A DNA stretch of 64,000 nucleotides from a virus. This document shows positions 1 through 64,000 of this stretch, one piece after another. The notes below the pieces were generated by a model. That model was given only the letters and a program-made list of their open reading frames with translations, searched no databases and was not told the DNA's origin. Made by a program: the position numbers and the translations under genes. Where the stretch lies: IMG/VR virus record IMGVR_UViG_3300037961_005428, positions 1 through 64,000 of that record. One strand, written 5' to 3'. Numbering within the stretch: position 1 is the stretch's first letter; each line of letters starts with the position of its first letter.

Positions 1-677
1 TTGACAGGCTCTTCGCTGGTCAAAACTTCAATGAGTCGCTGCCTCAGTGTCGGGCCCATACCTTTCACTCGTTTCAGTGATTCTACATAAAGCATCTCCT
101 CTATGCTGCCACAAGTGTTGATAAGTTTGCTCACTAAATCGGGCCCGAAACCGGGTATTGAGAGAAGCAGGTCCTTGCGCACATCGTTGGTTGACACCCT
201 TGTAATGGCTCTCGCTCCATGACGGCTGGCTGGCTTGTGCAACTTTTGGTGAAGTTTGACGATGAACATAGCCGCTTCAACATGGTCCTTTGCTTTGTAG
301 ATATGACAGTCAAAGTCGGCCATGATGCGGGCAAAGGTGCCCATGAGTTCGTTTGTCACTCGTGAGTATGACACCTTGCGCCCTTGGTTCTGTGCCATTT
401 TGATGTACTTGGCAATGTCGCCGTGCACGACAAGGAACACCCGACCACAGTTAGCGTCCATGTTGTCCAGTTGCCGCCAAAGGTGACCACTGTGACTGGA
501 CTGAAAGAAATCGCTGAGGCTCTTGCACTCAATGTGCCCATCGCCGGCCTTGTAGTCACCCATGCCCTGCAAGAACTGAGACTTGACAAGCACGCCCTCC
601 TTGCGAGCCATGCGCTCCACTGCCTCAAAGAGCGGGCCACGCTCGTTGCTATCCGCAATCAATGGTGGGACACTCAT
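1..677 (-). CDS. ERCC4/XPF (Hef-like) structure-specific nuclease with C-terminal HhH; runs off window start
   Basis: Not in ORF track; my translation from ATG 677: MSVPPLIADSNERG...GDY...IECKSLSDFFQS..SGHLWRQL..M (ERCC4 motifs), then LLSIPGFGP...VKGMGP (HhH2). Confidence 0.85.
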   Translation of the reverse strand, partial: MSVPPLIADSNERGPLFEAVERMARKEGVLVKSQFLQGMGDYKAGDGHIECKSLSDFFQSSHSGHLWRQLDNMDANCGRVFLVVHGDIAKYIKMAQNQGRKVSYSRVTNELMGTFARIMADFDCHIYKAKDHVEAAMFIVKLHQKLHKPASRHGARAITRVSTNDVRKDLLLSIPGFGPDLVSKLINTCGSIEEMLYVESLKRVKGMGPTLRQRLIEVLTSEEPV

Positions 678-889
678 TCACTCACCTTCCCATGGGCGTT
701 ACAGTATGCGCTACCGATTTTGGACCAGTGTTGACAAGGTTTACCTTTGTGGTTCGTACCACTGCATGCATAGATGAGTGCTACCAAGTAGTCGTCATGC
801 CCATACGGACCTTTGTTGAAACAGGGGAAGCAGACGCGCTTCCCTTGCTTACTTAATTTCGCATCGCAAATCATGCATCTACGCCTCAT
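674..889 (-). CDS. small Zn-finger protein
   Basis: CxxC...CxxC and C..C..CxxH; ATGA overlap with nuclease gene. Confidence 0.65.
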   Translation of the reverse strand: MRRRCMICDAKLSKQGKRVCFPCFNKGPYGHDDYLVALIYACSGTNHKGKPCQHWSKIGSAYCNAHGKVSE

Positions 890-1991
890 GTTCTTTCACC
901 TCACCGCTCCCTGTTTTGTCCCAATATCGGCACTTGCCGATGCAGAGCCCCTTGCCCCACAGCATTTTACAGGTCTGTGGGTAGTCTTTGAATACGATGG
1001 TGCTGACTTGATACCGAGTGACTCCTTCGTCTTGGTCAGCCCATTTGAGCCCCATGAGATACCGAACAATCTCATCAGCATGTTCCTGTAATTGCTCTTT
1101 TGTAAACCTCTCAATGGGCATGAAGTTGCGCTTTCGCTTGGCGAGATACTTGACCAACTGCACACGGGCGTCATGACTTGGGTTGCCGCCGATTTGGCAG
1201 GCTGCTTGGTTCAAGCAAGGGAGTATGATAACACCGTTCATGCGTACAGTTGGTAAATCCAACACCTTGTCCGACTCGTTGAAAATCTGCACTTTCTCTG
1301 TGACTGGGCGGATATTGAGTTTAACGCCTTGGGTACCATACTCCTTGTAACCGCTCTTAGCATCCATCGCTTCAAAAATAATGTGCTGGTGCCCGGCCTC
1401 CAAGTCTTCGGTGCTAACAGGGATGCTCCAAAAGCCACGCTTGGCGTTGAAAGAGTTAGGGATGCGAATTAAGCCACTCGTGTCAAACGGCACCATTGGG
1501 TCACAGCAGTACAAATCCATGTCTTTGACCCAGTCGTTGACCAGTTGGATGCCGGCCTCCTTAACAGCCGATAGGTGAGGCCCGTCACCCGGAGTCAGCG
1601 TTTCGTCCAGCGCCACCCATACATGAAAGCCGCCGCCACTGAACCAAATGCCGTGCCGGATGTCTTGCTCAAGGAGGTGTCGGTGCAAACGAAGCGTTTG
1701 TTCCAGTGGTATCTCGGGCTCCACTGTGGCACGGTTCCTGTCTCGGAAATTGATAGCGTCAAAGTCCATGACAAAGTGTCGGATGATGGGTGTGTAGAGA
1801 TTTACCCTACGATGATGAGGGGCTTCTGTAGCACGATAGCCGTATACAGTCATGTAGGCGTTGGACACGCCATTCTTACCAGCCCAGTATCGTTCAAACT
1901 GCTCTTTACTGTTGACCAGTTTCCTGTAGCCTCTTCCTTTTTCTGTGCTGAGTTCAAGAACTTCCCGTGGATAATCAAGTTTTAACTGCAT
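879..1991 (-). CDS. priS: archaeo-eukaryotic primase, PriS catalytic domain fused to PriL-like Fe-S C-terminal domain
   Basis: MDFD, SGGGFH, D..GLIRIPNSFN.K; C-terminal PCL...HDAR...TC...GLC..KC. Confidence 0.9.
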   Translation of the reverse strand: MQLKLDYPREVLELSTEKGRGYRKLVNSKEQFERYWAGKNGVSNAYMTVYGYRATEAPHHRRVNLYTPIIRHFVMDFDAINFRDRNRATVEPEIPLEQTLRLHRHLLEQDIRHGIWFSGGGFHVWVALDETLTPGDGPHLSAVKEAGIQLVNDWVKDMDLYCCDPMVPFDTSGLIRIPNSFNAKRGFWSIPVSTEDLEAGHQHIIFEAMDAKSGYKEYGTQGVKLNIRPVTEKVQIFNESDKVLDLPTVRMNGVIILPCLNQAACQIGGNPSHDARVQLVKYLAKRKRNFMPIERFTKEQLQEHADEIVRYLMGLKWADQDEGVTRYQVSTIVFKDYPQTCKMLWGKGLCIGKCRYWDKTGSGEVKEHEA

Positions 1992-2274
1992 TGTCCTTCA
2001 CTCTCTTTATCATGTGGTCAAGTGACCGCATGATGTCATTCATTTGAACTTCATCATCCGGTAACATCAGTCGTGGGCTCAACACGATTTCTGCGAATAA
2101 AATAGGGTGGGACTCGGGATGCTTATCCGAATAGGCGGCGAGAGTTTTGTTAAATGACACACTGAGGCGCTTGTCTTTGCCCATGTGTTCCCATTTGATT
2201 TGGCTAATCATGTCAAACTTATCTCGCAAATGGTACTCAATGCATTGAGCCACTTTGTTCATTCCATCATTCAT
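1975..2274 (-). CDS. hypothetical protein (likely start MNDG at 2274)
   Basis: ATGA coupling with upstream gene; GGAGG upstream. Confidence 0.6.
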   Translation of the reverse strand: MNDGMNKVAQCIEYHLRDKFDMISQIKWEHMGKDKRLSVSFNKTLAAYSDKHPESHPILFAEIVLSPRLMLPDDEVQMNDIMRSLDHMIKRVKDNAVKT

Positions 2275-3260
2275 TTCTTCGCCTCCTTCTTTTCTTCTAA
2301 TTCTTTGAGTCGTTGGGCTGCACTCTTTGGTGTCAGCGTGTTGCCCCATCCACCTTTCCAATAGATGTCGCCACCCTCAGCCCATGCAGGGCACTCGTCC
2401 ACAAAGTCGCAATGAGCGCACTTACCGGTGGACGGCTGTGGTGGGAAGTTGTCAGTGAGATATGCCTCAATCAGTTCGTTGACGGCTTTGTTGATTGTTG
2501 TGAGGTATCGCTTACTTACCTTCTCATAAGCCACATGGTTCTCGGAACCGGGAACATCCTCTCTGTGACCAGCGGGATAGAACCAGCCCCAATGCGTGAC
2601 ATCCTGTAGAGGGTGGTCAGCCTTGCGAAGCAGGTCCCAATAGAAGGCCATCTCAGTGCGCATGCTTCGGACCTTGAAATTGGTCCCAACCCACTTACCG
2701 GTCTTTAATTCCATAAGGGCTACCTTGTCCTCTTCGGTATGATAGGCCCGGTCAATGCTGCCTGCGAAGTGCACAGGTATACTTAGTTCCTCGCCGTTGA
2801 AGTTGAACGGAACATCTACGAAAGCGTGGACCTCCAACTCATTGATGATGGGGAGGAACCGGTCGGGGTCCGCTTCAAGGCGAACCAATTCCCAGTCAAT
2901 ACGCTGTTCAATGATGGGTTCTTCACCTAAGTGGTACGGCTCTTCCGGTGTGGGTAGGCAGTCCATGAGGAGAGCCTTGGCCCCATCACGGTCTTGCTTC
3001 TTGAGTAGTGCGTGCGCCTTCTTGTAAACAGGTCGGACATTGATGTAGAACTCCTCCATGGCGTCGTGGACATTTGTCCCACGAGTCATGGCGTCTGTAG
3101 TGGGGGACTTGCGACCTTCAATGCGCTTCTTCTTGTATTGGAAACGGCAGTAGCCAAAGTCGCTGGTGAGACTGGTCTTGGTCATGCGCAGGTATTTATC
3201 GTGCCCTTGCTCCCACTGGTAGGTGGATTTGGCATACGCTTCCCAATCTCTGTCACTCAT
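2271..3260 (-). CDS. Cas4-like / RecB-family PD-(D/E)XK exonuclease with Fe-S cluster
   Basis: N-terminal C, RGTNVH, GSIDR...ELKTG, C-terminal CAHCDFVDEC. Confidence 0.85.
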   Translation of the reverse strand: MSDRDWEAYAKSTYQWEQGHDKYLRMTKTSLTSDFGYCRFQYKKKRIEGRKSPTTDAMTRGTNVHDAMEEFYINVRPVYKKAHALLKKQDRDGAKALLMDCLPTPEEPYHLGEEPIIEQRIDWELVRLEADPDRFLPIINELEVHAFVDVPFNFNGEELSIPVHFAGSIDRAYHTEEDKVALMELKTGKWVGTNFKVRSMRTEMAFYWDLLRKADHPLQDVTHWGWFYPAGHREDVPGSENHVAYEKVSKRYLTTINKAVNELIEAYLTDNFPPQPSTGKCAHCDFVDECPAWAEGGDIYWKGGWGNTLTPKSAAQRLKELEEKKEAKK

Positions 3261-3378
3261 TCTTCTTCAACTCCATATCTGCGCTGTGCTCTTTCATAGT
3301 ACCCTTCAATGATACGCTCTTCTTCTTGTGTTCTCAGTCGGCTGAATATGCGGTCCCAAAATCCCATCCTTGACCGCC

Positions 3379-3972
3379 TCACTTCTTGGGATTGTAGTAT
3401 TCGGGTGCGAGTTCGTTGAAGTAAGGGTTGAACTTGAAGTAAGAGGACTTGCTCTCCGTAAAGTCATCCAACCGTGTTTGACCTTGACGCATGGCGACCA
3501 GCAGGATAGCACAGTAGCCCATCAAGTCCTTGATGACATCCTCGTCGTTCTCAATGCCCTCGCTGCCTTGGATGAGGCGGCTGATTTTGTCGTCCATCCG
3601 AATACGGATGAGGTCAGCCGGCTGAGCGCCGCCTTTGTAGAACACCCGTAGGGGCTCAAAGACGCTGTCGCCATAGGCTTGATTCTTGGCCACGACCATC
3701 CGCTTCACCTCGTCAAAGACTTGGATAATGCGAGTAGAGGACACCAGTTTGTTTGAGTCGGCTGGCTCATTTGGCGAGTGAGGGAAGTATTTCGTCCCTT
3801 TCTTTTCACCCTCTTTACGGATGATACCTTGCTTCACCAGTTCCCGCAGGCGCAGCCCAATGTATTGGCTACTCTTGGTTTGCAGTAAGTCGGATTTCTT
3901 TACCAACTCACTGCGGCCCAAGCCGGGGTTTTCTCCAATTGTTCTTTTGATTTCTTCGTCAATGCTGCGCAT
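3379..3972 (-). CDS. wHTH fused to DUF1599/Nmad1-type (MazG-like alpha-helical) nucleotide-modification-associated domain
   Basis: N-terminal wHTH (PGLGRSEL...LRELVKQGII...TKY); C-terminal KNQAYGDS...RMDDKISRL...EDVIKDLMGY. Confidence 0.7.
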   Translation of the reverse strand: MRSIDEEIKRTIGENPGLGRSELVKKSDLLQTKSSQYIGLRLRELVKQGIIRKEGEKKGTKYFPHSPNEPADSNKLVSSTRIIQVFDEVKRMVVAKNQAYGDSVFEPLRVFYKGGAQPADLIRIRMDDKISRLIQGSEGIENDEDVIKDLMGYCAILLVAMRQGQTRLDDFTESKSSYFKFNPYFNELAPEYYNPKK

Positions 3973-4005
3973 AATGTTTCACCACTTTAGTCTACTATTT
4001 CAATG

Positions 4006-6396
4006 CTACCAGTATTTCTTGGGTTTAGGCTTCCCTGTGGCGTAGTCCAGCGACCAGCCGAGTGCATTGAAAATAGGTTTAATTTTTTGGGACACCAATT
4101 TGTCCACCATTTTGTCGTAGTCAAGAGTGAAGTCTTTCAACTCCTCTTCTTCATGGTAAGCGACAATGTCAGTGGGTGGCATTCCTTGAGGCGGCTCGCT
4201 CACATAGACCCACTTGACGCTGTCCCCGTTCTTGAACTTGGGATGAACACTCTTCTCCACGAGATGGAGGTTGTAGTAGCGAGCACCCTTAACACCGGGC
4301 ACACCCACGCTTTCTGCGTATTTGTCCAGCGATTTTTGGATGCGGGTGACACCTGCTACATCAGCCATAGGGTAGTCACCTTGCATGATGCCGAGGCTGA
4401 TACCTCGCACATGGTCCACGACTTCATTCTCATTGGCTCCACTGCATACCTTGGTGAGTACATCCCGCTCAAGAGTGCGGGAAACAGGGGCGAGTGTGCT
4501 GATTTTACCCCAGCGTGCTGACTTGGCTTTACCCTTATCCTCGGGTGGCCATGAGCACACGCCGTAGTAGAGGTTCTTTCCACCTACAATCCAGTAAGGC
4601 ATGTATGCTTCAAATTCTACAAAGAGAGCATTGGCTTGGTGTTCTCGCTGAACCGTCTCTGTCAAATGGCGAGCAAGAGCAGGGGCTTCATCAAATGGGA
4701 CTTGGACAAAGGCCGAGTCGGTGTGACCGTACAGAGCGCTGTAGCCCTGTTTCTCGGATTCTTCCATGAGGAATCGGATAGCCTCACGACCACAGGCCGT
4801 GATGGCACTGGCGATGGCAGGGGCCGACCAGCCCCAGTAGGTGCTGGCGCACATGCCGTATAGTGACGCCATGACACGCTTGACTGCCAATTGCATGGTG
4901 TTCCAACCGGAGCGTTCTGTGTCGCTCTTGGATTCACGCATGCGGCGTTTGTATTCATCTCGGAGTTCAAACATTTCAGTAACGATGCGGGGTAATAGAG
5001 CCGGCTCGCCCTGTCGCCAACAGGTGCCGTCCGGCAGTTCTCTTACATCATCATCAAAGCGATACTCTCGGTCCACCTGTGACTCCCACGAAAGGTTGTG
5101 GCTGAGGATAAGTGAAGGGTACAGGCCTTTGTAGTCCACACAGGCTACACCTTCGTAGCGGCCCGGAGTAGGGGGCGGGATGTAAGCACCCTCGTATTCG
5201 GCCTTGGAATGAGGGCTGAGTGTCGGGGGCTTCCAATCAGTACGACGACTGATAAGGCCCCGTGCAAAACGAGTGACATTGTGACAGGAGGGGAAACTGA
5301 CGCCACAGACTTGTTGAAGCGACATGTAAAACTCAAGGATGTGGTTGCGTTCATCCACCATTTTGAGCAGTTCTACATCTCGCATACAGTAGTCTACGAA
5401 CTCGTCAAAGCGTTCGTACCATCCCGTGAAAACATCCATCTCCAATTTACCACCGTAGTCCAGCACATCCTCACCTGTGATATGGTCCAACTTTCGGCTG
5501 GCCAACTGAGGCTTACCGCTGTCCTTCCACACCCGCTCAAAGCCAGTGCCGCTGCTAAGTGGGGCAGCCGTATCAAAGCACAGTCGTCCACGGACGGGCT
5601 GGTCAGTGTAGTCGTAACCCTTCTCTTTGTCGGGCTTGCGCACCCGATTGAGTGGGCTGAGTTTGCGAAACAGACCCTTGCCGAGAACATCCTTGTTGTC
5701 AAGTCGTCGGATGATGTGAGGGAGGTCAGCCCACATGAGAGCGTGAGCCACCAGCACATCGGGGTCGCACTTCTCAAGGTAAGCAAGAAACTCCCTGTAA
5801 ATGGAAGCCTCGGAGTTGCACAACACCCTACGATATTTGACTGTACTTTCCACGCCCTTGCTGTTTTCCCATGACATGGAGCGAATCGTCTCAATGAACT
5901 CATCGTCGCCCAGTGATTCGGCTGATTCTTCCGACCAGCAGAAGGCGATACGCTCGTCGCTGTAGTTGTCAGCGATACCTATCACTGTTGTGAAGTCCTC
6001 TTTCGGGTCCCACTCAAGGTCAAGGTGCCACACCCTTGGTTTCCATTCGGGCATCGTATCGTAGCGGTCCATGAGGAATCGGTCGGGCAGTGTCAAGTCG
6101 CCCTCCCACGATGTCATCTCTTTTCGCATGGGGTACACATCGCCTTGGCGATACGGTATGATTTTGATAAGGTTCTCACCACCTATCCCGACAGCCTTTG
6201 CCTCCCGGTCCACTCGTGAGCCGGGATATCGGTCCACCAAATGCTTGATGAGGCGGGGGTCAGTGTCAGCCTTTACCCAAAAGTAGGGCTCAAAGTCTGT
6301 GACATTCCGCTCAATCAGCGTTCCGTCGGGCGACCGCCAGCGACAGTAGAGTACATCTCTTCCGTCGTAGTCGGGCAGGTAGTTGTCAACAATCAT
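4006..6396 (-). CDS. polB: family B DNA polymerase
   Basis: Exo I DLE, Exo III YCMRD; motif A DYKGLYPS, motif B KRVMASLYG, motif C YGHTDS. Confidence 0.95.
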   Translation of the reverse strand: MIVDNYLPDYDGRDVLYCRWRSPDGTLIERNVTDFEPYFWVKADTDPRLIKHLVDRYPGSRVDREAKAVGIGGENLIKIIPYRQGDVYPMRKEMTSWEGDLTLPDRFLMDRYDTMPEWKPRVWHLDLEWDPKEDFTTVIGIADNYSDERIAFCWSEESAESLGDDEFIETIRSMSWENSKGVESTVKYRRVLCNSEASIYREFLAYLEKCDPDVLVAHALMWADLPHIIRRLDNKDVLGKGLFRKLSPLNRVRKPDKEKGYDYTDQPVRGRLCFDTAAPLSSGTGFERVWKDSGKPQLASRKLDHITGEDVLDYGGKLEMDVFTGWYERFDEFVDYCMRDVELLKMVDERNHILEFYMSLQQVCGVSFPSCHNVTRFARGLISRRTDWKPPTLSPHSKAEYEGAYIPPPTPGRYEGVACVDYKGLYPSLILSHNLSWESQVDREYRFDDDVRELPDGTCWRQGEPALLPRIVTEMFELRDEYKRRMRESKSDTERSGWNTMQLAVKRVMASLYGMCASTYWGWSAPAIASAITACGREAIRFLMEESEKQGYSALYGHTDSAFVQVPFDEAPALARHLTETVQREHQANALFVEFEAYMPYWIVGGKNLYYGVCSWPPEDKGKAKSARWGKISTLAPVSRTLERDVLTKVCSGANENEVVDHVRGISLGIMQGDYPMADVAGVTRIQKSLDKYAESVGVPGVKGARYYNLHLVEKSVHPKFKNGDSVKWVYVSEPPQGMPPTDIVAYHEEEELKDFTLDYDKMVDKLVSQKIKPIFNALGWSLDYATGKPKPKKYW

Positions 6397-6557
6397 TCTT
6401 CTTCCTCGTGAATTTGAACATAGGTCACTTCGGCTTCACAATCTAAGCAGTGAAGACTGGCGACAATACCGTCGCCCTCATAGCCGTAGTCTTCGGGAGT
6501 GAAGTCCGCTCCCCAAATAAGGCGACCGCCACAGAGCCAACAAACATCTCGCCTCAT
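6393..6557 (-). CDS. 54-aa Zn-ribbon protein
   Basis: Below ORF-track cutoff: MRRDVCWLCGG...HCLDCEAEV...EEE; ATGA overlaps on both sides. Confidence 0.7.
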   Translation of the reverse strand: MRRDVCWLCGGRLIWGADFTPEDYGYEGDGIVASLHCLDCEAEVTYVQIHEEEE

Positions 6558-7312
6558 TCGTCCACCTCTTGGTCAAACACGATGAGGAGGTATGAGCCGT
6601 CCAAATCTCTCACCACAAACGGGGCGCTTTCCCCCATGTGGAACTGCACCATTTTGTCGGGCACAGTGTTGAGAAGTTCGGGGAGCCAGTGAGCGTAGTG
6701 TGATTGGTAGGACTCTGCCGTACCGCTGATAGGCTCAGCCTCCACAGCGGCGAACATTTTCCCTTTGTTCTTCTGCTCTGCCATCAGTGCCAACTCGGTG
6801 TCTTTAGGTCGGTAGTCTACCTTACAGGTGATACCCGACCCGATGACCTTGCTCGCTTTGCTGATGCCGTAGAGGTCTGTCCCAGTGACATTGCCACAGG
6901 CGGGTAGATTGGCTTCCCCAAACGACTGCCACATGTTGTCCTCCGCTTTACCGACGACACGCTCAATGAGGGGCACATCGGTTTCGGAGGCGATGTAGGT
7001 AGACGACGGCAACTCAAGGCTGGACCGTCCGGCCTTCACCTGTATCGGTCTGCCTCGTGCAGATTGGCTGACTGTAACTTCCGCAGCCTTTGCCGCCTTC
7101 AAGAACTCGCTGAACCGCACGAGGTCCGAGATGTAGATTTTCCCGGTGTCCCCGTCGTGGCAGTCCATGCTGCGACGCAGGTAATGCGTCAACGCTCCGA
7201 CCGCTACGGTGATTTGCTCAGCCTTGACTCGGATGGCAAGGTTGTCCACGCCTTTGGAGAAGGTGTCAATGAACGACAGCAACTCCTTCCGGCTCGCTGT
7301 AAAGGCGGGCAT
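6554..7312 (-). CDS. divergent PCNA-like sliding clamp
   Basis: 252 aa, clamp-like pattern, C-terminal FHMGESAPFVV...YLLI; located between PolB and RFC. Confidence 0.65.
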   Translation of the reverse strand: MPAFTASRKELLSFIDTFSKGVDNLAIRVKAEQITVAVGALTHYLRRSMDCHDGDTGKIYISDLVRFSEFLKAAKAAEVTVSQSARGRPIQVKAGRSSLELPSSTYIASETDVPLIERVVGKAEDNMWQSFGEANLPACGNVTGTDLYGISKASKVIGSGITCKVDYRPKDTELALMAEQKNKGKMFAAVEAEPISGTAESYQSHYAHWLPELLNTVPDKMVQFHMGESAPFVVRDLDGSYLLIVFDQEVDE

Positions 7313-7321
7313 TCAACCACC

Positions 7322-8359
7322 TCACACACTACGGGAGCGGAGTTCGGCGAGGCCGAGCCATTCGGCTGGCTGTCCTTTCTTGGTGACAAAGAAGGTCCGC
7401 TCTTGACCTTGAAGGTCGGCGTTGGTCTTGCACTTGGTGAACTCAACCTTGTAGCGGGTTTCGCCAGTTGGCTTGCCATCCTCGTCTCGGACTACTTCGT
7501 CCTTGCACCACAGGATTTGAGTGAGGTCGTTGTTGGCGTCCTTCTCCCAAACGAACTTCCAACCGTCGTGGCTGTACTCGTCGTCGCCCGACTTGATGTG
7601 CGTCTCCCAAAAGACATCCACGCCAAGGAAATTCAACTGTCGGCACAGGGCAGTCAGTTGCTTGAAACGAGTCTTTCGGATGCTCCAGTTCCAACCGATT
7701 TCTTTGTTGAGTTTGGAGGCGGCTGCTTCAATGGCATCCTTGGCATCCATCTCAAGGTCGTAGATTTTCATGTTGTTGATGCACACATTGTCAAACTGGT
7801 CAACGGCGGTGATGAGCAGGGCCTTGAGAACTTGCCCGTTGAAGCCGGGCTCCTTCTGTTTCTTGGCATACTCAATCGCAAAGCGACACAAGTCCATGAC
7901 ACGCTGGTGAGTCTTGGGGTAGTCAAAGGCGGTGCGGTCGTTGGGCTGTGTGACCCACGGGTTCCAAATGCGGATGATGTCATCGGCACCGGGATAGTGG
8001 GCCTGCTTACAATCGTTGGCACCAAAGTCAAAGTCGTAACACCACATCATCTCGTTGTCCTTGCGATAGTGCATGAAGGCGTCCATAGCGATGCCGGTCT
8101 TGCCCCGACCACTGTGCCCACCAATACCCATGAAAATGGACGAGCCGTTGATGGCCACTTGCTCCTTGAACTCCTTGAGGAGTTTGGGGTAGTTGCTGTC
8201 TTGATACAAAGGCTTGGCCTCATTGACGACAGGTTCGGCTGACTCATTTAGCGGAAGGGTAGTCTGTGCTTCGTCCACGACTGGTTCTTCTGCCTCTTGG
8301 GCTTGGGCTTGCTCGGCGATGTGGTTCTTCAAAATGTCAAATGCACTCATGTTCTTCAC
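7322..8359 (-). CDS. RecA-superfamily P-loop ATPase (RadA/Sak4-like recombinase)
   Basis: Walker A GHSGRGKT, YDFDFG, LLITAVD, FWETH, VEFTKCKT. Confidence 0.75.
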   Translation of the reverse strand: MKNMSAFDILKNHIAEQAQAQEAEEPVVDEAQTTLPLNESAEPVVNEAKPLYQDSNYPKLLKEFKEQVAINGSSIFMGIGGHSGRGKTGIAMDAFMHYRKDNEMMWCYDFDFGANDCKQAHYPGADDIIRIWNPWVTQPNDRTAFDYPKTHQRVMDLCRFAIEYAKKQKEPGFNGQVLKALLITAVDQFDNVCINNMKIYDLEMDAKDAIEAAASKLNKEIGWNWSIRKTRFKQLTALCRQLNFLGVDVFWETHIKSGDDEYSHDGWKFVWEKDANNDLTQILWCKDEVVRDEDGKPTGETRYKVEFTKCKTNADLQGQERTFFVTKKGQPAEWLGLAELRSRSV

Positions 8360-9600
8360 TCCTCAAACTGCGATGTGTCCGTGTTTCCGCCACGGGCACC
8401 GGGTCGTGCCGTTCGTGGGGGAACATAGATACCCAGTGCAGTAAGGCTGGGCACCATATCATCACGGAACTTTCGGGTCTTCAACTTACCACAGATGAGC
8501 ACTTGTGTGCGCTCAGCGTATGGCACCCACTCTTCCCCGTTGAAGAACTCAAAGGGGTTCGTGTCGTCAAAGGTGCGCCCCGGAATCCATACCGTGACTT
8601 CGGACAATGATGATTCACGACCATAGGTTGACTGGAGGTCAAGGCTCGTGACACTGATGCGGAAGTTGCGCCCCGTATCATCGTACTCGTTGTTGGAGGG
8701 CTCAGTGGACATCCGACTGATGTAGCCCTTCGTAATGATGGTCGGTGGAATGTAGCCGTCGTTGTAGGAGATTTTCCTGTCGTCGTATTCCTCCAACAAG
8801 TTGGCGAGGTTGACATAGGAGTCGTGCTTGCTACTCACCCAAAAGCGTGCAGCGTCTGTGAAGTCAGCAGGCAAGTCCGCAGCGTCAGCATACTTGACCG
8901 TGTTCACAAAGCCACGGTTGGTGTAGAGGATATCCGACTCTTGGTTGGAAGAGGGGACCACTTGAATCTCACACAGTTGGCCGAGTTTGTAAGAAGCGGT
9001 CATGTCTTCACCACCCAAGGCGACACGCCACATTTTGGGATTGTTCACGAACTCGTTGGCTGTGTTGCCGAGGAACTGTAGATAGCGCACCTTGCTCTCG
9101 TGGGCCATTGGTTTGCCATAAGAGGGGGACTCTCGGTTGGTATTGAGAAGAGTGACGATGGTGTCGTCGCACTTGAAACCAAACCACGGTAGACCTTCAC
9201 CAACACGCTCGTTGGTAGGCTCGCCGTTAACATGCCACACGCCGTCTTTGATTTTGACCACGCCAATCAGCCCTTGGTTGATGGCTCGGTCCCGGTCTTG
9301 ACGGAACATCTGTACGGCCTTCTCTCGCTGTGCCTGTCGTTGGTCACGGATGCTGTCGTTCAATCCGGTGATGTGTCCCATAAAGGTAACAGTGTCTCGG
9401 CCACCGCCGCTGCGTCCCAAGTTTCGGGTTTCAATCACGAACATTTCTGCCCATTCATTGACGAAGTATTCATCCTCGCCATCAACGGAAGTAGAGAACT
9501 CGGCTTGCACCCAGTCCTTGAACTCCTTCATCGCTTCTTCTTCTGTCTTGCCCATCCGTTCGGCATAGCCTCGGATTTTGTCTTCCCATTCGTTGCTCAT
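8356..9600 (-). CDS. RPA-like OB-fold ssDNA-binding protein (putative)
   Basis: beta-rich 414 aa with acidic tail, between recombinase and RFC. Confidence 0.5.
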   Translation of the reverse strand: MSNEWEDKIRGYAERMGKTEEEAMKEFKDWVQAEFSTSVDGEDEYFVNEWAEMFVIETRNLGRSGGGRDTVTFMGHITGLNDSIRDQRQAQREKAVQMFRQDRDRAINQGLIGVVKIKDGVWHVNGEPTNERVGEGLPWFGFKCDDTIVTLLNTNRESPSYGKPMAHESKVRYLQFLGNTANEFVNNPKMWRVALGGEDMTASYKLGQLCEIQVVPSSNQESDILYTNRGFVNTVKYADAADLPADFTDAARFWVSSKHDSYVNLANLLEEYDDRKISYNDGYIPPTIITKGYISRMSTEPSNNEYDDTGRNFRISVTSLDLQSTYGRESSLSEVTVWIPGRTFDDTNPFEFFNGEEWVPYAERTQVLICGKLKTRKFRDDMVPSLTALGIYVPPRTARPGARGGNTDTSQFEE

Positions 9601-9691
9601 TTTTTCTCACTCCTTGTGGTATCTCGCCGCTCGGCGGCATCATCGCCGTCGTGCTTAGAGTATATCAAACCTTTCTTTTCTAAGGTTATTT

Positions 9692-10633
9692 TCATTGCAT
9701 CCTCTCCTTATTCATTGCCAGCGTGGCGACGAAGTAATCAAAGAATGATGCGTCGTCATCGGGCCACTGCGTGGCCATCATCGTAAAGTCTCCGTGAGTT
9801 TTCATAAAGGCGAACCATTCAGCGCCCTCTTCAAGCAGGCCTTTCGCTCGGAAACGCAGCCCCTTTAAAATGTAGAATCGGTTGTTGCCGGCGTTTAATT
9901 CCTTTCTTAAGTATGCACCAAGTGAAGCGTAGTCCCCAGCCGCTAAGTGAAGGGCGGCTTTGGACAGGTTCTCACTGTGCCCACGAATCCGTTGAACGAG
10001 AGCGTCCGGCGTCTTGGACAGTGATTGGAGGAGGTCTACGACGGAGCGCAGGCTACCCCCTTCTGTTTGACTGAGGTTCCTGTAATGCTCTTTCCACTCG
10101 TCGGGAAGTTGCTCCTCATGATGGATGCGAATGCAGGCTTGCTCAACTTCGTTTGGGCCGAGCGGATTGAATCGGTAAACTGCACATCTGTCTTTGATGG
10201 CATCGTGAAACCCTGTGATGTCGTTTGCAGCGAGGATGAAAATGGTGGTCTTGTAACTGTCCTCCATGATTTGGCGGAGGGCTTTCTGTGCATCACTGGT
10301 AAGGTTCTCGGCCTCGTCCAAGAATACAACACGGCGACTAACCATCAGTCCTTTGTGCCTAACGATGTGCTTCAACTCATCACGGACATAACCGATGCCT
10401 CGCTCATCACTGGCATTGGTGGCGACAAAGTTGGATGAGTCAAAGTATTCACCAAGGAAGTGGCGTGCCAATGCTCGGGCTGCTGTCGTCTTGCCAGTGC
10501 CCGGCGGGCCCACCAGCATGATGTTAGGAGGAGCCGAATCAATCGTCCAGTCGTAAGCGTCAGCCACGAAGGCTTCACAGCCGACCAGTTCCTCTATGGT
10601 AGTAGGTCGGTACTTCTCACGCCAAGCCGTCAT
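9692..10633 (-). CDS. rfcS: replication factor C small subunit (clamp loader)
   Basis: WREKYRP, GPPGTGKTT, NASDERGI, LDEAE, AQKALR, KDRC. Confidence 0.95.
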   Translation of the reverse strand: MTAWREKYRPTTIEELVGCEAFVADAYDWTIDSAPPNIMLVGPPGTGKTTAARALARHFLGEYFDSSNFVATNASDERGIGYVRDELKHIVRHKGLMVSRRVVFLDEAENLTSDAQKALRQIMEDSYKTTIFILAANDITGFHDAIKDRCAVYRFNPLGPNEVEQACIRIHHEEQLPDEWKEHYRNLSQTEGGSLRSVVDLLQSLSKTPDALVQRIRGHSENLSKAALHLAAGDYASLGAYLRKELNAGNNRFYILKGLRFRAKGLLEEGAEWFAFMKTHGDFTMMATQWPDDDASFFDYFVATLAMNKERMQ

Positions 10634-10917
10634 TCTTCCTCATCCTCCCTCAAGTCACGCCATGGGTCACGCAAAGTCTCTCCAACGAACTCATACCTTT
10701 TCACCATCGTGACCCCACATGCGGTGCAGGCCCATTCACCGTGAGCCGTCTCGCCAAACTCGTTAAAGCCCGACACCGATAATTCCTTCATGAGCCAATC
10801 ATGCTCACTGTGCTTGCACCTGTTAAGTGCCCAATGCCTGCTTTTGAAATCCTCAAGCCGACCCAGTAGTTGCTGTAGCCTCATCATTTCTGCTCGTATT
10901 GTGTCTTCAATTGTCAT
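10630..10917 (-). CDS. Zn-finger protein
   Basis: CxH..H and CTACG. Confidence 0.6.
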   Translation of the reverse strand: MTIEDTIRAEMMRLQQLLGRLEDFKSRHWALNRCKHSEHDWLMKELSVSGFNEFGETAHGEWACTACGVTMVKRYEFVGETLRDPWRDLREDEEE

Positions 10918-11204
10918 TCTTCTTCGCCTCCGTGTGTCGGGACTGGTTCAACGATGGACCTTGACGGGAACCGATAATCGGGGACTATCAACGGGTAGCG
11001 TAGGGGTGGGGCACGCCAAGCCATCCAGCCTTCTTTGGGCCGAATGTGGTTATCAAGTTCAAGCGCGGTGTACCCCACCTTGAGTTGTGGAATCCGGTTG
11101 ACCATCATGACTTTGTATGTCTCCATGCCCAAGTTGTAGGAGATACCATTTGACTCCAACAGAGCCCACTCGTCTTGTCCAACAGTGATTCTTATTCGCT
11201 TCAT
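10914..11204 (-). CDS. hypothetical protein, tandem paralog A
   Basis: Shares VMMVNRIPQLKVG and YRFPSR.IVEPVPTHGGEEE with neighbour. Confidence 0.75.
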   Translation of the reverse strand: MKRIRITVGQDEWALLESNGISYNLGMETYKVMMVNRIPQLKVGYTALELDNHIRPKEGWMAWRAPPLRYPLIVPDYRFPSRSIVEPVPTHGGEEE

Positions 11205-11449
11205 TCTTCTTCGCCTCCATGTGTCGGGACTGGTTCAACGATGGCCCTTGACGGGAATCGGTATACGGGGGTGGGGCTGGGGGCCTCCCAAGCAACCCAT
11301 CCATTGGTCATTTTCACAACAATGCACCCCACCTTGAGTTGTGGAATGCGGTTGACCATCATGACTTGGTATTGCTCACTCCCAATCGGCTCCAGCAGGG
11401 CCCACATGTTTCGTCCAACTGTTATTCTCATTCGTTTCATTTTGTTCAC
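11201..11449 (-). CDS. hypothetical protein, tandem paralog B
   Basis: Near-identical blocks to 10914-11204. Confidence 0.75.
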   Translation of the reverse strand: MNKMKRMRITVGRNMWALLEPIGSEQYQVMMVNRIPQLKVGCIVVKMTNGWVAWEAPSPTPVYRFPSRAIVEPVPTHGGEEE

Positions 11450-12897
11450 TCCATTTCAATTATGTCGGTCAGTTGACTGATGTCGCTGAATCCAAGTTCA
11501 TCATCAGCGTACAGAATTTCTCCTGTTATGGTCATCGTGCTCAGTCGGACATCGTTGACCTTCGCCGCTACCACCACAGCCTGTTCTTCAACAGGTAACC
11601 AGTGGGGGCCGACGAGGACGCCTTGCCTCGCCAGTCGTGTGCGAATGTGCTGGGCCGTCTCCATTGACAGCCGTGCCTCCATGACTTGATACGGGTCAAT
11701 CCCGTCCAATACCCCCAGCCTTGCATGGGTTTCATACTCGGCGTCTTTCTTGAGGGACATGAGAAGCAGGTTGATGTTGTAAGCACCATCCATTACCAGC
11801 CAGCCACCTTGCTCGCCGATGTTGAACGGGCCGTCGTAAGTGAGGCGTAATCGCTCACCTTCTTCCAGTGCATTTGTAAGGTGCGTAATGGATGAGCCTG
11901 CCTCAATTCGCTGCCCTGTTCGGACAGTTCCTTTCACAGTCAGCCCACTCAGTAGAGCAAGCCGTTCACTCATCGGTCTTTGGTACACGCTCCAGTCGTC
12001 GTCCAGTGACAGTATATCAGTGATTGACTTGATGATGTTCCCCTGCACCTCCACTTCCAGCACACAGGGCTGGTTCAATGGGAGGTCAAGGTTGTGCACC
12101 TTACCCGCTGGTCGCTTGTCCCGATTGTAGAGGACACCAGCAAAGGTGCCGGTCGGGAACTCAGTAATGTGTAGATAGCGACGGGGGTGACGAATCACCT
12201 CAGCATAGATGCTGGGAGGGGCTGTCGTCTGTGTCCACGCTTTGTAGAGTGGGGCACGAAACGGCTGACCCGGCTGAATCTGTTCAAGGGGCGTGACCTC
12301 GGTGTCGGAATACTTGAGCATCCTCACCAGCAGTTCGGGCGCTGATGTCGTGTCCAACTTCTGCCGCACCGCTTTGAGGCTCAGTGCCTCGCCCTCGCCA
12401 ATGTGAGAGCAACGCTGTATGAATCGGTCAATCGGGTAGGGGGCGTTCTCGCCCAGTGCCCTTGCCCAAAACAACTCGGCTTCATCAGCACTCATCATCC
12501 GTGCCATGGTTAGCACAGTCGTCTCGCTCAGTTGGTGCATGTGGCGGAGGGCTTGCTTCACTGTCATGTTGCTCGCCATGTTGCCTTCACTCTCCTTGGC
12601 CAGCATCGGCACGAAGGGTTTGCCGGTGAACACCTCGTCCCATACAAGGGGGGAGATAGCCAACTCGGCACACACATTCTCTTTGACCCAGCCGTCTGTA
12701 ACGAAACGGGGTGGGTGTTTGGAATGCCGTGGGTAGAAAATGTCCACGATGTCTTCGTAGTCTCCGTCGCAAGCCTCCATGAGTTCCGTGATGGCTGACA
12801 GGGATTGACGGAAGTCTTCTCCACTGTCACCGGAGCCACGGCCATAGTGCAACTTACGAAGGGTGCGTGCCACTTGCGTGGCCAAGGACAAGAGCAT
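11446..12897 (-). CDS. ATP-dependent DNA ligase homologue, apparently inactivated (start MLLS 12897)
   Basis: Ligase motif order is recognisable (YAEVIRHPRRYLH, LYNRD, VLEVEV, TDIL, PMSERLALL, EGERL..DGPF..G...WL) but KxDG and the other catalytic Lys are absent. Confidence 0.7.
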   Translation of the reverse strand: MLLSLATQVARTLRKLHYGRGSGDSGEDFRQSLSAITELMEACDGDYEDIVDIFYPRHSKHPPRFVTDGWVKENVCAELAISPLVWDEVFTGKPFVPMLAKESEGNMASNMTVKQALRHMHQLSETTVLTMARMMSADEAELFWARALGENAPYPIDRFIQRCSHIGEGEALSLKAVRQKLDTTSAPELLVRMLKYSDTEVTPLEQIQPGQPFRAPLYKAWTQTTAPPSIYAEVIRHPRRYLHITEFPTGTFAGVLYNRDKRPAGKVHNLDLPLNQPCVLEVEVQGNIIKSITDILSLDDDWSVYQRPMSERLALLSGLTVKGTVRTGQRIEAGSSITHLTNALEEGERLRLTYDGPFNIGEQGGWLVMDGAYNINLLLMSLKKDAEYETHARLGVLDGIDPYQVMEARLSMETAQHIRTRLARQGVLVGPHWLPVEEQAVVVAAKVNDVRLSTMTITGEILYADDELGFSDISQLTDIIEME

Positions 12898-12898
12898 G

Positions 12899-13150
12899 TC
12901 ACTCACTCTTGAGGCTGTCCACCATGTGGATGATTGATTGGGCCAGTTGGTAGGCGTCCTCCAGTTCCATCCGAACGCCTTCCCTCGTCCACCCAGCACC
13001 GCTGGGGTGGTCGGTCGTGCGCCTCACTCGGATGTCAATGGTGGGCTCTACATTCTCCTTCTCGGAGGTGACGACACTCATCACCACCTCCGCTTGCTTC
13101 TTCCACTTGCGCATTGTGCAAGGTGCTTTCCACTGAACTGTTTGGGTCAT
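12899..13150 (-). CDS. PC4/YdbC-like ssDNA-binding protein
   Basis: IDIRV...WTREGVRM pattern, 83 aa. Confidence 0.7.
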   Translation of the reverse strand: MTQTVQWKAPCTMRKWKKQAEVVMSVVTSEKENVEPTIDIRVRRTTDHPSGAGWTREGVRMELEDAYQLAQSIIHMVDSLKSE

Positions 13151-13153
13151 TCT

Positions 13154-13837
13154 TCATTCCTCTTCTTCGTTGTTGAATGAGACAGCCACTCTACCTCGCA
13201 GGTGAATGGGTAGTCGCTCGCCGCTCACTGGGCAAATCGTGCCGAGGATAACCAGTCCGTGGTCGGGCTGGCTGTCCACAATCTCAGTGATGGACGAGGG
13301 ATGCAACACCTCGTAGGTCCGTTGCTGTCCTCGGAAAGTCTCCAGTGCATCCGTGCCGACCACGAGTTCAAAGTCTCGGGGCGGCATGAGGATGGTGTTG
13401 GAGCAAACAGGACAGGACGCCTCAACGCCCCAATCCTCGTAGGACAACTCTTCGCCGTCTTGCTCCACCACCTTGTCGCCAAGGAATCGCCAGTGAGCGT
13501 TTTGGAAATCGTAGGCGGCGATGGGTAGGTCGCAGTCTTCACCGGGACAAACCATCTGCCCAATCTGCTGGCGCTTAAGGTCAAGCGAGAACTCCATCTG
13601 CTCATCCTGTGATTGGATAACACGGGGGGACTCGTCATTGACCATCCACCCACGCTTGAGTGCTTCGCCTTTGACCACGCCGTGCACCTTAGCAGCGTCC
13701 ATGGTGTTGAAGGTGGCAATCAGCGTCAGCATCTCACCCTCCCCCTTCATGTAGACAAGGCCCTGCCCGGTCAAGTCCCACACTTGGTGGGGTTGTAGTC
13801 TGTCAAGTATCGCTCCAATTTCTTCTTCCATCGTCAT
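13154..13837 (-). CDS. acidic Zn-finger protein (likely start 13837)
   Basis: CPGEDC, CPVC; ATGA overlap. Confidence 0.55.
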   Translation of the reverse strand: MTMEEEIGAILDRLQPHQVWDLTGQGLVYMKGEGEMLTLIATFNTMDAAKVHGVVKGEALKRGWMVNDESPRVIQSQDEQMEFSLDLKRQQIGQMVCPGEDCDLPIAAYDFQNAHWRFLGDKVVEQDGEELSYEDWGVEASCPVCSNTILMPPRDFELVVGTDALETFRGQQRTYEVLHPSSITEIVDSQPDHGLVILGTICPVSGERLPIHLRGRVAVSFNNEEEE

Positions 13838-14127
13838 TGTGTTCCCTCCATGTACCAAATGATTTTCTTGCAGCACCGAGTTGGCACCATGCGGTAGCGT
13901 TCCGTCATGATGACCGTGGTCGTGCGGTCCTTCTCTCCACACACCGGGCACTTCTCTATTTGAGTGTTGACCACTGCCAGCACCTCTTCGTGTTCCAACT
14001 CACCGGATGCCGAAGCATCGCCGGGGATGGGAAGGTCGGAGCCGAGTAGGCTCCAACGCTTCCCTCCGTGGTTGAAGTTGCCGTCCTCATCAATGGATTC
14101 AGCCGTCATTCGTCGTTCTTCTGACAT
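13834..14127 (-). CDS. Zn-ribbon protein
   Basis: CPVCG...CC. Confidence 0.55.
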   Translation of the reverse strand: MSEERRMTAESIDEDGNFNHGGKRWSLLGSDLPIPGDASASGELEHEEVLAVVNTQIEKCPVCGEKDRTTTVIMTERYRMVPTRCCKKIIWYMEGTQ

Positions 14128-15680
14128 CAGTAGATTACCTCCGAGAAGAGTGGCACCGAAGCGAGTTGTTCCTCAAGGACTGACTCGGACTGGTCAAGTA
14201 GTGCATCGGGGTTGCCGCCAATTGTAGCGATAACATTGTCGCTGACCTTGCGAAGCATGGTGTGCGTGTCGGTGAGTTTCTTGTCCATGGCATTGAAGCC
14301 GAGGGTCTTGCCTTCCAGTGGTTTGTTGCGGTAGTGCTCGTTGTCTTGGTAGACCGGCTTGTGGGTCACCGCCCCGGTGAGGATGTTGTAGACATGGTAC
14401 AGGGTGTGCTGGTCGTCGCCTTGAACATTGACCCATCGGTTGGAAGGAGTGGTCCATCCCTGCCCCATGACCCGCCACATGTGGCCACGGCTGAGATGAG
14501 TGATTTCTCCCTTGTCATCACGGTGGACAGTCGGTTTGGTAATGAGGCCGGCTCTCTCACTCAGCGTCATCAGTCGCTCAAAGGCTTCGTCGCTGACGGT
14601 GATGTTGCGCATGGCTTCAACCTCAATCAGTTCCTCGGCGGCCGACAGCATGACTTGCTCAAGTTTGTCAGCGAGTGAGTTGAAGTCGTAGTTCTCCATG
14701 ACACCCTTGGTGTGTCGCAACTTGAGTAGGGTCTGTGATTTGCCAACGACCATGCCGTTGGTGCACACCAGTCGCTGAGCGATAGCGGCGACCTTGAATG
14801 AGGATGAGCCGTCCAAACTGTTGTAGATGGAAAAGCCAACACGGTAATCACCCTCCTTCACAAAGCCAAGGTTCTGCCATCGGCTACCAAGTTTGTTCTG
14901 TGCGGCTGTGTTCCAGTCAACGCTGCTGGTGACATCCACATCCATGCGGGCGTTCTTGCCCTCGCCGTAAGCGAAGACCTTTGCCGGCCAGCCGTTCTTA
15001 GCACACATGTCTAAAATGGGACGGAAGCCCCGTGCATACGGCATGGCGTAGTAGGTCGGGCTGAACATCCCAAGGTGGGCACCAAGGGGTCGCTGAGGGC
15101 TGGCGTAGTTCGGGTTGAAAATGTGCTTGACAATGGGCTTGCCATCGTTGTCCACAATTTTCGCCGCCGAAGTCTGCCCGCTTCGCTCGTCTTCGTAAAG
15201 GACGAAGCCCATTTTCTCAGTGGGCTGGAAGTCCCAGTCAGCCGTCGCCTTGTTCTTTCGGTTTCCTGCGTAAAGGAAGTCGTCAAAGGGACCGGCGGCG
15301 TTCACCGACACCTGCCCATCTGCTCCAACTTCCATCACCAGTCGCTCTTCTGTGCCAAAGTTTGGCACCTCGTCGTTGTGTTCTTCATTCATGTTGTTCT
15401 CTCCGTTCGGTATTTGTTCTCCATATTCCATCGCTTCAACGATGGCAATGTCTTGTGCTGTGACAATGAGCGGGGCATTGCTGCCGTAGAGTTGGGCTTC
15501 TGTGGCACCACTCACGGTGATAGCCACTCGGCCGTCGTCTAACGATTCAAAGCGTTCAATGTCCTGCCGCTCAATGTTGAGGTTCTTCACCCCAGCATTG
15601 GACGGGTAGTCCACAAACACCCTATCTGCTCTGCTCTCTGTCACTCTTCCAATCACTGTCGTTCCGGTCTGCATGTTCAT
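14127..15680 (-). CDS. DUF932/DUF945 (TIGR03299-like) protein with N-terminal extension
   Basis: NSLDGSSSF...RLVCTNGMV...LRHTK signature. Confidence 0.75.
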   Translation of the reverse strand: MNMQTGTTVIGRVTESRADRVFVDYPSNAGVKNLNIERQDIERFESLDDGRVAITVSGATEAQLYGSNAPLIVTAQDIAIVEAMEYGEQIPNGENNMNEEHNDEVPNFGTEERLVMEVGADGQVSVNAAGPFDDFLYAGNRKNKATADWDFQPTEKMGFVLYEDERSGQTSAAKIVDNDGKPIVKHIFNPNYASPQRPLGAHLGMFSPTYYAMPYARGFRPILDMCAKNGWPAKVFAYGEGKNARMDVDVTSSVDWNTAAQNKLGSRWQNLGFVKEGDYRVGFSIYNSLDGSSSFKVAAIAQRLVCTNGMVVGKSQTLLKLRHTKGVMENYDFNSLADKLEQVMLSAAEELIEVEAMRNITVSDEAFERLMTLSERAGLITKPTVHRDDKGEITHLSRGHMWRVMGQGWTTPSNRWVNVQGDDQHTLYHVYNILTGAVTHKPVYQDNEHYRNKPLEGKTLGFNAMDKKLTDTHTMLRKVSDNVIATIGGNPDALLDQSESVLEEQLASVPLFSEVIY

Positions 15681-15749
15681 TTTGGTTCACTATCCTGTAT
15701 TTAATTTGTCCGGCTCATTTAGAACGGGGGAGCCGGGAAACCCAGTGGA

Positions 15750-15777
15750 CTATTGTTTTGATTCTTTATAAGGAGAA
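15750..15777 (-). promoter_or_regulatory. conserved early promoter copy 1 (TTCTCCTTATAAAGAATCAAAACAATAG)
   Basis: Exact 28-nt intergenic repeat with TATA box, upstream of minus-strand operon. Confidence 0.75.
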
Positions 15778-15816
15778 ATAGGAAATAGTTATCTCGTACG
15801 AACACTTGGCTCACAC

Positions 15817-16620
15817 ATGGACCCGGTTGATGTAGCGTGGTCCATATTGAAGGCGGCCTTTCAGCCAGCCAAAGGAGTACAGATTGGGGCAGGGATGAAC
15901 CAAGTGGTGTTCGGTCAATCCGGAAACCCCGATGTGGTGAAGGTCAGTGACCTTGATAAGAACCCCTCGCAATTGGATGCGATGTATTACAATCAGTTGC
16001 TGAGCACAATGCCGATGGGAATGTTTGCAGGGCAACAGCCCATTGAGCAGAGGATGCCGCTGCCAGTAGAATTGAGGGAAATGAGTATGCCGATTTTGTC
16101 GCGACAGCCCCGTGGTAGAGCAATTGCTGGTAGTCCCCTTGGAATAAATGAAGACACGGCGAGAGGAAGAATCATCCAGCAAAGTGTGTACAACGCGCTC
16201 CCGCTTCTTGAAGCGATGAATTTGACAGACCTCAAACCACAGAACTGGATGGGGCACCATAGTGCCAGTGGTTTGATGAACGAGTATCAGTTGAGAAAGC
16301 CGGGAATAGGTCGGCCACGGGACCCCAAGCCTGTGGTCATCCATGACCCGGACTTTGGCGAGGCGGGGGTCTTCCAACCAATGCAGGGTGTTGGTCGCAG
16401 AAGACCCGGTGTAGACTTTGATGTGCCCGAGACTCCTCTGTATCTACTTCAAAAGCGGATTGACCGGACGCCATTTGATAAGTTCGTAGAACCTATTGAA
16501 GACTCGTACAGCGACTACCATGGCGGAAGGGGCTATGATGAATTACGGGACAGGTTGGCTCAAAGAGAGCGAGCCATCAACCGCATGTTCTCACACATCG
16601 GCCTCAGTGGGCAGGGGTAA
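15817..16620 (+). CDS. protein-kinase-like protein with N-terminal AW..LK tag
   Basis: MDPVDVAWSILKA; IGAGMNQVVF (Gly loop), VVKV, TDLKPQN (catalytic loop), DPDFG. Confidence 0.7.
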   Translation: MDPVDVAWSILKAAFQPAKGVQIGAGMNQVVFGQSGNPDVVKVSDLDKNPSQLDAMYYNQLLSTMPMGMFAGQQPIEQRMPLPVELREMSMPILSRQPRGRAIAGSPLGINEDTARGRIIQQSVYNALPLLEAMNLTDLKPQNWMGHHSASGLMNEYQLRKPGIGRPRDPKPVVIHDPDFGEAGVFQPMQGVGRRRPGVDFDVPETPLYLLQKRIDRTPFDKFVEPIEDSYSDYHGGRGYDELRDRLAQRERAINRMFSHIGLSGQG

Positions 16621-17346
16621 GCGGCGGAACTCAGCCACCAAGTGACTGATGCCCGGCTCGCCAGCGAACTTGACAAAGGTGCCGACATCTGACCAGTCCG
16701 GCTGTGTCTCGTGCGACAGGTTCGCCTGTGTCACACGCCAAATGAATTTGCCTACGACACGCTTGAGCGCTTCTTCGTCGTCGCCGTAGAGGCGAATCAA
16801 TTGGTCAAGCATTGTCAGCAGGCCCAGTAGGCTTGTACACCATTCGTCTTCAAACATTCTTCTTTCCCTCCCACCATTCGGGCGGGTCTTTCGTACCCAC
16901 CCAGTCAAGGAGTCCGTCGTAGATGTTGCGCTGGATGCGTAGGATGGAACCGTAGTCCTCCCACACATCGCCGCCCTCTCGTCGCACGAGGAGCATGATG
17001 TGGCACTCGTCCTTCATCTCAGCGTCAAGCACTTCGGTCACTTCAATTGCCTCCGAATAACATTGTGAGCATTTTCAAAACTCTCTCGGAAAATTTGATA
17101 CTGGTCGGGCGTTATGATTCCCTCTTGCCACAGGCCAGCAAAATAGTACATAATGGACTCTAAATCCATCATCATTGAAAGCGTTTCATGATTTATTGCT
17201 TCTTCGTAATTCATCATCATTCATCACCTGCCCTTCGTCGTGCAAACGCCCAAGCAATCTCGCCCCGGCATTCCTTACAGCACAATTCCAAGTCGCTCTC
17301 GTCGTCAATATCCTGCCACAGTTCACACAGTAGGCATTCGCTTCCA

Positions 17347-17703
17347 TCATTCATTTGTCCCATGTTCATTCCTCCAATCTTCATGTTCGTTGAGTAGCGT
17401 GCGGTTGTCCGTTCCAGTGAACGGCTCCACAGTCATGTTGCCCGTGTAGGGTCTTTCCCATACATCCTCTTCACCGTAAAAGAAAAAGGAACCTTCGGGG
17501 TTGTGTGGCGAGAAGTTGAAATCGTACTCAGTGTCCACCACATTCTCAAACGGCACAGTGTCAAAGTCAAAGTCCCATTTCACCATGTAGAATTTATCGT
17601 CGTGCTTGCAGTGGAAAATCGCTTCGTACATCTCACTACCGTAGGTGTTCGCTGTCAGTTCCCAGTGCATCATTTTTACTCGTTGTTCCATATCCATGTT
17701 CAT
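17347..17703 (-). CDS. acidic hypothetical early protein
   Basis: GGAGGAATGA junction; ORF track. Confidence 0.55.
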   Translation of the reverse strand: MNMDMEQRVKMMHWELTANTYGSEMYEAIFHCKHDDKFYMVKWDFDFDTVPFENVVDTEYDFNFSPHNPEGSFFFYGEEDVWERPYTGNMTVEPFTGTDNRTLLNEHEDWRNEHGTNE

Positions 17704-18035
17704 TCCTCCTCAGCAGTATTCCTCTTCCTCATTCTCACAAACCCATGTGTTCCAAAAGGAACAGTCTCCTTGACTCTTCCAACCACAACAGTGGGGGCAT
17801 TTTCCTTGTCCTTGGTCGCTTGCGTTCCAGTAAGTTTCCTCAGTAATTGAATCCAGTGATTCAGCGAAAAGAGATTGCCAGTCGTCTGTGCTTTCCCTCG
17901 CTTCTTCCAATGATGCGAACTCATGGCGGAAGCCATACTTTGAGTCGGGGCCAGCGATGATGAAGAACTTCCCCACCCTCCGCATGTCTCCGTCTTCTTG
18001 TTTATTCAGTAATCCAGTCGGTGTTCTTTCCATGT

Positions 18036-18617
18036 TCATTCCTCCTCGTCTGTTGGCCACATCTCAATCAGCGTGTTACCATCGTAGCCTCGCTTCATGT
18101 GGATGGCGGCGGCAGGAAACCCGAAGGGAAACCCGCATTTGCTCGCTCCAATGATTCGCATTGACACAATGCCTCCGTAGTCCATGACCATATTTATGCG
18201 CTTGAGACTTGATACCAACTTCGCAAGCGGTATCAGCAGGGCCACATTGTCAGCCACCTCAAAGCACTTCTCCAAGAACTGAGGGAAAATGCTGTATGGT
18301 GGGTTGGTGATAATCCAGTCCACCTTGTAGGGCCAATCAAAGAAGTCACGGCCCTCGGTGATTTCGCACCAGTCCTTTGTACAGTAATCGGGGTATTGGT
18401 CGTAGAACGCACCCGTCCCACGGCATGGGTCAAGCACAACATCATGTTTGATTTGCGAGATACCGCTAACCGTTGGCCCCCACAATCTCACCAAGTCATG
18501 CGTGTAGAAGTCAATCATCTGCTTGGCGATGTGTCGTGGGGTCATCACCATGTCGTTGGGCTTGAGGTCGGGGTTAGCATCCTTGTTGCCACTGCCGAAG
18601 TTCTCATGTAGGCTCAT
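18036..18617 (-). CDS. N6-adenine (amino) DNA methyltransferase (start MSLH 18617)
   Basis: TP..IA, VLDPCRGTGAF (SAM binding), IITNPPYS. Confidence 0.88.
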   Translation of the reverse strand: MSLHENFGSGNKDANPDLKPNDMVMTPRHIAKQMIDFYTHDLVRLWGPTVSGISQIKHDVVLDPCRGTGAFYDQYPDYCTKDWCEITEGRDFFDWPYKVDWIITNPPYSIFPQFLEKCFEVADNVALLIPLAKLVSSLKRINMVMDYGGIVSMRIIGASKCGFPFGFPAAAIHMKRGYDGNTLIEMWPTDEEE

Positions 18618-19168
18618 GCCGTCACCTCCACGCCTCGCCACCAGTCGGGAGCAGGTGTACCCTTCTCCCACTTGGCGAACTGCTTGGAATGGTAGTAGCG
18701 ACGGTAAGCCTTGACCGCTTCTTTGTGTCCCGCATGGTACACAGTCTCGTCGCCGTACAAGTCGTCCGGGTCGGGCCGGTATTCGTCGGGCATCGCCAGT
18801 GCGAAACCAGCGGGTCGTCCCGATGGAATCATGTCCCTCAGTCTGTACATGATGTTGATAGGCTTAGCACAAGAATGGACTTTGCCAAAACGCATTATGT
18901 ACTCATGGCAAAGTGTGATACCATAACGATACAGCCAAACGAAATTCTGTCGCCTATCGCCCGCCCATACTGTGCATGGATGGTGGGCGTAGCCGCCCTT
19001 GTAGGGCGTGCCTGCTTTGGTCAGCGGCATGTCCTCATCGGTAGCACCCCATCGGCGTAGGGCTGAGGCCATCATCTGTGCGGCCTCTACGCACATTTTG
19101 GGCACATGCTTGTCGCAGTGCATCCGTGCGGCGATAGTGGGGTCAGTGTGTAGTACGAAAATGTTCAT
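18614..19168 (-). CDS. pyrimidine-dimer DNA glycosylase family (T4 endonuclease V-like)
   Basis: MNIFVL..DP..AA..HCDKHV.KM..E.AQM, HPCTVW, EY..RFGKVH, AYRRYY..K. Confidence 0.85.
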   Translation of the reverse strand: MNIFVLHTDPTIAARMHCDKHVPKMCVEAAQMMASALRRWGATDEDMPLTKAGTPYKGGYAHHPCTVWAGDRRQNFVWLYRYGITLCHEYIMRFGKVHSCAKPINIMYRLRDMIPSGRPAGFALAMPDEYRPDPDDLYGDETVYHAGHKEAVKAYRRYYHSKQFAKWEKGTPAPDWWRGVEVTA

Positions 19169-19509
19169 TCAATCACTCTCCTTCAAACGGTAGTTCGGGT
19201 GCTTGCCCGTCCCAGTCTCCTTCGTGTGTTTCTCCGCACTTCGTACAGACGGCTCGGTATGTACCGGAAAACTCCGGCGTATCACCTGCCATGTACCAAC
19301 CAGTCATTTGTGCATCCGTCATTTCCCAATCGTGTTCACAAGTCATTCAATCACCTTCTTCACTCTCTTTCTTTTGCACATGGAGTGGCGCACCACAAGG
19401 GTATCACCTTTCACTCCCAAGGTAGTACAATCCCTACAAGCGGCCTTCCCACACAAATCACAAGTGGTGACAATGACGATAGTGCCGCACTGAGCACACT
19501 TCTCTCCCA

Positions 19510-20064
19510 TCATTCAACACCTGCCACTCGCTTGACAATCTCCTCAAGTCCGGGGTATTCGGTGCGCAGTTTGTTCAACGGTCGGTCGCACACGATATCA
19601 CGGATGACACTCATGACATCATCCATGTCGGTCCCGAGGTATTCAAGCAACTGTCCCAGCGGGATGTCGGCCACCACGGGGTTCTTTGGCCATACTGCTG
19701 CCTCAATGGCATCCTTGACATGTTGCTTCTCAAGTCCTTTCACGAGTTCACCAGCGAGAATTTTCCCATCGGGAAAGACCGTGGCTTCACGATAGCCGAT
19801 GGTTGTCTTGATACCGGGTGGGCCGTAAAGCATACGGCTCCTTCCTTCACTGTCTTTCCCACGCTTCTTGCTCAGTTTCCCACTCCCCTCAGCAGAACTT
19901 GCGGTTGTCCCCAAGTCAGTCGCACTCTTTAGGGTCGTAGCCCGCTTGTCCACCAGTTGCGTCCATGCGTCCTCTGCGCTGATGTAGTCGCCGTGGGCCG
20001 TAATGATGTCCACGACAAATGCTCGCTTACCTTGTTTTTCTCCTTGCTTTGTTTTCATTTTCAT
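19510..20064 (-). CDS. hypothetical, possible wHTH DNA-binding protein
   Basis: ORF track; basic N-terminal domain. Confidence 0.5.
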   Translation of the reverse strand: MKMKTKQGEKQGKRAFVVDIITAHGDYISAEDAWTQLVDKRATTLKSATDLGTTASSAEGSGKLSKKRGKDSEGRSRMLYGPPGIKTTIGYREATVFPDGKILAGELVKGLEKQHVKDAIEAAVWPKNPVVADIPLGQLLEYLGTDMDDVMSVIRDIVCDRPLNKLRTEYPGLEEIVKRVAGVE

Positions 20065-20429
20065 TCCTCCAGTTCTTGCAGTTTATTTGTTAGAGCCAAC
20101 ACCCTGCTATTCAATGTGGCTATTTGTTCGGTGAGTTTGGTCGCCTTCTCGTTGACCAATCTCTCCACGAATGATTCCACCATCGTGTCAAGTTTGGTGG
20201 CGATGGTTGCCTCCACGATGGTGTCAATGTATTGAGTCGTCTCTTCCACCCGATTGATGCGGGCCTCCAGTGCCATCACTTCATTGTAGACGGCAGAGTT
20301 AGCCCGCTGTTGTAGCGCCGTTTGTCGCTGCTCGGTCCTACAAGACCGGCAGATTTTCCTGTTCATGGTAATGTCACCTTTCAGCGACTCCGCTCTGTAT
20401 TCAATTTTACACACTATGCATTCCGGCAT
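20061..20429 (-). CDS. Zn-finger plus coiled-coil protein
   Basis: CIVC...CRSC then heptad helix; directly downstream of promoter copy 2. Confidence 0.65.
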   Translation of the reverse strand: MPECIVCKIEYRAESLKGDITMNRKICRSCRTEQRQTALQQRANSAVYNEVMALEARINRVEETTQYIDTIVEATIATKLDTMVESFVERLVNEKATKLTEQIATLNSRVLALTNKLQELEE

Positions 20430-20441
20430 TTAACTCAGTCT

Positions 20442-20479
20442 CCTATTGTTTTGATTCTTTATAAGGAGAAGTTGAAATC
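20442..20479 (-). promoter_or_regulatory. conserved early promoter copy 2
   Basis: 38 nt identical to 29940-29977. Confidence 0.78.
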
Positions 20480-20673
20480 GGGCCACTCACGCGAACCACT
20501 CATCCTTCACATCTCTTGCCAAGTATTCCAAATCAGCGACTCTGTTGTTGAACACGGCGTACACTTCCTCGGTCAACTCACCTTCCCTCATCATCTTGTG
20601 CGCTACCGTGACGACTCCCTCAAGGTTCGCCATCAGTTCAATCCATCGTTCTTCCTTTGCTGTGTACACCATA

Positions 20674-21168
20674 TCAGTTCCTCCGGTAGATGTAATAGGT
20701 CGTGCCATTGTAAGTGACTTCATACTCCTCGTGGTCGTAGCCAGCAAGGAAGTGCCCTCGCCCATCACAATTGATTGCGTCTTCAACGAAGTAATCAAAG
20801 TCCTTTATCATCGCCATGAGTGGTTCGTTTGCACCCTCACACATCTCCTGTATTTTCTTGATTGCATCAGCGGCAACTCCTGTGTGTGCTTGTAGGAACG
20901 ATGGGGTGAACGCCCACACCATCTCTTCAATCTCTTCCTTACACCACTCGTCTGCTTGTTTGTCTGTGAGAACCAAGTAGTTCTCCATGTCAACCTCATG
21001 TTGTGCCTCTTCAAAGTCCGAGGGTGTAAATGTATCCACAAGATGATGAGGGAAGTTGCCTTTGAGGTGGATGGCGAGAGCGATACCCTCAGCCGTCACA
21101 CCCATCTCTTCTGTCACATTTATCCAAAGCGATGCTTTCAATTGTTCTTCATTCATAATGTTCCTCAT
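20674..21168 (-). CDS. acidic hypothetical protein
   Basis: YLVLTD..AD...DGRGHFLAGYD.EE...YYIYR. Confidence 0.6.
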   Translation of the reverse strand: MRNIMNEEQLKASLWINVTEEMGVTAEGIALAIHLKGNFPHHLVDTFTPSDFEEAQHEVDMENYLVLTDKQADEWCKEEIEEMVWAFTPSFLQAHTGVAADAIKKIQEMCEGANEPLMAMIKDFDYFVEDAINCDGRGHFLAGYDHEEYEVTYNGTTYYIYRRN

Positions 21169-21233
21169 TCTTCATGCCTCCAAGTATTCTTCGTAGATGT
21201 ACTCGTCTGTCTCTATTCGTATTTTCAGTTGTG

Positions 21234-21668
21234 TCATTCCATCACCCCGTTCTCTTTGAACTCCCATTCGTTTGCCTCAGCCGTGTAGTGCAAAGCCTCG
21301 TCGGTGTAGTGGTAGTCGTGTGCATCATGCAGTTTGTCCATCAAGCCTCGCATGTCATCGGCACGCAAGTGTTCAATCACTTCCGCATCCCAAAAGCAAC
21401 CTGTAAAGGGACAAGCATCTGCATCAAGTTCAGCCAGCAGTTCTTCATCGTAGTCCGTGAAGCGAATGAACTCACCTCGGTCGGGTACAAGAGAAACGCT
21501 GTAGTCAAGGTTGCCCCCAATGTGTTCGTGCAACTTGAAGAGAGAAGCATGGAACTGCTCACTCTCGTGGTCAGCCAAGTCGTGCAGGTTGTACCGCATC
21601 CACTCGTAGCACTTCTCCTTGTCGGGGTGTTCGTCAATCGTGTACACTGTGTAAGTTATATTTCTCAT
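21234..21668 (-). CDS. acidic hypothetical protein
   Basis: VYTIDE...CPFTGCFWD...ANEWEF.ENG. Confidence 0.6.
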   Translation of the reverse strand: MRNITYTVYTIDEHPDKEKCYEWMRYNLHDLADHESEQFHASLFKLHEHIGGNLDYSVSLVPDRGEFIRFTDYDEELLAELDADACPFTGCFWDAEVIEHLRADDMRGLMDKLHDAHDYHYTDEALHYTAEANEWEFKENGVME

Positions 21669-23401
21669 TCTTCATCCCACCCATCGTCACAAAATGACAA
21701 GTCAATGTTGCGGATGTGAGCACTGTAGTCCCACGAGAAATCAGTTCTCGCCGCCGCACCACACTTGGCGCAAATCAAACTCACCTGCACATGAGCAATC
21801 TCTGTACCCATGTCGTCCCAGTCGTCTACTTCATAAATTTTCCATTCGTGTTCACAAGTCATTCTTCATCCTCTCCCGATATGTCCAGCATGTCTTCTTC
21901 CTGCGTCCACAGTTCCTTGAAACGGTTCTGTGTTTTGTGCAGCGACTTAGCACTTGCATTGGCAAGGAAGGTCGTGCCACTCCGTAAGAAGAAAATAATC
22001 ATGAAGGGATAAGCGTCGTCGTCCCCGGCGTTGTCCCTTGGCTTCCAACTGATGGCTTCAACATGTTCCAAGTTCACCAGTCCGTTCACTGTGCGGATGT
22101 AGGTCTTCATTCAATCACTCCCTGCATGGACTCCCATGTTCTCATGTCTTCCCACACTTCATCGGGTATGCTGTCTACAATCAAGCGTAGCCGCTTGACT
22201 TCTTTCTGTGCTTTGCGTAGTGCAATCATTGTTCCTTTCATGTTTCATCACCACTTCACTGCGCTGTACAGGCGAGCGTACAGGTTTTTGATTTGGCTAA
22301 GCATTTTTCCAAGAGCGACCGGGTCGCCCTCAATGGTAGAACAGTAACCTTCATGGCTCGTATGTTGAAGCCTTGGGTCATCGTAGTCAATCACTTCTTT
22401 CAGTGTAGGAAGCAAGTCTTCTAACTCACCAATCATGTAGTGGATTGTGTCAACCACCACACCTTGTTCATCTGTCAGTTCGCTGTATGTCGTTCCTTTT
22501 TCAATCGTCACTTTCATGTTTCATTCCTCCTTCATGTCTTGTGGTTCCCAGTACACATCATCACTCACGAGTTCATTCCATTTGTTGTGGATGTACTTCG
22601 CCACATACTTGATGGTGTGAGGCTTTTCACGAATCCACTTATCCGCAAAACGCTTATTCTCATTACCCCACACATCACCTTCGCATTGGTGGTCGGTACA
22701 CATCTCATGTTCTTCCTTCAAGCCTTCATCTGCACAAGTGCAAAGCATAATCATGTAACTTACTCCCATGTTCATTCCTCCTTGTTCTCTCCGTAGTAGA
22801 GCATGTGGCACAGTTCAATTCGTGCATCGGGGTCGTTCATCACAGCGTTGATAGCCGCCATGTTTTCAAGGTCAAGCACGCCAAGCGGCCCGCTTTTCCC
22901 AATCCCCGGTTTGTAGCCGAGGCTACACTTGAGCATGGCCGTGAAGAGTTCTTTCACGGCTCGTACCGAACCCGAAGGGTACGGGTCGTTCAGCAGTTCT
23001 GCAATCTGTTCTTTCGCTTGTTCAATCTGCATGTGTCATTCCTCCTCGTTGTAGCGGTAGCGTTCACTGGCTGGCCAAAGGCGCAGGCCATCCTCGGTGT
23101 CCATGAACCGATAGAACTCCTTGCGGTGTGGCTCATAGTCGTCGGCATTGTCCAAGTCGTGCGTCTCGTCAACGAGCAACTTGAGCAGGCCCAGTGCTGC
23201 ACGCTCCGGTGTTTGAGAGCCGCCGCCGCTGAGAACGGCAGTCGTGCTTCCATTGCACCACTTTTGCCAACTGCTTACAAGGCCATCATCATCCACTTCT
23301 GCTTGCGCACCCATGGACTGGCCGAATGCAGTGAAGTTAAACTCCTCACCGCTTGCCATCAGTTCTGCTACTTGGTTTATCATCGTCATTGGTTTCATTC
23401 T

Positions 23402-25393
23402 TCATTCCTCCAGTGCCCAGCCTCTTTCTTGACGGAGTCGCTGGACCAACTCCTTGACGAGCGTCTTGCGCTCTTCTACATCACCGCCGTCAAGAACGGC
23501 TTTGACAACTTGACGCTTGCCTTCTACGACACGGTCAAAGTGTTCGTCAATGGTGTTTGATACGGATAGGTAGACGGCGTGAACCGACTGGCTCTCTTGG
23601 CCGATGCGGTACACCCGGTCTTCTGCTTGCTCCTCGTCAGTGGGAACCCACTCCCGTTCAACGAAGAGGACTGTGTCAGCAGCGGTGAGGGTGATGCCCT
23701 CCTTCGCAGCCATGGTGTTGCACAGCATCACATCCAGCCTCCCGGCTTGGAAGTCCTCAACCAATTGCTGTCGGTTCTGTGCCTTGACGCTGCCATCAAT
23801 CCGACCGACTCTCAACCGTTTATAGTCCTTTGATGCTGCGAGGTGTTCAAGGATGCCGTTTAGCACATCCTTGTGGTGACAGAACACGACGATTGGTCCG
23901 CCCGTGTTGTCGTTGTGAGTGCCAATCCAATCGGATGCCGCCGCCACTTTGAGCCGACCACATGTGTGGCGCAGGTCTTGAATCATCTGCAAGGCAAAGC
24001 CTTGCGGTAAGGACTCACCCATGGCTGCATGGTGGTCCATCGTGTGCCAGTATTCCTCCTGCTTGTAATCGTACTCCGACCTGTCAGCCTTGGACAGTTC
24101 AATCGGAATGAACTGGCGGACCTTGTCGGGAAGTTCAGTGAGCACTTCCTTCTTGAGTCGGCGGATGCACATGTCTCGTGTCCGCTCGTTGAGTTCCTGT
24201 GTGTTGCTGGCCCCGGAGAAGTCCCAGCCGAAGCCGTTGTGCCACGGGTCGCAGTAGCGATTCTTGTAGTCCCACTCGCTGGTGAACTGAGACGGAGCCA
24301 ACAGGTTCAGTGAGTTGAAGAACTCAGCCGGACGGCTGGCAATCGCTGTGCCGGACAAGCCAAGCACTTTCGGACTGAGCCGTCCGACTGAGATGGAAGA
24401 AGAGGTGCGCTTCGCCTTGCTGTTCTTGAGGTAGTGAATCTCGTCAAAGACTGTAATCTGTGGAGCCAACCGGTTGAGTCGGTCAGCCTGTTTATTCATG
24501 AGGTCGTAGTTGATGATGATAACATCGGCGTCCTTGACAGCATCAGCCTTGCCCGAGTTGACCACATGGATGGATTCGTCGGGGAGCCAAATGCCAACCT
24601 CCTTCTTCCAGTTGTACTTGACATTCGCCGGACACACCACAAGCAGCGGTCGCTCAGTGGGGTAGAGTGAGGCGTAGGCCAGTGCTTGAATGGTTTTGCC
24701 CACACCCATGTCGTCGCCGATGAGGCAGCGCCCGTGGGAGGCCTCAGCAAATGCCACGCCCACCTTTTGAAATGGGTACAATTCAAAGCCGTCGGGAAGA
24801 GACTGAGCCAGCCGACTGTCAAGTTCAGCGGCGTCCACCGATTTGAGTTCGGCAGCGGAACTCATCTCCACACGAGCGATGCTTTGGTTGATGTCCTCAT
24901 TGACTTGACGGCACTCCATGATGGCTGTAGCCAACGGTGGGTAGACTGTCTCCAGCAGACCGTAGAGTGTGCGTGCTTGCATCACAGGGATGGACCACTG
25001 CTTGATGTCGTTATGCCATTTGTAGTTGCTGATAGCCTTGACTGTGAGGCGCACCTTGTCACGCTGTCCTTCATCTCGGATGAAAGGCCAGTGGAGATGG
25101 AGGCGCTGACCCTTGACCTCCACCCAGCAAGAGTTTGGGTCACGCACCTCCACCCCCTTGATGAGTTCGTACATGTCAGCACAGTCAATGCCATGCGATG
25201 TGAGAATGTCAGCCGCCTTCTTGATGATGTTCGGCTCGTCCTTGATGGACCATGCCCGGAACTCCGGAACCCATATCGTCTGTGGGAAGGGGAGTTCTGC
25301 TTTGAGTTGGTCTTTGGCTTCCATGATGTAAGGGAAGTCAATGGCCAGTCGCTGCCCATATTGGTTGCTGTGTTTGTGTACTGTTGCTTTCAT
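23402..25393 (-). CDS. SNF2-family helicase, SMARCAL1/HARP-like with two N-terminal HARP-like repeats
   Basis: LYPFQ, DDMGVGKT, DEIH, LSGT, RRLKKEVL.ELP, EGITLT, QAEDRVYRIGQ. Confidence 0.92.
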   Translation of the reverse strand: MKATVHKHSNQYGQRLAIDFPYIMEAKDQLKAELPFPQTIWVPEFRAWSIKDEPNIIKKAADILTSHGIDCADMYELIKGVEVRDPNSCWVEVKGQRLHLHWPFIRDEGQRDKVRLTVKAISNYKWHNDIKQWSIPVMQARTLYGLLETVYPPLATAIMECRQVNEDINQSIARVEMSSAAELKSVDAAELDSRLAQSLPDGFELYPFQKVGVAFAEASHGRCLIGDDMGVGKTIQALAYASLYPTERPLLVVCPANVKYNWKKEVGIWLPDESIHVVNSGKADAVKDADVIIINYDLMNKQADRLNRLAPQITVFDEIHYLKNSKAKRTSSSISVGRLSPKVLGLSGTAIASRPAEFFNSLNLLAPSQFTSEWDYKNRYCDPWHNGFGWDFSGASNTQELNERTRDMCIRRLKKEVLTELPDKVRQFIPIELSKADRSEYDYKQEEYWHTMDHHAAMGESLPQGFALQMIQDLRHTCGRLKVAAASDWIGTHNDNTGGPIVVFCHHKDVLNGILEHLAASKDYKRLRVGRIDGSVKAQNRQQLVEDFQAGRLDVMLCNTMAAKEGITLTAADTVLFVEREWVPTDEEQAEDRVYRIGQESQSVHAVYLSVSNTIDEHFDRVVEGKRQVVKAVLDGGDVEERKTLVKELVQRLRQERGWALEE

Positions 25394-25702
25394 TCAATCA
25401 TCTCCGCATACATATTCAGTGTAATCCATCATCGCTGAGTCATTTCCATTGACCGCATTCTCAGCCCAATCGTATGCTCTAATGAGTCGTTCACGCAACC
25501 GCTTGACTTCGGCAAAAAGAAATGGAGCGTCTGCTATGAGTTGTGCGTTTGCGAGCCATTCATCACTTGTTTGTGGTTCCTCTTCGTCATAGACGAGTAG
25601 TGCCATCACCCTCCCCTTGTTGTCAAGTAAGCCTTCCCCTCCGAAATCGGGAGGAAACCATGGTGCAGGTGTGTGTCCTTCGTATTTGTCTGTGTCAATC
25701 AT
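25394..25702 (-). CDS. MIDTD/Ead-Ea22-like family member
   Basis: MIDTDKYEGHTPAPW...ANAQLIADAPFLFAEVKRLR. Confidence 0.7.
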   Translation of the reverse strand: MIDTDKYEGHTPAPWFPPDFGGEGLLDNKGRVMALLVYDEEEPQTSDEWLANAQLIADAPFLFAEVKRLRERLIRAYDWAENAVNGNDSAMMDYTEYVCGDD

Positions 25703-25893
25703 TCAATCTCACCTTGATGTTTCAATTCATCATAACATGGTTTACAGAACGGGCCTTCTTTGCCTTCACTGCACCACCATTCATCACGATAGTCACGGAT
25801 ATACACATCGCAAACATCGCAACGGCACTTTTTCCCGTTGTTCACTTTACCTGTTCGTATGCCCCGTTTGTCTGTGTCAATCATTCGTCTCAC
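25699..25893 (-). CDS. MIDTD-start Zn-finger protein
   Basis: MIDTDK + CDVC...CKPC. Confidence 0.6.
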   Translation of the reverse strand: MRRMIDTDKRGIRTGKVNNGKKCRCDVCDVYIRDYRDEWWCSEGKEGPFCKPCYDELKHQGEIE

Positions 25894-26126
25894 TCCAATG
25901 GGTGGTCAATGTCCTTATCCCCAAGCACCCAACGAAGAGCCTTGACCACGCCCTCCAATGCTTTGTAGTTCCTCATGTGATACATGCGCTTGTTCTTTGA
26001 ACAGGTCTGCATGGCTGTGAGATGTTGATTCTGTTTGCGCTCAGCCCTGTCCAGCATGGTTTCAATGTCATGCCAAGTCTTGTCGTAAGCAAAGTGTTCG
26101 CTGTCTTGATGGTCGCTCATTGTCAT
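25890..26126 (-). CDS. hypothetical protein
   Basis: ORF coupled to neighbours; ALEGVVKALRWVLG. Confidence 0.6.
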   Translation of the reverse strand: MTMSDHQDSEHFAYDKTWHDIETMLDRAERKQNQHLTAMQTCSKNKRMYHMRNYKALEGVVKALRWVLGDKDIDHPLE

Positions 26127-26413
26127 TCGCTCGCCTCCCTTAGTTGCTTCACGGTATCAAGTATCTCTTGGTCGTCTTCCTCGGATGTAGCGTCATTCAT
26201 GCTCATCCATTCGTAGTGCTTCATCAAAACCTCACGGGCTTTGAGAGAGGCTTCTTGCCATCGCTTCTCTTTGTCAAGCATGTACATGAACAATTCCTCC
26301 AGTTCTTCGGGGGTTATTCGCCCCCCTCCAATGTGGTCACAGTGTGCGCCGTGAGGGCACAACACACCTACTTCGCAAGTCTGCATACATTCGTTGTCGT
26401 CTGTGTCAATCAT
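26123..26413 (-). CDS. MIDTD-start protein
   Basis: MIDTDD + Cys/His segment. Confidence 0.6.
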   Translation of the reverse strand: MIDTDDNECMQTCEVGVLCPHGAHCDHIGGGRITPEELEELFMYMLDKEKRWQEASLKAREVLMKHYEWMSMNDATSEEDDQEILDTVKQLREASE

Positions 26414-26673
26414 TCCTCTTCATCTCCCAGTGCCTTTCTCATGTCAGTCATGATGTGGTCAAACGCATTACCACCTACATATCGCCTAAGACCGTGGACG
26501 AAATCCTCAACGATTCCAAGTCTTTCACGCAACCGCTTGACTTCTGCGAGGAGAAGTGGTGCGTCTGCACACAGTTCTTCATCAGCCGTGTTCCACGGTA
26601 TGCTTCCGTCACGGATTGATTCCACCGACCATTGGCCGAGTGTGCGTCCTTTGTATTTGTCTGTGTCAATCAT
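26410..26673 (-). CDS. MIDTD/Ead-Ea22-like family member
   Basis: MIDTDKYKGRT...ADAPLLLAEVKRLR. Confidence 0.7.
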   Translation of the reverse strand: MIDTDKYKGRTLGQWSVESIRDGSIPWNTADEELCADAPLLLAEVKRLRERLGIVEDFVHGLRRYVGGNAFDHIMTDMRKALGDEEE

Positions 26674-27086
26674 TCAATCACCTCGCTGAACATGGGTAGT
26701 ACCCTATGGCATTCACTGAGGATGTCGCTCAAAATAGGACTCACCTCTTCGTGGTTGTCGGGAATCATGGATTCAATGTCCTCAAGAACACGACGCAACC
26801 GCTTGACTTCTGCGAGGAGAAGTGGTGCGTCTGCGATGAGTTGCTGGTTAGCATTGAACATTTCACGAGCCGTTGCTCCTGTAGTGGAATGTTGCATGTG
26901 TAAGTCAAGTCCGTTACCATCCATCTGCCACCTGTTGTCACAGACGGCAACCGTGAGGGGCGACGGGAGCGGCGATGCAATCAAAACCACTCCTTCAACG
27001 GGCGGCTCATCATCCCACTCACCTGTGTGCTTGACTACTCGCCACGGCCCTTCTGTGTGTCCTTCGTATTTGTCTGTGTCAATCAT
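26670..27086 (-). CDS. MIDTD/Ead-Ea22-like family member
   Basis: MIDTDKYEGHTEGPW...LIADAPLLLAEVKRLR. Confidence 0.7.
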   Translation of the reverse strand: MIDTDKYEGHTEGPWRVVKHTGEWDDEPPVEGVVLIASPLPSPLTVAVCDNRWQMDGNGLDLHMQHSTTGATAREMFNANQQLIADAPLLLAEVKRLRRVLEDIESMIPDNHEEVSPILSDILSECHRVLPMFSEVIE

Positions 27087-27283
27087 TCAATCACTCCCAT
27101 GTCTCTCATGTTCCGACAGAACTCTAACGAGTCTATTTTCTCATCCAAGAAATCTTGAACGCTCATTTCAACAAGAAGCAACCGCTTGACTTCTGCGATG
27201 AGTGCTCTCATCAACTCGTTCACACCTACACTGCCGAGCAGTTTGTCATTCCACATCTCAATATATTCGTCTATGTCAATCAT
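27083..27283 (-). CDS. MIDID...EVKRL family member
   Basis: MIDIDEY...LIAEVKRL. Confidence 0.6.
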   Translation of the reverse strand: MIDIDEYIEMWNDKLLGSVGVNELMRALIAEVKRLLLVEMSVQDFLDEKIDSLEFCRNMRDMGVIE

Positions 27284-27900
27284 TCGCTCTCCTCCTTCTT
27301 CTCAAGTGCCCAGCGTAGTTGAGTGACGGCTCCGGAGAACGCATCCTCAAGCAAGGTCAGTGCCTCAACGACGGCGTTGACCTTGGCCGTGTTCTCGCTC
27401 ACCAAGTGGTTCATGGTGTCAGTGATGGTGTTGGCCACATGGTCTTGAATGTGCTCGCCCAATGCCAACACGAAGTCGTCGTTGCGAACCAGTGCGCTGA
27501 TGAGTTCGTCCTCGTCAGCCACCCAGTTCGCAAGGTCTTGCAGTTCAATGTGGCTGGCAACATCCTGTGCGTCCACTTCAATCTCGGAAGCGATGTCGTC
27601 TGTATCAATGCAGTCAACGAGGTCGCTTTTGTCAATGTAGTCAGCGAGGTCATACAGTTCAATGTGGTCAGCGAGGTTGCGCATGTCCACATAGTCTGCG
27701 ACTCGGTCGTAGTCCAGTGCGTCATCCAGTGCGTCGTCAAGGTCAATGTGGTCAACCAAGTCCGACGCCTCAATGTGTTCGGCCACCGCAGAGGGGTCAA
27801 CCTCCACATGTTCTGCAATCGCTTCTTCGTCCACCTCCAAGGTGGCAAGGTATTCGTTCACTCGTGCTTCAATTTTCTTTTCAATCCACTTTCGTATCAT
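27280..27900 (-). CDS. highly acidic protein with ~9-residue repeats
   Basis: LADHIELYD/LADYIDKSD/LVDCIDTDD-type units. Confidence 0.75.
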   Translation of the reverse strand: MIRKWIEKKIEARVNEYLATLEVDEEAIAEHVEVDPSAVAEHIEASDLVDHIDLDDALDDALDYDRVADYVDMRNLADHIELYDLADYIDKSDLVDCIDTDDIASEIEVDAQDVASHIELQDLANWVADEDELISALVRNDDFVLALGEHIQDHVANTITDTMNHLVSENTAKVNAVVEALTLLEDAFSGAVTQLRWALEKKEESE

Positions 27901-28249
27901 GTTTCATTCCTCCAGTTGTGTGTTCATTCTTCTTCTCCGTACATCTCTTTCAAGTATTCCTCTGCCAGTTCTTCGCTATCGTGGAGCGTCCCTTCCGTCC
28001 GGTCAAGGTAACCGGGCATGGTCATGTACGCATACCATCCATGCACAATGTCAATTTGATAGATGGAATCAACTCCCGCTTCAACAAATGGCTCAAGGTG
28101 TGGCTTCAACTTACCCTCCCTGTGCATGATGCCCAGTTCAGTATGCTTGAGCCCAGTGCTGTCGCTGATGTAGTGCAGTGGCACATACTCAGTGCCCATG
28201 TCTGTCCACACTTCAAAGCAAGTCGTTTCGTAAATCACAGGTTCCATTT

Positions 28250-29518
28250 TCATTCCTCCTCTTCGTTGTAATCAGCGAACCATTTGTTTTCTTCAATCGC
28301 CTTCAAAGCGATGGCGGCAAGTTCACGACCTGCTGAGCCACGGCCAAGTGAAACGACCTTGCTTGTGTCGCCACCTACCTCGGCAGCCAAGGTGCTGATG
28401 ACATTGCTGTTGCCGATGCCATCAACCCATGGCTGCATGAAGTTGTTGCTCCACAGCACATCGGTGTAGCCCATCGGGTTGAGGTTTTCAAGAGTCCAGC
28501 CAAGTGGAGTCTTCTCGTGGTCGTAATTATAGCGAGTCTTGTCCTCGTTGAGTTGGATGTAATTGTCAATGTCGGGAATCTCCTCACGCATGCTGTCAAC
28601 GGCCCGGCCATAGGATGCCTTCTCTTCTTCGTCAGCCGCAAGCAACTCCTTGGCGATGTCCTCGGCGGGCCGGTCCTCACCGTCCTCTTGCCAATCAATG
28701 TCGTTATAGCCACCGCCGAATAGGCAGAGCAGTCTGCTGGGGCCGGGACTCTCTTCTCGCCGTGCCTTGACAAAGGCGACCTTGTCCTCAAGGGAGTCAA
28801 GTTCTTCCTCGGACTTCATCAAGAAGTAAGCGTAGCGTGAGATGTCCACGAACTTGGTGCGCCTTGTGCCGTCGTACTTGATGTAGTAAGGGTTGCTTTT
28901 AACCTCGTACTCTTGATACTTATCACGGTAGCCATCCATGCTTGGGCGAACAGGAGTGCGGAACTCCATCACCACGCCGGGGTATTCAAAGCCCCAGTCC
29001 TCACAGTTGTGCTTCGTCATCATTTCGTGATGCCAATACTCGGAGTCGGGGTGAACATTATGCTGCTTCATGATTTGCTTGTGCAGTTCGGTCATGCACT
29101 CAATGTCATACTCGTCTTGGTCGCTGTCGTTCCACGCAGCGTAGTCGGACAGGGATGTCCACACCTTCTTGGTGCGGCTTTGTGTCCAAGTACGGTAGTT
29201 GTTGTCAAGGTAGCCACGCTCTTGGTCTTGTGGCTTAAGCAGAAACACCCATCGCTCACTGTCCTCGTGCCAGCCAATCGGCTGGTCGTTGATGGTGTCG
29301 TTGGCTAACTTCGTGATACCCTTGGGGACTTGAACAAAGTTGGACCACCGTCGGTTGACCATCGGCTCAAGCCACGCTCGTGGAAAGCCGGCCTCAACGA
29401 AGCCGTCAATGCCAGTCACGCTGTGACCATGGCTACCCGTTTCCTTTTCGTTTAGCCAGTCCACAAGGGTGGCTCGCTCTTCTTCATTCATGTTCTTCAA
29501 TACAGTCTTCATGTTCAT
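28250..29518 (-). CDS. hypothetical protein (422 aa)
   Basis: Long ORF with coupled junctions. Confidence 0.7.
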   Translation of the reverse strand: MNMKTVLKNMNEEERATLVDWLNEKETGSHGHSVTGIDGFVEAGFPRAWLEPMVNRRWSNFVQVPKGITKLANDTINDQPIGWHEDSERWVFLLKPQDQERGYLDNNYRTWTQSRTKKVWTSLSDYAAWNDSDQDEYDIECMTELHKQIMKQHNVHPDSEYWHHEMMTKHNCEDWGFEYPGVVMEFRTPVRPSMDGYRDKYQEYEVKSNPYYIKYDGTRRTKFVDISRYAYFLMKSEEELDSLEDKVAFVKARREESPGPSRLLCLFGGGYNDIDWQEDGEDRPAEDIAKELLAADEEEKASYGRAVDSMREEIPDIDNYIQLNEDKTRYNYDHEKTPLGWTLENLNPMGYTDVLWSNNFMQPWVDGIGNSNVISTLAAEVGGDTSKVVSLGRGSAGRELAAIALKAIEENKWFADYNEEEE

Positions 29519-29939
29519 TCGTATTCCTCCTCAAGTTCGTGGGGCTCAAGGTTCTCGGTGCCGTAGCCTTCGCACATCAGTGCGACGATGACCATGGTTT
29601 CCATCTCACCCTTCTTCATTGCTTCACGGCACTGGGTGTAGTCGTCATCGCCGTCGGCACGGACGACAACCTCGCCTACCTCAATGCCAAAGTTGCACAT
29701 ACCATTCCACCCTACATCTCGTCGGATGGCGATGGGCTGGCTGGGTGGGTAGGCTGACAGTAGGCTGATGAGTTCACCCACATTCATGCCCCAATGTTTG
29801 TCCCAGTTCTTGCCTTGACTGTAGTGGTCGGTGTCTCCTTTCTTGGCGTTCTCCAATTGTCTCAGTGTGTACTCGTGGTAAAACGGCTGTTGCTTCGTGT
29901 CTTCTTCTGTCTGCATATTTTTTTCCTCCAGTTTGGTTT

Positions 29940-29977
29940 CCTATTGTTTTGATTCTTTATAAGGAGAAGTTGAAATC
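29940..29977 (-). promoter_or_regulatory. conserved early promoter copy 3
   Basis: Identical to 20442-20479; upstream of 29916 start. Confidence 0.78.
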
Positions 29978-30673
29978 ATTCCTTTCGTGACATCGTTTTG
30001 TCGTTCGGGTGTGCGAGGCGATGTCGTTGGTGTCGCTTTCGCAGGGTCATTCGTTCTTCGGCTTCCCGCATGGGTCGGCCTTGGTATCTCATGCTTACAG
30101 TTCTCATTGTCCATTTCTTTGCCATGTTCATTCCTCCTCGTACACTCCATGATACTTGAGGTAGCAGTCCGTGCATACCTCCATGTGCTCGTTGTCTTTT
30201 CCGACATGGATGATGTACCGCTCACCTGCAAGGTGGCATTGTTCCGACTCGTTCATGTGACAGTGGCTCTTACTGAATACAATGGGTTCACTGTTTTCCC
30301 CCATGTCTTTTTCAAATGGTACAGGGTTGTACCATGTTACGCAAGTGTCGCATCCATCCCATCTACTCATTCAATCAACTCCAGTATGAATACCATCTGT
30401 CCGTCGCTATCAGTCGTAAGACCGATAGGGTATGCTGTTCCGTGTCGTGTTTCAATTGGTTTCATTCTACCACTTCCTTTCTGTCAGCGTACTCGCCGCC
30501 GTTGTCCATCATGTCAGCGAAGCACCAGTTCTTGAAAGCCAAAATGCTGTCGTGCATGGATAGAATCTCCCAGTCGTAGCAGTAGATGTACCGCATACCT
30601 TTGTGCTTCACAGCGTATTCTTTCATAGGTTCGTGCTTTGTTTGTAAGTATATCTCGTATGCTGTCGGTCCAA

Positions 30674-31534
30674 TCATTCTTCTTCATCTCCTATCAGTTC
30701 AGTCCAAACAGCACACCAACTTCGGGCGGCTGTCTCAGCGAGTCGGATGGCAGCGACGGTGTCTTCCCAGCAGTCCTCAACCACATTCGGAATGGCCGCA
30801 GCGATGGCTTCACCAGTGAATCCATCACGCTTGAGAGTGCTGACACTCATGGCGCTCCGCATGTAGTCAAGAATGTCAGCGTCAAACATGACAGGGTTCG
30901 GTTTGAGGATGGGTATACTGTTCTCCCAACGGCTGACCTCCTTGCGCTGTAAGAACATCGTGTAGTCAACCCAGTTCCAGTGCAACCCGTTGCTGTTGCC
31001 TTGACTGATGGTGACAAGGTGTTGCTTCACATGGTCACGAATGTACTCCTCAGTCACCCTTTCCTCGGTGAATCGTCGTAAGTTACGCAATGTGTTCTTT
31101 TCGTAGTTGAGTTTGAGGCGGCGGACACATTCGTTTACCTGTTGTCGGAACACGGTGTCTTCGCCACGCTCGGCTCGTTCTTTGAGGTAGCACTTGAGGC
31201 CCTCAGTTGACCCGTAGTATGACAACTTGCCACCGTCAATGTAGTTCACGATGTTGAATTGATTGCGTTTGTATGTAGCGTACACACCACGAAGGTTGCC
31301 CACCAGTTTTACGCCGGGCTCGGTGGCCATCATCAGTGTTCCCTTGCGTTTGCTGGACCAATGGACAGTCGTCCTTGTGAACCAATAGTCTCGGTACTCT
31401 TCGCACAAAGCGAGAGCCGCCTGCAATTCGGCGAGGTCTTTCTTGTCCCAATCGTGATAGGCCAAGAGGGTTTCAATCGCCTCTCTTAGTTGCCCGTCTT
31501 CAATTTTCGTGTATCTCATGTTTGCTTTTGCCAT
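30674..31534 (-). CDS. hypothetical protein (286 aa)
   Basis: Long ORF; GGAGGAATGAAACATG junction. Confidence 0.7.
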   Translation of the reverse strand: MAKANMRYTKIEDGQLREAIETLLAYHDWDKKDLAELQAALALCEEYRDYWFTRTTVHWSSKRKGTLMMATEPGVKLVGNLRGVYATYKRNQFNIVNYIDGGKLSYYGSTEGLKCYLKERAERGEDTVFRQQVNECVRRLKLNYEKNTLRNLRRFTEERVTEEYIRDHVKQHLVTISQGNSNGLHWNWVDYTMFLQRKEVSRWENSIPILKPNPVMFDADILDYMRSAMSVSTLKRDGFTGEAIAAAIPNVVEDCWEDTVAAIRLAETAARSWCAVWTELIGDEEE

Positions 31535-31547
31535 GTTTCATTCCTCC

Positions 31548-32117
31548 TCAATAATCAGTTGACCATACATGTCCGTTGCTGAATGTGAAGTAGTGGCGCA
31601 GGTCTGCGTACCAATATCGGTTCCAGTCAATGTAGCGGAGCAGTGGGTTGTCGTCGTCCGTGTACTCGCATATGTAAGCCCAGTCCTCAGCGAAAGCCTT
31701 GCGTGATTCATACTCACCTTGATAGCAATCTTGCCACACTTCTTCGGGGTCGTCGTATTGGTTGCCGCAGTGATTGTACCACTCACGGAAGCCATCGCCG
31801 TGTTCCTCAATGAGTCGCATGGCTACGATGAGTTCGGGGATGTCGGGGTGCTCGCTGCAATTAATGTATTCGCTGTCGTGGATAGCCCATTCGTCGTGGT
31901 GTTCTTTCTTGCATGCTGTCATGGGATAGAACCCGCTTGTGAAGCATCGCCCTTCTCGTTCCCACTCGGCCTCCAGTTCGTCAGCGTCCATCCACTTGCC
32001 GTGGTATCGTCCTTCGTTGTAGCATGCAAGGCAGGCCACATAGACCCGTGGGATGTCGTCGTTCTTCTTACCCAGTGATGGGTGCAGTTGTTCAATGTCT
32101 GTGTCAGTCATGTTCAT
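31548..32117 (-). CDS. ardA: ArdA-family antirestriction protein
   Basis: RVYVACLACYNEG..HGKW.D, EWAIHDSE, YQGEYES...FAE, YIDW..Y..DL. Confidence 0.85.
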   Translation of the reverse strand: MNMTDTDIEQLHPSLGKKNDDIPRVYVACLACYNEGRYHGKWMDADELEAEWEREGRCFTSGFYPMTACKKEHHDEWAIHDSEYINCSEHPDIPELIVAMRLIEEHGDGFREWYNHCGNQYDDPEEVWQDCYQGEYESRKAFAEDWAYICEYTDDDNPLLRYIDWNRYWYADLRHYFTFSNGHVWSTDY

Positions 32118-32797
32118 TCCTCCTCTTCCAGTTTAGTTGTGAATACAATCTCGTAACCATCCTCGCTGACCTCGTAGCACAGTTCATTGGCGTGCTCGTC
32201 CCAAGCAACGGCTCGGCCGTACAGATTGAAGTGTTCAACGAGGTCAACAACAGCATCATGTAAGTATTCACGGACTTCGTTAGCGTCGCCTTGAGGCATG
32301 TCGCACAAGGAGTATGACTTTGCTACCTCAATTCGCTGCAAGGCTGAGAGCACACGGTCCCTGCTTACCTGTTCACGCTCAGCCATGCCTTGGAAGTTGC
32401 GACGCAGTTGCCAGCCAAGGTGAACACGCTCGTCGCCGATGGCTCGCTGTGCATTCTCAACCATGGTGTCAGCCATGACCTCAAGGAACTCTTGGTCAGT
32501 CCTGCTGCCGCAGTTGGTAGACCAGTCTGCGTCAGCCATCCGTTGCACGAAGTTGATGTCCGTGACATACGGCTTGAGTTCATTCCAAGTGTCGTCCACA
32601 TGACAGGCCATACAGAAGCGAGCGTGGGCTTTCTCCACCGTCATCACTTCGTCTGTTCGCCAACTGACACGGCGACCGAAGTCGCTCACACCAGTCACCA
32701 TGCTGAGAATCCCCATCCCGAATGAGTTGGTGATACCTAACTCCTCTTTTGTGAATCCCTTTTCCGTTCCGTTCTTTATTCCTACTGTCATTGGCAT
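32114..32797 (-). CDS. hypothetical protein
   Basis: ORF track; coupled junctions. Confidence 0.65.
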   Translation of the reverse strand: MPMTVGIKNGTEKGFTKEELGITNSFGMGILSMVTGVSDFGRRVSWRTDEVMTVEKAHARFCMACHVDDTWNELKPYVTDINFVQRMADADWSTNCGSRTDQEFLEVMADTMVENAQRAIGDERVHLGWQLRRNFQGMAEREQVSRDRVLSALQRIEVAKSYSLCDMPQGDANEVREYLHDAVVDLVEHFNLYGRAVAWDEHANELCYEVSEDGYEIVFTTKLEEEE

Positions 32798-32864
32798 GTT
32801 TCATTCCTCCTCTTCTTGTTGTTCTTTCATTTGCTTGCGCATGATATCGTAATGGTCGTCTTCG

Positions 32865-33056
32865 CTCATTCTAATTCCTCCGAGTGTGATTCGTTCATTC
32901 GCTTGACCTCGTCCAGCAACGCAAAGGCCACCGAGATGGCTGCATTGGTACTGGGTTGATTGAATGGGTTGATACCGTCAACCAATATGGCCTGCATTTT
33001 CTTCAATTCTTCCGTCGTGTATCTCATTCTAATTCCTCCGAGTGTGATTCGTTCAT
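32865..33056. repeat. 34-nt exact direct repeat (32865-32898, 33023-33056) flanking a small gene
   Basis: ctcattctaattcctccgagtgtgattcgttcat twice. Confidence 0.9.
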
Positions 33057-33229
33057 GCGAATAACTGTCGCTCTGCGCTGTTTGAAATCCATTCGCAGTT
33101 CAATGTAGATTTCTTCACCGCATACGGTGCACTCGTACCACAGTTGGGTAAGTCGCTCGTCTCCGGCTGCGTCGTTCAAATCCATATGGCTTCTCGCATT
33201 GTTTTCGTGTTTGCATTCTTCTGTCATGT

Positions 33230-34111
33230 TCAGTCCCTCCACATGGTGATGGTTCCGTTTTCGCTACGCTCGTAGGATGTGTAGCCACCCTCTCGCATCG
33301 TGTTCCACAAGTCAGCCTCGGCTCGGCGTCGTGCCTTCTCCTCGGCCTTGCCTTCGGGCGTTTGTAGGTAAGCGAGGTGAGCCTTCCACTCAGCGTCGTC
33401 CTTGGCTCGCTGGAAATCCTTGAAGGTGATGTTGTGTCCGTTGAACATCGCTGTGTTGAAGTATTCTGCATCGGACAACCCTGTGAACAGGAAGTGCTGG
33501 GCGATGGTGGTGCGCCCTTGGTAGTCGTAGATTTTCCAGTGCCGCACGGCTGACCGCCAAGACATGTGCTTGGGGCGTGCGCCGTTGCGAAGGTAGTCGC
33601 ACATGGCGAACAACATCTTGGCGGCTTTCCTCGCACGCTCTTGGTTGTACTCATTGACCTCGTCGTCGTCGGGGTCGGTGAACTCGTGCAGGAAAGTGGA
33701 AGGGTATTTCTTCATCGCCTGTTGTTCAACCGCAATCTCTTCCGGTTCCGTAGCGATGGAGAGGTACACCTTGTCGGTCATATCGTCCCGTGGTCTGTGG
33801 GGGTAGCCGTACATGTTCTTGATGTCCTGTACGAACTCGCTGTGCAGAAGTTCGGACATCATCGCACCCTCTGCATACTGGTCCTCAATGCGCCACTCGT
33901 AGCCCATGTTGTTCCATTCCTCAACCTCGTCCCTGTCCCAGTGGATAGAGCCATCAGTACAAAGGTAGGCAGGTATTGTGCCCTCCAACACATCAGCAAT
34001 CTGTGCATTGATGCTGTCCCAATCGCTGTGAAGAATCTCCACCATCTCAAAGTGGCCGTCTTCGTAGTCGTCGTCGTGCGTCTCGCTTCGTCTGTATATC
34101 ATTGTCGCCAT
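33230..34111 (-). CDS. hypothetical protein (293 aa)
   Basis: ORF track. Confidence 0.7.
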   Translation of the reverse strand: MATMIYRRSETHDDDYEDGHFEMVEILHSDWDSINAQIADVLEGTIPAYLCTDGSIHWDRDEVEEWNNMGYEWRIEDQYAEGAMMSELLHSEFVQDIKNMYGYPHRPRDDMTDKVYLSIATEPEEIAVEQQAMKKYPSTFLHEFTDPDDDEVNEYNQERARKAAKMLFAMCDYLRNGARPKHMSWRSAVRHWKIYDYQGRTTIAQHFLFTGLSDAEYFNTAMFNGHNITFKDFQRAKDDAEWKAHLAYLQTPEGKAEEKARRRAEADLWNTMREGGYTSYERSENGTITMWRD

Positions 34112-34124
34112 GTTTCATTCCTCC

Positions 34125-34979
34125 TCAGTAGTATTCTTCTCCCCAACCATGGTCAAGGCGCATGTTCAATTTGCCAAACATGGTGAGGAATAAATCGTCT
34201 GCGTCAAACGACTCCTTGATGTCGGTGTCGTCGCCGTACCCCATCCATACTTCTTGCTGGCACAGCACTACCATCTCACCGGGTGAGTCGTGGGAACCGT
34301 GCGTCTTCGTGATGGTGAATAGGATGGGGCTGTTATAGCCGCCGATGCCGTCGTCGCCGCCTCGCCAGTTGTAGACCTTGAGTGTGTAGTCAATGTTGCC
34401 GGGCTTGGTGAACTGCACTGCCCATCGTGGATGGATTGAAGACCAGTCCGTGCGACGGCGGTGGGTGAAGTGAGTGGCAAACCAGTTCATGAACTTCTCA
34501 GCACCCACGGCTGGGAGAATGTCGTTGAGGTACCACTGTGGCTGCACTGGTGGAGCAGGCTTACCGTTCTCGTCCATGAAGGGGAAGAACCAGCCCTCGT
34601 GATGGGACTGGGTCGGTGGTCGCAGGTCAAAGAGTGAGTAAGTGTTTACATAGTCGGCGTCGTCCGCTTTGTCCAGCCAGTGTTGCATTCGGTCTACCAA
34701 GGCTGAACGGGTGTCGCCAGTCCACTCATGGCTTGAGCGAGTAGCGGTGATTTCACCCGTGTAGATGTCTCGGTGTGCGACGCCGTAGACTCGTGATGCC
34801 AGCCAATGCTTGCCGCCCTCGGTGCATTCACCACAGCACCAGTTGTAGCGTGGTCCGTAGCCCATGTCCAGCATGGCCATGGTCGTTGTGTCCATCATGA
34901 ACGCACGCTTGGGTGGCTCATCGTAGGCTCGGTCGCAGTTGCAGCAGATGTGTTCTGTTTGTTGTTCGTTCATGTTCAT
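34125..34979 (-). CDS. hypothetical protein with N-terminal Zn finger
   Basis: CCNC...CCGEC. Confidence 0.7.
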   Translation of the reverse strand: MNMNEQQTEHICCNCDRAYDEPPKRAFMMDTTTMAMLDMGYGPRYNWCCGECTEGGKHWLASRVYGVAHRDIYTGEITATRSSHEWTGDTRSALVDRMQHWLDKADDADYVNTYSLFDLRPPTQSHHEGWFFPFMDENGKPAPPVQPQWYLNDILPAVGAEKFMNWFATHFTHRRRTDWSSIHPRWAVQFTKPGNIDYTLKVYNWRGGDDGIGGYNSPILFTITKTHGSHDSPGEMVVLCQQEVWMGYGDDTDIKESFDADDLFLTMFGKLNMRLDHGWGEEYY

Positions 34980-35332
34980 TCCTCCTCTTCTAATCCAAGG
35001 GCTTCACGCAGGACAAAGACCTTCGCTTGCAGTTCCCCGTTCTCTTTTACCAGTGCTATCTGTTGTTGAAGCAGGTTGCTGTGTTTCTTTAGTAGTTCAA
35101 TGTAGGCCTTTGCGTACATCATGTTTCATTCCTCCTCGTGAATTGGAAAGCCGTGTATTGCCATCAATCTGTACGCATCAATTGCGTACATAGCCCGGCG
35201 CAGTCTCGCCATCGCAGACCGGTGTTCATTTGCCAATGCAGTGTATGCGTCAAGCAGGTCTTGGTATGCTTGGTCTTGTCCGTCGTATTCTGTCATGTTT
35301 ATGTCTCCTTATAAAGTGTGTAAATTAGATGG

Positions 35333-35540
35333 CTCGCAGTATCAATTTTGCAGGTTCATGCGGAGTATGCAATGCACGATGCAATATTGGAATCGTTTGT
35401 ACTATTGTTCACTATTCTTCCTAATATATATTATAACAATCTCTTAGGGTATAGTGAACAATGAGGATAATACCACGGTGAAATGTTTCTACTTCATGCA
35501 ATGCATACTCTGCACAGACCGCAAAAAGGGACACTGCGAG
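35333..35540 (+). ncRNA. ~208-nt rod-like imperfect palindrome, candidate structured ncRNA (or cruciform)
   Basis: Nested stems 35333-40/35533-40, 35346-56/35517-26, 35359-79/35494-514, 35404-15/35451-62; promoter core TCTCCTTATAAAG at 35304-16. Confidence 0.55.
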
Positions 35541-36067
35541 GCTGTGAGGACTACTTCGTCCAGTAGTCAAAGCCGTCATCAAGGTAGCCTGCTTCGGCAA
35601 GGTAGTCCTCAGCGAACTCCTTCGTCGTGAAGTATTTGCTGTACTTGTCAGCGCCGGGCTTGTTGAATTGGTTGCACACCTCTTGCAGCGAGAGGTTGAT
35701 GCGAGACACAGTCCCTCCACCGAAGCCGTCAAGTTCTGCAATCCATAGCGTTATTCTGTTCGTGTTCATCGGTCATTCCTCCAGTTCTCGCATTTCTTCA
35801 ATTGTCCATGTTGCCTCGCAGGGCGGGAACATGCAATGCCAGTCGGGCATGATTGGTGAGTCTATGAGCGGGCTTCCGCAGTTCGGGCAGGTCTTTACTT
35901 TCGTCATTCATTCACCACCCACGAGTCGCAGGTCCAGTATGTTGTTTCGTAGTAAGCCATGTGCCATGGGCGAGGTCGTCCTGCCATCACCCATTCTTCC
36001 ATCTGCTTTGACCATTGCTTCATGTGTGCTTTCCATTCTTCGGGGCTTAGGTTTGTTCTTGTCATGT

Positions 36068-36400
36068 TCATTCCTCCGTGTCGTAGAGTTGCCGAGCCAA
36101 GTCCAAAGTGGCCTCGTCAAATCTCTCCTCCATGTCCGGTCCCTCCTTGAAGAACTCAATGTAATAGTCACGATGTTCTTGGAGCCACTTGAGGAAGTGA
36201 AGCGAATGAAAGTTCCACATTCCTACAAGTGATTGAGGGAAGTCTCTATGATAATCGTCCATGACCTTGTTTGTCCTTGACACCATCCAATCGTATAGGT
36301 TGAGTGGTGATTCACGGGGTTCGCCCGTTATCTCTTCTAAGAGTCGGTCAATTTCTTTACCTGCTGCTTCGTTGTATTCTGTGTCTTTGTCTTCTGTCAT
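36068..36400 (-). CDS. acidic hypothetical protein
   Basis: RBS GGGAG upstream; ORF track. Confidence 0.6.
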   Translation of the reverse strand: MTEDKDTEYNEAAGKEIDRLLEEITGEPRESPLNLYDWMVSRTNKVMDDYHRDFPQSLVGMWNFHSLHFLKWLQEHRDYYIEFFKEGPDMEERFDEATLDLARQLYDTEE

Positions 36401-36732
36401 GTTTGCATCTCCCTATAGTATGCGTAGCCTTGACTGGCTGTGTGAATCGGATGGCCCCTCGGAGGGGGTGAGGATGGTCGGGGTGTGGGTGGCGCTGCGG
36501 CAATCCCCGCAGTAGGGCTGCGAGTTTGGTGTCCTAAACACACCCCAGTTGGGTCAGCCACCTGCCCCATCCCTCCGGTATCACTCCGGTCGGGCGGGGC
36601 AGGCGACTGCCTGTCCTGTTCTTGGTGTTCGCCAAGTCGCTTTGGCATCTCAGCCGGTTGGTTCCGTGGTATGCACCCCACGGGGTGGCGGGTACGGGCC
36701 CCCACTGGCCACACATGTTTGAGTGTCTGTGC

Positions 36733-37296
36733 TCACTGGGTTCGGACGAAGCGGAGGGCGGCTTCCTCGGTGTAGCCAAGGGCCACGAGGTCGTCCACCT
36801 TCTTGCGGATGTCATCGGGCAGGGCTGCGGTGTCGTGAACCACAGGCTTGCCGTCGGCGGTCAAGAAGCCAGCAGCGACTGCCTCCTTGATGCTCATGCC
36901 GTCGGGGATGTGGCCACCGTTGCGAACCTTCATGGCTCGGAACTCGTCTTTGCTGAGAAGGCGACCCTTGCCGCCCGGTGTCCATGGGTTCTCAGCCTTG
37001 TGGATGGCGTGGAGAAGCCATGCCATGTGGCTGCTGGTGCTCTTGGGGCCGTTGCCGAAGCCCGCTGAGCGAGGCTCGGTGATGGTGGCGGCCAATTGCT
37101 TAGCGTCGCCCACGACCAGTGCCACGGCGATGGCCTTGGCTGATGGGTGGCTGATGCCCAGTTCGTTCGCACGAACGAGCACGGCTTTCACCTGCTCGGT
37201 CGCTTCGTCTCGCTTAGCAGCGCTGCGACCTCGGAGGGCCTTGGCGGTCTGCTCAACGGTTGGCTCGGTTGCGTCTCGGTATTCTTGTGCGCTCAT
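36733..37296 (-). CDS. Ala-rich early protein
   Basis: ORF track; coupled to upstream gene. Confidence 0.7.
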   Translation of the reverse strand: MSAQEYRDATEPTVEQTAKALRGRSAAKRDEATEQVKAVLVRANELGISHPSAKAIAVALVVGDAKQLAATITEPRSAGFGNGPKSTSSHMAWLLHAIHKAENPWTPGGKGRLLSKDEFRAMKVRNGGHIPDGMSIKEAVAAGFLTADGKPVVHDTAALPDDIRKKVDDLVALGYTEEAALRFVRTQ

Positions 37297-37793
37297 TGTT
37301 TCACTTCCTTCATGTTGGTTGGTGCTGGTGTGCTCGCCACGACTGCGGTCATGACGGATTGGAATGCTGCCTCTGCGGTCGTCATCATTGGCACGCCGTT
37401 CACGGTGGCATGGCTGTTGATGGCGATGGCTCGGTCAACAGCACGGCGACTCGGTCGGCTCAAATGCGTCGGTGGTTTGACCTTGAGGCCGGGTATGACG
37501 CTGTCCGTGGGGAACTTGGGTGCGGGCGTGCTGTCGGCAACATGCACGAACTTGCGTGCGTTGGCTGCTTTGGCCTGCTCGTTCCAGTAGTCCCGCTTGT
37601 CGTATCGCTCGTTGCGGTTGGCCTTGGCGGTCATGGCTTCTTCGGTCGTGTGCTCGTGGCCGCAGTCTTGGCAGACATACACCGTGCCGTCGGTCGTGCC
37701 CTTGGGGTTGAGGTCCCCACGGCACAGACCGCCTCGGCGGTGTGTCTGCTCGCATGCGTCACGGATAGGCTTCAATTCATACTTGGTCTTCAT
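37293..37793 (-). CDS. first early gene, Zn-finger protein (start MKTK 37793)
   Basis: GGAGTG RBS; C..C, CQDCG. Confidence 0.65.
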   Translation of the reverse strand: MKTKYELKPIRDACEQTHRRGGLCRGDLNPKGTTDGTVYVCQDCGHEHTTEEAMTAKANRNERYDKRDYWNEQAKAANARKFVHVADSTPAPKFPTDSVIPGLKVKPPTHLSRPSRRAVDRAIAINSHATVNGVPMMTTAEAAFQSVMTAVVASTPAPTNMKEVKQ

Positions 37794-37920
37794 CTTATCA
37801 CTCCTGTGTATGTGTGCCCATCCCCACACCTTCGGGCTGGGGCGGGCACACCCACACCCCAGCGCAGGGCGGGGGGATGGGTGCACCGGCCTCCAAGCGG
37901 AGGGGGAAGGACATTGAGGG

Positions 37921-37946
37921 ATTGTTTCAATCCTTTATAAAGAGAA
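37921..37946 (-). promoter_or_regulatory. variant early promoter at head of early region
   Basis: TTCTCTTTATAAAGGATTGAAACAAT resembles the 28-nt consensus. Confidence 0.65.
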
Positions 37947-37956
37947 GTCCAAAAAG

Positions 37957-38460
37957 GCCGACTCACAAAACAGAGCAGAGAGCCTTTACCCACACAGCAC
38001 AGCAGGGCTTTACGGGACATTGAGAAGCGGAACGCACACCCATATCGGTGGGGCTTGTCCCCCCAAACAAGCGACGGCGACTCGCACGGGGCAGGGTAAA
38101 GCCCTCACATCACAGGGGGCCAACTCACACACCACGAACCACAGCGGGGCGACTCACACGGGAGAGCCGTCCCCCTGTGCCAACACAGAGAGCCGACTCA
38201 CACGGGGCGGCGGCGAGGGCGCACGAGAGATTCTATAGACCGCTACCCTGCGAGGCTGTTAGCCCACCCCATGCGAGGCGGCTGGCCTTACGCACGAGGC
38301 GGCTGGCTGTGCCGTGTGAGCCGGCTGACTCGCACGACGCACCCCGTTCTATAGACCGTGCGACTGAGGGGCTTTACCCAAAACGGGCGAGGGCTTTACC
38401 CCGCCGCCGCAGGGGGCTTTACCTTAGCCGGAGGAATGGCTTTACCCGCCGGCTTTACCC
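37957..38460. repeat. iteron-like repeat cluster at strand switch (candidate origin or packaging/terminus site)
   Basis: GGCTTTACC x5 plus variants, GACTCRCAC-like x6, TTCTATAGACCG x2. Confidence 0.7.
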
Positions 38461-38559
38461 TCCTTTAACCACACACGGCGCTCCACCAAAATTTTGCTCA
38501 CAGGCTTAGGGCCCTAAAAATTTCACAATTTTTTTTAAGTCAGCCCGCCTCCGATAGTC

Positions 38560-38823
38560 ATGGCTCAGCCGATGGACATCGCTTGGATGGTGTTGAAGCA
38601 AGAAGGCTATGAGGACTATGTGGACCCTACATTAGACCAATCCTCAAGTTATTATCCCCCAATCCAACCTTCGGCACCAAGTCCGGAGCCACAGGAGTAT
38701 TTTTCTTTACCTCAAAGCCCGCAGGCCCGCCTTATGAGACTGTATTCAAAGGCACAGTCTGTTGGCTACGCTAATTTGACAGATGCAGAACGGGACGAAA
38801 TAAGAGCACTGGGTGGTATGTAA
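38560..38823 (+). CDS. AW..LK-tagged protein
   Basis: MAQPMDIAWMVLKQ. Confidence 0.75.
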   Translation: MAQPMDIAWMVLKQEGYEDYVDPTLDQSSSYYPPIQPSAPSPEPQEYFSLPQSPQARLMRLYSKAQSVGYANLTDAERDEIRALGGM

Positions 38824-38825
38824 GC

Positions 38826-39293
38826 ATGCATTCGCTTGAACAGGCTTGGTCTGTCCTCAAGCAGTATGACCCTCAGCGGTCCCTGCATGGGCGCTCGGTC
38901 ATGTTTCCACAGATGCGCTCACCTACTGTAATAGTTGAGAACCGACAAGTAGGTCGGGATGGACTCCCTTTGCATACTTTGGGTAGAAACCGCGCTTCCG
39001 GCGGCTATTCACAGATGGACCCCAAGTACAAGGGCCTCTTTACACCTTATCACGAACAAGACCTACCGGGCCCGCTTCATGAAGTGAGGTTCCAGCATCA
39101 GCGTAAAGGCCGGAACCTTACACCCGATGAGCGGCTTGTCCGAGTAACGGCTGACCGCAACCAAGCGATTGACCGGGCCAACCAGTTCCACCAAGACCGC
39201 ATTGATGCCATGCAGAATTTGCCCGAGCCCGGCAGTTTTTCACGGCCTCCCAACCCGGACTTCAATCCCTTCACGATGTCCGGTGGTCAATGA
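38826..39293 (+). CDS. AW..LK-tagged protein
   Basis: MHSLEQAWSVLKQ. Confidence 0.75.
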   Translation: MHSLEQAWSVLKQYDPQRSLHGRSVMFPQMRSPTVIVENRQVGRDGLPLHTLGRNRASGGYSQMDPKYKGLFTPYHEQDLPGPLHEVRFQHQRKGRNLTPDERLVRVTADRNQAIDRANQFHQDRIDAMQNLPEPGSFSRPPNPDFNPFTMSGGQ

Positions 39294-40261
39294 TGTCCCC
39301 CCTTGAAACGGCTTGGTCTATCCTCAAAGCACAAACTGAACTGGGTCAACATCACCCCGACTTCCCTTCTTCACAGGGCCCGGTGCTTGGGTACCACGGT
39401 CGCAATTTCTCAACCAAGTTCAATAACCCCTTTGGCAATTTTTACGACGCCAAGCGTGAGGTGTTTGATGACGACTTTGAGGCTATGCAAGAAGCCGTCG
39501 CCAACATCAAGGCAGCGCAACTTCTTCAAACGGGCCTTGTGCCAACTGACACGGCTGAATCGCAAGTCGGTAGTGGGCGCTTCAATCAATATGACGACAA
39601 GGGCGTACACAATTACGGAGTGGACACGAAGTTCAATCCCGACATCCCTGCCTCTATTTCGGTGGCAGTTGAGCCCCACACGGCGATTGGCTATGCAGAA
39701 GGTGCGAGAGGCTACAAGGACTCAAGCGGTCTGCCCGGCTTCTACGGGATAAGGGCTGGAGCCATGCAAAACGCTTTGCCCTTGGACGAGCCTTTGCGCC
39801 GCTACAAAATAGGTGATACGGACGATTTCATCTACAACAATCAGCGATACCGCTACATCCCGCACGGCATCGCTCCCAACCAAATGGTCCGCTTCGCTGA
39901 TGCTCAATCCATGGAAGAGTTTGATGAAGGCGTCACAAGTCCGTGGTACGGGCGTGAAAGAAAGCGTGCGCCTTCGCGCTTTATTGGAGTCGGCCCCGGT
40001 CAGTTTAGGGGTAGGGACCTTCAACTCTTGGAAGAGGGCAAAATGAATGTGGATGAGTTTAGAAGTCCCGAGCGGGACACTCAAAGGGTGATGGAGTCCG
40101 AACAATTCATTCGTGACCAAATTGCTCAGTATCAGCAACAGCAACTCGCCCAGCAGCAAGCGATGGCCCAACGGCAGGCTGACCAGCAAGCCGAGCAAGC
40201 GTTTAGGCAGCAACAAATGGCAGCGGCACCTCAACAACAACTTCCAATCGGGGTGCGGTGA
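39290..40261 (+). CDS. AW..LK-tagged protein, possible ADP-ribosyltransferase-like fold, Gln-rich tail
   Basis: MMSPLETAWSILKA; GYHG...GLVP...SVA...AIGYA. Confidence 0.55.
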   Translation: MMSPLETAWSILKAQTELGQHHPDFPSSQGPVLGYHGRNFSTKFNNPFGNFYDAKREVFDDDFEAMQEAVANIKAAQLLQTGLVPTDTAESQVGSGRFNQYDDKGVHNYGVDTKFNPDIPASISVAVEPHTAIGYAEGARGYKDSSGLPGFYGIRAGAMQNALPLDEPLRRYKIGDTDDFIYNNQRYRYIPHGIAPNQMVRFADAQSMEEFDEGVTSPWYGRERKRAPSRFIGVGPGQFRGRDLQLLEEGKMNVDEFRSPERDTQRVMESEQFIRDQIAQYQQQQLAQQQAMAQRQADQQAEQAFRQQQMAAAPQQQLPIGVR

Positions 40262-40296
40262 AGAAACTTTATCTCTTCGCCCTCACTGCGACACAC

Positions 40297-41499
40297 ATGG
40301 TCGCAGCCTTGGACGCCGCTTGGTCGCTCCTCAAGGCTTTGGATGAGCAGCAGTTGTACACACAAGCCAATCCCGGCCCTGCGGCACCAATGGGCTTCGG
40401 CGATGTCCCATATCCGCAATATGAGCAAATGCGACTCGGCACTGCCCATCCGGCGATATCGGGTTTACTTGAGCGTGTAGAGCACATGAGGGCCAACCCC
40501 TACTCCGGAACTCAAAAAGACCATCCCCAAGATGTTTACGACCCCGAAAAGCGGTTTGAAAGGTTTGGTAGACTTGGTGGAGGTTATGGGAGCCTCATTC
40601 ATAGTTTTGGCAACCAGCCTTCTCTCCGTGTAGACTCGGGGCAACTGGCTAATATGATACAGGACAGTGGTATGCGCCATCACTTCGCTACTCAAACAGA
40701 CGAGGAAGCACTTAGGGAAATGCAAGACAACCGGCCAAGGCATGATTACACCCCTCTTCCGTATATACCACGAATGACGGGTAGGGCTGACCCCACAACG
40801 GTAGAGGGTGTACCCGGTGTCAAATTCGGCCCTCCACCTATCGTTTATGACAACTTCCAAACACGGGATAGCGAGGGAAACTTGGTAACGAGATTTGGTA
40901 GCCAGCAAAAACACCCAAGGTATGATGCCCATTATGATGAGCGACAAAACCCATTAACGGGCGTCATAGATGATTTTGAATTTGGGCCAATTCAATTTCC
41001 TCAAGCGCCAATTCCGGGCGTACCGGGCGGCGCTCACCATCCCAGTCTTGACACACCTCCCGAGGTCGGTATGGTTGGACAAATAAGACCACAACACCCT
41101 TCCGCGAAAGCCTTTGGCGCACCAATCAATATCCTAAGTACATCTCGTGGTAGAAGTGGTGTTGCACAAAGTGGATTTTATCCCCCCTATAGCCAACACC
41201 TTAGAGACATGCGAGGCCGTGGTGAAGACGATGACATCACTTCGTGGCACCTTTCCCGACAACCTTCTACGGATATTTACCAAGGACATGGTGGTGACAA
41301 AGTTGCCAACTTGCGGGGAGGTGCTGACCCCTTCCCGATGAAACAGTTGGGCCAAGAACTGGCTCAAGGCGCTCGTTCTCCCAATCGCCTAAGTAGGGCT
41401 CTAAGTAGCATTTTTAATCGCTTCCGCCGCCCTCAAGTTAATGAGCCTCAGTTTGATTTCGCCTTTGACGAACCACAGTATGATTTGAGGGGGCTGTGA
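40297..41499 (+). CDS. AW..LK-tagged protein (start 40297)
   Basis: MVAALDAAWSLLKA; GTAHPAI. Confidence 0.75.
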   Translation: MVAALDAAWSLLKALDEQQLYTQANPGPAAPMGFGDVPYPQYEQMRLGTAHPAISGLLERVEHMRANPYSGTQKDHPQDVYDPEKRFERFGRLGGGYGSLIHSFGNQPSLRVDSGQLANMIQDSGMRHHFATQTDEEALREMQDNRPRHDYTPLPYIPRMTGRADPTTVEGVPGVKFGPPPIVYDNFQTRDSEGNLVTRFGSQQKHPRYDAHYDERQNPLTGVIDDFEFGPIQFPQAPIPGVPGGAHHPSLDTPPEVGMVGQIRPQHPSAKAFGAPINILSTSRGRSGVAQSGFYPPYSQHLRDMRGRGEDDDITSWHLSRQPSTDIYQGHGGDKVANLRGGADPFPMKQLGQELAQGARSPNRLSRALSSIFNRFRRPQVNEPQFDFAFDEPQYDLRGL

Positions 41500-41503
41500 T
41501 AAC

Positions 41504-42133
41504 ATGAACCCAATAGACGCAGCATGGTCAATCCTCAAGGCTGACCCCAATCTCCGTATGGTGCACGGCGGCGTCTACCCCAACGCCCGTTTCGGTGGAC
41601 GGAGTCAAACCATGCACCCTGCTATCGCTGGGATGATGCAAGGTATCGGTGAGGGAAGAAGTCCCATACCGATGGAAGACATTGAGGGCGTTGATACTGG
41701 TTTTTTTGACACACACACTCCCGCTCGCTACCGAACTTGGCCCCAACCGTATAGTGAAGCACACGGCAATTTAGACAGTGGAGACCATCTGTACTCTATG
41801 GGAAGCCTCCGGTCCATGGTCCCGGTTAGATACCAAGGCGCTCCCAAAACTCCCGACCGACTTCTTTACGAGATGTCAAAGGTTTCTCCTTACAGAATGT
41901 ACGATACTGCAAACCTGCAACAAATTGATGACCCTTCTCAAAATGAAGAGTTTATGCAGGCTTTCAATGCCTATCCCGAGAAGTTGCGTCAATTCTATGA
42001 GCAACAAGGAGACATGGATGTGCACCCGCACACTGTTGCCCGAATAGCCGGTCGCCAAGATTACGGTCGTATAGGTCGCACGGGCAACCCCGACAACATT
42101 CAAATGATACCCGACATGATGGGAGCGATGTGA
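41504..42133 (+). CDS. AW..LK-tagged protein
   Basis: MNPIDAAWSILKA; QTMHPAI. Confidence 0.75.
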   Translation: MNPIDAAWSILKADPNLRMVHGGVYPNARFGGRSQTMHPAIAGMMQGIGEGRSPIPMEDIEGVDTGFFDTHTPARYRTWPQPYSEAHGNLDSGDHLYSMGSLRSMVPVRYQGAPKTPDRLLYEMSKVSPYRMYDTANLQQIDDPSQNEEFMQAFNAYPEKLRQFYEQQGDMDVHPHTVARIAGRQDYGRIGRTGNPDNIQMIPDMMGAM

Positions 42134-42137
42134 TAAC

Positions 42138-42506
42138 ATGAGCCCAATGGATGCCGCTTGGGCGATACTCAAGGCTGACTTTTATAGCGATAAGCAACGA
42201 GCCCTTGAACAAGCCCTTGGTCCTGTGTACGGTCATGTAAGAATGGCTCGGGGCAAAGCACAAGAAGAAGCCGAGAGGATGCCGTACTCAACAGACCCCA
42301 AGGTTAGGGCAACACAAGGTCCGCTTGACTATCTGTTTGCGGGAATGGACATTGAGCCGGAGTTGATGAGGCCACCATCACCTTGGCCTAACCCTCCTAC
42401 TTACGCCGCTCCTCCGCCGGCTGACCCCGAGTTCATGGCTCGCATCAAGGCTGACGAAGAAGAGTCGCAACAGCGCAAAACCGAGCGTGAAGAACGGAAG
42501 CGTTAA
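42138..42506 (+). CDS. AW..LK-tagged protein
   Basis: MSPMDAAWAILKA. Confidence 0.75.
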   Translation: MSPMDAAWAILKADFYSDKQRALEQALGPVYGHVRMARGKAQEEAERMPYSTDPKVRATQGPLDYLFAGMDIEPELMRPPSPWPNPPTYAAPPPADPEFMARIKADEEESQQRKTEREERKR

Positions 42507-42632
42507 GTAGGGGATGCCCAACATAGGGCACTAAGGGAGAGGCGGTACCCTCCAGTCGTGTGTTCTTTTGGGCTCTGAATCACTTCTCGCATTTCTTCAT
42601 TCCGCCGCCTCTCCCCCCTTTCGGTGAAAAGT

Positions 42633-42767
42633 ATGCCACGGCGCAAAAGTCCTGCTTGCCCTTATTGTCAGCAACAACCTACTCAGCGACTGTACTCCAA
42701 AGCCGGCGGTACTTTGCACGGCGTGGCTTGGCACTGCCCCGTGTGCGAGTGCATGTGGAAACTTTGA
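42633..42767 (+). CDS. 44-aa Zn-ribbon protein
   Basis: GGTGA RBS; MPRRKSPACPYC...HCPVCECMWKL. Confidence 0.55.
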   Translation: MPRRKSPACPYCQQQPTQRLYSKAGGTLHGVAWHCPVCECMWKL

Positions 42768-42778
42768 TGTAGCCACCC

Positions 42779-43186
42779 ATGCTGTCACGCCACATGGCGG
42801 ATGCTATAGAGTGGTTGACCGACGAGGAAATCATCGGAAAGACCGACTGGTCCGATGTGGCGTTTTGCGATTGTTGCTCGCCACTTGAGATTTCTATGGC
42901 CGTTGTCAAGGCGAAGCGAAAGTCCAAGCCTTTTCACGGCTACAATCCAAACAAGCACGCCAAGACCGGTGGGCTGAACGCCAAGGGTCGGGCGGCTGCG
43001 AAGCGCAAGACTGGGGCCAATCTCAAGCGCCCCGTCACCAAGAAGCCCAGCAAACTCAAGCGAGGTAGCAAAGCCTCCAAGCGACGCAAGTCATTTTGTG
43101 CCCGCATGTCGGGTGTCAAAGGTCCGACCAGCAAGAAAGGTAAACTCACTCCCAAGGGAGCCGCTTTGAAGAGGTGGAACTGTTGA
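42779..43186 (+). CDS. very basic protein, DUF6321-like
   Basis: GGLNAKGRA...LKRPV...KRRKSFCARM...RWNC. Confidence 0.7.
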   Translation: MLSRHMADAIEWLTDEEIIGKTDWSDVAFCDCCSPLEISMAVVKAKRKSKPFHGYNPNKHAKTGGLNAKGRAAAKRKTGANLKRPVTKKPSKLKRGSKASKRRKSFCARMSGVKGPTSKKGKLTPKGAALKRWNC

Positions 43187-43377
43187 ACTGTGACTGTGAG
43201 CATTGCTTTGGTATGCAGACGGCTTGGGACCTTCTTGAGAAGAAATTGTGCCCGGCTGGTAAAGCGGCGGCGAAGCGGAAGTTCAAGGTGTACCCATCGG
43301 CTTACGCTAACGGATGGGCCGTACAATACTGCAAGGGCAAGTTCCGTGGCAAAAAGAAAGGGGGCAAAAAGAAATGA
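43174..43377 (+). CDS. small basic protein with tag variant
   Basis: QTAWDLLEKK then AKRKFKVYPSAYANGW. Confidence 0.7.
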   Translation: MELLNCDCEHCFGMQTAWDLLEKKLCPAGKAAAKRKFKVYPSAYANGWAVQYCKGKFRGKKKGGKKK

Positions 43378-43922
43378 ATCCAATGGACGCAGCGTGGAAT
43401 GTGCTAAAGGCACTACCAAGTCGTGAAGTGGTGCAGAACAGATACCGTTTTACTGGACAAGGGCACCCATTTTTGGATGAAAAAGGTAATCCCACCCCCG
43501 AAACCAAAAGAGATTTGGTTGAGCAAATGGGGATTGGAACAAGGCACCCTGCTTTGAATCCAGCGCATGTCATTGAAAGCGTGAGTGGCAGACCCACCAA
43601 TATCACAGAAGGTTCACACCTTAGCCCAATAGAGCCCACTGACATTTTGCGCTATCCTACGGGCGACAGCATAACCGGTGCTGAAACTGGCAGAGCGGAG
43701 TTGGAAAACACGCGTCAACGACGAATTAACGAAAGAAGTCAACGCCGTTTGACGGGAAATACATCCCCTCCAAGGCTCATTGACCATCATCGTTACACAC
43801 ATTTGCCCCCCGGCAACTACTATGGTGGCAACCTTCCAAAAAATAGCGCACTCAGCGACGAAGAAATGGAAAACTTGCGTCAACAAGCGCAACAGATGCC
43901 CTTTTCGTATGAAGGTCAATGA
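43374..43922 (+). CDS. AW..LK-tagged protein (start 43374)
   Basis: MNPMDAAWNVLKA; GTRHPAL. Confidence 0.75.
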   Translation: MNPMDAAWNVLKALPSREVVQNRYRFTGQGHPFLDEKGNPTPETKRDLVEQMGIGTRHPALNPAHVIESVSGRPTNITEGSHLSPIEPTDILRYPTGDSITGAETGRAELENTRQRRINERSQRRLTGNTSPPRLIDHHRYTHLPPGNYYGGNLPKNSALSDEEMENLRQQAQQMPFSYEGQ

Positions 43923-43931
43923 GGGATAAAA

Positions 43932-44138
43932 ATGCACGCTCTTGAACATGCTTGGCGCATCATCAAGGGCAAAGAGGATGCTCCAAATTATCGCAAAGCC
44001 ACGGGGCCAAAGAAGTGCGGCAACTGCAAGGCTTGGGATTCTTCAAAAACTGACGACCCTATGACGGGGTATTGTGAGTGGTACGATTTTACTTGTCGTG
44101 CCGACCATGTGTGTGATGCTTGGGCGGGGAAGAAATGA
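43932..44138 (+). CDS. AW..IK-tagged HiPIP-like Cys4 protein
   Basis: MHALEHAWRIIKG; Y...CGNC...C...CDAW. Confidence 0.65.
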   Translation: MHALEHAWRIIKGKEDAPNYRKATGPKKCGNCKAWDSSKTDDPMTGYCEWYDFTCRADHVCDAWAGKK

Positions 44139-44719
44139 GTGAACAGTGCCCTTGTTGCAGCGTGATGGTTGTCAAAGACCTTAACCGCTGGTTCAAGGAG
44201 AAGTGGGTGGATGTGTCTCGCAAAGACAAGGACGGCAAGCACCCACCTTGCGGGCGCAAGAAGGCCAAGAAGGGGAGCAAAGGTTACCCTAAGTGCCGGC
44301 CGTCAGTCAAGGTGTCAAGCAAGACGCCGAAGACCTCCGGTTCTATGACTGAGGGGCAGAAGCGTGCGGCGACCAAGCGTAAGCGGTCCAAGAAGCAAGG
44401 AGTTGGCGGAAAACCGACGATTGTCAAATCACTGGTGCTCAAGCGACCTGTCAGTCCCGAGGCCAAGCGTCACAAGTTGGAATACGACACCAAGTACGAG
44501 TCTACGCCCGAGCGTGTCAAGTATCGGGAAGAACTTAAGCGTGAACGCCGACATAGAGGTATTGACGGTAAAGGGGGTCCGGACATGAGTCACACGAAAG
44601 ACCACACCCTTGTCGCCGAAGACCCTCACACCAACAGAGCCCGCCACTTCAAAGAGCGAGGCACACTCAAGGGCGACCCTATGGACATCGCTTGGCTCCT
44701 TGTCAAAGGTGAGTGGTGA
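44120..44719 (+). CDS. multi-module basic protein (DUF5872-like plus HNH-like) with C-terminal AW..VK tag
   Basis: LNRWFKEKWVD..PCGR..YPKCRP; DMSH...E...NRAR; GDPMDIAWLLVKG. Confidence 0.7.
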   Translation: MGGEEMSEQCPCCSVMVVKDLNRWFKEKWVDVSRKDKDGKHPPCGRKKAKKGSKGYPKCRPSVKVSSKTPKTSGSMTEGQKRAATKRKRSKKQGVGGKPTIVKSLVLKRPVSPEAKRHKLEYDTKYESTPERVKYREELKRERRHRGIDGKGGPDMSHTKDHTLVAEDPHTNRARHFKERGTLKGDPMDIAWLLVKGEW

Positions 44720-44947
44720 TGACCGAATACCCCTTTGACAGTTGGGGCTTTCAGTTCGTGCTCACGCTGGACGACCACCTGCAAATCATGCAGGACTTAC
44801 TTGACCACTACGCTGACATCATTGACATGCTGGAGGACGCCTGCGACAACAACGATGCGTTGCTCGCCGACCTCGTGGACGCTCAAGAGCAATACATGAT
44901 TTTGCGACAGGCTTATGAAAAAATGAAACATGGGGGTAATTGGTTGC

Positions 44948-46072
44948 ATGCTGAGTCCAACTGACGCCGCTTGGTCTGTCCTTGAAGAAGGGCACCGTGT
45001 GGACAAGGCCCTTCCGTTCCTCATTCCGGCGGCGATGTTAGCCTATGGCGGCTATCAAGGTGCGAAAAATGTCAAGGAAAATCGTATCACTGACCCCTTT
45101 TTAGGGGTGGTCGGTACCGAAGGCAATGATTCACTCGGTAGTAACCTTGCCGAGTTTGGGACAGGTTTTGCACAGGGCGTTGTCCCCGTCAAGGGTGGAG
45201 GCTTTTTGGCCCGGAAGTTTGGTGGCCGCCGTGCAGCAAAGCGTGCAGCAGCACGAGAAGCCGCAGAAAAGGAGGCGGCTGAGGCTGCGGCCCGCCATCA
45301 AGCGTTGTCTGCTCAACAGCGAAGGGGTGTGCTACAGCGGGAGAATCCCGAAGTTGGCTATGTGTTTGGTGAAGTAGCCCCTTATGTTTCTCCTTCCCAA
45401 CTTGGTGCTGTTCGCCAAACGATGAACGCTGCCCAAGCACGGGCTGCCCGGCTGGCTCCGAGAGCACAAGCACCAGTCGCTCCGTTGACACTGGGTCAGC
45501 GTGCAAAGTTGGTTGCAGCCACAGGCGCTGGTGCAGCCACTGCTTATGCTCCCGAAATTATGATGGCACTTGGGCTCGCTGGGAGTCCGCCCACCAGTAC
45601 AGAATTTGGAGGATTTGGTGCAACAGGCACAGGCGGTTTCGGCGCAGGGCAGGGTGGTCAACAGGGCTTCCAACTCGCAGGTCAACAGTCCGGCGGCGTT
45701 GGTGGTGTGCAAAATGTCGGTGTGAGCGGTATGGCTGACCACGACATTTTCCAAGGCAAGCAATTCCAGTCGGCTCCGACATCATCAAATATGCAAGCCC
45801 CTTCCATCAAACAGAAGGGGACCCCTATGTCGCTCGGAAACAATCTCATCAACTCCACCTTGAGTGTAATGGAACGCAACATTATGAAAGCCAGTGTGTG
45901 TGAACGCTGTGGCAAGAAAGGCTGCGTCAACAAAATGCACTGCATGGCGAAAGCCGATGATGGCAAAAAGAAAAAGCCAGCCCACGGCATGGTCATTGTC
46001 ATTGGCTCCAAAGCCGGCCCGGGCCCGTCAACGAACGGCAAGCGGGACGACAAAAAGGACGACAAAGAGTGA
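44948..46072 (+). CDS. Gly/Ala-rich tagged protein with hydrophobic segments
   Basis: MLSPTDAAWSVLEEG...VDKALPFLIPAAMLAYGGY. Confidence 0.7.
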   Translation: MLSPTDAAWSVLEEGHRVDKALPFLIPAAMLAYGGYQGAKNVKENRITDPFLGVVGTEGNDSLGSNLAEFGTGFAQGVVPVKGGGFLARKFGGRRAAKRAAAREAAEKEAAEAAARHQALSAQQRRGVLQRENPEVGYVFGEVAPYVSPSQLGAVRQTMNAAQARAARLAPRAQAPVAPLTLGQRAKLVAATGAGAATAYAPEIMMALGLAGSPPTSTEFGGFGATGTGGFGAGQGGQQGFQLAGQQSGGVGGVQNVGVSGMADHDIFQGKQFQSAPTSSNMQAPSIKQKGTPMSLGNNLINSTLSVMERNIMKASVCERCGKKGCVNKMHCMAKADDGKKKKPAHGMVIVIGSKAGPGPSTNGKRDDKKDDKE

Positions 46073-46164
46073 TACTCAAGGGCTGTTTCGCTCCCTCTCA
46101 GCGTCCAGCCCACCTTAGAAGGTTTTATTTGGTCGTGTATTTTGGGGTTATATGAGAGGATTGT

Positions 46165-46701
46165 ATGTCAAGCGGTAGCCAAAGCGTTGACCAAAGTGAA
46201 ATTCGGCTCATGGGGCTTATCCTCATGCAGTCGCTAAATGTAGGACTTGCCATCGGTGTATTCAACGCCGGCATTTGGATTGATTTAGAGAGCACGATGC
46301 TGAATGCATTTACTTATGCGATGGGTGCGTTTTTCGTCCAAGGCATAGCGTATTACTTCTTCAAAATGTTCTTCCAACAGGGCATGGACGACAAGGCTCG
46401 CCAGTCCGAGATGGAGCGAGAGCGGCGCAACCGCTACCGGGCTATGGAGATGACTTTTGAGCGCCGCCGTCAAGACATGGAACTTCGCATGCAAGAGGCA
46501 CAACTTGAACAAGAGTTGCGCTGGATGGAAAACAACCCCGGAAAAATGCCACCGATGAGCCTTTCTGACCCTATTTCGCTTGACACTGGCAACTTTAATC
46601 CCGAAAAGGGCGATAAGACCCTTTCATTGGGTGTCTCCTTTGACGAGGAGAAGCCACTCACCAATCGTGGGGCTGATGGCAAGTTCAAGAAGAAGGAGTG
46701 A
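46165..46701 (+). CDS. membrane protein (2 TM) with coiled coil
   Basis: Two hydrophobic helices, then charged heptads. Confidence 0.75.
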   Translation: MSSGSQSVDQSEIRLMGLILMQSLNVGLAIGVFNAGIWIDLESTMLNAFTYAMGAFFVQGIAYYFFKMFFQQGMDDKARQSEMERERRNRYRAMEMTFERRRQDMELRMQEAQLEQELRWMENNPGKMPPMSLSDPISLDTGNFNPEKGDKTLSLGVSFDEEKPLTNRGADGKFKKKE

Positions 46702-46943
46702 GGCCTGTGGGCTGGCTGTTCAAAACGCCAAGTGATGATGCAACGGAGTCAACGCTTCGTGCTATTCACATGGCGAACACTTTGGACACCGCTTATGAGC
46801 GCACATGGGGCTGGGTTAAAACGGTCATTTTCTCGTTTATCAGCGCCCTGTCTATCAGTGCCTTTGAGTATCACAACGATTGGAGTTTTTGGGAGCATAC
46901 TGTTAACTGGCTTGCCAACGAGGTTATGGGTTGGTTTGAATGA
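46698..46943 (+). CDS. small membrane protein
   Basis: VIFSFISALSISAF hydrophobic segment. Confidence 0.65.
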   Translation: MRPVGWLFKTPSDDATESTLRAIHMANTLDTAYERTWGWVKTVIFSFISALSISAFEYHNDWSFWEHTVNWLANEVMGWFE

Positions 46944-47656
46944 GTGCAGCAGCGGGCTCTGCCATGGTGGGTGGCGTTATTTTTGCCAAGGAACTTTACC
47001 ATTATTGGGTTCCCCGCAGGGTCGGTGTGTATGGTCCACCGCTGGCTGGAAAGACAACGCTGGACAAATACTTGACCACGCCCGGTGAAATGGAAGACAT
47101 TCCTCTTGACAAGCGCACAACTCACACAAAGGTGCTTGGAAAATTCCTTCTTCCCCGTGCCAGTCGTAAGCGTGTGAAGTACAAGGGTGAAACTCGTGTG
47201 ATTCATTCCGCAGATATGGGCGGCGAACAGCGGTTTTGGAACCTGTGGGTGGACGATATGGTCAATCGGGGCGTAGAAGCAGTGGTGTTCATGTTTGATG
47301 ACCGTGCAAATGCAGGTGGAGATACCACCGTTGACGCTGTTGGCGGCTTCAAATTCTTGGTGGACGCTCTCATTTACCGTCAATATCGCTATAGAAACCT
47401 ACGAAGTTGGTTGAAAGGCAAGAAGTACACGCCCAAAGTCATTCTTTTGGTTGCTAACAAAGCCGATAAGTGGTGGGATGAGCAGGCAAATACGCTGTGG
47501 CAGCAGCAGCGTCTTGGAGAACATCGCATTTTTGACCCGTTTCGGGAAGACCTTATTCGTCTACAAAAGGCCGGTATACCTACACGAAGGGGTATGATGG
47601 CCACCCGAATTGGCTGGAATGTGGAAAATACGATGGTGGATTTGCTGTCAACATGA
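46940..47656 (+). CDS. Ras/Arf-superfamily small GTPase
   Basis: G1 GPPLAGKTT, G3 DMGGE, VVFMFD, G4 NKAD; hydrophobic N-terminal helix. Confidence 0.88.
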   Translation: MSAAAGSAMVGGVIFAKELYHYWVPRRVGVYGPPLAGKTTLDKYLTTPGEMEDIPLDKRTTHTKVLGKFLLPRASRKRVKYKGETRVIHSADMGGEQRFWNLWVDDMVNRGVEAVVFMFDDRANAGGDTTVDAVGGFKFLVDALIYRQYRYRNLRSWLKGKKYTPKVILLVANKADKWWDEQANTLWQQQRLGEHRIFDPFREDLIRLQKAGIPTRRGMMATRIGWNVENTMVDLLST

Positions 47657-47667
47657 GGTGAACGAAC

Positions 47668-48651
47668 ATGAATGGATTACGACGCTACGGGCAGGTCCCG
47701 CAACAGGGAAATGGCAACTTATACGCTCTTGACGCTAATCAAATGGCGGCTTTGTCGCAACAAGGGAGCCTTTCGCACGAACAATTGATTGAAATGCAAG
47801 GTGCGCAGCAAGGAATGCGAGAAGCGGCTGCAAAAAGCAACATTGAGGTGCCAAAAGTCAATTTTTACCCCAGTCGGCACCCCGATTCACGAAAAGCACG
47901 CAAAAAAGACATCAAACAGGCCCGAAAACTGCTCAAACCGAGCAAAAGAAGCATTTTCAACCCCTTACGGTGGGTTGGAATGAAGTATCGGTACAACAAA
48001 TTGCATGAAAGGTGCGTTGTGGACGGCTGTGACTGCGTTGAACTCATCAAATACGACAATTTGTATGCTAAAATCTGTGATGAGGACACTGGAGAGAGCC
48101 TTTGGGACCTTTATTGGACAAATCCGGTCACAGGAGAGGTTCAAGCCTTCGTAGCGGCTGAAAATGTCACTGATGGGCGCAAAATGAGGGGTACATACTG
48201 CCCCGAACACCTTCATTTGTACCATTTATTGTGTAAATGGGAGGATGAGAACGACAAAGTGCGCCTTAACAGCAAATCCGGTATGCGAGAAATGGTCAAA
48301 AAGGGCGTTTCTACGGTCGCTGTACCCATTTCAATGGTCAAAAAGAAGGACAATACACCCCAATTTTTGGCCAAATATGAGCCTTTTTTCAAGCAATTAG
48401 AGCAGGATTCACGCCAAACAAGCGGTATTTCCATCCTTCATTACCAAAATCCGGTATCAAAAATGAATGATGTGACCATGATTGTGTTTGATTTGCGCAT
48501 TTTTCAGCAGGAATTAGGTCAAATTGACCAACAAAACCCGCCCAGCATCCTTGATGCAGTGGGTAAAATGGGTATTACCCTCCCCGATTCCCCACCTCTC
48601 CAACAGGTTGAAGAAGAGAATGGCCCTCAGTTTGGCCAAGGGCAGGCTTGA
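47668..48651 (+). CDS. hypothetical protein with Cys/His Zn-binding motif
   Basis: CVVDGC...YCPEH. Confidence 0.7.
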   Translation: MNGLRRYGQVPQQGNGNLYALDANQMAALSQQGSLSHEQLIEMQGAQQGMREAAAKSNIEVPKVNFYPSRHPDSRKARKKDIKQARKLLKPSKRSIFNPLRWVGMKYRYNKLHERCVVDGCDCVELIKYDNLYAKICDEDTGESLWDLYWTNPVTGEVQAFVAAENVTDGRKMRGTYCPEHLHLYHLLCKWEDENDKVRLNSKSGMREMVKKGVSTVAVPISMVKKKDNTPQFLAKYEPFFKQLEQDSRQTSGISILHYQNPVSKMNDVTMIVFDLRIFQQELGQIDQQNPPSILDAVGKMGITLPDSPPLQQVEEENGPQFGQGQA

Positions 48652-49295
48652 AAGCAGGTGAAAACATGTTATTCGGAAACAATCAACAGCAAAGCGGTGC
48701 ACTGAACCTTGGTGCGCCAGCCAATACTCCACAACAGCCCTTCCAATTCGGTCAGCAGCCGCCCAGTGCCATGCAAAACTTTGGCCAAAGTGCGTTTGGT
48801 GGCAGTATGATGCAGGGTATGGGTATGAATCCGGGCATGATGCAGCAACCCGTGGCCCCGCCCAGTGAAACTGAAATTCAATTGGCACTCATGCGCTCTG
48901 TCGCACCTATGGACAGATTCGTGGCATCAGCCCAAATGGCCACGCTTGTGCAGATGCTGAACGACCTTGTTAGTTTCTCAGTGCTGGAAGTGATGAAAAA
49001 CGCCACTTTTGTCATCAACGAGGACGATGGTACCATGAAATTGGATGTTACTTCACTGCCTTCCAACCTTCAAACCATGAGTGCGGAGAATGTCACCAAT
49101 CAATTTAACCAACTTCAAAGCACCAGTCAGCAAAACATCCAGCAAATGGAGATGCAGCAGCAACAAATCCTTGCTATGGCTCAGCAATCGCTGATGGGTG
49201 GGGCACTTGCAGCGGCTATGGCTGACGAAGGTATGATGCAAAAGGTGGGTGGCGGAGTTGGCTCCTTCGCTCGTAGTATGTTGGGAGGACGATGA
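48648..49295 (+). CDS. Gln/Met-rich protein
   Basis: Low-complexity N-terminus, helical C-terminus. Confidence 0.7.
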   Translation: MKAGENMLFGNNQQQSGALNLGAPANTPQQPFQFGQQPPSAMQNFGQSAFGGSMMQGMGMNPGMMQQPVAPPSETEIQLALMRSVAPMDRFVASAQMATLVQMLNDLVSFSVLEVMKNATFVINEDDGTMKLDVTSLPSNLQTMSAENVTNQFNQLQSTSQQNIQQMEMQQQQILAMAQQSLMGGALAAAMADEGMMQKVGGGVGSFARSMLGGR

Positions 49296-49296
49296 T

Positions 49297-49548
49297 ATGG
49301 TAGATAGTGGTATACCGGGATTTTACTATGGCTTTGCCATGTCAACACGCGACATTTTTGCCCCAAAGAAGAGCGTCATTGTAGATATGGTGATGGTACA
49401 GGTTTTGACCATCATCGTCACCCTTTCACTGGTGTTGTTGACGGGCTCGGGTAAGTTGTCTTCGGACACAATGGCTTACATGATGGGAGCCATGATGGGT
49501 GCGATTTTGCTTGCTACGGGGATTTACACCCGTATTTCACAACAATAG
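49297..49548 (+). CDS. small 2-TM membrane protein (holin-like size)
   Basis: GGAGG RBS; two hydrophobic segments. Confidence 0.65.
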   Translation: MVDSGIPGFYYGFAMSTRDIFAPKKSVIVDMVMVQVLTIIVTLSLVLLTGSGKLSSDTMAYMMGAMMGAILLATGIYTRISQQ

Positions 49549-49800
49549 TCACCACTTGTCTTGTGGACAGGTGGATGATTTGAGCGAGGCTTTTGCTCGC
49601 ATGAAGCATCCACAGTCTTTGCACCGTGTACCTGTCCAACTTGGGCACTCTTGACAGATAGCGAGTCTGCGACTCCGCTCTTCGGGACTTACTTTTCGTC
49701 GCAAAGCCACATCTCTTGCGGCCTTTGATAGCGAAACAGCCGTCTCCTTTGTCATCGGGATTCCGGCGACTTTGACATCCATTTTGGGCAGTCTTGGCAC
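49549..49800 (-). CDS. DUF6171-like Cys-rich protein
   Basis: RLAICQECP...CKDCGCFM..K...CP..KW. Confidence 0.75.
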   Translation of the reverse strand: MPRLPKMDVKVAGIPMTKETAVSLSKAARDVALRRKVSPEERSRRLAICQECPSWTGTRCKDCGCFMRAKASLKSSTCPQDKW

Positions 49801-49858
49801 AGTGTTTCCTCGCTGTTCTTTCCTAAAGGCTTATCGTTGGGCGTAGCATGGACCACGC

Positions 49859-50569
49859 ATGGGAGGTCGGCAGACCAAGCGTTCTTGCCCTTTTTGCCAA
49901 GACCCCGACCGTGACAAACTTGAGATGAGCATTGCTCAAGGCATCGCTGATGTTCGCACCATGGACCGCGATAAAGGCTGGCGGGCCAACACGGCAGAAC
50001 GCCACATGAGAAACCACGCTGGTGAAAATTTAGAAGGTTCCAACTATCGCTGCGTGATATGCACGGACGACCACCGAAGCATGTACGAAGTCGCTTATTT
50101 TGACGAGGGCATGACCACCGAAGAGATTGCCCAAGAGTTGAATTGCAGTGAGGCTACAGTCTACAAGCACATGAAAGAGCACTTCCAGCCCATCGTCAAG
50201 CAAAGTGCATCGGCTATTGTGTCCATTAAGGTGGGTCAAGAGGCTGATATCCTGCGACACAACACTGAGCGCCTCAATGAAAAGTTGTCTCGCTACATGG
50301 ACGAGGTCAGCATCCACGATGACGGGGCTGTTTCGGACATGGTTAAGTTGAGCAAAGAGATTCGTGAGTCCATCAAGGACTTGACTTCGTTCCAAAAGGC
50401 GTGGGTTGAACCCGAGGAGAAAATGGTCGCAAACACCATCAACATCCTCAAAGTTGAAATGGCGAAAGAAAGTCCCGATACTTGGAAGCGTGTCAAAGAA
50501 GCCTTGCTCACACAGGAAGGCGACGAAATTGACATCAGCGGCATGTTAGAGCAGGAGGATAGCGCATGA
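49859..50569 (+). CDS. tandem Zn/HTH DNA-binding protein, terminase small subunit candidate
   Basis: Two CxxC...HxxxH HTH units plus coiled coil. Confidence 0.55.
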   Translation: MGGRQTKRSCPFCQDPDRDKLEMSIAQGIADVRTMDRDKGWRANTAERHMRNHAGENLEGSNYRCVICTDDHRSMYEVAYFDEGMTTEEIAQELNCSEATVYKHMKEHFQPIVKQSASAIVSIKVGQEADILRHNTERLNEKLSRYMDEVSIHDDGAVSDMVKLSKEIRESIKDLTSFQKAWVEPEEKMVANTINILKVEMAKESPDTWKRVKEALLTQEGDEIDISGMLEQEDSA

Positions 50570-51618
50570 CCAGTAGCATGGGTACCGGCACTGACACCCG
50601 CATGTACTCCCCTCGGTCCGAATCGGACCACCTGTACTCGGACGGTGAAGACTACCGACACGGTAAGGGCTCGCCCGAACACGAGGACGAGATGAAAGAC
50701 AAGAAAATGAAGGAGAAGGAGGAGCGTGTCAAGACCCGTGAACTCCCCCATCTCAAGTTCAACATTGAATCGGCCGAGCAGGACATGGGTATGCCTGCTC
50801 CTATGCCGATGGACGAGCCACAAGAGGACATGATGGAAGAAACGCCCATGGCTCAGCAGGGTGAACTTAGCGCTCTTACCGGTTCTCCGGGCACCGGCTC
50901 ACCCGAAGCCAGCATTAGTTTTGGTGCACAGGCGCTCAGCCCGTATGGTCAGCAGACCATCATGGCCAGCGAGCCGATGGACATCGCTTTCCAACTGCTC
51001 AAGCGAGATGGCGACTTCTCCACTCAGCCGTTCAAGGCTCCCCCCGGTGGCCGCTCTCGTCAAAAACAAGCAACATCCATGCGTGCTAAGCGACAGGCTC
51101 GCACACTCAGCCCTCGCACGGAAAAGGGTGGCATGGTTAATGCTGATAAAGCCGTTGAGATGTCTCACCTTGGCATTGATACCAAGCAACCCCTGCGTTT
51201 GTTCCCCGACAAATACCGTCAAAGCCTTGGTACTCGGGCCATGCAGGCCAATCGTGGTAACATTGCGCTCCCCTATCAAGGGCACAACATTGAGCGCCGC
51301 ACTCCTTTCAAGCCCATGACCATGAAGTCCGAACTTCAAGAAGTGCAAATGCTTCTCAAGTCGGCTTCGGGCTACCTTCACCTCAGTCAATTGCGCAACA
51401 TTCTGCGAGACTTGAAGCGAGCCATCGCTCGCAAGGAGTCAGCCAAGAAAGCGCCGCCGTCCGGCAAAGGCACTTCCAAAGAAGGCGAGGCTGGGCACCG
51501 TGATGGTGAAACCACTCAGCCCCAAGGGCGCACTGACAATGTAGAGGCTGATGAGTTCCGTTCTGCCGGTGCCTCCGGTCACCAGTTTGTGAGCAGGGGT
51601 AGCGGGAGGACGGCTTGA
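50566..51618 (+). CDS. putative virion protein with internal tag
   Basis: SEPMDIAFQLLKR internal. Confidence 0.7.
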   Translation: MTSSMGTGTDTRMYSPRSESDHLYSDGEDYRHGKGSPEHEDEMKDKKMKEKEERVKTRELPHLKFNIESAEQDMGMPAPMPMDEPQEDMMEETPMAQQGELSALTGSPGTGSPEASISFGAQALSPYGQQTIMASEPMDIAFQLLKRDGDFSTQPFKAPPGGRSRQKQATSMRAKRQARTLSPRTEKGGMVNADKAVEMSHLGIDTKQPLRLFPDKYRQSLGTRAMQANRGNIALPYQGHNIERRTPFKPMTMKSELQEVQMLLKSASGYLHLSQLRNILRDLKRAIARKESAKKAPPSGKGTSKEGEAGHRDGETTQPQGRTDNVEADEFRSAGASGHQFVSRGSGRTA

Positions 51619-53807
51619 TGTTCCGTGTTCACTACTCGTCGGACTCACTGGCCAAGAGCCGTGGCGGGTTTGACATTGTGGACACGCTTCACCGCACATG
51701 GAACCTCATGAAGCAGCAGATGGTGCTTCGCAAGTCCTACGGCCTGTACCACATTGGCGAGGATGAGACGCACCCGATTCGCCACTGGGCACCCGAAGAA
51801 GCATTCAATCCACCCGAAGACATTGGTTGGTACGACCAGTTTGAGGGGCCCGAAGGCATGCGGGCGCACCACCCGCCGTTTGGCCACGATTTCAAAACCG
51901 GCCGCCTCCTTCATCGCACTCGCAACGGGCAAACTGTTCCCGAAAGCGCCCACCCGCTTGACTACATGATGGGGCACATGCATCACAAAGTGCGAGAACA
52001 TTTCATTAAAAACGGTGTTAATCCGGACGCTACGGTTGAAAGTGGTGAGCCTATTTGGTCAATGGACCATGTCAAACACATGTTCAATCACGCTATCAAC
52101 ATACACAACAAGACTGGAGATAACCTCCCTAATGTAAACAGTGTGCTATGGCGATTGAACACCACGAGCGGGTTTGACGGGGACAGTGTCGGCAGTGAAC
52201 GACAGGCCACAACGGATGATGGCCGACCAATTAACTACTCCACGAACATGGGGAACATGCACGATTTAGAGGGCGCTGACAAAGGAATGTGGATTGATGG
52301 TGGTGTCCATCCCATGTATAAGGACACGGCCCGAGTAGCGCAATTCACTTTTGACATGTACGAAAAACTGCTCGGCATCCCTATGCCGAAGGTTGATGAC
52401 TTTGCTTACCTCACCAGTTCCAAAGTCCCTCTTCAGAGCATGACTTTTGGACGAGTTCGTCCGTTGAGGCGGGAAGAGGCTGAGGAGCATTTTGGCGAAG
52501 GTGGAAGCGGTATGATTCCCGGTCACAAGTCGGGGAAAGTTGTTGAAAATTATCACCCGCTGGATGTAGCGCACTTTGCTCCCAAGGCGTTGTTTGCTAC
52601 TCCGACACGAAACTTGGGGGCTAAGCAACGAGCCCAAGGTGAAGATTCGGCTGAAATCGCATCTCGTGCTAACGAAATTATCCGAGAACTTGGCGAAATC
52701 GGCATTAACATCACTCCCGAAGAAGCCATGCAATACGCAGCCATGCCCATTTCACAATTCTTGATTGGTGGGACGGGACACCAAGTGAAGGCCGGCTCAC
52801 GAGCACCAGCCATTTTGAGAGGAGTGGCAGCATCACTTGGCGTGGATATGGAGTCGGGTATGTATAAACGGGTTCGGGATTCAATTGGAACTCGCAGAGG
52901 CGCTTCAAAGAACAGAGGACTTTCTCGCTCTCGTGATTTGTACGCTATCCCTTGGGTGCACTCACTTAACCTCCTTGCATCGGGTCAAGCCGAGAATCAA
53001 CAGGATGCTTGGATGCAGGCACTTGACAACTTTCGCAACGCAGACTACGACCACAAAGACCATGCTTATGACGAGGCAAACCACGACGCATACCTCCAAT
53101 TCGTCAATGCGTTCCGTAATACCGACGGACATAGAGGACAAGTGTCTCAAATCACTGGTAAACTCCCCGAGGCTCACAAAGACCATCCTCATCACGACAT
53201 TCACTCGTCTGTACCTCCACATTGGGAGGGGCATGTACACGCTCTGCCAGCAGGAATTTCGCCAACGGCTGACCGGGTACAGGAAGTCACTGCCAACATG
53301 CTGGCGCAAAATAGAAGAGAGGAGCCACCCCGTAAACGAGCCATGGAGGATGCCGCCGCTGCTCCTGTCAGTATGGAAGAACTTCAAGCGGCTCGCTCTC
53401 AATTGAACAACCCTTCGCAGCGCGTAAGGGAGGCTTCTGCGGTCTTACCCCAGCCGACTTATGACCTTGAAGGCAATCAAGGGGTATCTCGCCAACAACG
53501 ATTGGACGACGGTAGCATCATCACTTCTTCTGAAGAGCGCACGGTTAGCGACCTGCTCAAGACCATGGAGCGCATTCAATTCAAAGAAGCAAGTCAAGAC
53601 GCTGTGGTCAAATCACTGGCCCAGTATCGGTCCCGAATCACCAAGGCTGACGATGTCAGTGCCGTAGCCAAATCGCTCGGCATCAGCGTGATGGATGTTC
53701 ACGGCATCTACCACTCACACGGCGATTGGCACCGTGTGGCAAGCGACTGGAATGTCGGTCCCGAAATCGTCAAGGCGGTCAAGGTCACCTTTGGGGGTGG
53801 CGCTTGA
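51615..53807 (+). CDS. large His-rich putative virion protein
   Basis: 730 aa; tag variant LHRTWNLMKQ near N-terminus. Confidence 0.7.
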   Translation: MMFRVHYSSDSLAKSRGGFDIVDTLHRTWNLMKQQMVLRKSYGLYHIGEDETHPIRHWAPEEAFNPPEDIGWYDQFEGPEGMRAHHPPFGHDFKTGRLLHRTRNGQTVPESAHPLDYMMGHMHHKVREHFIKNGVNPDATVESGEPIWSMDHVKHMFNHAINIHNKTGDNLPNVNSVLWRLNTTSGFDGDSVGSERQATTDDGRPINYSTNMGNMHDLEGADKGMWIDGGVHPMYKDTARVAQFTFDMYEKLLGIPMPKVDDFAYLTSSKVPLQSMTFGRVRPLRREEAEEHFGEGGSGMIPGHKSGKVVENYHPLDVAHFAPKALFATPTRNLGAKQRAQGEDSAEIASRANEIIRELGEIGINITPEEAMQYAAMPISQFLIGGTGHQVKAGSRAPAILRGVAASLGVDMESGMYKRVRDSIGTRRGASKNRGLSRSRDLYAIPWVHSLNLLASGQAENQQDAWMQALDNFRNADYDHKDHAYDEANHDAYLQFVNAFRNTDGHRGQVSQITGKLPEAHKDHPHHDIHSSVPPHWEGHVHALPAGISPTADRVQEVTANMLAQNRREEPPRKRAMEDAAAAPVSMEELQAARSQLNNPSQRVREASAVLPQPTYDLEGNQGVSRQQRLDDGSIITSSEERTVSDLLKTMERIQFKEASQDAVVKSLAQYRSRITKADDVSAVAKSLGISVMDVHGIYHSHGDWHRVASDWNVGPEIVKAVKVTFGGGA

Positions 53808-54748
53808 TGGAAGGTGAAGTGTTGGTCAAAGCCCGCCCTCGTCTTCAATACAACATGAGTGGTCAGCCCAGCATGTATTTTGAACGAGACGGCCGTGGCG
53901 AAAGTGCTACCCCAACAAAGCGTGAGCGTTTAGCCGGACTTGCTGGCGGATTAGTTGGCGTAATGGGCGGGCTTACAGGTAAGCATCGTAGCCTTGGCAG
54001 TTTGTTGGGTAGCATGTACGCTGGCAAAGTCCAAGGTGAAGGCATTGGTCGTGGTCTTGCTGGTAAAACTGTTTCCCGAGCACGGCGTGCAGAATTGAAG
54101 GAGCAGGAGGACCGACTTGCAGCAGAGGCTCAAAAAGAAGGTCAGCGGAGATTTAGAGAAAGGCGACCAATTGGCATCCGTGCTCGCAACGCTCGCATGC
54201 TCGCTGCCGAAGATGAGGCGTTAGCACGAGCGGGTTCGGCGGAAGAAGAATTGCGAGCCTCGCAAGCGGCTTCTAAACGAATGGGTAAAATTGGTAGAGA
54301 CTTCCGAGTAGCGCAGAATAAAGCGGAGCGTAGAGCGGTTAGCCGAGAAGACATGTCAAGGGCTCGTGCACTACGGGGTATGAGTCCGGCGCAAATAGAG
54401 CGGTTTAAAGAACTGGACTCAGCGGGTCTTGAAAGGTTACAAGCGATTGCTGGCATATTGGATGAAACGGTAAATCCGTACGCTCAAATCAACCCAACTG
54501 TAGGAGAAATGAATCAGCAGCAAGTTCCTCAAGGAACAGTTCAACCGCTGCAATTCGGCCCGGGCGCTCAAATGACTTTGCAGGCAGGTGAAGAGATTAC
54601 ACCGGAGCATGCTGACCACAATAATGAAGGCTTGACAACTCAACTCGGACTGGATATTGCTGACGAGCAAGAAAAGGAGTCGGAACAAACCATGGGGTTG
54701 GGACAGTCTGAGTTTGGTAACCTTTTGGGCAGGATGGGGCCACAATGA
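53807..54748 (+). CDS. Gly/Arg-rich putative virion protein (start 53807)
   Basis: MEGEVLVKA; glycine-zipper-like LAGLAGGLVGVMGG. Confidence 0.65.
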   Translation: MEGEVLVKARPRLQYNMSGQPSMYFERDGRGESATPTKRERLAGLAGGLVGVMGGLTGKHRSLGSLLGSMYAGKVQGEGIGRGLAGKTVSRARRAELKEQEDRLAAEAQKEGQRRFRERRPIGIRARNARMLAAEDEALARAGSAEEELRASQAASKRMGKIGRDFRVAQNKAERRAVSREDMSRARALRGMSPAQIERFKELDSAGLERLQAIAGILDETVNPYAQINPTVGEMNQQQVPQGTVQPLQFGPGAQMTLQAGEEITPEHADHNNEGLTTQLGLDIADEQEKESEQTMGLGQSEFGNLLGRMGPQ

Positions 54749-56247
54749 GTGATAATCCTGCCATCAAAGACCTCGTCCATCAAGTGGACACTGAGATGTG
54801 CAAGAAGAGTTTCAAGTATTTTTTTCACGACATTTTGGGGTTTGACTACTCCTATCACCACGGTTGCTGGGAGAAAGGGCTGAATGAAAACCGCTACTAC
54901 TGCGTGAAGGCGTCCCGTGACCACGGTAAATCCGTGTTCTTCATGTCCTACGCTCTGTGGTTGGGAGCGTTCCAGCCCAACACGCACATCATGGTGTTCA
55001 GTCACAGTCTTGAGCAGACCCTTGAGCACATGCGTTTCATTCGCAGCAACATTGAGGGCACGGACTTGCTCAAGCATCTCAAGCCTTCGGGCAAGCCGTG
55101 GGCCAAGTCCTACTTTGAGTTCACCAATGGCAGTCGTATTATGGCCAAGTCGGTCGGTGGTGCTACTCGTGGGTTCCACCCCGATGTCGTGGTCTGCGAC
55201 GACATCCTGTGGGGAACGACCACGGGTGAGTTGCAGCGTGCGGCTGACTGGTTTTACACCGTCCTTCTCCCTGTGTTGCACCACACGGGTCGCATGATGA
55301 TGGTCGGCACGCCGTTTTCTTACGACGACCTGTACGCTGAGTTGGAGGAAAAAGACACCTTCACGGTAGAGACATATCCTGCTATCAACGACAAAGGCGA
55401 AGCCTTGTGGCCGGAGCGATGGGACTTGGATGCTCTCAAAATGCGTGAGTCGTCCATGCCTGCTATCCGGTTTGCTCGTGAGTATTTGTGCGAGCCAATC
55501 CACGACACCTCCAGCATGTTCCCGCACAGCCTGCTTGAAGCAGCCCGTGACCCGAACCTCAAGGTCATGGACTACGCCGAGCACGAATACGACGAAAATG
55601 GTGAGAAGGCCGGACTGTTTGGACAGCATTTCATCGGCTGGGACCCGGCAATTGCGTCGGATAAGAACGCTGACTACACCGCCATGGTGGTGATTCGCAC
55701 TGTGCCGGGCGACGGCACCAAGCAAATCGTCCATGTCGTCAACGAAAAGGGACTTGGTGGCATGGCGCAAAAGAAGCGCATGCTCATCCTCAACAATCGG
55801 TTCCAGCCCGACCTCATTGAGTTGGAAGGTAACAACTTCCAGCGCATGTTTGAGGCTGAACTGCGGGACATGCGTGATGACATTCCCATCAAGACCTTCA
55901 TGACCACTCGTCAGCGAAAGGAGTCCATGTTCATGAGTTTGCTTTTGGCCTTTGAGCAGGGCCAACTCAAAACGCCGTGGGGCGATGAGAAGAGCAAGGA
56001 GTACACGAGGATTTTGGAGACGCAACTGAGTCGTTTCGGTATGAAGCGCAACGGCCGACTTGAGTCGGTGGGCAGCCACGACGACTTGGCTATGGCTGTG
56101 GCTCTTGCCAACTGGGGCACCAAGGAGTTCAAGGGCAGCATTATGCTGCTGGACGACGACGACTTACCCGGCTTTGACAAATGGTTCTTGGGCGCACCGA
56201 GCATGCCCAACCCCCGTTTCGGAGGAGATGATATTTTTGTGGCTTAG
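54745..56247 (+). CDS. terL: terminase large subunit
   Basis: ASRDHGKS, RGFHPDVVVCDD, VGTP, FAREY, GWDPA...DYTA, HDDLAMA. Confidence 0.95.
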   Translation: MSDNPAIKDLVHQVDTEMCKKSFKYFFHDILGFDYSYHHGCWEKGLNENRYYCVKASRDHGKSVFFMSYALWLGAFQPNTHIMVFSHSLEQTLEHMRFIRSNIEGTDLLKHLKPSGKPWAKSYFEFTNGSRIMAKSVGGATRGFHPDVVVCDDILWGTTTGELQRAADWFYTVLLPVLHHTGRMMMVGTPFSYDDLYAELEEKDTFTVETYPAINDKGEALWPERWDLDALKMRESSMPAIRFAREYLCEPIHDTSSMFPHSLLEAARDPNLKVMDYAEHEYDENGEKAGLFGQHFIGWDPAIASDKNADYTAMVVIRTVPGDGTKQIVHVVNEKGLGGMAQKKRMLILNNRFQPDLIELEGNNFQRMFEAELRDMRDDIPIKTFMTTRQRKESMFMSLLLAFEQGQLKTPWGDEKSKEYTRILETQLSRFGMKRNGRLESVGSHDDLAMAVALANWGTKEFKGSIMLLDDDDLPGFDKWFLGAPSMPNPRFGGDDIFVA

Positions 56248-56301
56248 GGACCTAAACTCTCATAAGGAGATGGCCCCGCTCAACTACGAGGAGGGTGCGC
56301 T

Positions 56302-57618
56302 GTGTGGTCATCGTTGAAGGTCGGCGTTGGTGAAAACTTCGTTGATTTGGGGGATGAATTGGGCAACATGGTCGCCTCCACACTTTCTCACCACCCACTG
56401 GTCAAGCAAGACCCGTCCACGGCTGTCATTATTGCCAAGGAGGCCTTGCCCCGTGCAGAAGAGCCCGACATTTTCGTAGAGATGCATGAGTTCCCTGTCA
56501 ACGGAGACTCGTGGTTTGTCAGCCATTTTGGTAAGGACGCCGATGATGTCGTCAAAAACTTCAAGCGTGCTCGTCGGCACATGAAAGACATGCGTGACGA
56601 GATTGACAAGGCCATAGAAAGCGTGCGCACCATGAAGGCAGAAGAGGTGCAGAAGACTTTGGAGTCCATTCCTTGGGCAAAGGAGCATCACAGCGCTATA
56701 CGCAACTTGGGGCTCAGTGATAGGAACTTGAAATCACTTCGCTTGTTTTCCAAGTCTCGTGAAAGCACACTTCGTCGGGCGTGCATTATGTGGGAAGTCG
56801 CTGATGAAACCCTCAAAATGCTGGACGAGTTTGAGGATGTTTGGGGAGACGAAGAACGATTTGCTTGGGTTAATGCCATGCAACAGCGGCAGGATGCCAA
56901 GAAAATGTGGCGCAATGGCCTTCATCAAATTGATAGTTTGACCAAGCAGCAGCAGGGTATTCTACAAATGGCAAAGGAAGAACTGGTGGAAAAGGGGCAC
57001 ATGAGTGCACGGTCCATCGCCTCTAACCTTATTGCCAAAGGGGGCGGTCGTGTTGAGGCTGTCAGCGTTTCGCAATTGCTCAAAATGTACGGTGAAGAAA
57101 TTGACATCATCAAGGCCCCAAGGCGTGGTGAATATGCTGTGCTGACTTCACACGGTATTATTGTCAAAGACCCGTGGGCCTACGCCGCTGGTTTCTTTGA
57201 CGCAGACGGCTCAATCTACATCACCAAGCGTGGAGAAGTGCGAGCCTCCGCTATCGCCACAGGCGACCGTGGTAAAATTCACTGCGAGCGTTTGCAGAAA
57301 ACACTGGGTTGCGGCATCCTCAGCCTCAATGAAAGCATTGGTAAAAACAGCAACCGCAGCGTGCACCGTGTCAATTTCCAATCCAAGTCCGATGTCAAAA
57401 AAGTGCTTGAAGGCATCCTTCCTCACCTGCAACTCAAGTCCATGCAGGCTAAGGCCGCTCTCCGATGCCTACAAGAAGAGGACCCCCTTCTCAAAGAACA
57501 ACTCCGGTTGTTTGTTCAGCATGAAAACTGGAAAGACGACCCCGACGCACTGGCAAAGAAAATGGGAGAATGGACGGTTGACAAAGACACGGTAATGGGT
57601 TGGAAAGAGGTGTTGTAA
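56302..57618 (+). CDS. helical domain + wHTH + C-terminal LAGLIDADG domain protein
   Basis: YAAGFFDADGSI...LQKTLGCG...ILPHLQLK..QA. Confidence 0.8.
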   Translation: MWSSLKVGVGENFVDLGDELGNMVASTLSHHPLVKQDPSTAVIIAKEALPRAEEPDIFVEMHEFPVNGDSWFVSHFGKDADDVVKNFKRARRHMKDMRDEIDKAIESVRTMKAEEVQKTLESIPWAKEHHSAIRNLGLSDRNLKSLRLFSKSRESTLRRACIMWEVADETLKMLDEFEDVWGDEERFAWVNAMQQRQDAKKMWRNGLHQIDSLTKQQQGILQMAKEELVEKGHMSARSIASNLIAKGGGRVEAVSVSQLLKMYGEEIDIIKAPRRGEYAVLTSHGIIVKDPWAYAAGFFDADGSIYITKRGEVRASAIATGDRGKIHCERLQKTLGCGILSLNESIGKNSNRSVHRVNFQSKSDVKKVLEGILPHLQLKSMQAKAALRCLQEEDPLLKEQLRLFVQHENWKDDPDALAKKMGEWTVDKDTVMGWKEVL

Positions 57619-59348
57619 TGGCAGAAGAAAAAGGTAGAGTTTCAAGAGCCCTTAGCGGGCTGGCCGACCGTTTCCGTCGCCGACGCACCCCCGAACCACA
57701 GATGCCTTTGTGGACCACGGGTATTCAAGAGCCCGTCATTATGCAGGGTATTACCATCCCTGCTCTCTATTCCGTGGCTCACGAGAATGTCATTTTGAGA
57801 ACCGTTATCACTACGCTCCAGCAGGAGATTTTCCGACGAGGCTACTACTGGGAGAAGGCGTATCACCGAAAGTGCATGGTCTGCGATAAAGAGTACCAGC
57901 ATGATGTGGAGATATGCACGCAGTGCGATTCTACTGAACTGGAAAAGCCCGACCCCGACAATCTCGTCTACCCCAAGTGGCTGATTGAACAGCGCAACAG
58001 CATGGAGCAGCGCTTCATTGATGTGCTGCGTGAGATTGAATTTGATTTGAATATTGTGGATGATGCGTTCATGATTTTGGTCAAGGAGTATTATGTGGAC
58101 CCGGAGTCCAATGAGATTCAATTCTACCGTATCAAAGAGATTTTGCGAGGCGACCCGATTTTCATGCGCATTGTTGCTGACAAGCGTGGCGTGCGTGGTG
58201 GTCGCTACAAAGTCTGCCCCATCCATCGTGACCAAGTTCGTGGCTACACGCAGAAGGAAAACAACTGTGAAGTCTGTGGGCACGAATTGGAGGATGTTCA
58301 CCATGTCAACACGGCAGGTGCAGGAAAGTCCCAATACTACATTGAGGGTGAAGTTATTCATGTCAGCAAGTATCATCCGTCTAAACTCTACGGTCGCTCG
58401 CCCGTGGCCACCATTTGGCGACAAGCCATGACGCTCACGGCCATGGACAATTATATGTACACAGCCTACTCAAAGCGTCGTGTCCCTCGTGGTTTGATTT
58501 CAATCACGACGGACAATGTAGAGTCCATGAAGTCTTTTTGGAAAGGCGTGGACGAAAAGTTGGAGCGTGACCCTCACTACATTCCTAAAATCGCTGTTGA
58601 AAGTCAGCAGGGTCGTGGCGGTGTGAATTGGGTCAAGTTCATGGACACGCTGGAAGAGATGCAATATATTTCAGTCCGTGATGAAATGCGAACCCGCATC
58701 GCTGCATTCTATGGTGTCTCCAATGTGTTCATGATGGACACAGGTAAGTCCGGTGGCCTCAACAACGAAGGTCTGCAAATCCTCGTAACCAATCGTGCCG
58801 TGGAAGCGGGGCACAAAGTCTACACTGAGAATCTGTTCCCTCGTTTGATGGAAGAGATGGATGTCCGTGACTGGAAACTTACGCTGTACCCCAACGAAGA
58901 AGAGGACGAAGTCACTCGCCTGCGACGAGACGAGATGGAGGTCAACATCGCCCAGCGCATGGCTCAACTTGGCTATCAAGCCGAACTGGTTGAAGAAGGC
59001 GGACGAGACATTCGCTTCATCTACAAGAAACAGGACATGCCTCCGGGCCAGCCCGGTATGCCCGGTATGCCCGGTATGCCCGGCGGCCCTCAGCCCATGG
59101 CGCAACCGGGTGGTTTGCCGACTCGCAACATTCCTCCGCAATTGGCGGGTAGTCTTGCGGGCGCTGCCAGTGCAGGTATGGCGGCTATGAACCCCGGTGG
59201 CGAAGGTAGAGGCTTGCGAAACCGTGGTCCTGCGGCACCTCAGCGATTCCAAACAGCCGGCTCCGGCTCACCAATTGGCAGTGTTCAGCAGCGCGGTCCC
59301 CCAGCGGGGCCAGTAGAACAAGCACGCCGGAATACGGGCGGTTTTTGA
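57618..59348 (+). CDS. portal protein with Zn-ribbon insertions and Pro/Gly tail
   Basis: Follows TerL; VIH...LYGRSP, RIAAFYGVSN; CMVC/CTQC and CPIH/CEVC inserts. Confidence 0.88.
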   Translation: MAEEKGRVSRALSGLADRFRRRRTPEPQMPLWTTGIQEPVIMQGITIPALYSVAHENVILRTVITTLQQEIFRRGYYWEKAYHRKCMVCDKEYQHDVEICTQCDSTELEKPDPDNLVYPKWLIEQRNSMEQRFIDVLREIEFDLNIVDDAFMILVKEYYVDPESNEIQFYRIKEILRGDPIFMRIVADKRGVRGGRYKVCPIHRDQVRGYTQKENNCEVCGHELEDVHHVNTAGAGKSQYYIEGEVIHVSKYHPSKLYGRSPVATIWRQAMTLTAMDNYMYTAYSKRRVPRGLISITTDNVESMKSFWKGVDEKLERDPHYIPKIAVESQQGRGGVNWVKFMDTLEEMQYISVRDEMRTRIAAFYGVSNVFMMDTGKSGGLNNEGLQILVTNRAVEAGHKVYTENLFPRLMEEMDVRDWKLTLYPNEEEDEVTRLRRDEMEVNIAQRMAQLGYQAELVEEGGRDIRFIYKKQDMPPGQPGMPGMPGMPGGPQPMAQPGGLPTRNIPPQLAGSLAGAASAGMAAMNPGGEGRGLRNRGPAAPQRFQTAGSGSPIGSVQQRGPPAGPVEQARRNTGGF

Positions 59349-59378
59349 AGCAAACTTAAAGACAAAGGTGGTAGTGGG

Positions 59379-59726
59379 ATGAACATGGACCTCTTGAAAC
59401 TGGACCCTATGGCACGCAAAATGCGCAGTCATGTTGATGCTTTTTACAAGGCATTGGAAAACAACGACCAAAACAGCGCGATTGACCACATCAATGAGGT
59501 TCGCAAGTTCGCCGAATATCTCTCCGAGGATGTTTCTTCGGCCATCACGAAGTCGGCTACGCCTTCTTCGGTTGGCGTCAACGACATCTACGCAGGTGGC
59601 GTGCCTGTGCGCAAGTTCAATGAAATGCAAAGTGTACATGCAACCACTGACCGTGTGTTGCCCGGCACCATCCGCACTTCACGCCGTGGCCCAATCATGA
59701 GCCAGCGTAACAACCGAACACTTTGA
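59379..59726 (+). CDS. putative head-morphogenesis protein
   Basis: Downstream of portal. Confidence 0.6.
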   Translation: MNMDLLKLDPMARKMRSHVDAFYKALENNDQNSAIDHINEVRKFAEYLSEDVSSAITKSATPSSVGVNDIYAGGVPVRKFNEMQSVHATTDRVLPGTIRTSRRGPIMSQRNNRTL

Positions 59727-59727
59727 G

Positions 59728-60111
59728 GTGAACAACTTGACTGACGACAATGAGGGGACCGTCGCAGAACAGTTGATGAACGCCTTGATTTCCAAAATGG
59801 AAGTTATGGATAGCAACCTGCAAGTGCTAAAAGCCGAGAATGAAGTTCTCAAAGGACTGGTCGGCGACCCAGCAGCCTTGCTAAAGAAAGCCGGCTTCGT
59901 GTCCCGCAAGACGGTGGCACCTGTGGATGTCATGCCCGACATTTTCCGTGGCGATTCTCACTTTGATATTTTGAAGAACGACAACGGTAGTGGAATTGAA
60001 ATCCCCACCTCCAACCAAGAGTTCCATGAAATGGACTGGGACGATATTCACCAACTTGCCGCCGAGGCCAAGAGTGCAGGAGCCCTCGGCAACCAAACAG
60101 GAATTGAGTGA
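59728..60111 (+). CDS. putative head-morphogenesis protein (coiled coil)
   Basis: ORF track. Confidence 0.6.
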   Translation: MNNLTDDNEGTVAEQLMNALISKMEVMDSNLQVLKAENEVLKGLVGDPAALLKKAGFVSRKTVAPVDVMPDIFRGDSHFDILKNDNGSGIEIPTSNQEFHEMDWDDIHQLAAEAKSAGALGNQTGIE

Positions 60112-60115
60112 TACC

Positions 60116-60538
60116 ATGAAGCCACGATTTGAACCACGGGACCCGGAGTTTGACCAACTGTTGAAGGAAGCCATTGAGTTGGAACAGCGTTTGCTCAAGG
60201 AGCAGGGTGTTGAGTTCACTCAAAAAGAAGGCACCGACCTCGGTGATGTTCAGTTCCATGTGCAAGTCGGTGGCGAAACCGGTGTGCAGAACCAATACTA
60301 CAGCACTAACCAGCGCACCATCAGCGTAGAGGACATTGCCAACAAAGGAGCCATCTCCGAGAAGTCAAATGTTCTTGACAAAAACCCCCACTACCCTACG
60401 GCTCTTTCCACTTTGGACGCTCACTTCCTTGACGGCGGCTCGCAAAAAGTGCAGAAGAGCCTCGTCGGCGCTGATGAGCACAAGTTTGCTGTGAGCGAAC
60501 TTCGCAAAGCGGTGCAGAAACTCCGAAGCCGCCTTTGA
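60116..60538 (+). CDS. putative head-morphogenesis protein (start 60116)
   Basis: GAGTGA RBS; MKPRFEP. Confidence 0.6.
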   Translation: MKPRFEPRDPEFDQLLKEAIELEQRLLKEQGVEFTQKEGTDLGDVQFHVQVGGETGVQNQYYSTNQRTISVEDIANKGAISEKSNVLDKNPHYPTALSTLDAHFLDGGSQKVQKSLVGADEHKFAVSELRKAVQKLRSRL

Positions 60539-60551
60539 AGGCGGTGATGGT

Positions 60552-63500
60552 GTGTCGGACGACATCCTTCTCAAAGACGAGTTTGATGTGGCTGACCAAG
60601 TCACGAGTGCTCAAACTCCTTCCCCCAACTTAGAACCTGTAGTCACCGGGCGAGAAGGTGAATACCCTGCACCGGATTTTGAAATCAGTGCAGGGACGCA
60701 AATACCCGAAACACTGGCCCCCGCGCACCCTCATGCTGAACGCATGACCGGGATTATGGACTTCTCCGAAATACCGGGTCGCTGGACATATGAAGGAGCC
60801 AACGAGCCATCCTTTGCACAACAGTATTCCGATGCTGGTCATTTTCCCGACACTTCTGCTCTCCATCCCGAGTTCAACCCACTGTGGTCCGGCCACCACC
60901 CCGAATTGGAAATTGCTCCTTTGTTTATCCGCAAGGTCCGTTCGTTTTACGAATCCGGGCAGTCGGCAATTGATGCACAAAAAGAAATGAATTGGGTTCT
61001 GCATCACATGACCTCCGGCAGTGGTGGCCAGCGCAATCCGATTCTCAACGCTACTGCTATGGGTGCTTTGGGCAGTGAGCATACCTCTCATGCACTATAC
61101 GAGAACAATTACAATGATTGGTTGGACACCCCTATCTATGCAGACGGTGGTACCGAGCGAGATGAAATGCAATACTACCTTGATAATGGCGCTTCACAAG
61201 AGGTAGTTGATGCGGTGTTTAGAAAGAAACACCTCGTGGAGTACGAGAAAAAATGGCAACACGACCCCGAGTGGAAGTTGGGTGAGAAGGACTACTACCA
61301 CGGCATGGAGTGGCTGAATCATGCCGAGCGAGAAGAAGCCTACAAGCACATGTACACCAAAGGTACAGACTCAATTTCTCATCAAAGCATACCTTCTCTT
61401 GACCAAAAATTTTCTGTACCTCGTGCTAAATACAGCAGGGCTCAGCGTGAATCTCCTGTGCACAAGCACTTCACAAGAGAGCCCATGAATACAGGTGAGC
61501 CCATTCAATCACCTATACTCAAAGACCCCTCGGTCACCGACAGTCGCCGCTTTATCTTTGAGCGCCTTTCCGGTAAGCGGGGTGAAGGATTTTATCAAGG
61601 GCTCATGAACCACCACACTTATCACACTGCAATTGAGCGTCAGCGGCGTAGCGAGTACAAAACGGCAAAGGAACCAAAGTACGGCTATCAGTTGAATATC
61701 AATCGGGACACAAGAGAAGTTTCAATGAAGCCGATTTCATCAAAGCACTTTGAGCCCAATAAAGAGGGCAAACTTACACCTCGGGGTTTGGGTCGGAAAG
61801 AATTGATGCTTATGGCGGGTGTAGAGTACGACAAAGAAAGAGACGAGTACAAATTTTACCCGGAAGGTCAACATCCATTTTACAGCAGTTGGAACCCCAA
61901 GGCCAGCAATGTCACTTGGACAGAAGGCCAAATCAAAGACTTCTTTACCGTCATGGATGAGGAGCGCAACGCTTTCAAAATGCAGAATGATGTAGCAAAT
62001 GCTCTCCAATTTCATGTCAACCATGCGGTTGCTACAGAAGGTACTGGTGCTCATCCCGAGATGTACACAGGCGGTGACCATAGTACACTCTCGTCGTGGT
62101 GGAGTTTGCACGGTATTGGTGGTCACGGTTCAACTTACAGCAAAAAGCGTGATATGACCCATAGTGCGTTTGAGTTCCCTAATGGTACAACCATTCACAC
62201 ACAGGGTCCTGTACCTTTGAACCCCGAGTTCATTGAAGCCGAGGAAGAATCCTTTGAAGAAAAAATTGCCCGCAAGAAAAGGGAAGCGAAGGAAGCGGTA
62301 AAGGAAGGCCCGAGAGGCACCCCCACCACTGTTCTACCCCTTGAGTTTCAATCATCCGACAATGTTGAAGAGCAAAGAGAGGCAGTTAACCTTTCACAAA
62401 GAGGCGAAGGCGGGGCAGTCGTTGCACGAGAAGGAGCCGAGGGACTGGCTGCGCCGTTCGGTGAGCCCCAAGTCAACGCTATGCTGTCAGACGGCACCTA
62501 CATCGTAGCCGACCCGACCAACATCAAAGTCGGTATGCTTCCTCATTCTGTTGCACCAAGGCGACGATTTGGCGGTAACGCTCACGCTGCCCGTAACAGC
62601 AACACTTGGGCATCCTCTTATCACAATAAGCAGTTCTTAATTCAACATGACATGCTCGCTACTGACGCCACCGAACAAGGGCAAGCAGCGGCACGAAAGC
62701 ACAAGGCGAAGCATTTGTTTGGGGAACACAACTCGCTGGTCAACTTAAACAACAAATTTCGTCGCCAAAACAACACAGATACTGACCGCTATGCAGCGAA
62801 GTATCATCATCTCATTCCAAGCATCATGGGCTTCGTTGCTCCCTCGGCCAATCCTCAGTCGGGCATCCATCATGCTCGTAATATGCCCGAAAACGCTCAC
62901 TACACAACGGCAACTGCTGCTGACTTTCAACGGATTTTAGTTTCCCCCACAGCGCAAGAAAAGGTCTTGCGAGAAGAGGGAGGTAATTTGCCTATACGAG
63001 CGGGCATGCCAGTTCCAAAAGAAGTGAGGGAAGTTGAAGAAAGACTTGAAGAGGCCCAAAACAAGTTTAGGCGATTGCATGAACTTTACGACCAATCTGC
63101 GAAAAGTTCCAAAGTGTCGGAAGAAGAGAAAGAGAGAATGATGGCGAGCATCAAATCCGAGATGCTAACACAAGAGGCACTGATAGACCAATTGAAAGAC
63201 GAGCGAGATGAAGTTGCTGAGGAAAAGTTCCCGCAGGACAACTATCATCGCCAGCAAATCAACCTGTTAGAGCAAGAGTTAGACCATGCTCACGCTGACT
63301 ACCTTGATGCAAAGGAAGAATTGGATGAACTGCTTGAATACAAAGAAGAGCGTAATGACAACAGTGCACACCTCCAAGAAAAAATTGATGCCAGCGCAGA
63401 AAAGGTTTCACAACACTACGGACTTATCAAAGAGTTGGAAGAACAGTTGGACCAACACTTCGTGAGTCCAAAAACAGAGGCGGCACGCAATAAAGAATTT

Positions 63501-64000
63501 GATAATTTGAAGCGCGTTCTCGCAAACCACTCAAATGTTATCGCTCAATACGGTGCTACGGCTATTGCTCAAGCGGCTGCTGAACAAGGATTTGACCTTG
63601 TTGCTGAGATGGGTCCCGATGTAGCAGCCGCTTTCAAAATGCGTCACGGCAACACTTACCTCAACACCGTACCTCACAGTGTCCACGGTGCGAAAGCACT
63701 CCACCCTGCCGAAGTAGAGGTGGTAGAAAATACGGGTGAAGTTGGCTTGGACCTTGCTCGGCTTGGACTCAATATCCGGCACCTTGCCCCACAGTTGCAC
63801 GGAAAACCACTTTCGTTAGAAAGTCCACCCGAAGAGTGGCTTGAGGCTTTGGGCATGCAGGCTTCCGAATATGACCTTGAAGGTAACAAGACAGCCGGTA
63901 AGACCAACATTGCGAGGGACGAAGCAGTTGCCAAATTGCGAGCAGTTCATAAAGAACTCCAAGGACGATTTCCCGACATTGATGCCTTTCATGTTTTGCC
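60552..64000 (+). CDS. very large (>1149 aa) putative virion protein, truncated by window end
   Basis: Not in ORF track; GGTGA RBS then GTG-SDDILLKDEF...; same frame open at the window end; His-rich, coiled coil near 63.0-63.5 kb. Confidence 0.75.
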   Translation, partial: MSDDILLKDEFDVADQVTSAQTPSPNLEPVVTGREGEYPAPDFEISAGTQIPETLAPAHPHAERMTGIMDFSEIPGRWTYEGANEPSFAQQYSDAGHFPDTSALHPEFNPLWSGHHPELEIAPLFIRKVRSFYESGQSAIDAQKEMNWVLHHMTSGSGGQRNPILNATAMGALGSEHTSHALYENNYNDWLDTPIYADGGTERDEMQYYLDNGASQEVVDAVFRKKHLVEYEKKWQHDPEWKLGEKDYYHGMEWLNHAEREEAYKHMYTKGTDSISHQSIPSLDQKFSVPRAKYSRAQRESPVHKHFTREPMNTGEPIQSPILKDPSVTDSRRFIFERLSGKRGEGFYQGLMNHHTYHTAIERQRRSEYKTAKEPKYGYQLNINRDTREVSMKPISSKHFEPNKEGKLTPRGLGRKELMLMAGVEYDKERDEYKFYPEGQHPFYSSWNPKASNVTWTEGQIKDFFTVMDEERNAFKMQNDVANALQFHVNHAVATEGTGAHPEMYTGGDHSTLSSWWSLHGIGGHGSTYSKKRDMTHSAFEFPNGTTIHTQGPVPLNPEFIEAEEESFEEKIARKKREAKEAVKEGPRGTPTTVLPLEFQSSDNVEEQREAVNLSQRGEGGAVVAREGAEGLAAPFGEPQVNAMLSDGTYIVADPTNIKVGMLPHSVAPRRRFGGNAHAARNSNTWASSYHNKQFLIQHDMLATDATEQGQAAARKHKAKHLFGEHNSLVNLNNKFRRQNNTDTDRYAAKYHHLIPSIMGFVAPSANPQSGIHHARNMPENAHYTTATAADFQRILVSPTAQEKVLREEGGNLPIRAGMPVPKEVREVEERLEEAQNKFRRLHELYDQSAKSSKVSEEEKERMMASIKSEMLTQEALIDQLKDERDEVAEEKFPQDNYHRQQINLLEQELDHAHADYLDAKEELDELLEYKEERNDNSAHLQEKIDASAEKVSQHYGLIKELEEQLDQHFVSPKTEAARNKEFDNLKRVLANHSNVIAQYGATAIAQAAAEQGFDLVAEMGPDVAAAFKMRHGNTYLNTVPHSVHGAKALHPAEVEVVENTGEVGLDLARLGLNIRHLAPQLHGKPLSLESPPEEWLEALGMQASEYDLEGNKTAGKTNIARDEAVAKLRAVHKELQGRFPDIDAFHVL

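What the first reader, a model, noticed from the sequence alone, without database searches (positions are those of the whole stretch)
38560..53807. Shared peptide tag (P-[MLIV]-[DE]-x-A-W-x-[ILV]-L-K) on ~14 mostly unrelated proteins: candidate capsid-targeting / processing system
Seen at N-termini: MAQPMDIAWMVLKQ (38560), MHSLEQAWSVLKQ (38826), MMSPLETAWSILKA (39290), MVAALDAAWSLLKA (40297), MNPIDAAWSILKA (41504), MSPMDAAWAILKA (42138), QTAWDLLEKK (43174), MNPMDAAWNVLKA (43374), MHALEHAWRIIKG (43932), MLSPTDAAWSVLEE (44948) and MDPVDVAWSILKA (15817). Internal or C-terminal copies: GDPMDIAWLLVKG (44120 ORF), SEPMDIAFQLLKR (50566) and LHRTWNLMKQ (51615). Conservation is at peptide rather than nucleotide level, and the sequences diverge right after the Lys. 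Known precedent: T4 internal proteins carry a ~10-aa capsid targeting sequence that the prohead protease removes. Inference: this amphipathic helix docks diverse cargo into the procapsid, is cleaved after Lys, and the cargo is injected into the archaeal host. I know of no such description for archaeal viruses.
Basis: partly seen in the sequence, partly recalled or inferred. Interest (0 to 1): 0.92.

Follow-up and report, generated by a model that had tools for sequence, protein, structure and literature searches.

The report
Shared address tag on magrovirus proteins
Thirteen otherwise unrelated proteins of this uncultured ocean archaeal virus carry the same 10-12-residue helix, which also marks hundreds of proteins in related viruses and most likely loads a fast-changing set of enzymes into the virus particle, though neither loading nor cutting has been shown.

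Summary
The motif P-[MLIF]-[DE]-x-A-[WF]-x-[ILV]-L-K occurs 12 times in the window, all on the + strand, against 0.03 in shuffles. Two further degenerate copies exist; one listed copy (LHRTWNLMKQ) is not supported.

The genome is a 96.5-kb magrovirus-like tailed archaeal virus. In 195 related IMG/VR loci I found 540 motif matches (372 unique proteins, 146 sequence clusters, 104 of them singletons). All synonymous codons are used, so selection acts on the peptide.

The tag sits at N-termini (267), internally (103) or at C-termini (25). Tag-plus-module units occur both as stand-alone genes and fused exactly at the tag. It is at chance level in 596 Gb of cellular genomes and absent from halovirus HVTV-1.

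Cargo is mostly unannotated, but includes a Tpt1/PARP-like ADP-ribosyltransferase family (window gene 39290 is a divergent member), a Dam-type methylase and a TFIIS zinc ribbon.

In other lineages tagged genes lie inside the head-tail operon. The tag persists in a genome without the neighbouring GTPase operon.

Best reading (about 0.5): a portable docking helix for virion loading. Cleavage after Lys is only circumstantial.

This scan noted the same tag on another magrovirus genome (e1-5999106). I found no published description.

The parts
15817..16620 (+). Tagged ORF (267 aa) lying alone on the + strand inside the replication arm. Tag PVDVAWSILK at 15823-15852.
   Evidence: A TATA-like element shared with the divergent minus-strand gene lies upstream. 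No homologue in the fetched loci.
38560..38823 (+). First gene of the tagged cluster (87 aa). Tag PMDIAWMVLK at 38569-38598.
   Evidence: No Pfam or PHROG hit.
38826..39293 (+). Tagged ORF (155 aa). Tag SLEQAWSVLK at 38832-38861.
39290..40261 (+). Tagged ORF (323 aa). Tag PLETAWSILK at 39299-39328, then the conserved leader QTELGQHHPDFPSSQGP. Divergent member of the tagged mini-ADP-ribosyltransferase family, with a Q-rich C-terminal helix.
   Evidence: hhalign against the mini-ART family A2: probability 99.6%, E 1.9e-24, over residues 2-203. Much of that score comes from the shared leader. Its own AF2 model is poor, pLDDT 40.7. The family's IPPE Glu is Asn here.
40297..41499 (+). Tagged ORF (400 aa). 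Tag ALDAAWSLLK at 40306-40335. Second motif GTAHPAISGLLER 38 residues after the tag Lys.
   Evidence: No Pfam hit. The protein atlas was uninformative.
41504..42133 (+). Tagged ORF (209 aa). Tag PIDAAWSILK at 41510-41539. Second motif TMHPAIAGMMQ.
42138..42506 (+). Tagged ORF (122 aa). Tag PMDAAWAILK at 42144-42173.
42779..43186 (+). Basic ORF (135 aa). Cys-rich leader (CDCC) followed by a degenerate tag PLEISMAVVK at 42881-42910.
   Evidence: Orthologues carry canonical tags at this spot (for example SPMDNAFALMK, EPFDDAWDILK before AKRKSKPF).
43174..43377 (+). Small basic ORF (67 aa). CDCEHC leader plus the tag variant GMQTAWDLLE(KK) at 43210-43239.
   Evidence: The variant is conserved in relatives.
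43374..43922 (+). Tagged ORF (182 aa). Tag PMDAAWNVLK at 43380-43409. Weak second motif TRHPAL.
43932..44138 (+). Tagged small Cys-rich ORF (68 aa). Tag ALEHAWRIIK at 43938-43967.
   Evidence: weak DUF7140 hit, E 0.007. It forms a nine-member cluster among the relatives.
44135..44719 (+). Multi-module basic ORF (194 aa). Order: CPCC leader, DUF5872 module, truncated tag (SLVLK), phrog_6437 module, then the C-terminal tag PMDIAWLLVK at 44678-44707 followed by GEW-stop.
   Evidence: In L001 a further module plus tag is inserted exactly after this tag. The phrog_6437 module has homologues in marine cyanopodoviruses such as Syn5 gp50.
44948..46072 (+). Tagged ORF (374 aa). Tag PTDAAWSVLE at 44957-44986 (ends in Glu), then a hydrophobic segment and a Gly/Ala-rich region.
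   Evidence: It forms a twelve-member cluster among the relatives.
50566..51618 (+). Late-module ORF (350 aa) between the HTH gene and the terminase. Internal tag PMDIAFQLLK at 50974-51003 in the typical internal context (x-S-E-P-M-D).
51618..53807 (+). 729-aa ORF whose listed copy LHRTWNLMKQ is doubtful.
   Evidence: Not conserved in orthologues. No family hit.
53807..54748 (+). Gly-zipper protein just upstream of the terminase. Untagged here, but orthologues in L010 and L012 (532 aa) carry a C-terminal tag.
54745..59348 (+). Context: large terminase (54745-56247), HNH-like ORF (56368-57618) and portal (57618-59348). The S78 protease-scaffold fusion and the MCP lie outside the window at genome positions 66411-67793 and 67812-68984.

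Best explanation
The tag is a self-capping three-turn amphipathic helix: N-cap residue, Pro, a hydrophobic residue, Asp/Glu, x, Ala, Trp, x, a hydrophobic residue, Leu, Lys. Its hydrophobic face follows an i, i+4, i+7 pattern. It works as a portable docking peptide that does not depend on its position in the protein.

Shown: it marks 13 proteins here and at least 146 sequence clusters in related magroviruses. It is selected at the peptide level. It is specific to this virus clade. Tag-plus-module units behave as cassettes that are either free-standing genes or fused at the tag.

Inferred: the helix plugs into one common receptor of the assembling particle. The most likely receptors are the scaffold part of the S78 protease-scaffold fusion or the inner face of the HK97-type capsid protein. 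The tagged proteins would then be enclosed in the procapsid and delivered with the DNA into the next Poseidoniales cell. These include ART-like enzymes, a DNA methylase, a TFS-like ribbon and small basic proteins.

More weakly inferred: the prohead protease may trim the tag after the Lys, or simply destroy the receptor, as in T4.
For: - Enrichment and strand bias: 12 hits against 0.03 expected in the window; 249 against 23 on the opposite strand in 73 related loci; control pattern 0 in five near-complete genomes.
- Peptide-level selection: 346 different 30-nt tag sequences that use all Pro, Ala, Leu and Lys codons.
- Near-invariant positions in N-terminal copies: Ala 237/243, Trp 235/243, Leu 228/243, Lys 235/243. 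This fits a specific protein pocket better than generic membrane binding.
- Unrelated bodies; 146 clusters; distinct Pfam domains.
- Structure: the AF2 model of the ART family shows the tag as a helix (residues 2-15), then an unstructured linker, then the ART core. The fold matches Tpt1/KptA and PARPs.
- Late, structural context: tagged genes are the first genes of the arm that carries terminase, portal, protease and MCP. In other lineages they lie between head-completion, g73048, g74953 and tube homologues, next to the terminase, or at the C-terminus of the conserved protein upstream of the terminase.
- The receptor is not the neighbouring GTPase operon: G004 keeps 6 tags without it.
- Not a host motif: 9 hits in 596 Gb of cellular genomes, about chance.
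- Precedent: T4 internal proteins share only a capsid targeting sequence, and Alt has propeptides at both ends (PMC3012670, PMC9026906).
Against: - No virion proteomics exists for any magrovirus, so packaging is untested.
- The timing of the tagged cluster is unknown. It sits directly after a divergent intergenic region, a position that also suits early host-takeover genes. One tagged gene (15817) lies in the replication arm beside an early-type TATA element.
- No receptor was identified; Pfam scans of the genome's ORFs up to 900 aa gave no obvious hub domain.
- Cleavage: outside the tags, a [WFILVM]-x-[ILV]-[LIV]-K site in the first 40 residues occurs only in the protease, ORF 59379 and ORF 44135.
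- C-terminal copies with only 2 residues after the Lys make cleavage unnecessary for them.
- The nearest cultured relative by capsid protein, HVTV-1, has no such tag, so its virion data cannot be transferred.
Confidence: 0.5

Rival explanations
1. The tag docks the proteins to a hub that has nothing to do with the virion. Candidates are a host machine (RNA polymerase, ribosome, chaperonin, proteasome-activating ATPase, sliding clamp) or a virus factory. The tagged genes would then be newly made host-takeover proteins.
For: The cluster sits right after the divergent intergenic region and consists of small, fast-evolving, unannotated genes, as early genes often do. Gene 15817 lies in the replication arm next to an early-type TATA element. 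Short terminal or internal helix motifs are how many clients bind hubs such as clamps (general knowledge). The Phe/Met-x-x-x-Trp-x-x-Leu spacing resembles the p53-MDM2 type of helix-groove docking (my recollection).
Against: In several lineages tagged genes are packed between capsid-completion and tail genes, in the same orientation. A conserved head-module protein carries the tag in L010 and L012. Host genomes do not use the motif. No hub-like domain was found in the virus.
Confidence: 0.22
2. The tag is mainly a recognition and cleavage signal for a protease (the viral S78 enzyme or a host one). That enzyme would mature polyproteins and remove leaders, without any sorting into capsids.
For: Fusions and fissions happen exactly at tags: 19 of 94 internal modules are collinear from the tag with stand-alone N-terminally tagged proteins (P0003). 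Conservation ends at Lys, often followed by Pro within 2-3 residues. Internal copies are often preceded by a second Lys site such as TIVK-S or LVLK-S. The protease itself has an invariant I/L-x-V/I-L/I-K-S/A after a variable N-terminus, and FRILK at the end of its catalytic domain. HK97 protease cuts after a Lys (my recollection, not checked here).
Against: A cleavage site does not need ten conserved residues with an invariant Ala-Trp. N-terminal leaders of 12 residues have no obvious need for removal unless they do something first. The site is not enriched elsewhere in late proteins.
Confidence: 0.12
3. The tag plugs accessory proteins onto the outside of the particle (capsid surface, tail or the giant fibre-like protein), as shared N-terminal anchors do for interchangeable receptor-binding proteins.
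For: Tagged genes occur among tail genes and next to the homologue of the giant 4958-aa ORF. An earlier case in this scan (e1-158929) ended in that reading for another phage.
Against: No Ig, PKD, lectin or fibre domains were found among 137 representatives. Instead there are ART, GNAT, Dam methylase, HD, TFIIS ribbon and small basic proteins, whose targets are intracellular.
Confidence: 0.1
4. The repeated peptide is a by-product: a recombination junction or the remnant of one ancestral gene family, with no function of its own.
For: Two junctions in the window share DNA, including the spacer (tgtgataacATGa.cccaat at 41504 and 42138). Cassettes recombine at tags.
Against: Synonymous codons vary freely while the peptide stays fixed: 346 DNA versions, and identical codons in only 48% of identical residues within the window. 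The Gly codon upstream of internal tags shows no Shine-Dalgarno bias. Bodies carry unrelated Pfam domains.
Confidence: 0.04

Closest known systems
Capsid targeting sequence (CTS) of phage T4 internal proteins IPI-III and the propeptides of Alt (Mullaney and Black 1996, as reviewed in PMC9026906 and PMC3012670)
   Same: A peptide of about 10 residues is the only thing shared by a diverse, fast-evolving set of proteins. In T4 it suffices to load them into the scaffolding core. The cargo includes an ADP-ribosyltransferase (Alt) and anti-restriction proteins. Alt is processed at both ends, which parallels the doubly tagged proteins here.
   Different: No sequence similarity to MKTYQEFIAE. The protease here is S78 (HK97-type), not T4 gp21, and the possible cut would follow Lys rather than Glu. 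The tag also works internally and at C-termini. There are 13 tagged proteins per genome and more than 100 families in the clade. The virus is archaeal. Packaging and cutting are unproven here.
Encapsulin cargo-loading peptides
   Same: Short terminal peptides on unrelated cargo dock to the inner face of an HK97-fold shell. Some cargo genes lie near the shell gene (compare L108, L120 and L133).
   Different: The consensus differs (Gly/Ser/Leu-rich and extended rather than an Ala-Trp helix). The shell here is a true virus capsid with scaffold, protease, portal and DNA. Binding to the capsid protein is not shown.
Packaged effector sets of other phages: P1 Dar proteins (including the methyltransferase DarB), MuF-fused polymorphic toxins, and ejection proteins of SPN3US/phiKZ (PMC9024508, PMC7411985; partly my recollection)
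   Same: Enzymes that act on the next host are carried in the head. The repertoires are variable.
   Different: Those systems use long propeptides, fusion to a head protein or ordered protein-protein assembly, not one short shared motif.
C-terminal motif of IS630/Tc1-type DDE transposases (SPDLNPIE-x-x-W-x-x-LK)
   Same: It looks alike by eye. One IMG/VR pattern hit (L078, SPDLNPIEKAWSILK) is of this kind.
   Different: There the motif lies inside the catalytic domain, around the last acidic residue. The tagged proteins have no transposase domain. This is a chance resemblance.

Membership tests
T4-type capsid targeting sequence | Short peptide shared by otherwise unrelated proteins of one virus | tested here: met
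T4-type capsid targeting sequence | Sequence related to MKTYQEFIAE and cut at L/I-x-E by a gp21-family protease | tested here: not met
   The tag has a different sequence. The virus encodes Peptidase_S78, not a gp21-type enzyme. The T4 features are taken from PMC9026906.
T4-type capsid targeting sequence | The tag is sufficient to load a protein into the prohead, and the proteins are present in virions | not testable with these tools
   No cultured magrovirus and no proteomics. HVTV-1 lacks the tag.
T4-type capsid targeting sequence | Strictly N-terminal propeptide | tested here: not met
   103 internal and 25 C-terminal copies among 372 unique proteins.
Encapsulin cargo-loading peptide | HK97-fold shell protein encoded by the same element | tested here: met
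   The MCP matches SU10_MCP, Phage_capsid and phrog_24667.
Encapsulin cargo-loading peptide | The peptide binds the luminal face of the shell protein | not testable with these tools
   No multimer prediction was available.
Magrovirus (Magrovirales-like virus of Poseidoniales) | About 100-kb genome; MCP about 33% identical only to haloarchaeal siphovirus MCPs; own PolB, clamp loader and other replication genes (PMC5434244) | tested here: met
   96,499 bp. MCP 31-33% identical to HVTV-1, HCTV-1 and HCTV-5, with no closer named hit. PolB, RFC-like AAA, SNF2 and PD-(D/E)XK present. The host was not tested.
ADP-ribosyltransferase fold (Tpt1/KptA, PARP-like) for the tagged mini-ART family and window gene 39290 | ART fold with the His of the H-G-[ST] motif and downstream Tyr and Glu | tested here: inconclusive
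   Family A2: Foldseek top hits are Tpt1/KptA (E 3.6e-4) and PARP16/4/2; profile against PDB gives PARP16 at E 0.008; 2 members hit Pfam PARP. Window gene 39290 aligns to A2, but it has HGR, Asn in place of the IPPE Glu, and a poor model. Activity is unknown.
IS630/Tc1 DDE transposase | The motif is embedded in a DDE catalytic domain | tested here: not met
   No transposase domain in the tagged proteins. The tags are terminal.

The most novel reading that the evidence does not exclude
Magroviruses, among the most abundant viruses of surface-ocean archaea, run a general cargo-loading system. One 10-residue helix, usable at either end or between modules, binds the scaffold or the inner face of the HK97-type capsid. 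It loads an interchangeable arsenal of more than 100 protein families (ADP-ribosyltransferases, methylases, transcription-factor mimics, DNA-binding proteins) into the head for injection. The S78 prohead protease excises or releases the tag. This would be a viral counterpart of encapsulin cargo loading, and injected effectors of uncultured archaeal viruses could then be read directly from sequence.
Probability: 0.35. Interest if true: 0.9.

Novelty: new variant of a known kind. Interest (0 to 1): 0.78.

Why it matters
Magroviruses infect Marine Group II archaea, major players in the surface ocean, and neither virus nor host is cultured.

- If the tag is a virion-loading signal, it flags from sequence alone which of the many unannotated genes are delivered into the host.
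- It would point to ADP-ribosylation, DNA methylation and transcription interference as the first acts of infection.
- It would show that short portable capsid-sorting peptides arose independently of T4, with a different protease family, in archaeal viruses.
- It would offer a small tag for loading foreign proteins into HK97-type particles.
- Even if the receptor is something else, a single docking helix shared by more than 100 families defines an unknown hub of the infection cycle.

Tried and rejected
- **GTPase/membrane operon (46165-49548) as receptor: rejected.** A CheckV-complete relative (G004) has 6 tags but no homologue of the GTPase or its three neighbours.
- **Host-motif mimicry or provirus origin: rejected.** The Met-anchored pattern gives 9 hits in 596 Gb of prokaryote genomes. 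All are in bacteria and about at chance.
- **DNA-level repeat or recombination scar as the cause of conservation: rejected** by codon diversity.
- **Internal tags as hidden start sites behind a Shine-Dalgarno-like GGNGA: rejected.** The Gly codons are GGT 26 and GGC 21.
- **General Φ-x-Φ-Φ-K cleavage motif in late proteins: not supported statistically**.
- **Tag in the closest cultured relative, HVTV-1: none**, so its virion data cannot be borrowed.
- **Pfam scan of the genome's ORFs of 900 aa or less for a helix-binding hub domain:** nothing relevant. It found only ArdA, ERCC4, a pyrimidine-dimer glycosylase and HTH domains.
- **AF2 of window gene 39290:** too poor to use.
- **Protein atlas for gene 40297:** uninformative.
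- **Named phage collection:** no close relatives by terminase or by DNA.
- **Three magrovirus papers** contain no mention of an N-terminal motif.
- **Searches combining 'capsid targeting sequence' with archaea** found nothing relevant.
- **The tag-like NPEATFRILK in the protease** is in a different register and overlaps the canonical end of the S78 domain, so I do not count it as a tag.

Full report
**What the window is.** The window is the first 64 kb of a 96,499-bp single-contig virus record.
- The left arm (minus strand) carries family-B DNA polymerase, an RFC-like AAA ATPase, an SNF2 helicase, a PD-(D/E)XK nuclease and DUF932.
- The right arm (plus strand) carries an HTH protein, the large terminase and the portal.
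- Beyond the window lie an S78 prohead protease fused to a scaffold-like C-terminal part, an HK97/SU10-type major capsid protein (MCP) and a tail tube protein.
- The MCP's only named relatives are haloarchaeal siphoviruses HVTV-1, HCTV-1 and HCTV-5, at 31-33% identity. This is the signature Philosof et al. gave for magroviruses (PMC5434244).

- A six-frame scan finds 12 strict matches, all on the + strand and in real ORFs, against 0.03 in shuffles. None occurs in the remaining 32 kb of the genome.
- Ten copies begin at residue 2-4 of their protein. One is C-terminal (ORF 44135) and one is internal (ORF 50566).
- The variant AWDLLEKK in ORF 43174 recurs in orthologues.
- ORF 42779 holds a degenerate copy where orthologues have canonical ones.
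- ORF 44135 also holds a truncated copy at a module junction.
- The copy claimed in ORF 51618 is not conserved in orthologues.
- With tags masked, the window proteins share no significant similarity and have almost no Pfam or PHROG matches.

**The tag is a clade-wide feature under peptide-level selection.**
- I collected 73 loci anchored on the neighbouring GTPase-like gene.
- These loci and the genome itself gave 540 motif matches, 249 against 23 by strand in the first set.
- N-terminal copies read M-[TNS]-P-[FM]-[DE]-x-A-W-x-[LVI]-L-K. Ala, Trp, Leu and Lys are nearly invariant, and nothing is conserved after Lys, except that Pro is frequent 2-3 residues later.
- Internal copies read Φ-x-[TK]-[GS]-E-P-M-D-[LIM]-A-[WF]-[RQ]-L-L-K.
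- The 346 distinct tag DNAs use all synonymous codons. The Gly codon before internal tags shows no ribosome-binding-site bias.
- The 372 unique tagged proteins fall into 146 BLAST clusters, 104 of them singletons.
- The Met-anchored pattern occurs 9 times in 596 Gb of cellular genomes, about chance, and none is in archaea.
- HVTV-1 has no copy.

**The tag is position-independent and modular.**
- Among unique proteins, 267 copies are N-terminal, 103 internal and 25 C-terminal. Half of the C-terminal copies have only 2 residues after the Lys.
- 22 proteins carry two or three copies, some at both ends.
- 42 of 94 modules that follow an internal tag have a homologue that is a stand-alone N-terminally tagged protein. 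In 19 of these the alignment starts at the tag in both.
- A database protein (P0003) is the DUF5872 module of ORF 44135 fused, exactly at a tag, to a homologue of ORF 39290.
- In L001 an extra module plus tag is inserted right after the C-terminal tag of the ORF 44135 orthologue, keeping the GEW-stop ending.

**What the cargo is.**
- Of 137 representatives most have no Pfam match. The matches are PARP catalytic (2), GNAT (2), D12 adenine methylase, TFIIS zinc ribbon, HD, SLOG, DUF6321 and zinc ribbons.
- I confirmed two individually. One has an N-terminal tag plus a TFIIS ribbon (E 5e-13). The other has an N-terminal tag plus a D12 methylase (E 3e-17).
- A multi-paralogue family of 115-190-residue proteins starts with the tag, then a near-invariant RQTTLGEFHPDLPSPYG, then YHGT.
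- The profile of this family hits only ART-fold structures in the PDB (PARP16, Tpt1, exotoxin A, DarT; best E 0.008).
- Its AF2 model (pLDDT 74.7) shows the tag as a separate helix, a linker and an ART core. The best structural matches to the core are Tpt1/KptA and PARPs.
- Window ORF 39290 shares the leader and aligns to this family (hhalign 99.6%). It has insertions and lacks the family's Glu, and its own model failed.
- A second short motif, T-x-H-P-A-I-x-G-[ML]-[ML]-x-R (or HPDLP in the ART family), lies within 70 residues after the tag in 32 of 253 N-terminally tagged proteins. Shuffles gave 1.9. In the window ORFs 40297 and 41504 carry the HPAI form, ORF 39290 the HPDF form and ORF 43374 a weak HPAL copy.

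**Where tagged genes sit.**
- In this genome they open the arm that encodes the virion.
- In lineages with about 70% MCP identity they are interleaved with head-completion and tail genes (L108, L120, L133).
- Elsewhere they abut the terminase or the giant terminal ORF.
- The conserved Gly-zipper protein just upstream of the terminase (ORF 53807 here) carries a C-terminal tag in L010 and L012.
- A CheckV-complete relative (G004) lacks the whole GTPase/membrane operon yet keeps 6 tags, one of them on a doubly tagged protein next to the MCP.

**Interpretation.**
- The strict conservation of a small Ala next to Trp on one face of a capped helix points to a specific protein groove as receptor. So do position independence and cassette behaviour.
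- Structural-operon context, enzyme cargo with intracellular targets, virus specificity and the T4 precedent (PMC3012670, PMC9026906) make virion loading the best single reading. I put it near 0.5.
- Cleavage after Lys is circumstantial. The protease has an invariant I/L-x-V/I-L/I-K-S/A behind a variable N-terminus, and FRILK at the end of its catalytic domain. The MCP has a conserved SELLK-A at residues 31-36.
- The cleavage motif is not otherwise enriched in late proteins, and C-terminal tags do not need cutting.
- Rivals are a non-virion hub, pure protease processing and external docking. They are weighed in their own sections.

**Novelty.** Three magrovirus papers do not mention such a motif, and literature searches found no archaeal-virus capsid-targeting peptide. 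This scan had already noted the same tag on another magrovirus genome, with the same reading (e1-5999106). It had also noted comparable but unrelated tags in huge phages. Two earlier cases where a shared tag turned out to belong to a neighbouring enzyme prompted the partner test done here.

Noticed in passing
window 40411-40449, 41582-41614 and 43518-43535; related loci L049, L060, L086, L113, L131, L180, L190, L191: A second short motif, T-x-H-P-A-I-x-G-[ML]-[ML]-x-R, recurs 5-60 residues after the tag in otherwise unrelated tagged proteins. Counting all HP[ADSG]Φ forms, 32 of 253 proteins have it, against 1.9 in shuffles. It could be a second docking or processing element.
   Followed up: partly
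window 46165-49548: An operon of small membrane or coiled-coil proteins around a 238-aa GTPase-like protein follows the tag cluster and is conserved at 59-96% identity in 73 IMG/VR loci. It is absent from the complete relative G004, which still has tags.
   Followed up: partly
genome 81624-96499 (L075:1624-16499), outside the window: One open reading frame of at least 4958 codons runs to the end of the contig. Homologues at 56-69% identity exist in relatives, and tagged genes sometimes lie next to it.
   Followed up: no
window 60744-64000, continuing to genome 66383: A 1879-aa ORF lies directly upstream of the prohead protease. Its only hit is a weak ATP-dependent DNA ligase domain (E 0.0013, residues 1469-1560). 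G004 matches only that region.
   Followed up: no
left arm of the window (one of the ORFs in alignment A4; not located): One ORF matches the antirestriction protein ArdA (E 4.7e-21) and another a pyrimidine-dimer DNA glycosylase (E 1e-7). The ORF at 3-677 (minus strand) is an ERCC4/HhH nuclease.
   Followed up: no
window 56368-57618: A 416-aa ORF between terminase and portal has an HNH-endonuclease-like C-terminal part (phrog_5046, E 5.6e-10). It is conserved at this position in relatives at 38-66% identity.
   Followed up: no
window 42779-44719: The small basic proteins begin with Cys clusters (CDCC, CDCEHC, CPCC) immediately before a tag or tag remnant. The phrog_6437 module of ORF 44135 is 45-55% identical to small proteins of marine cyanopodoviruses (Syn5 gp50, P60, S-CBP2).
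   Followed up: partly
L078:126-257: An IS630/Tc1-type transposase fragment (SPDLNPIEKAWSILK) matches the tag pattern by chance. It is a false-positive class to exclude in wider scans.
   Followed up: yes
window 15760-15790, 20455-20470, 29955-29970, 35304-35316: The element TCTCCTTATAAAG occurs four times in front of left-arm genes. At 15776 it faces away from tagged gene 15817 and could act in both directions.
   Followed up: partly

Follow-up and report, generated by a model that had tools for sequence, protein, structure and literature searches.

The stretch of DNA analysed here, referred to as the window, comprises 64,000 nucleotides (positions 1 to 64,000 of the 96.5-kb record IMGVR_UViG_3300037961_005428) from a tailed virus whose hosts are Marine Group II archaea, which are abundant in the ocean. 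Magroviruses (order Magrovirales) combine a tailed-virus head module with an archaeal-type replisome in genomes of about 65–100 kb and have been linked to Marine Group II (PMC5434244). The source virus is a magrovirus, with the head module, archaeal-type replisome, size and Marine Group II link of that order. Its replisome genes in the window encode PolB, a clamp-loader-like AAA ATPase, an SNF2 helicase and a PD-(D/E)XK nuclease, and its head and packaging genes include a T4-type terminase and portal. Between positions 46165 and 49548 lie six co-oriented genes, g1 to g6, which form one tight operon with successive intergenic gaps of -4, -4, +11, +14 and +1 nt. The features of the locus are as follows.

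46123..46130, plus strand: TATA-like box TTTTATTT, approximately 35 nt 5' of the g1 start, read directly from the sequence.
46165..46701, plus strand: g1, membrane protein of 178 aa (ORF, hydrophobicity and relatives).
46698..46943, plus strand: g2, single-TM protein of 81 aa with a Trp-rich C terminus (ORF and TM prediction in relatives).
46940..47656, plus strand: g3, small GTPase of 238 aa with a predicted Arf-like fold and a hydrophobic N-terminal helix (motifs, profile search and AlphaFold2 model).
47668..48651, plus strand: g4, orphan protein of 327 aa with a probable Cys/His metal site (conservation among relatives).
48666..49295, plus strand: g5, Gln/Met/Gly-rich protein (start as in relatives).
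49297..49548, plus strand: g6, two-TM protein of 83 aa, the last gene of the operon, abutting a convergent gene.
49549..49800, minus strand: g7, Cys-rich DUF6171 protein of 83 aa (Pfam PF19668, E 1.8e-9; phrog_13558, E 1.7e-15).
49859..50569, plus strand: g8, protein of 236 aa with N-terminal CxxC motifs and a sigma-70 region 4/LuxR-type HTH (PF08281 and PF00196, above cut-offs).

The TATA-like box upstream of g1 is a putative promoter; most related loci have a TTTAT element similarly spaced from g1, and an SD-like GAGAGG precedes g1 at 46154–46159. A hairpin upstream of g1 (approximately 46080–46111) was considered as a terminator and rejected: it reaches -17.7 kcal/mol but has a z-score of only -1.5, and it was absent from the terminator scan. 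On its 3' side the operon is bounded by convergent g7, which was found in 61/73 loci. Beyond it, g8 is kept in 73/73 loci and also in L079; it could be a regulatory protein or a small terminase. The cassette of the window is flanked by leader-tagged putative virion proteins on one side and by the HTH, terminase and portal genes on the other, and none of its six proteins carries the leader tag that these putative virion proteins share. Searches of the six proteins against Pfam, PHROGs and NCBIfam recognised no family and returned sub-threshold noise only.

Three products of the operon are predicted membrane proteins. The first, g1, has a strong hydrophobic segment at about residues 15–37 (TM1) and a weaker, aromatic- and Gly-rich segment at about residues 47–70, followed by a charged coiled-coil-like region, a disordered tail in which L155-G156 is invariant, and a basic end. 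Of 70 relatives, 69 have at least one predicted TM segment in g1. The gene was found in 70/73 loci, and its HMM also detects it in a group with 40% identity and in the P0129-type group; a PDB profile search with g1 gave no match. The second, g2, shares 4 nt with the end of g1 and 4 nt with the beginning of g3, was found in 72/73 loci and has a single TM segment in 70/72 relatives; in distant groups its slot is filled by a small protein of approximately 75 aa. For g6, the reading frame is open from GTG 49249, and the likeliest start is ATG 49297, which gives 83 aa as in relatives; two TM segments were predicted in 56/57 of these. An earlier note on this DNA, made from the sequence alone, had described six co-oriented, tightly packed genes encoding, besides a GTPase, a 2-TM coiled-coil protein, a 1-TM protein, a Zn-motif protein, a Gln-rich protein and a 2-TM protein. 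The packing (gaps of -4 to +14 nt) and the topologies of g2 and g6 are borne out, as is the Gln-rich description of g5, and the Zn motif of g4 corresponds to a probable metal site (see below); for g1, one strong segment and the coiled-coil-like stretch stand, and the second hydrophobic segment is weaker.

By its motifs and its predicted fold, g3 is an intact, guanine-specific small GTPase of the TRAFAC class within the extended Ras superfamily. The G1 (GPPLAGKT, residues 32–39, nt 47033–47056), G3 (DMGG, residues 92–95, nt 47213–47224) and G4 (NKAD, residues 173–176, nt 47456–47467) motifs are present in all 125 distinct relatives, which come from 161 loci; of 162 loci, 161 have an uninterrupted ORF. 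A G5-like motif reads MATR in the window's g3 and ISA(Q/R/L) in distant members. The AlphaFold2 model (pLDDT 89.6) has a six-stranded Ras-like G-domain fold, matched by at least 500 small GTPases in the PDB (Foldseek, E below 1e-3). The top 29 structural matches found with VIA-align all belonged to the Arf family (Z 16.1–17.9 over approximately 160 residues), and an SR-beta chain scored Z 15.2. In a sequence profile search of the PDB, the best match was the Asgard Arf GerdArfR1 (E 6.7e-8; bioRxiv 10.1101/2024.02.28.582541), in an alignment running from the N-terminal helix past switch II, followed by Arl8A/B (E 3e-5 to 5e-4); the TIGR00231 small_GTP model gave E 0.006, under its cut-off. The N-terminal helix spans residues 2–23 in the model. 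Residues 2–16 have a mean Eisenberg H of 0.64, and the 18-residue hydrophobic moment of the helix (0.19) equals the shuffle mean; the helix is hydrophobic and not measurably amphipathic.

Comparison with the Arf family (Arf1, Arf6, Arl1, Arl3, Arl8; GerdArfR1, PDB 8OUN/8OUM) revealed a common G-domain fold, an N-terminal helix before beta-1 that the profile aligns to the amphipathic helix of GerdArfR1, a switch I of the type GExxxIP, and NKxD. Arf proteins are characterised by an N-terminal amphipathic helix that docks on the core when GDP is bound and on membrane when GTP is bound, and by an interswitch toggle, a register shift of two residues between the two forms. The switch II/interswitch of the window's protein reads ADMGGEQRFWNLW and fits the Arf signature wDxGGQxxxRxxW, although the window's lineage lacks the Gln; the Arf switch II reads DVGGQDKIRPLW, whereas the viral form is DxGG(Q/E)xx(F/Y)Wx(L/M)W. 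W103 of g3 is nearly invariant, and in HMMER alignments this region coincides with the corresponding motif of Arl8 and GerdArfR1. GG is followed by Q in 62, E in 54, D in 7 and H in 2 of the 125 relatives. In the window's lineage Glu96 stands at the usual catalytic Gln position, and GTP hydrolysis may therefore be slow or unconventional. The viral protein also differs from Arf in its extra length of approximately 60 residues, with insertions that follow switch I and G4 and precede beta-5, in lacking Gly2 and clear amphipathicity, and in being encoded by a tailed archaeal virus alongside orphan partners rather than known GEFs, GAPs or coat proteins.

The earlier note had called g3 an intact Arf/Ras-like GTPase with a hydrophobic N-terminal helix. 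The intact motifs, the fold and the helix held up; membership of the Arf family proper is less certain. The Pfam Arf model PF00025 gave no match to the window's g3 at E up to 1 and matched only 11 of 52 relatives (best E 0.0048). In quick LG+G4 maximum-likelihood trees, built from a small sample with long branches and no eukaryotic sequences and accompanied by two AU tests, the viral clade fell outside the clade of Asgard Arf, Arf-like and Rab proteins (SH-aLRT 95). Forcing the viral, Arf and Arf-like sequences together cost 12.5 lnL (AU p 0.064), and a clade of viral GTPases with ArvA cost only 0.09 lnL (AU p 0.49). In these trees the viral GTPases form a deep lineage of their own, which may belong with ArvA or with Arf/Rab. 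A phmmer search of 1.8 billion representatives returned 78 matches, all from the family itself and no cellular GTPase, and blastn and tblastn searches of a phage collection found no match. None of the 81 sampled Poseidoniales genomes showed a cellular relative of the viral GTPase, the sole relative being on the viral contig itself, and Arf was found in 0/41 of the Poseidoniales genomes searched for it.

ArvA is a small GTPase with an N-terminal helix that drives vesicle formation in Haloferax (PMC10927574). The ArvA-ArvB-ArvC system (OapABC) resembles the viral cassette in being euryarchaeal and in combining, within one operon, a small GTPase that has an N-terminal membrane helix and a metal-binding protein, which is a Zn-ribbon protein in the Arv system (PMC10927574). 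We therefore weighed the possibility that the virus brings a vesicle-forming GTPase that its host lacks, for vesiculation or takeover of the host membrane in the service of factories, decoys or vesicle-borne spread. ArvA and the viral GTPase have in common the G1–switch I stretch R(I/V)G(I/V)YGPPxAGKTTL ... EIPxExR, over which the viral GTPase aligned to Thermoplasmatota ArvA with an hhalign probability of 95.6% (only 40 columns). ArvC was detected in 94/201 Thermoplasmatota genomes, compared with 0/81 of those sampled from Poseidoniales. Against this reading, the G3 motif is DTPG in ArvA and DxGG followed mostly by Q or E in the viral family, and HMM scores for the similarity to ArvA were 19–23 bits, compared with 35.8 for GerdArfR1. 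With more outgroups, the pairing of viral GTPases with ArvA gave way to a trichotomy. The cassette has no homologue of ArvB (DUF2073) or ArvC (DUF2072/OapC Zn-ribbon): hhalign probabilities for ArvC against g4, and for ArvB against g4 and g5, were at most 0.3%, and PF09845 was not found in the viral genome, although control genomes matched. The cassette also has three integral membrane proteins, and lysis is the normal release route of naked tailed virions. We consider an ArvA-like vesiculation role unlikely.

The two remaining products have no recognisable fold or family, so the roles proposed for them below are guesses. In g4, C116, C178, H181 and H183 are invariant and C121 and H186 nearly so; C116, C121, C178, H181 and H183 form a probable metal site, judged by conservation. 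The protein has a conserved basic motif (VNFYPSRHPxPxKARK) and disordered, Gln-rich ends, and its relatives adjoin the GTPase gene in every group examined. A structure model of g4 (pLDDT 70) found nothing in the PDB with Foldseek at E<=1e-3 and no known fold in a wide VIA-align search (peak Z 4.2); in BFVD it matched one unnamed viral protein (E 5e-5). PDB profile searches with g4 and g5 gave no match, and the ESM Atlas no usable match for either. The reading frame of g5 is open from TTG 48648, and its likeliest start is ATG 48666 (MLFGNN..., as in relatives). The protein contains 14% Q and comprises a disordered N terminus (MLFGNN..ALNLG), a folded middle and a Gly/Ala/Met-rich hydrophobic C terminus; in distant groups a Q-rich 'MGLFG..' protein comes next after the g4-like gene. 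We take g4 and g5 to be soluble or peripheral proteins. Complex prediction of the GTPase with GTP, Mg and g4 residues 60–300 (score 0.11, mark 0.32) spoke neither for nor against binding.

The earlier note had stated that neighbours not conserved with the GTPase would count against its reading. The neighbours are conserved with it: we found the six genes collinear in approximately 70 related viral contigs (GTPase identity 59–96%, 73 loci), and the cassette also occurs in the 40%-identity group, which includes a 106-kb contig from a Poseidoniales single-cell genome. Because magrovirus modules generally keep their gene order (PMC5434244), finding the genes collinear in a single group counts for little. 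This conservation also favours the view that the six genes are neighbours merely by descent and not one machine, with a cytosolic GTPase acting, for example, in translation or packaging control. The overlapping stop and start codons and the hydrophobic N-terminal helix of the GTPase speak against that view, as does the distant distribution of the core. The five-gene core, g1–g5, is kept in two distant virus groups in which the GTPase is 33–44% identical and the neighbours differ: the core lies three genes after the major head protein in P0149-type viruses and directly after a GroEL-like chaperonin in P0129-type viruses. Core order is constant while neighbours change among three virus groups, the number on which the relocation argument is based. 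Among magrovirus groups the core g1–g5 is passed on and moved as one block, and because it survives beside different neighbours it behaves as a functional unit. We regard the view of six unconnected neighbours as very improbable. The gene for g6 was not found in the P0149-type group and is therefore accessory to the core. The genomic context of the most distant members, P0166 and P0193, was not found in IMG/VR.

The same conservation bears on another membrane function, such as superinfection exclusion, receptor masking or interference with host division or secretion. Exclusion is often served by small viral membrane proteins, and an Arf- or SR-beta-like GTPase could mimic or block a host GTPase step. 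SR-beta is an Arf-related GTPase which, like g3, has a hydrophobic N-terminal membrane anchor; yet PF09439 matched only 2/52 relatives, weakly (best E 0.089), no SRX/longin-type partner was recognised in the cassette, and the context is that of viral late genes. Exclusion genes are usually variable and accessory, whereas the cassette ranks with the best-conserved regions of the genome and persists in distant groups, and we think such a function improbable.

The earlier note had proposed a GTP-switched module for membrane remodelling, egress or lysis timing, or an assembly site. Taken as a whole, the operon is probably a GTPase switch that works in association with the membrane. A function in egress is a more tentative proposal which, like lysis timing or an assembly site, draws on the make-up and placement of the genes. 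Release is the likeliest role because the cassette is invariably located amid head and packaging genes, because no wall-degrading enzyme was recognised among the six products and because the host is archaeal, so a bacterial-type peptidoglycan lysin is not expected. In agreement with the earlier note, the Pfam, PHROG and NCBIfam searches of the six proteins turned up no lysin-like family. In the proposed mechanism, the GTPase, upon binding GTP, would be anchored to the host cytoplasmic membrane by its N-terminal helix, as in Arf, Sar1 and ArvA. Together with g1, g2 and g6, the GTPase might then recruit or release g4 and g5 at the membrane, which would deform or breach it and so control or execute virion release. 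With equal caution, we propose that the operon as a whole may be a virus-specific, GTP-switched membrane module serving egress.

Phage holins are small proteins that have at least one TM segment and a charged C terminus and are encoded beside an endolysin. Lambdoid phages have clustered holin lysis cassettes adjacent to packaging genes. The viral cassette likewise places small 1–2 TM proteins (g1, g2 and g6) by packaging genes, and g6 (83 aa, two TM) and g2 (81 aa, one TM) have holin-like size and topology. The cassette differs from holin cassettes in that g1 is long with a coiled coil and no endolysin was recognised among the six products. No holin family in Pfam or PHROGs matched the six proteins, although holins are too diverse for exclusion by sequence, and we know of no small GTPase in a known lysis cassette. 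Putative holins of archaeal viruses have been described (PMC11706807).

The place of the cassette among head genes fits an assembly role equally well. The GTPase and membrane proteins could mark a membrane patch as a tethered site at which proheads start or DNA is packaged. In T4, portal-initiated head assembly begins at the inner membrane, helped by gp40. Head and packaging genes surround the cassette in every case: the HTH, terminase and portal genes lie downstream of it in the window, it comes three genes after the major head protein in L119-type viruses and after a chaperonin in L117/L114, and in L033 leader-tagged putative virion genes are inserted inside it. The six proteins nevertheless lack their neighbours' leader tag and show no likeness to scaffold, portal or chaperone families, and tailed-virus assembly generally needs no GTPase. 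An assembly site is, on this evidence, an unlikely explanation.

We found no description of the cassette in a literature search. How tailed archaeal viruses exit their hosts is unknown (PMC10791045), and the cassette is a concrete, testable candidate for that step in magroviruses, which are among the most abundant archaeal viruses of the surface ocean. It is possible, if rather doubtful, that a virus-only, deep-lineage Arf/ArvA-related GTPase and its own membrane proteins cut, vesiculate or open the membrane to release tailed virions. If so, this would be the first GTPase-driven egress system in any prokaryotic virus, and the cassette would supply an ArvABC-type vesiculation function that is apparently missing from the sampled host order. 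With this family, the few Arf/ArvA-like membrane GTPases of prokaryotes, which are relevant to how eukaryotic membrane trafficking arose, gain a viral branch, and the five-gene core of the cassette is small enough to be expressed and assayed outside the uncultured host.

The earlier note described six co-oriented, tightly packed genes including a small GTPase, and this arrangement was present in the sequence. Positions 46165-49548 hold six ORFs (g1-g6) in one orientation, with intergenic gaps of -4, -4, +11, +14 and +1 nt after two starts were corrected by comparison with relatives (g5 most likely starts at ATG 48666 and g6 at ATG 49297). The third gene, g3, encodes the GTPase. Among the small membrane proteins, g2 has a single hydrophobic segment (70 of 72 relatives), g6 has two (56 of 57 relatives), and g1 consists of a strong hydrophobic segment, a weaker aromatic/Gly-rich second one, a charged helical region and a basic tail. 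The remaining products are orphans: g4 has invariant C116, C178, H181 and H183, and g5, with a Gln content of 14%, starts in a disordered region and ends in a Gly/Ala/Met-rich one. A convergent DUF6171 gene abuts the 3' end of the operon, and the features bordering the cassette are as follows:

About 35 nt upstream of g1: TTTTATTT box; similar TTTAT boxes recur in relatives
49549-49800, minus strand: Cys-rich DUF6171/phrog_13558 protein, adjoining the cassette in 61 of 73 loci
49859-50569, plus strand: 236-aa protein combining CxxC motifs with a sigma-70 region 4/LuxR-type helix-turn-helix (HTH), adjoining the cassette in 73 of 73 loci

The 236-aa HTH protein could act as a late regulator or be the small terminase. 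A GC-rich inverted repeat, GGGCTG...CAGCCC (46080-46111), separates the TATA-like box of g1 from the gene upstream; its folding energy is just 1.5 sd below shuffled sequences, making it a candidate terminator at most, and some relatives (for example, locus L009) have different inverted repeats in the same place. Two neighbouring genes encode a shared leader-like peptide, which reads PTDAAWSVLEE near the N-terminus of a 380-aa protein (44930-46072) and DPMDIAWLLVKGEW at the C-terminus of a 199-aa protein (44120-44719). It occurs in none of g1-g6.

No Pfam or PHROG model matched g3, and its match to TIGR00231 fell below threshold. As the earlier note had proposed, the GTPase motifs are intact: GPPLAGKT (G1), DMGG (G3) and NKAD (G4) are complete in g3, and all three motifs are found in each of 125 distinct relatives drawn from 161 loci. 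An AlphaFold2 model of g3 (pLDDT 89.6; input alignment of 52 sequences) retrieved at least 500 small GTPases with Foldseek. On structural re-alignment, the first 29 ranks all belonged to the Arf family (Z 16.1-17.9, rmsd 2.3-4.2 over 152-175 residues), including Arl8b, Arf6, Arl1, Arf1, Arl3, Arl6 and Asgard ArfR, followed by RagA-like (Z 15.9) and Rab (Z ~15) proteins. Searching solved structures with the g3 family profile gave GerdArfR1 (8OUN; E 6.7e-8), in an alignment that begins at the N-terminal helix and extends beyond switch II, and then Arl8/Arl10. The switch II of g3 is DMGGEQRFWNLW; where Arf has its catalytic Gln, the window's GTPase lineage has E, and half of all the relatives have Q. 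Relative to Arf, g3 has ~60 extra residues, with insertions following switch I, preceding beta-5 and following G4. The hydrophobic N-terminal helix noted earlier was confirmed (residues 2-23). It is hydrophobic without measurable amphipathicity; we describe it as an anchor, not as an established switch helix of the Arf type.

We compared this family with the archaeal vesiculating GTPase operon, using ArvA, ArvB and ArvC sequences recovered from eight Thermoplasmatota loci. The viral family and ArvA have a G1-switch I stretch in common (hhalign probability 95.6%, 40 columns; 19-23 bits), whereas G3 is DTPG in ArvA. In a maximum-likelihood tree of 29 sequences, the viral clade paired with ArvA (SH-aLRT 95); adding ten more GTPases as outgroups gave a trichotomy of viral proteins, ArvA, and Asgard Arf with Arf-like proteins and Rab. 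These were quick, single-matrix trees. In AU tests, viral plus ArvA was not rejected (p 0.49) and viral plus Arf narrowly not rejected (p 0.064). Given the trichotomy and these tests, we treat the viral GTPase as a separate, deep lineage, specific to viruses and Arf-like in structure, and file it under neither Arf nor ArvA. The earlier Arf/Ras-like description holds for fold and motifs. ArvA-like vesiculation, as a function for the cassette, fits almost as well as the egress role considered below, and we regard it as rather unlikely. Of the partners, g4 is unrelated to ArvC or ArvB and g5 to ArvB. Of 201 sampled Thermoplasmatota genomes, 94 gave a match to ArvC (OapC, PF09845), against none of 81 sampled Poseidoniales genomes; this host order apparently lacks the ArvABC vesiculation operon.

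The sequence identifies the source of the window as a magrovirus. The viral record is 96.5 kb long, with an estimated completeness of 90%, and its SNF2 helicase is a trait of magrovirus group A (Philosof et al., PMC5434244). The window is laid out as follows:

1-38 kb, minus strand: family B DNA polymerase, clamp-loader-like AAA ATPase, SNF2 helicase and PD-(D/E)XK nuclease
38-64 kb, plus strand: T4-type large terminase and portal

The assignment of Poseidoniales (Marine Group II) as host is supported by a GTPase relative on a 106-kb contig of a single-cell genome labelled Candidatus Poseidoniales, which is a direct physical link between magrovirus and host. This contig (L079; CACGHY010000002.1, 106262 bp, single-cell amplified genome AG-422-I20) bears the full cassette. 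Across 81 genomes of the host order it carries the sole GTPase relative, and no Arf (PF00025) was found in 41 host-order genomes. The GTPase family comprises 447 clusters at E<=1e-3, none named and all from marine metagenomes, many on 90-106-kb contigs; exhaustive phmmer against 1.8 billion representatives gave no match beyond the family itself. Among one-genome-per-species prokaryote contigs, five carry it: the Poseidoniales single-cell contig and four short ones (8-16 kb) in metagenome-assembled genomes labelled Maricaulis, Parvibaculum and Promethearchaeati. We read these four as binned viral DNA, since those examined bear the viral cassette.

The neighbours proved to be conserved with the GTPase. 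When window genes were searched by tblastn against 73 IMG/VR loci, nearly all the loci showed an unchanged order of g1-g6 and the HTH gene (g8), and the GTPase was the best-conserved cassette gene (59-96% identity). A 40%-identity group retains all six cassette genes, a Cys-rich gene and the HTH gene; in this group, L079 has kept the HTH gene. Loci L032-L034 have additional genes between the GTPase and g4; those of L033 are an AbrB-like gene and two with the same virion-type leader as the 380-aa and 199-aa proteins of the window (tags FDLAWSLLKA and FEYAWALLKA; L033:6721-7534). Two more distant groups retain a core in other neighbourhoods: a 2-TM/g1-like protein, a ~75-aa protein, the GTPase, a g4-like protein and a Q-rich 'MGLFG' protein. 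In one, the P0149-type viruses (at least 140 contigs), the core lies three small genes after the major head protein; g6 is absent from this group, and the core is therefore five genes. In the other, the P0129-type viruses, it directly follows a chaperonin:

L117:1820-3481 and L114:2250-3785: GroEL-like chaperonin directly upstream of the cassette (phrog_5725, E 1e-42 to 1e-49)

Philosof et al. assigned magrovirus chaperonins to the replicative cluster (PMC5434244). Magrovirus modules are generally collinear anyway (PMC5434244), so functional coupling is better supported by relocation of the block than by its collinearity.

Structure, profile and sequence searches with g4 (model pLDDT 70, moderate confidence; core residues 70-210 at 80-92) gave no match to a known fold or family, and g1 and g5 have no relatives among solved structures. 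A short conserved motif of (A/P)LxLG type occurs in disordered regions of both g1 and g5:

nt ~46618-46638, plus strand: TLSLGV, g1 tail, residues ~152-158; L155 and G156 invariant
nt ~48696-48716, plus strand: ALNLG, g5 N-terminus, residues ~17-23 of the 215-aa ORF; one Leu invariant

This may be a shared docking motif, or chance. Low-complexity stretches rich in Gly, Gln and Phe (GFG, FGQ, QQG; 45500-45750, 47668-47830 and 48666-48870) are found in the 380-aa protein encoded upstream, in both termini of g4 and in the N-terminus of g5. Regions of disorder, possibly self-associating, cluster around the cassette.

General literature searches found no description of the cassette, and the magrovirus papers and archaeal-virus surveys, as far as they could be searched, do not mention a GTPase. 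On sequence grounds, we regard as established that g3 is a guanine-specific switch protein, that its N-terminus is hydrophobic and its translation coupled to that of integral membrane proteins, and that the cassette is conserved as a unit, always among head and packaging genes. Membrane-sited assembly would fit almost as well as egress, and we give it a low probability. Egress is the reading we favour, tentatively and at somewhat below an even chance, because none of the six products was recognised as a wall-degrading enzyme, because the clustering of small 1-2-TM proteins beside packaging genes resembles phage lysis cassettes, and because archaeal tailed viruses exit their hosts without known machinery (PMC10791045). 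The cassette would act on the host membrane in a GTP-dependent manner, late in infection.
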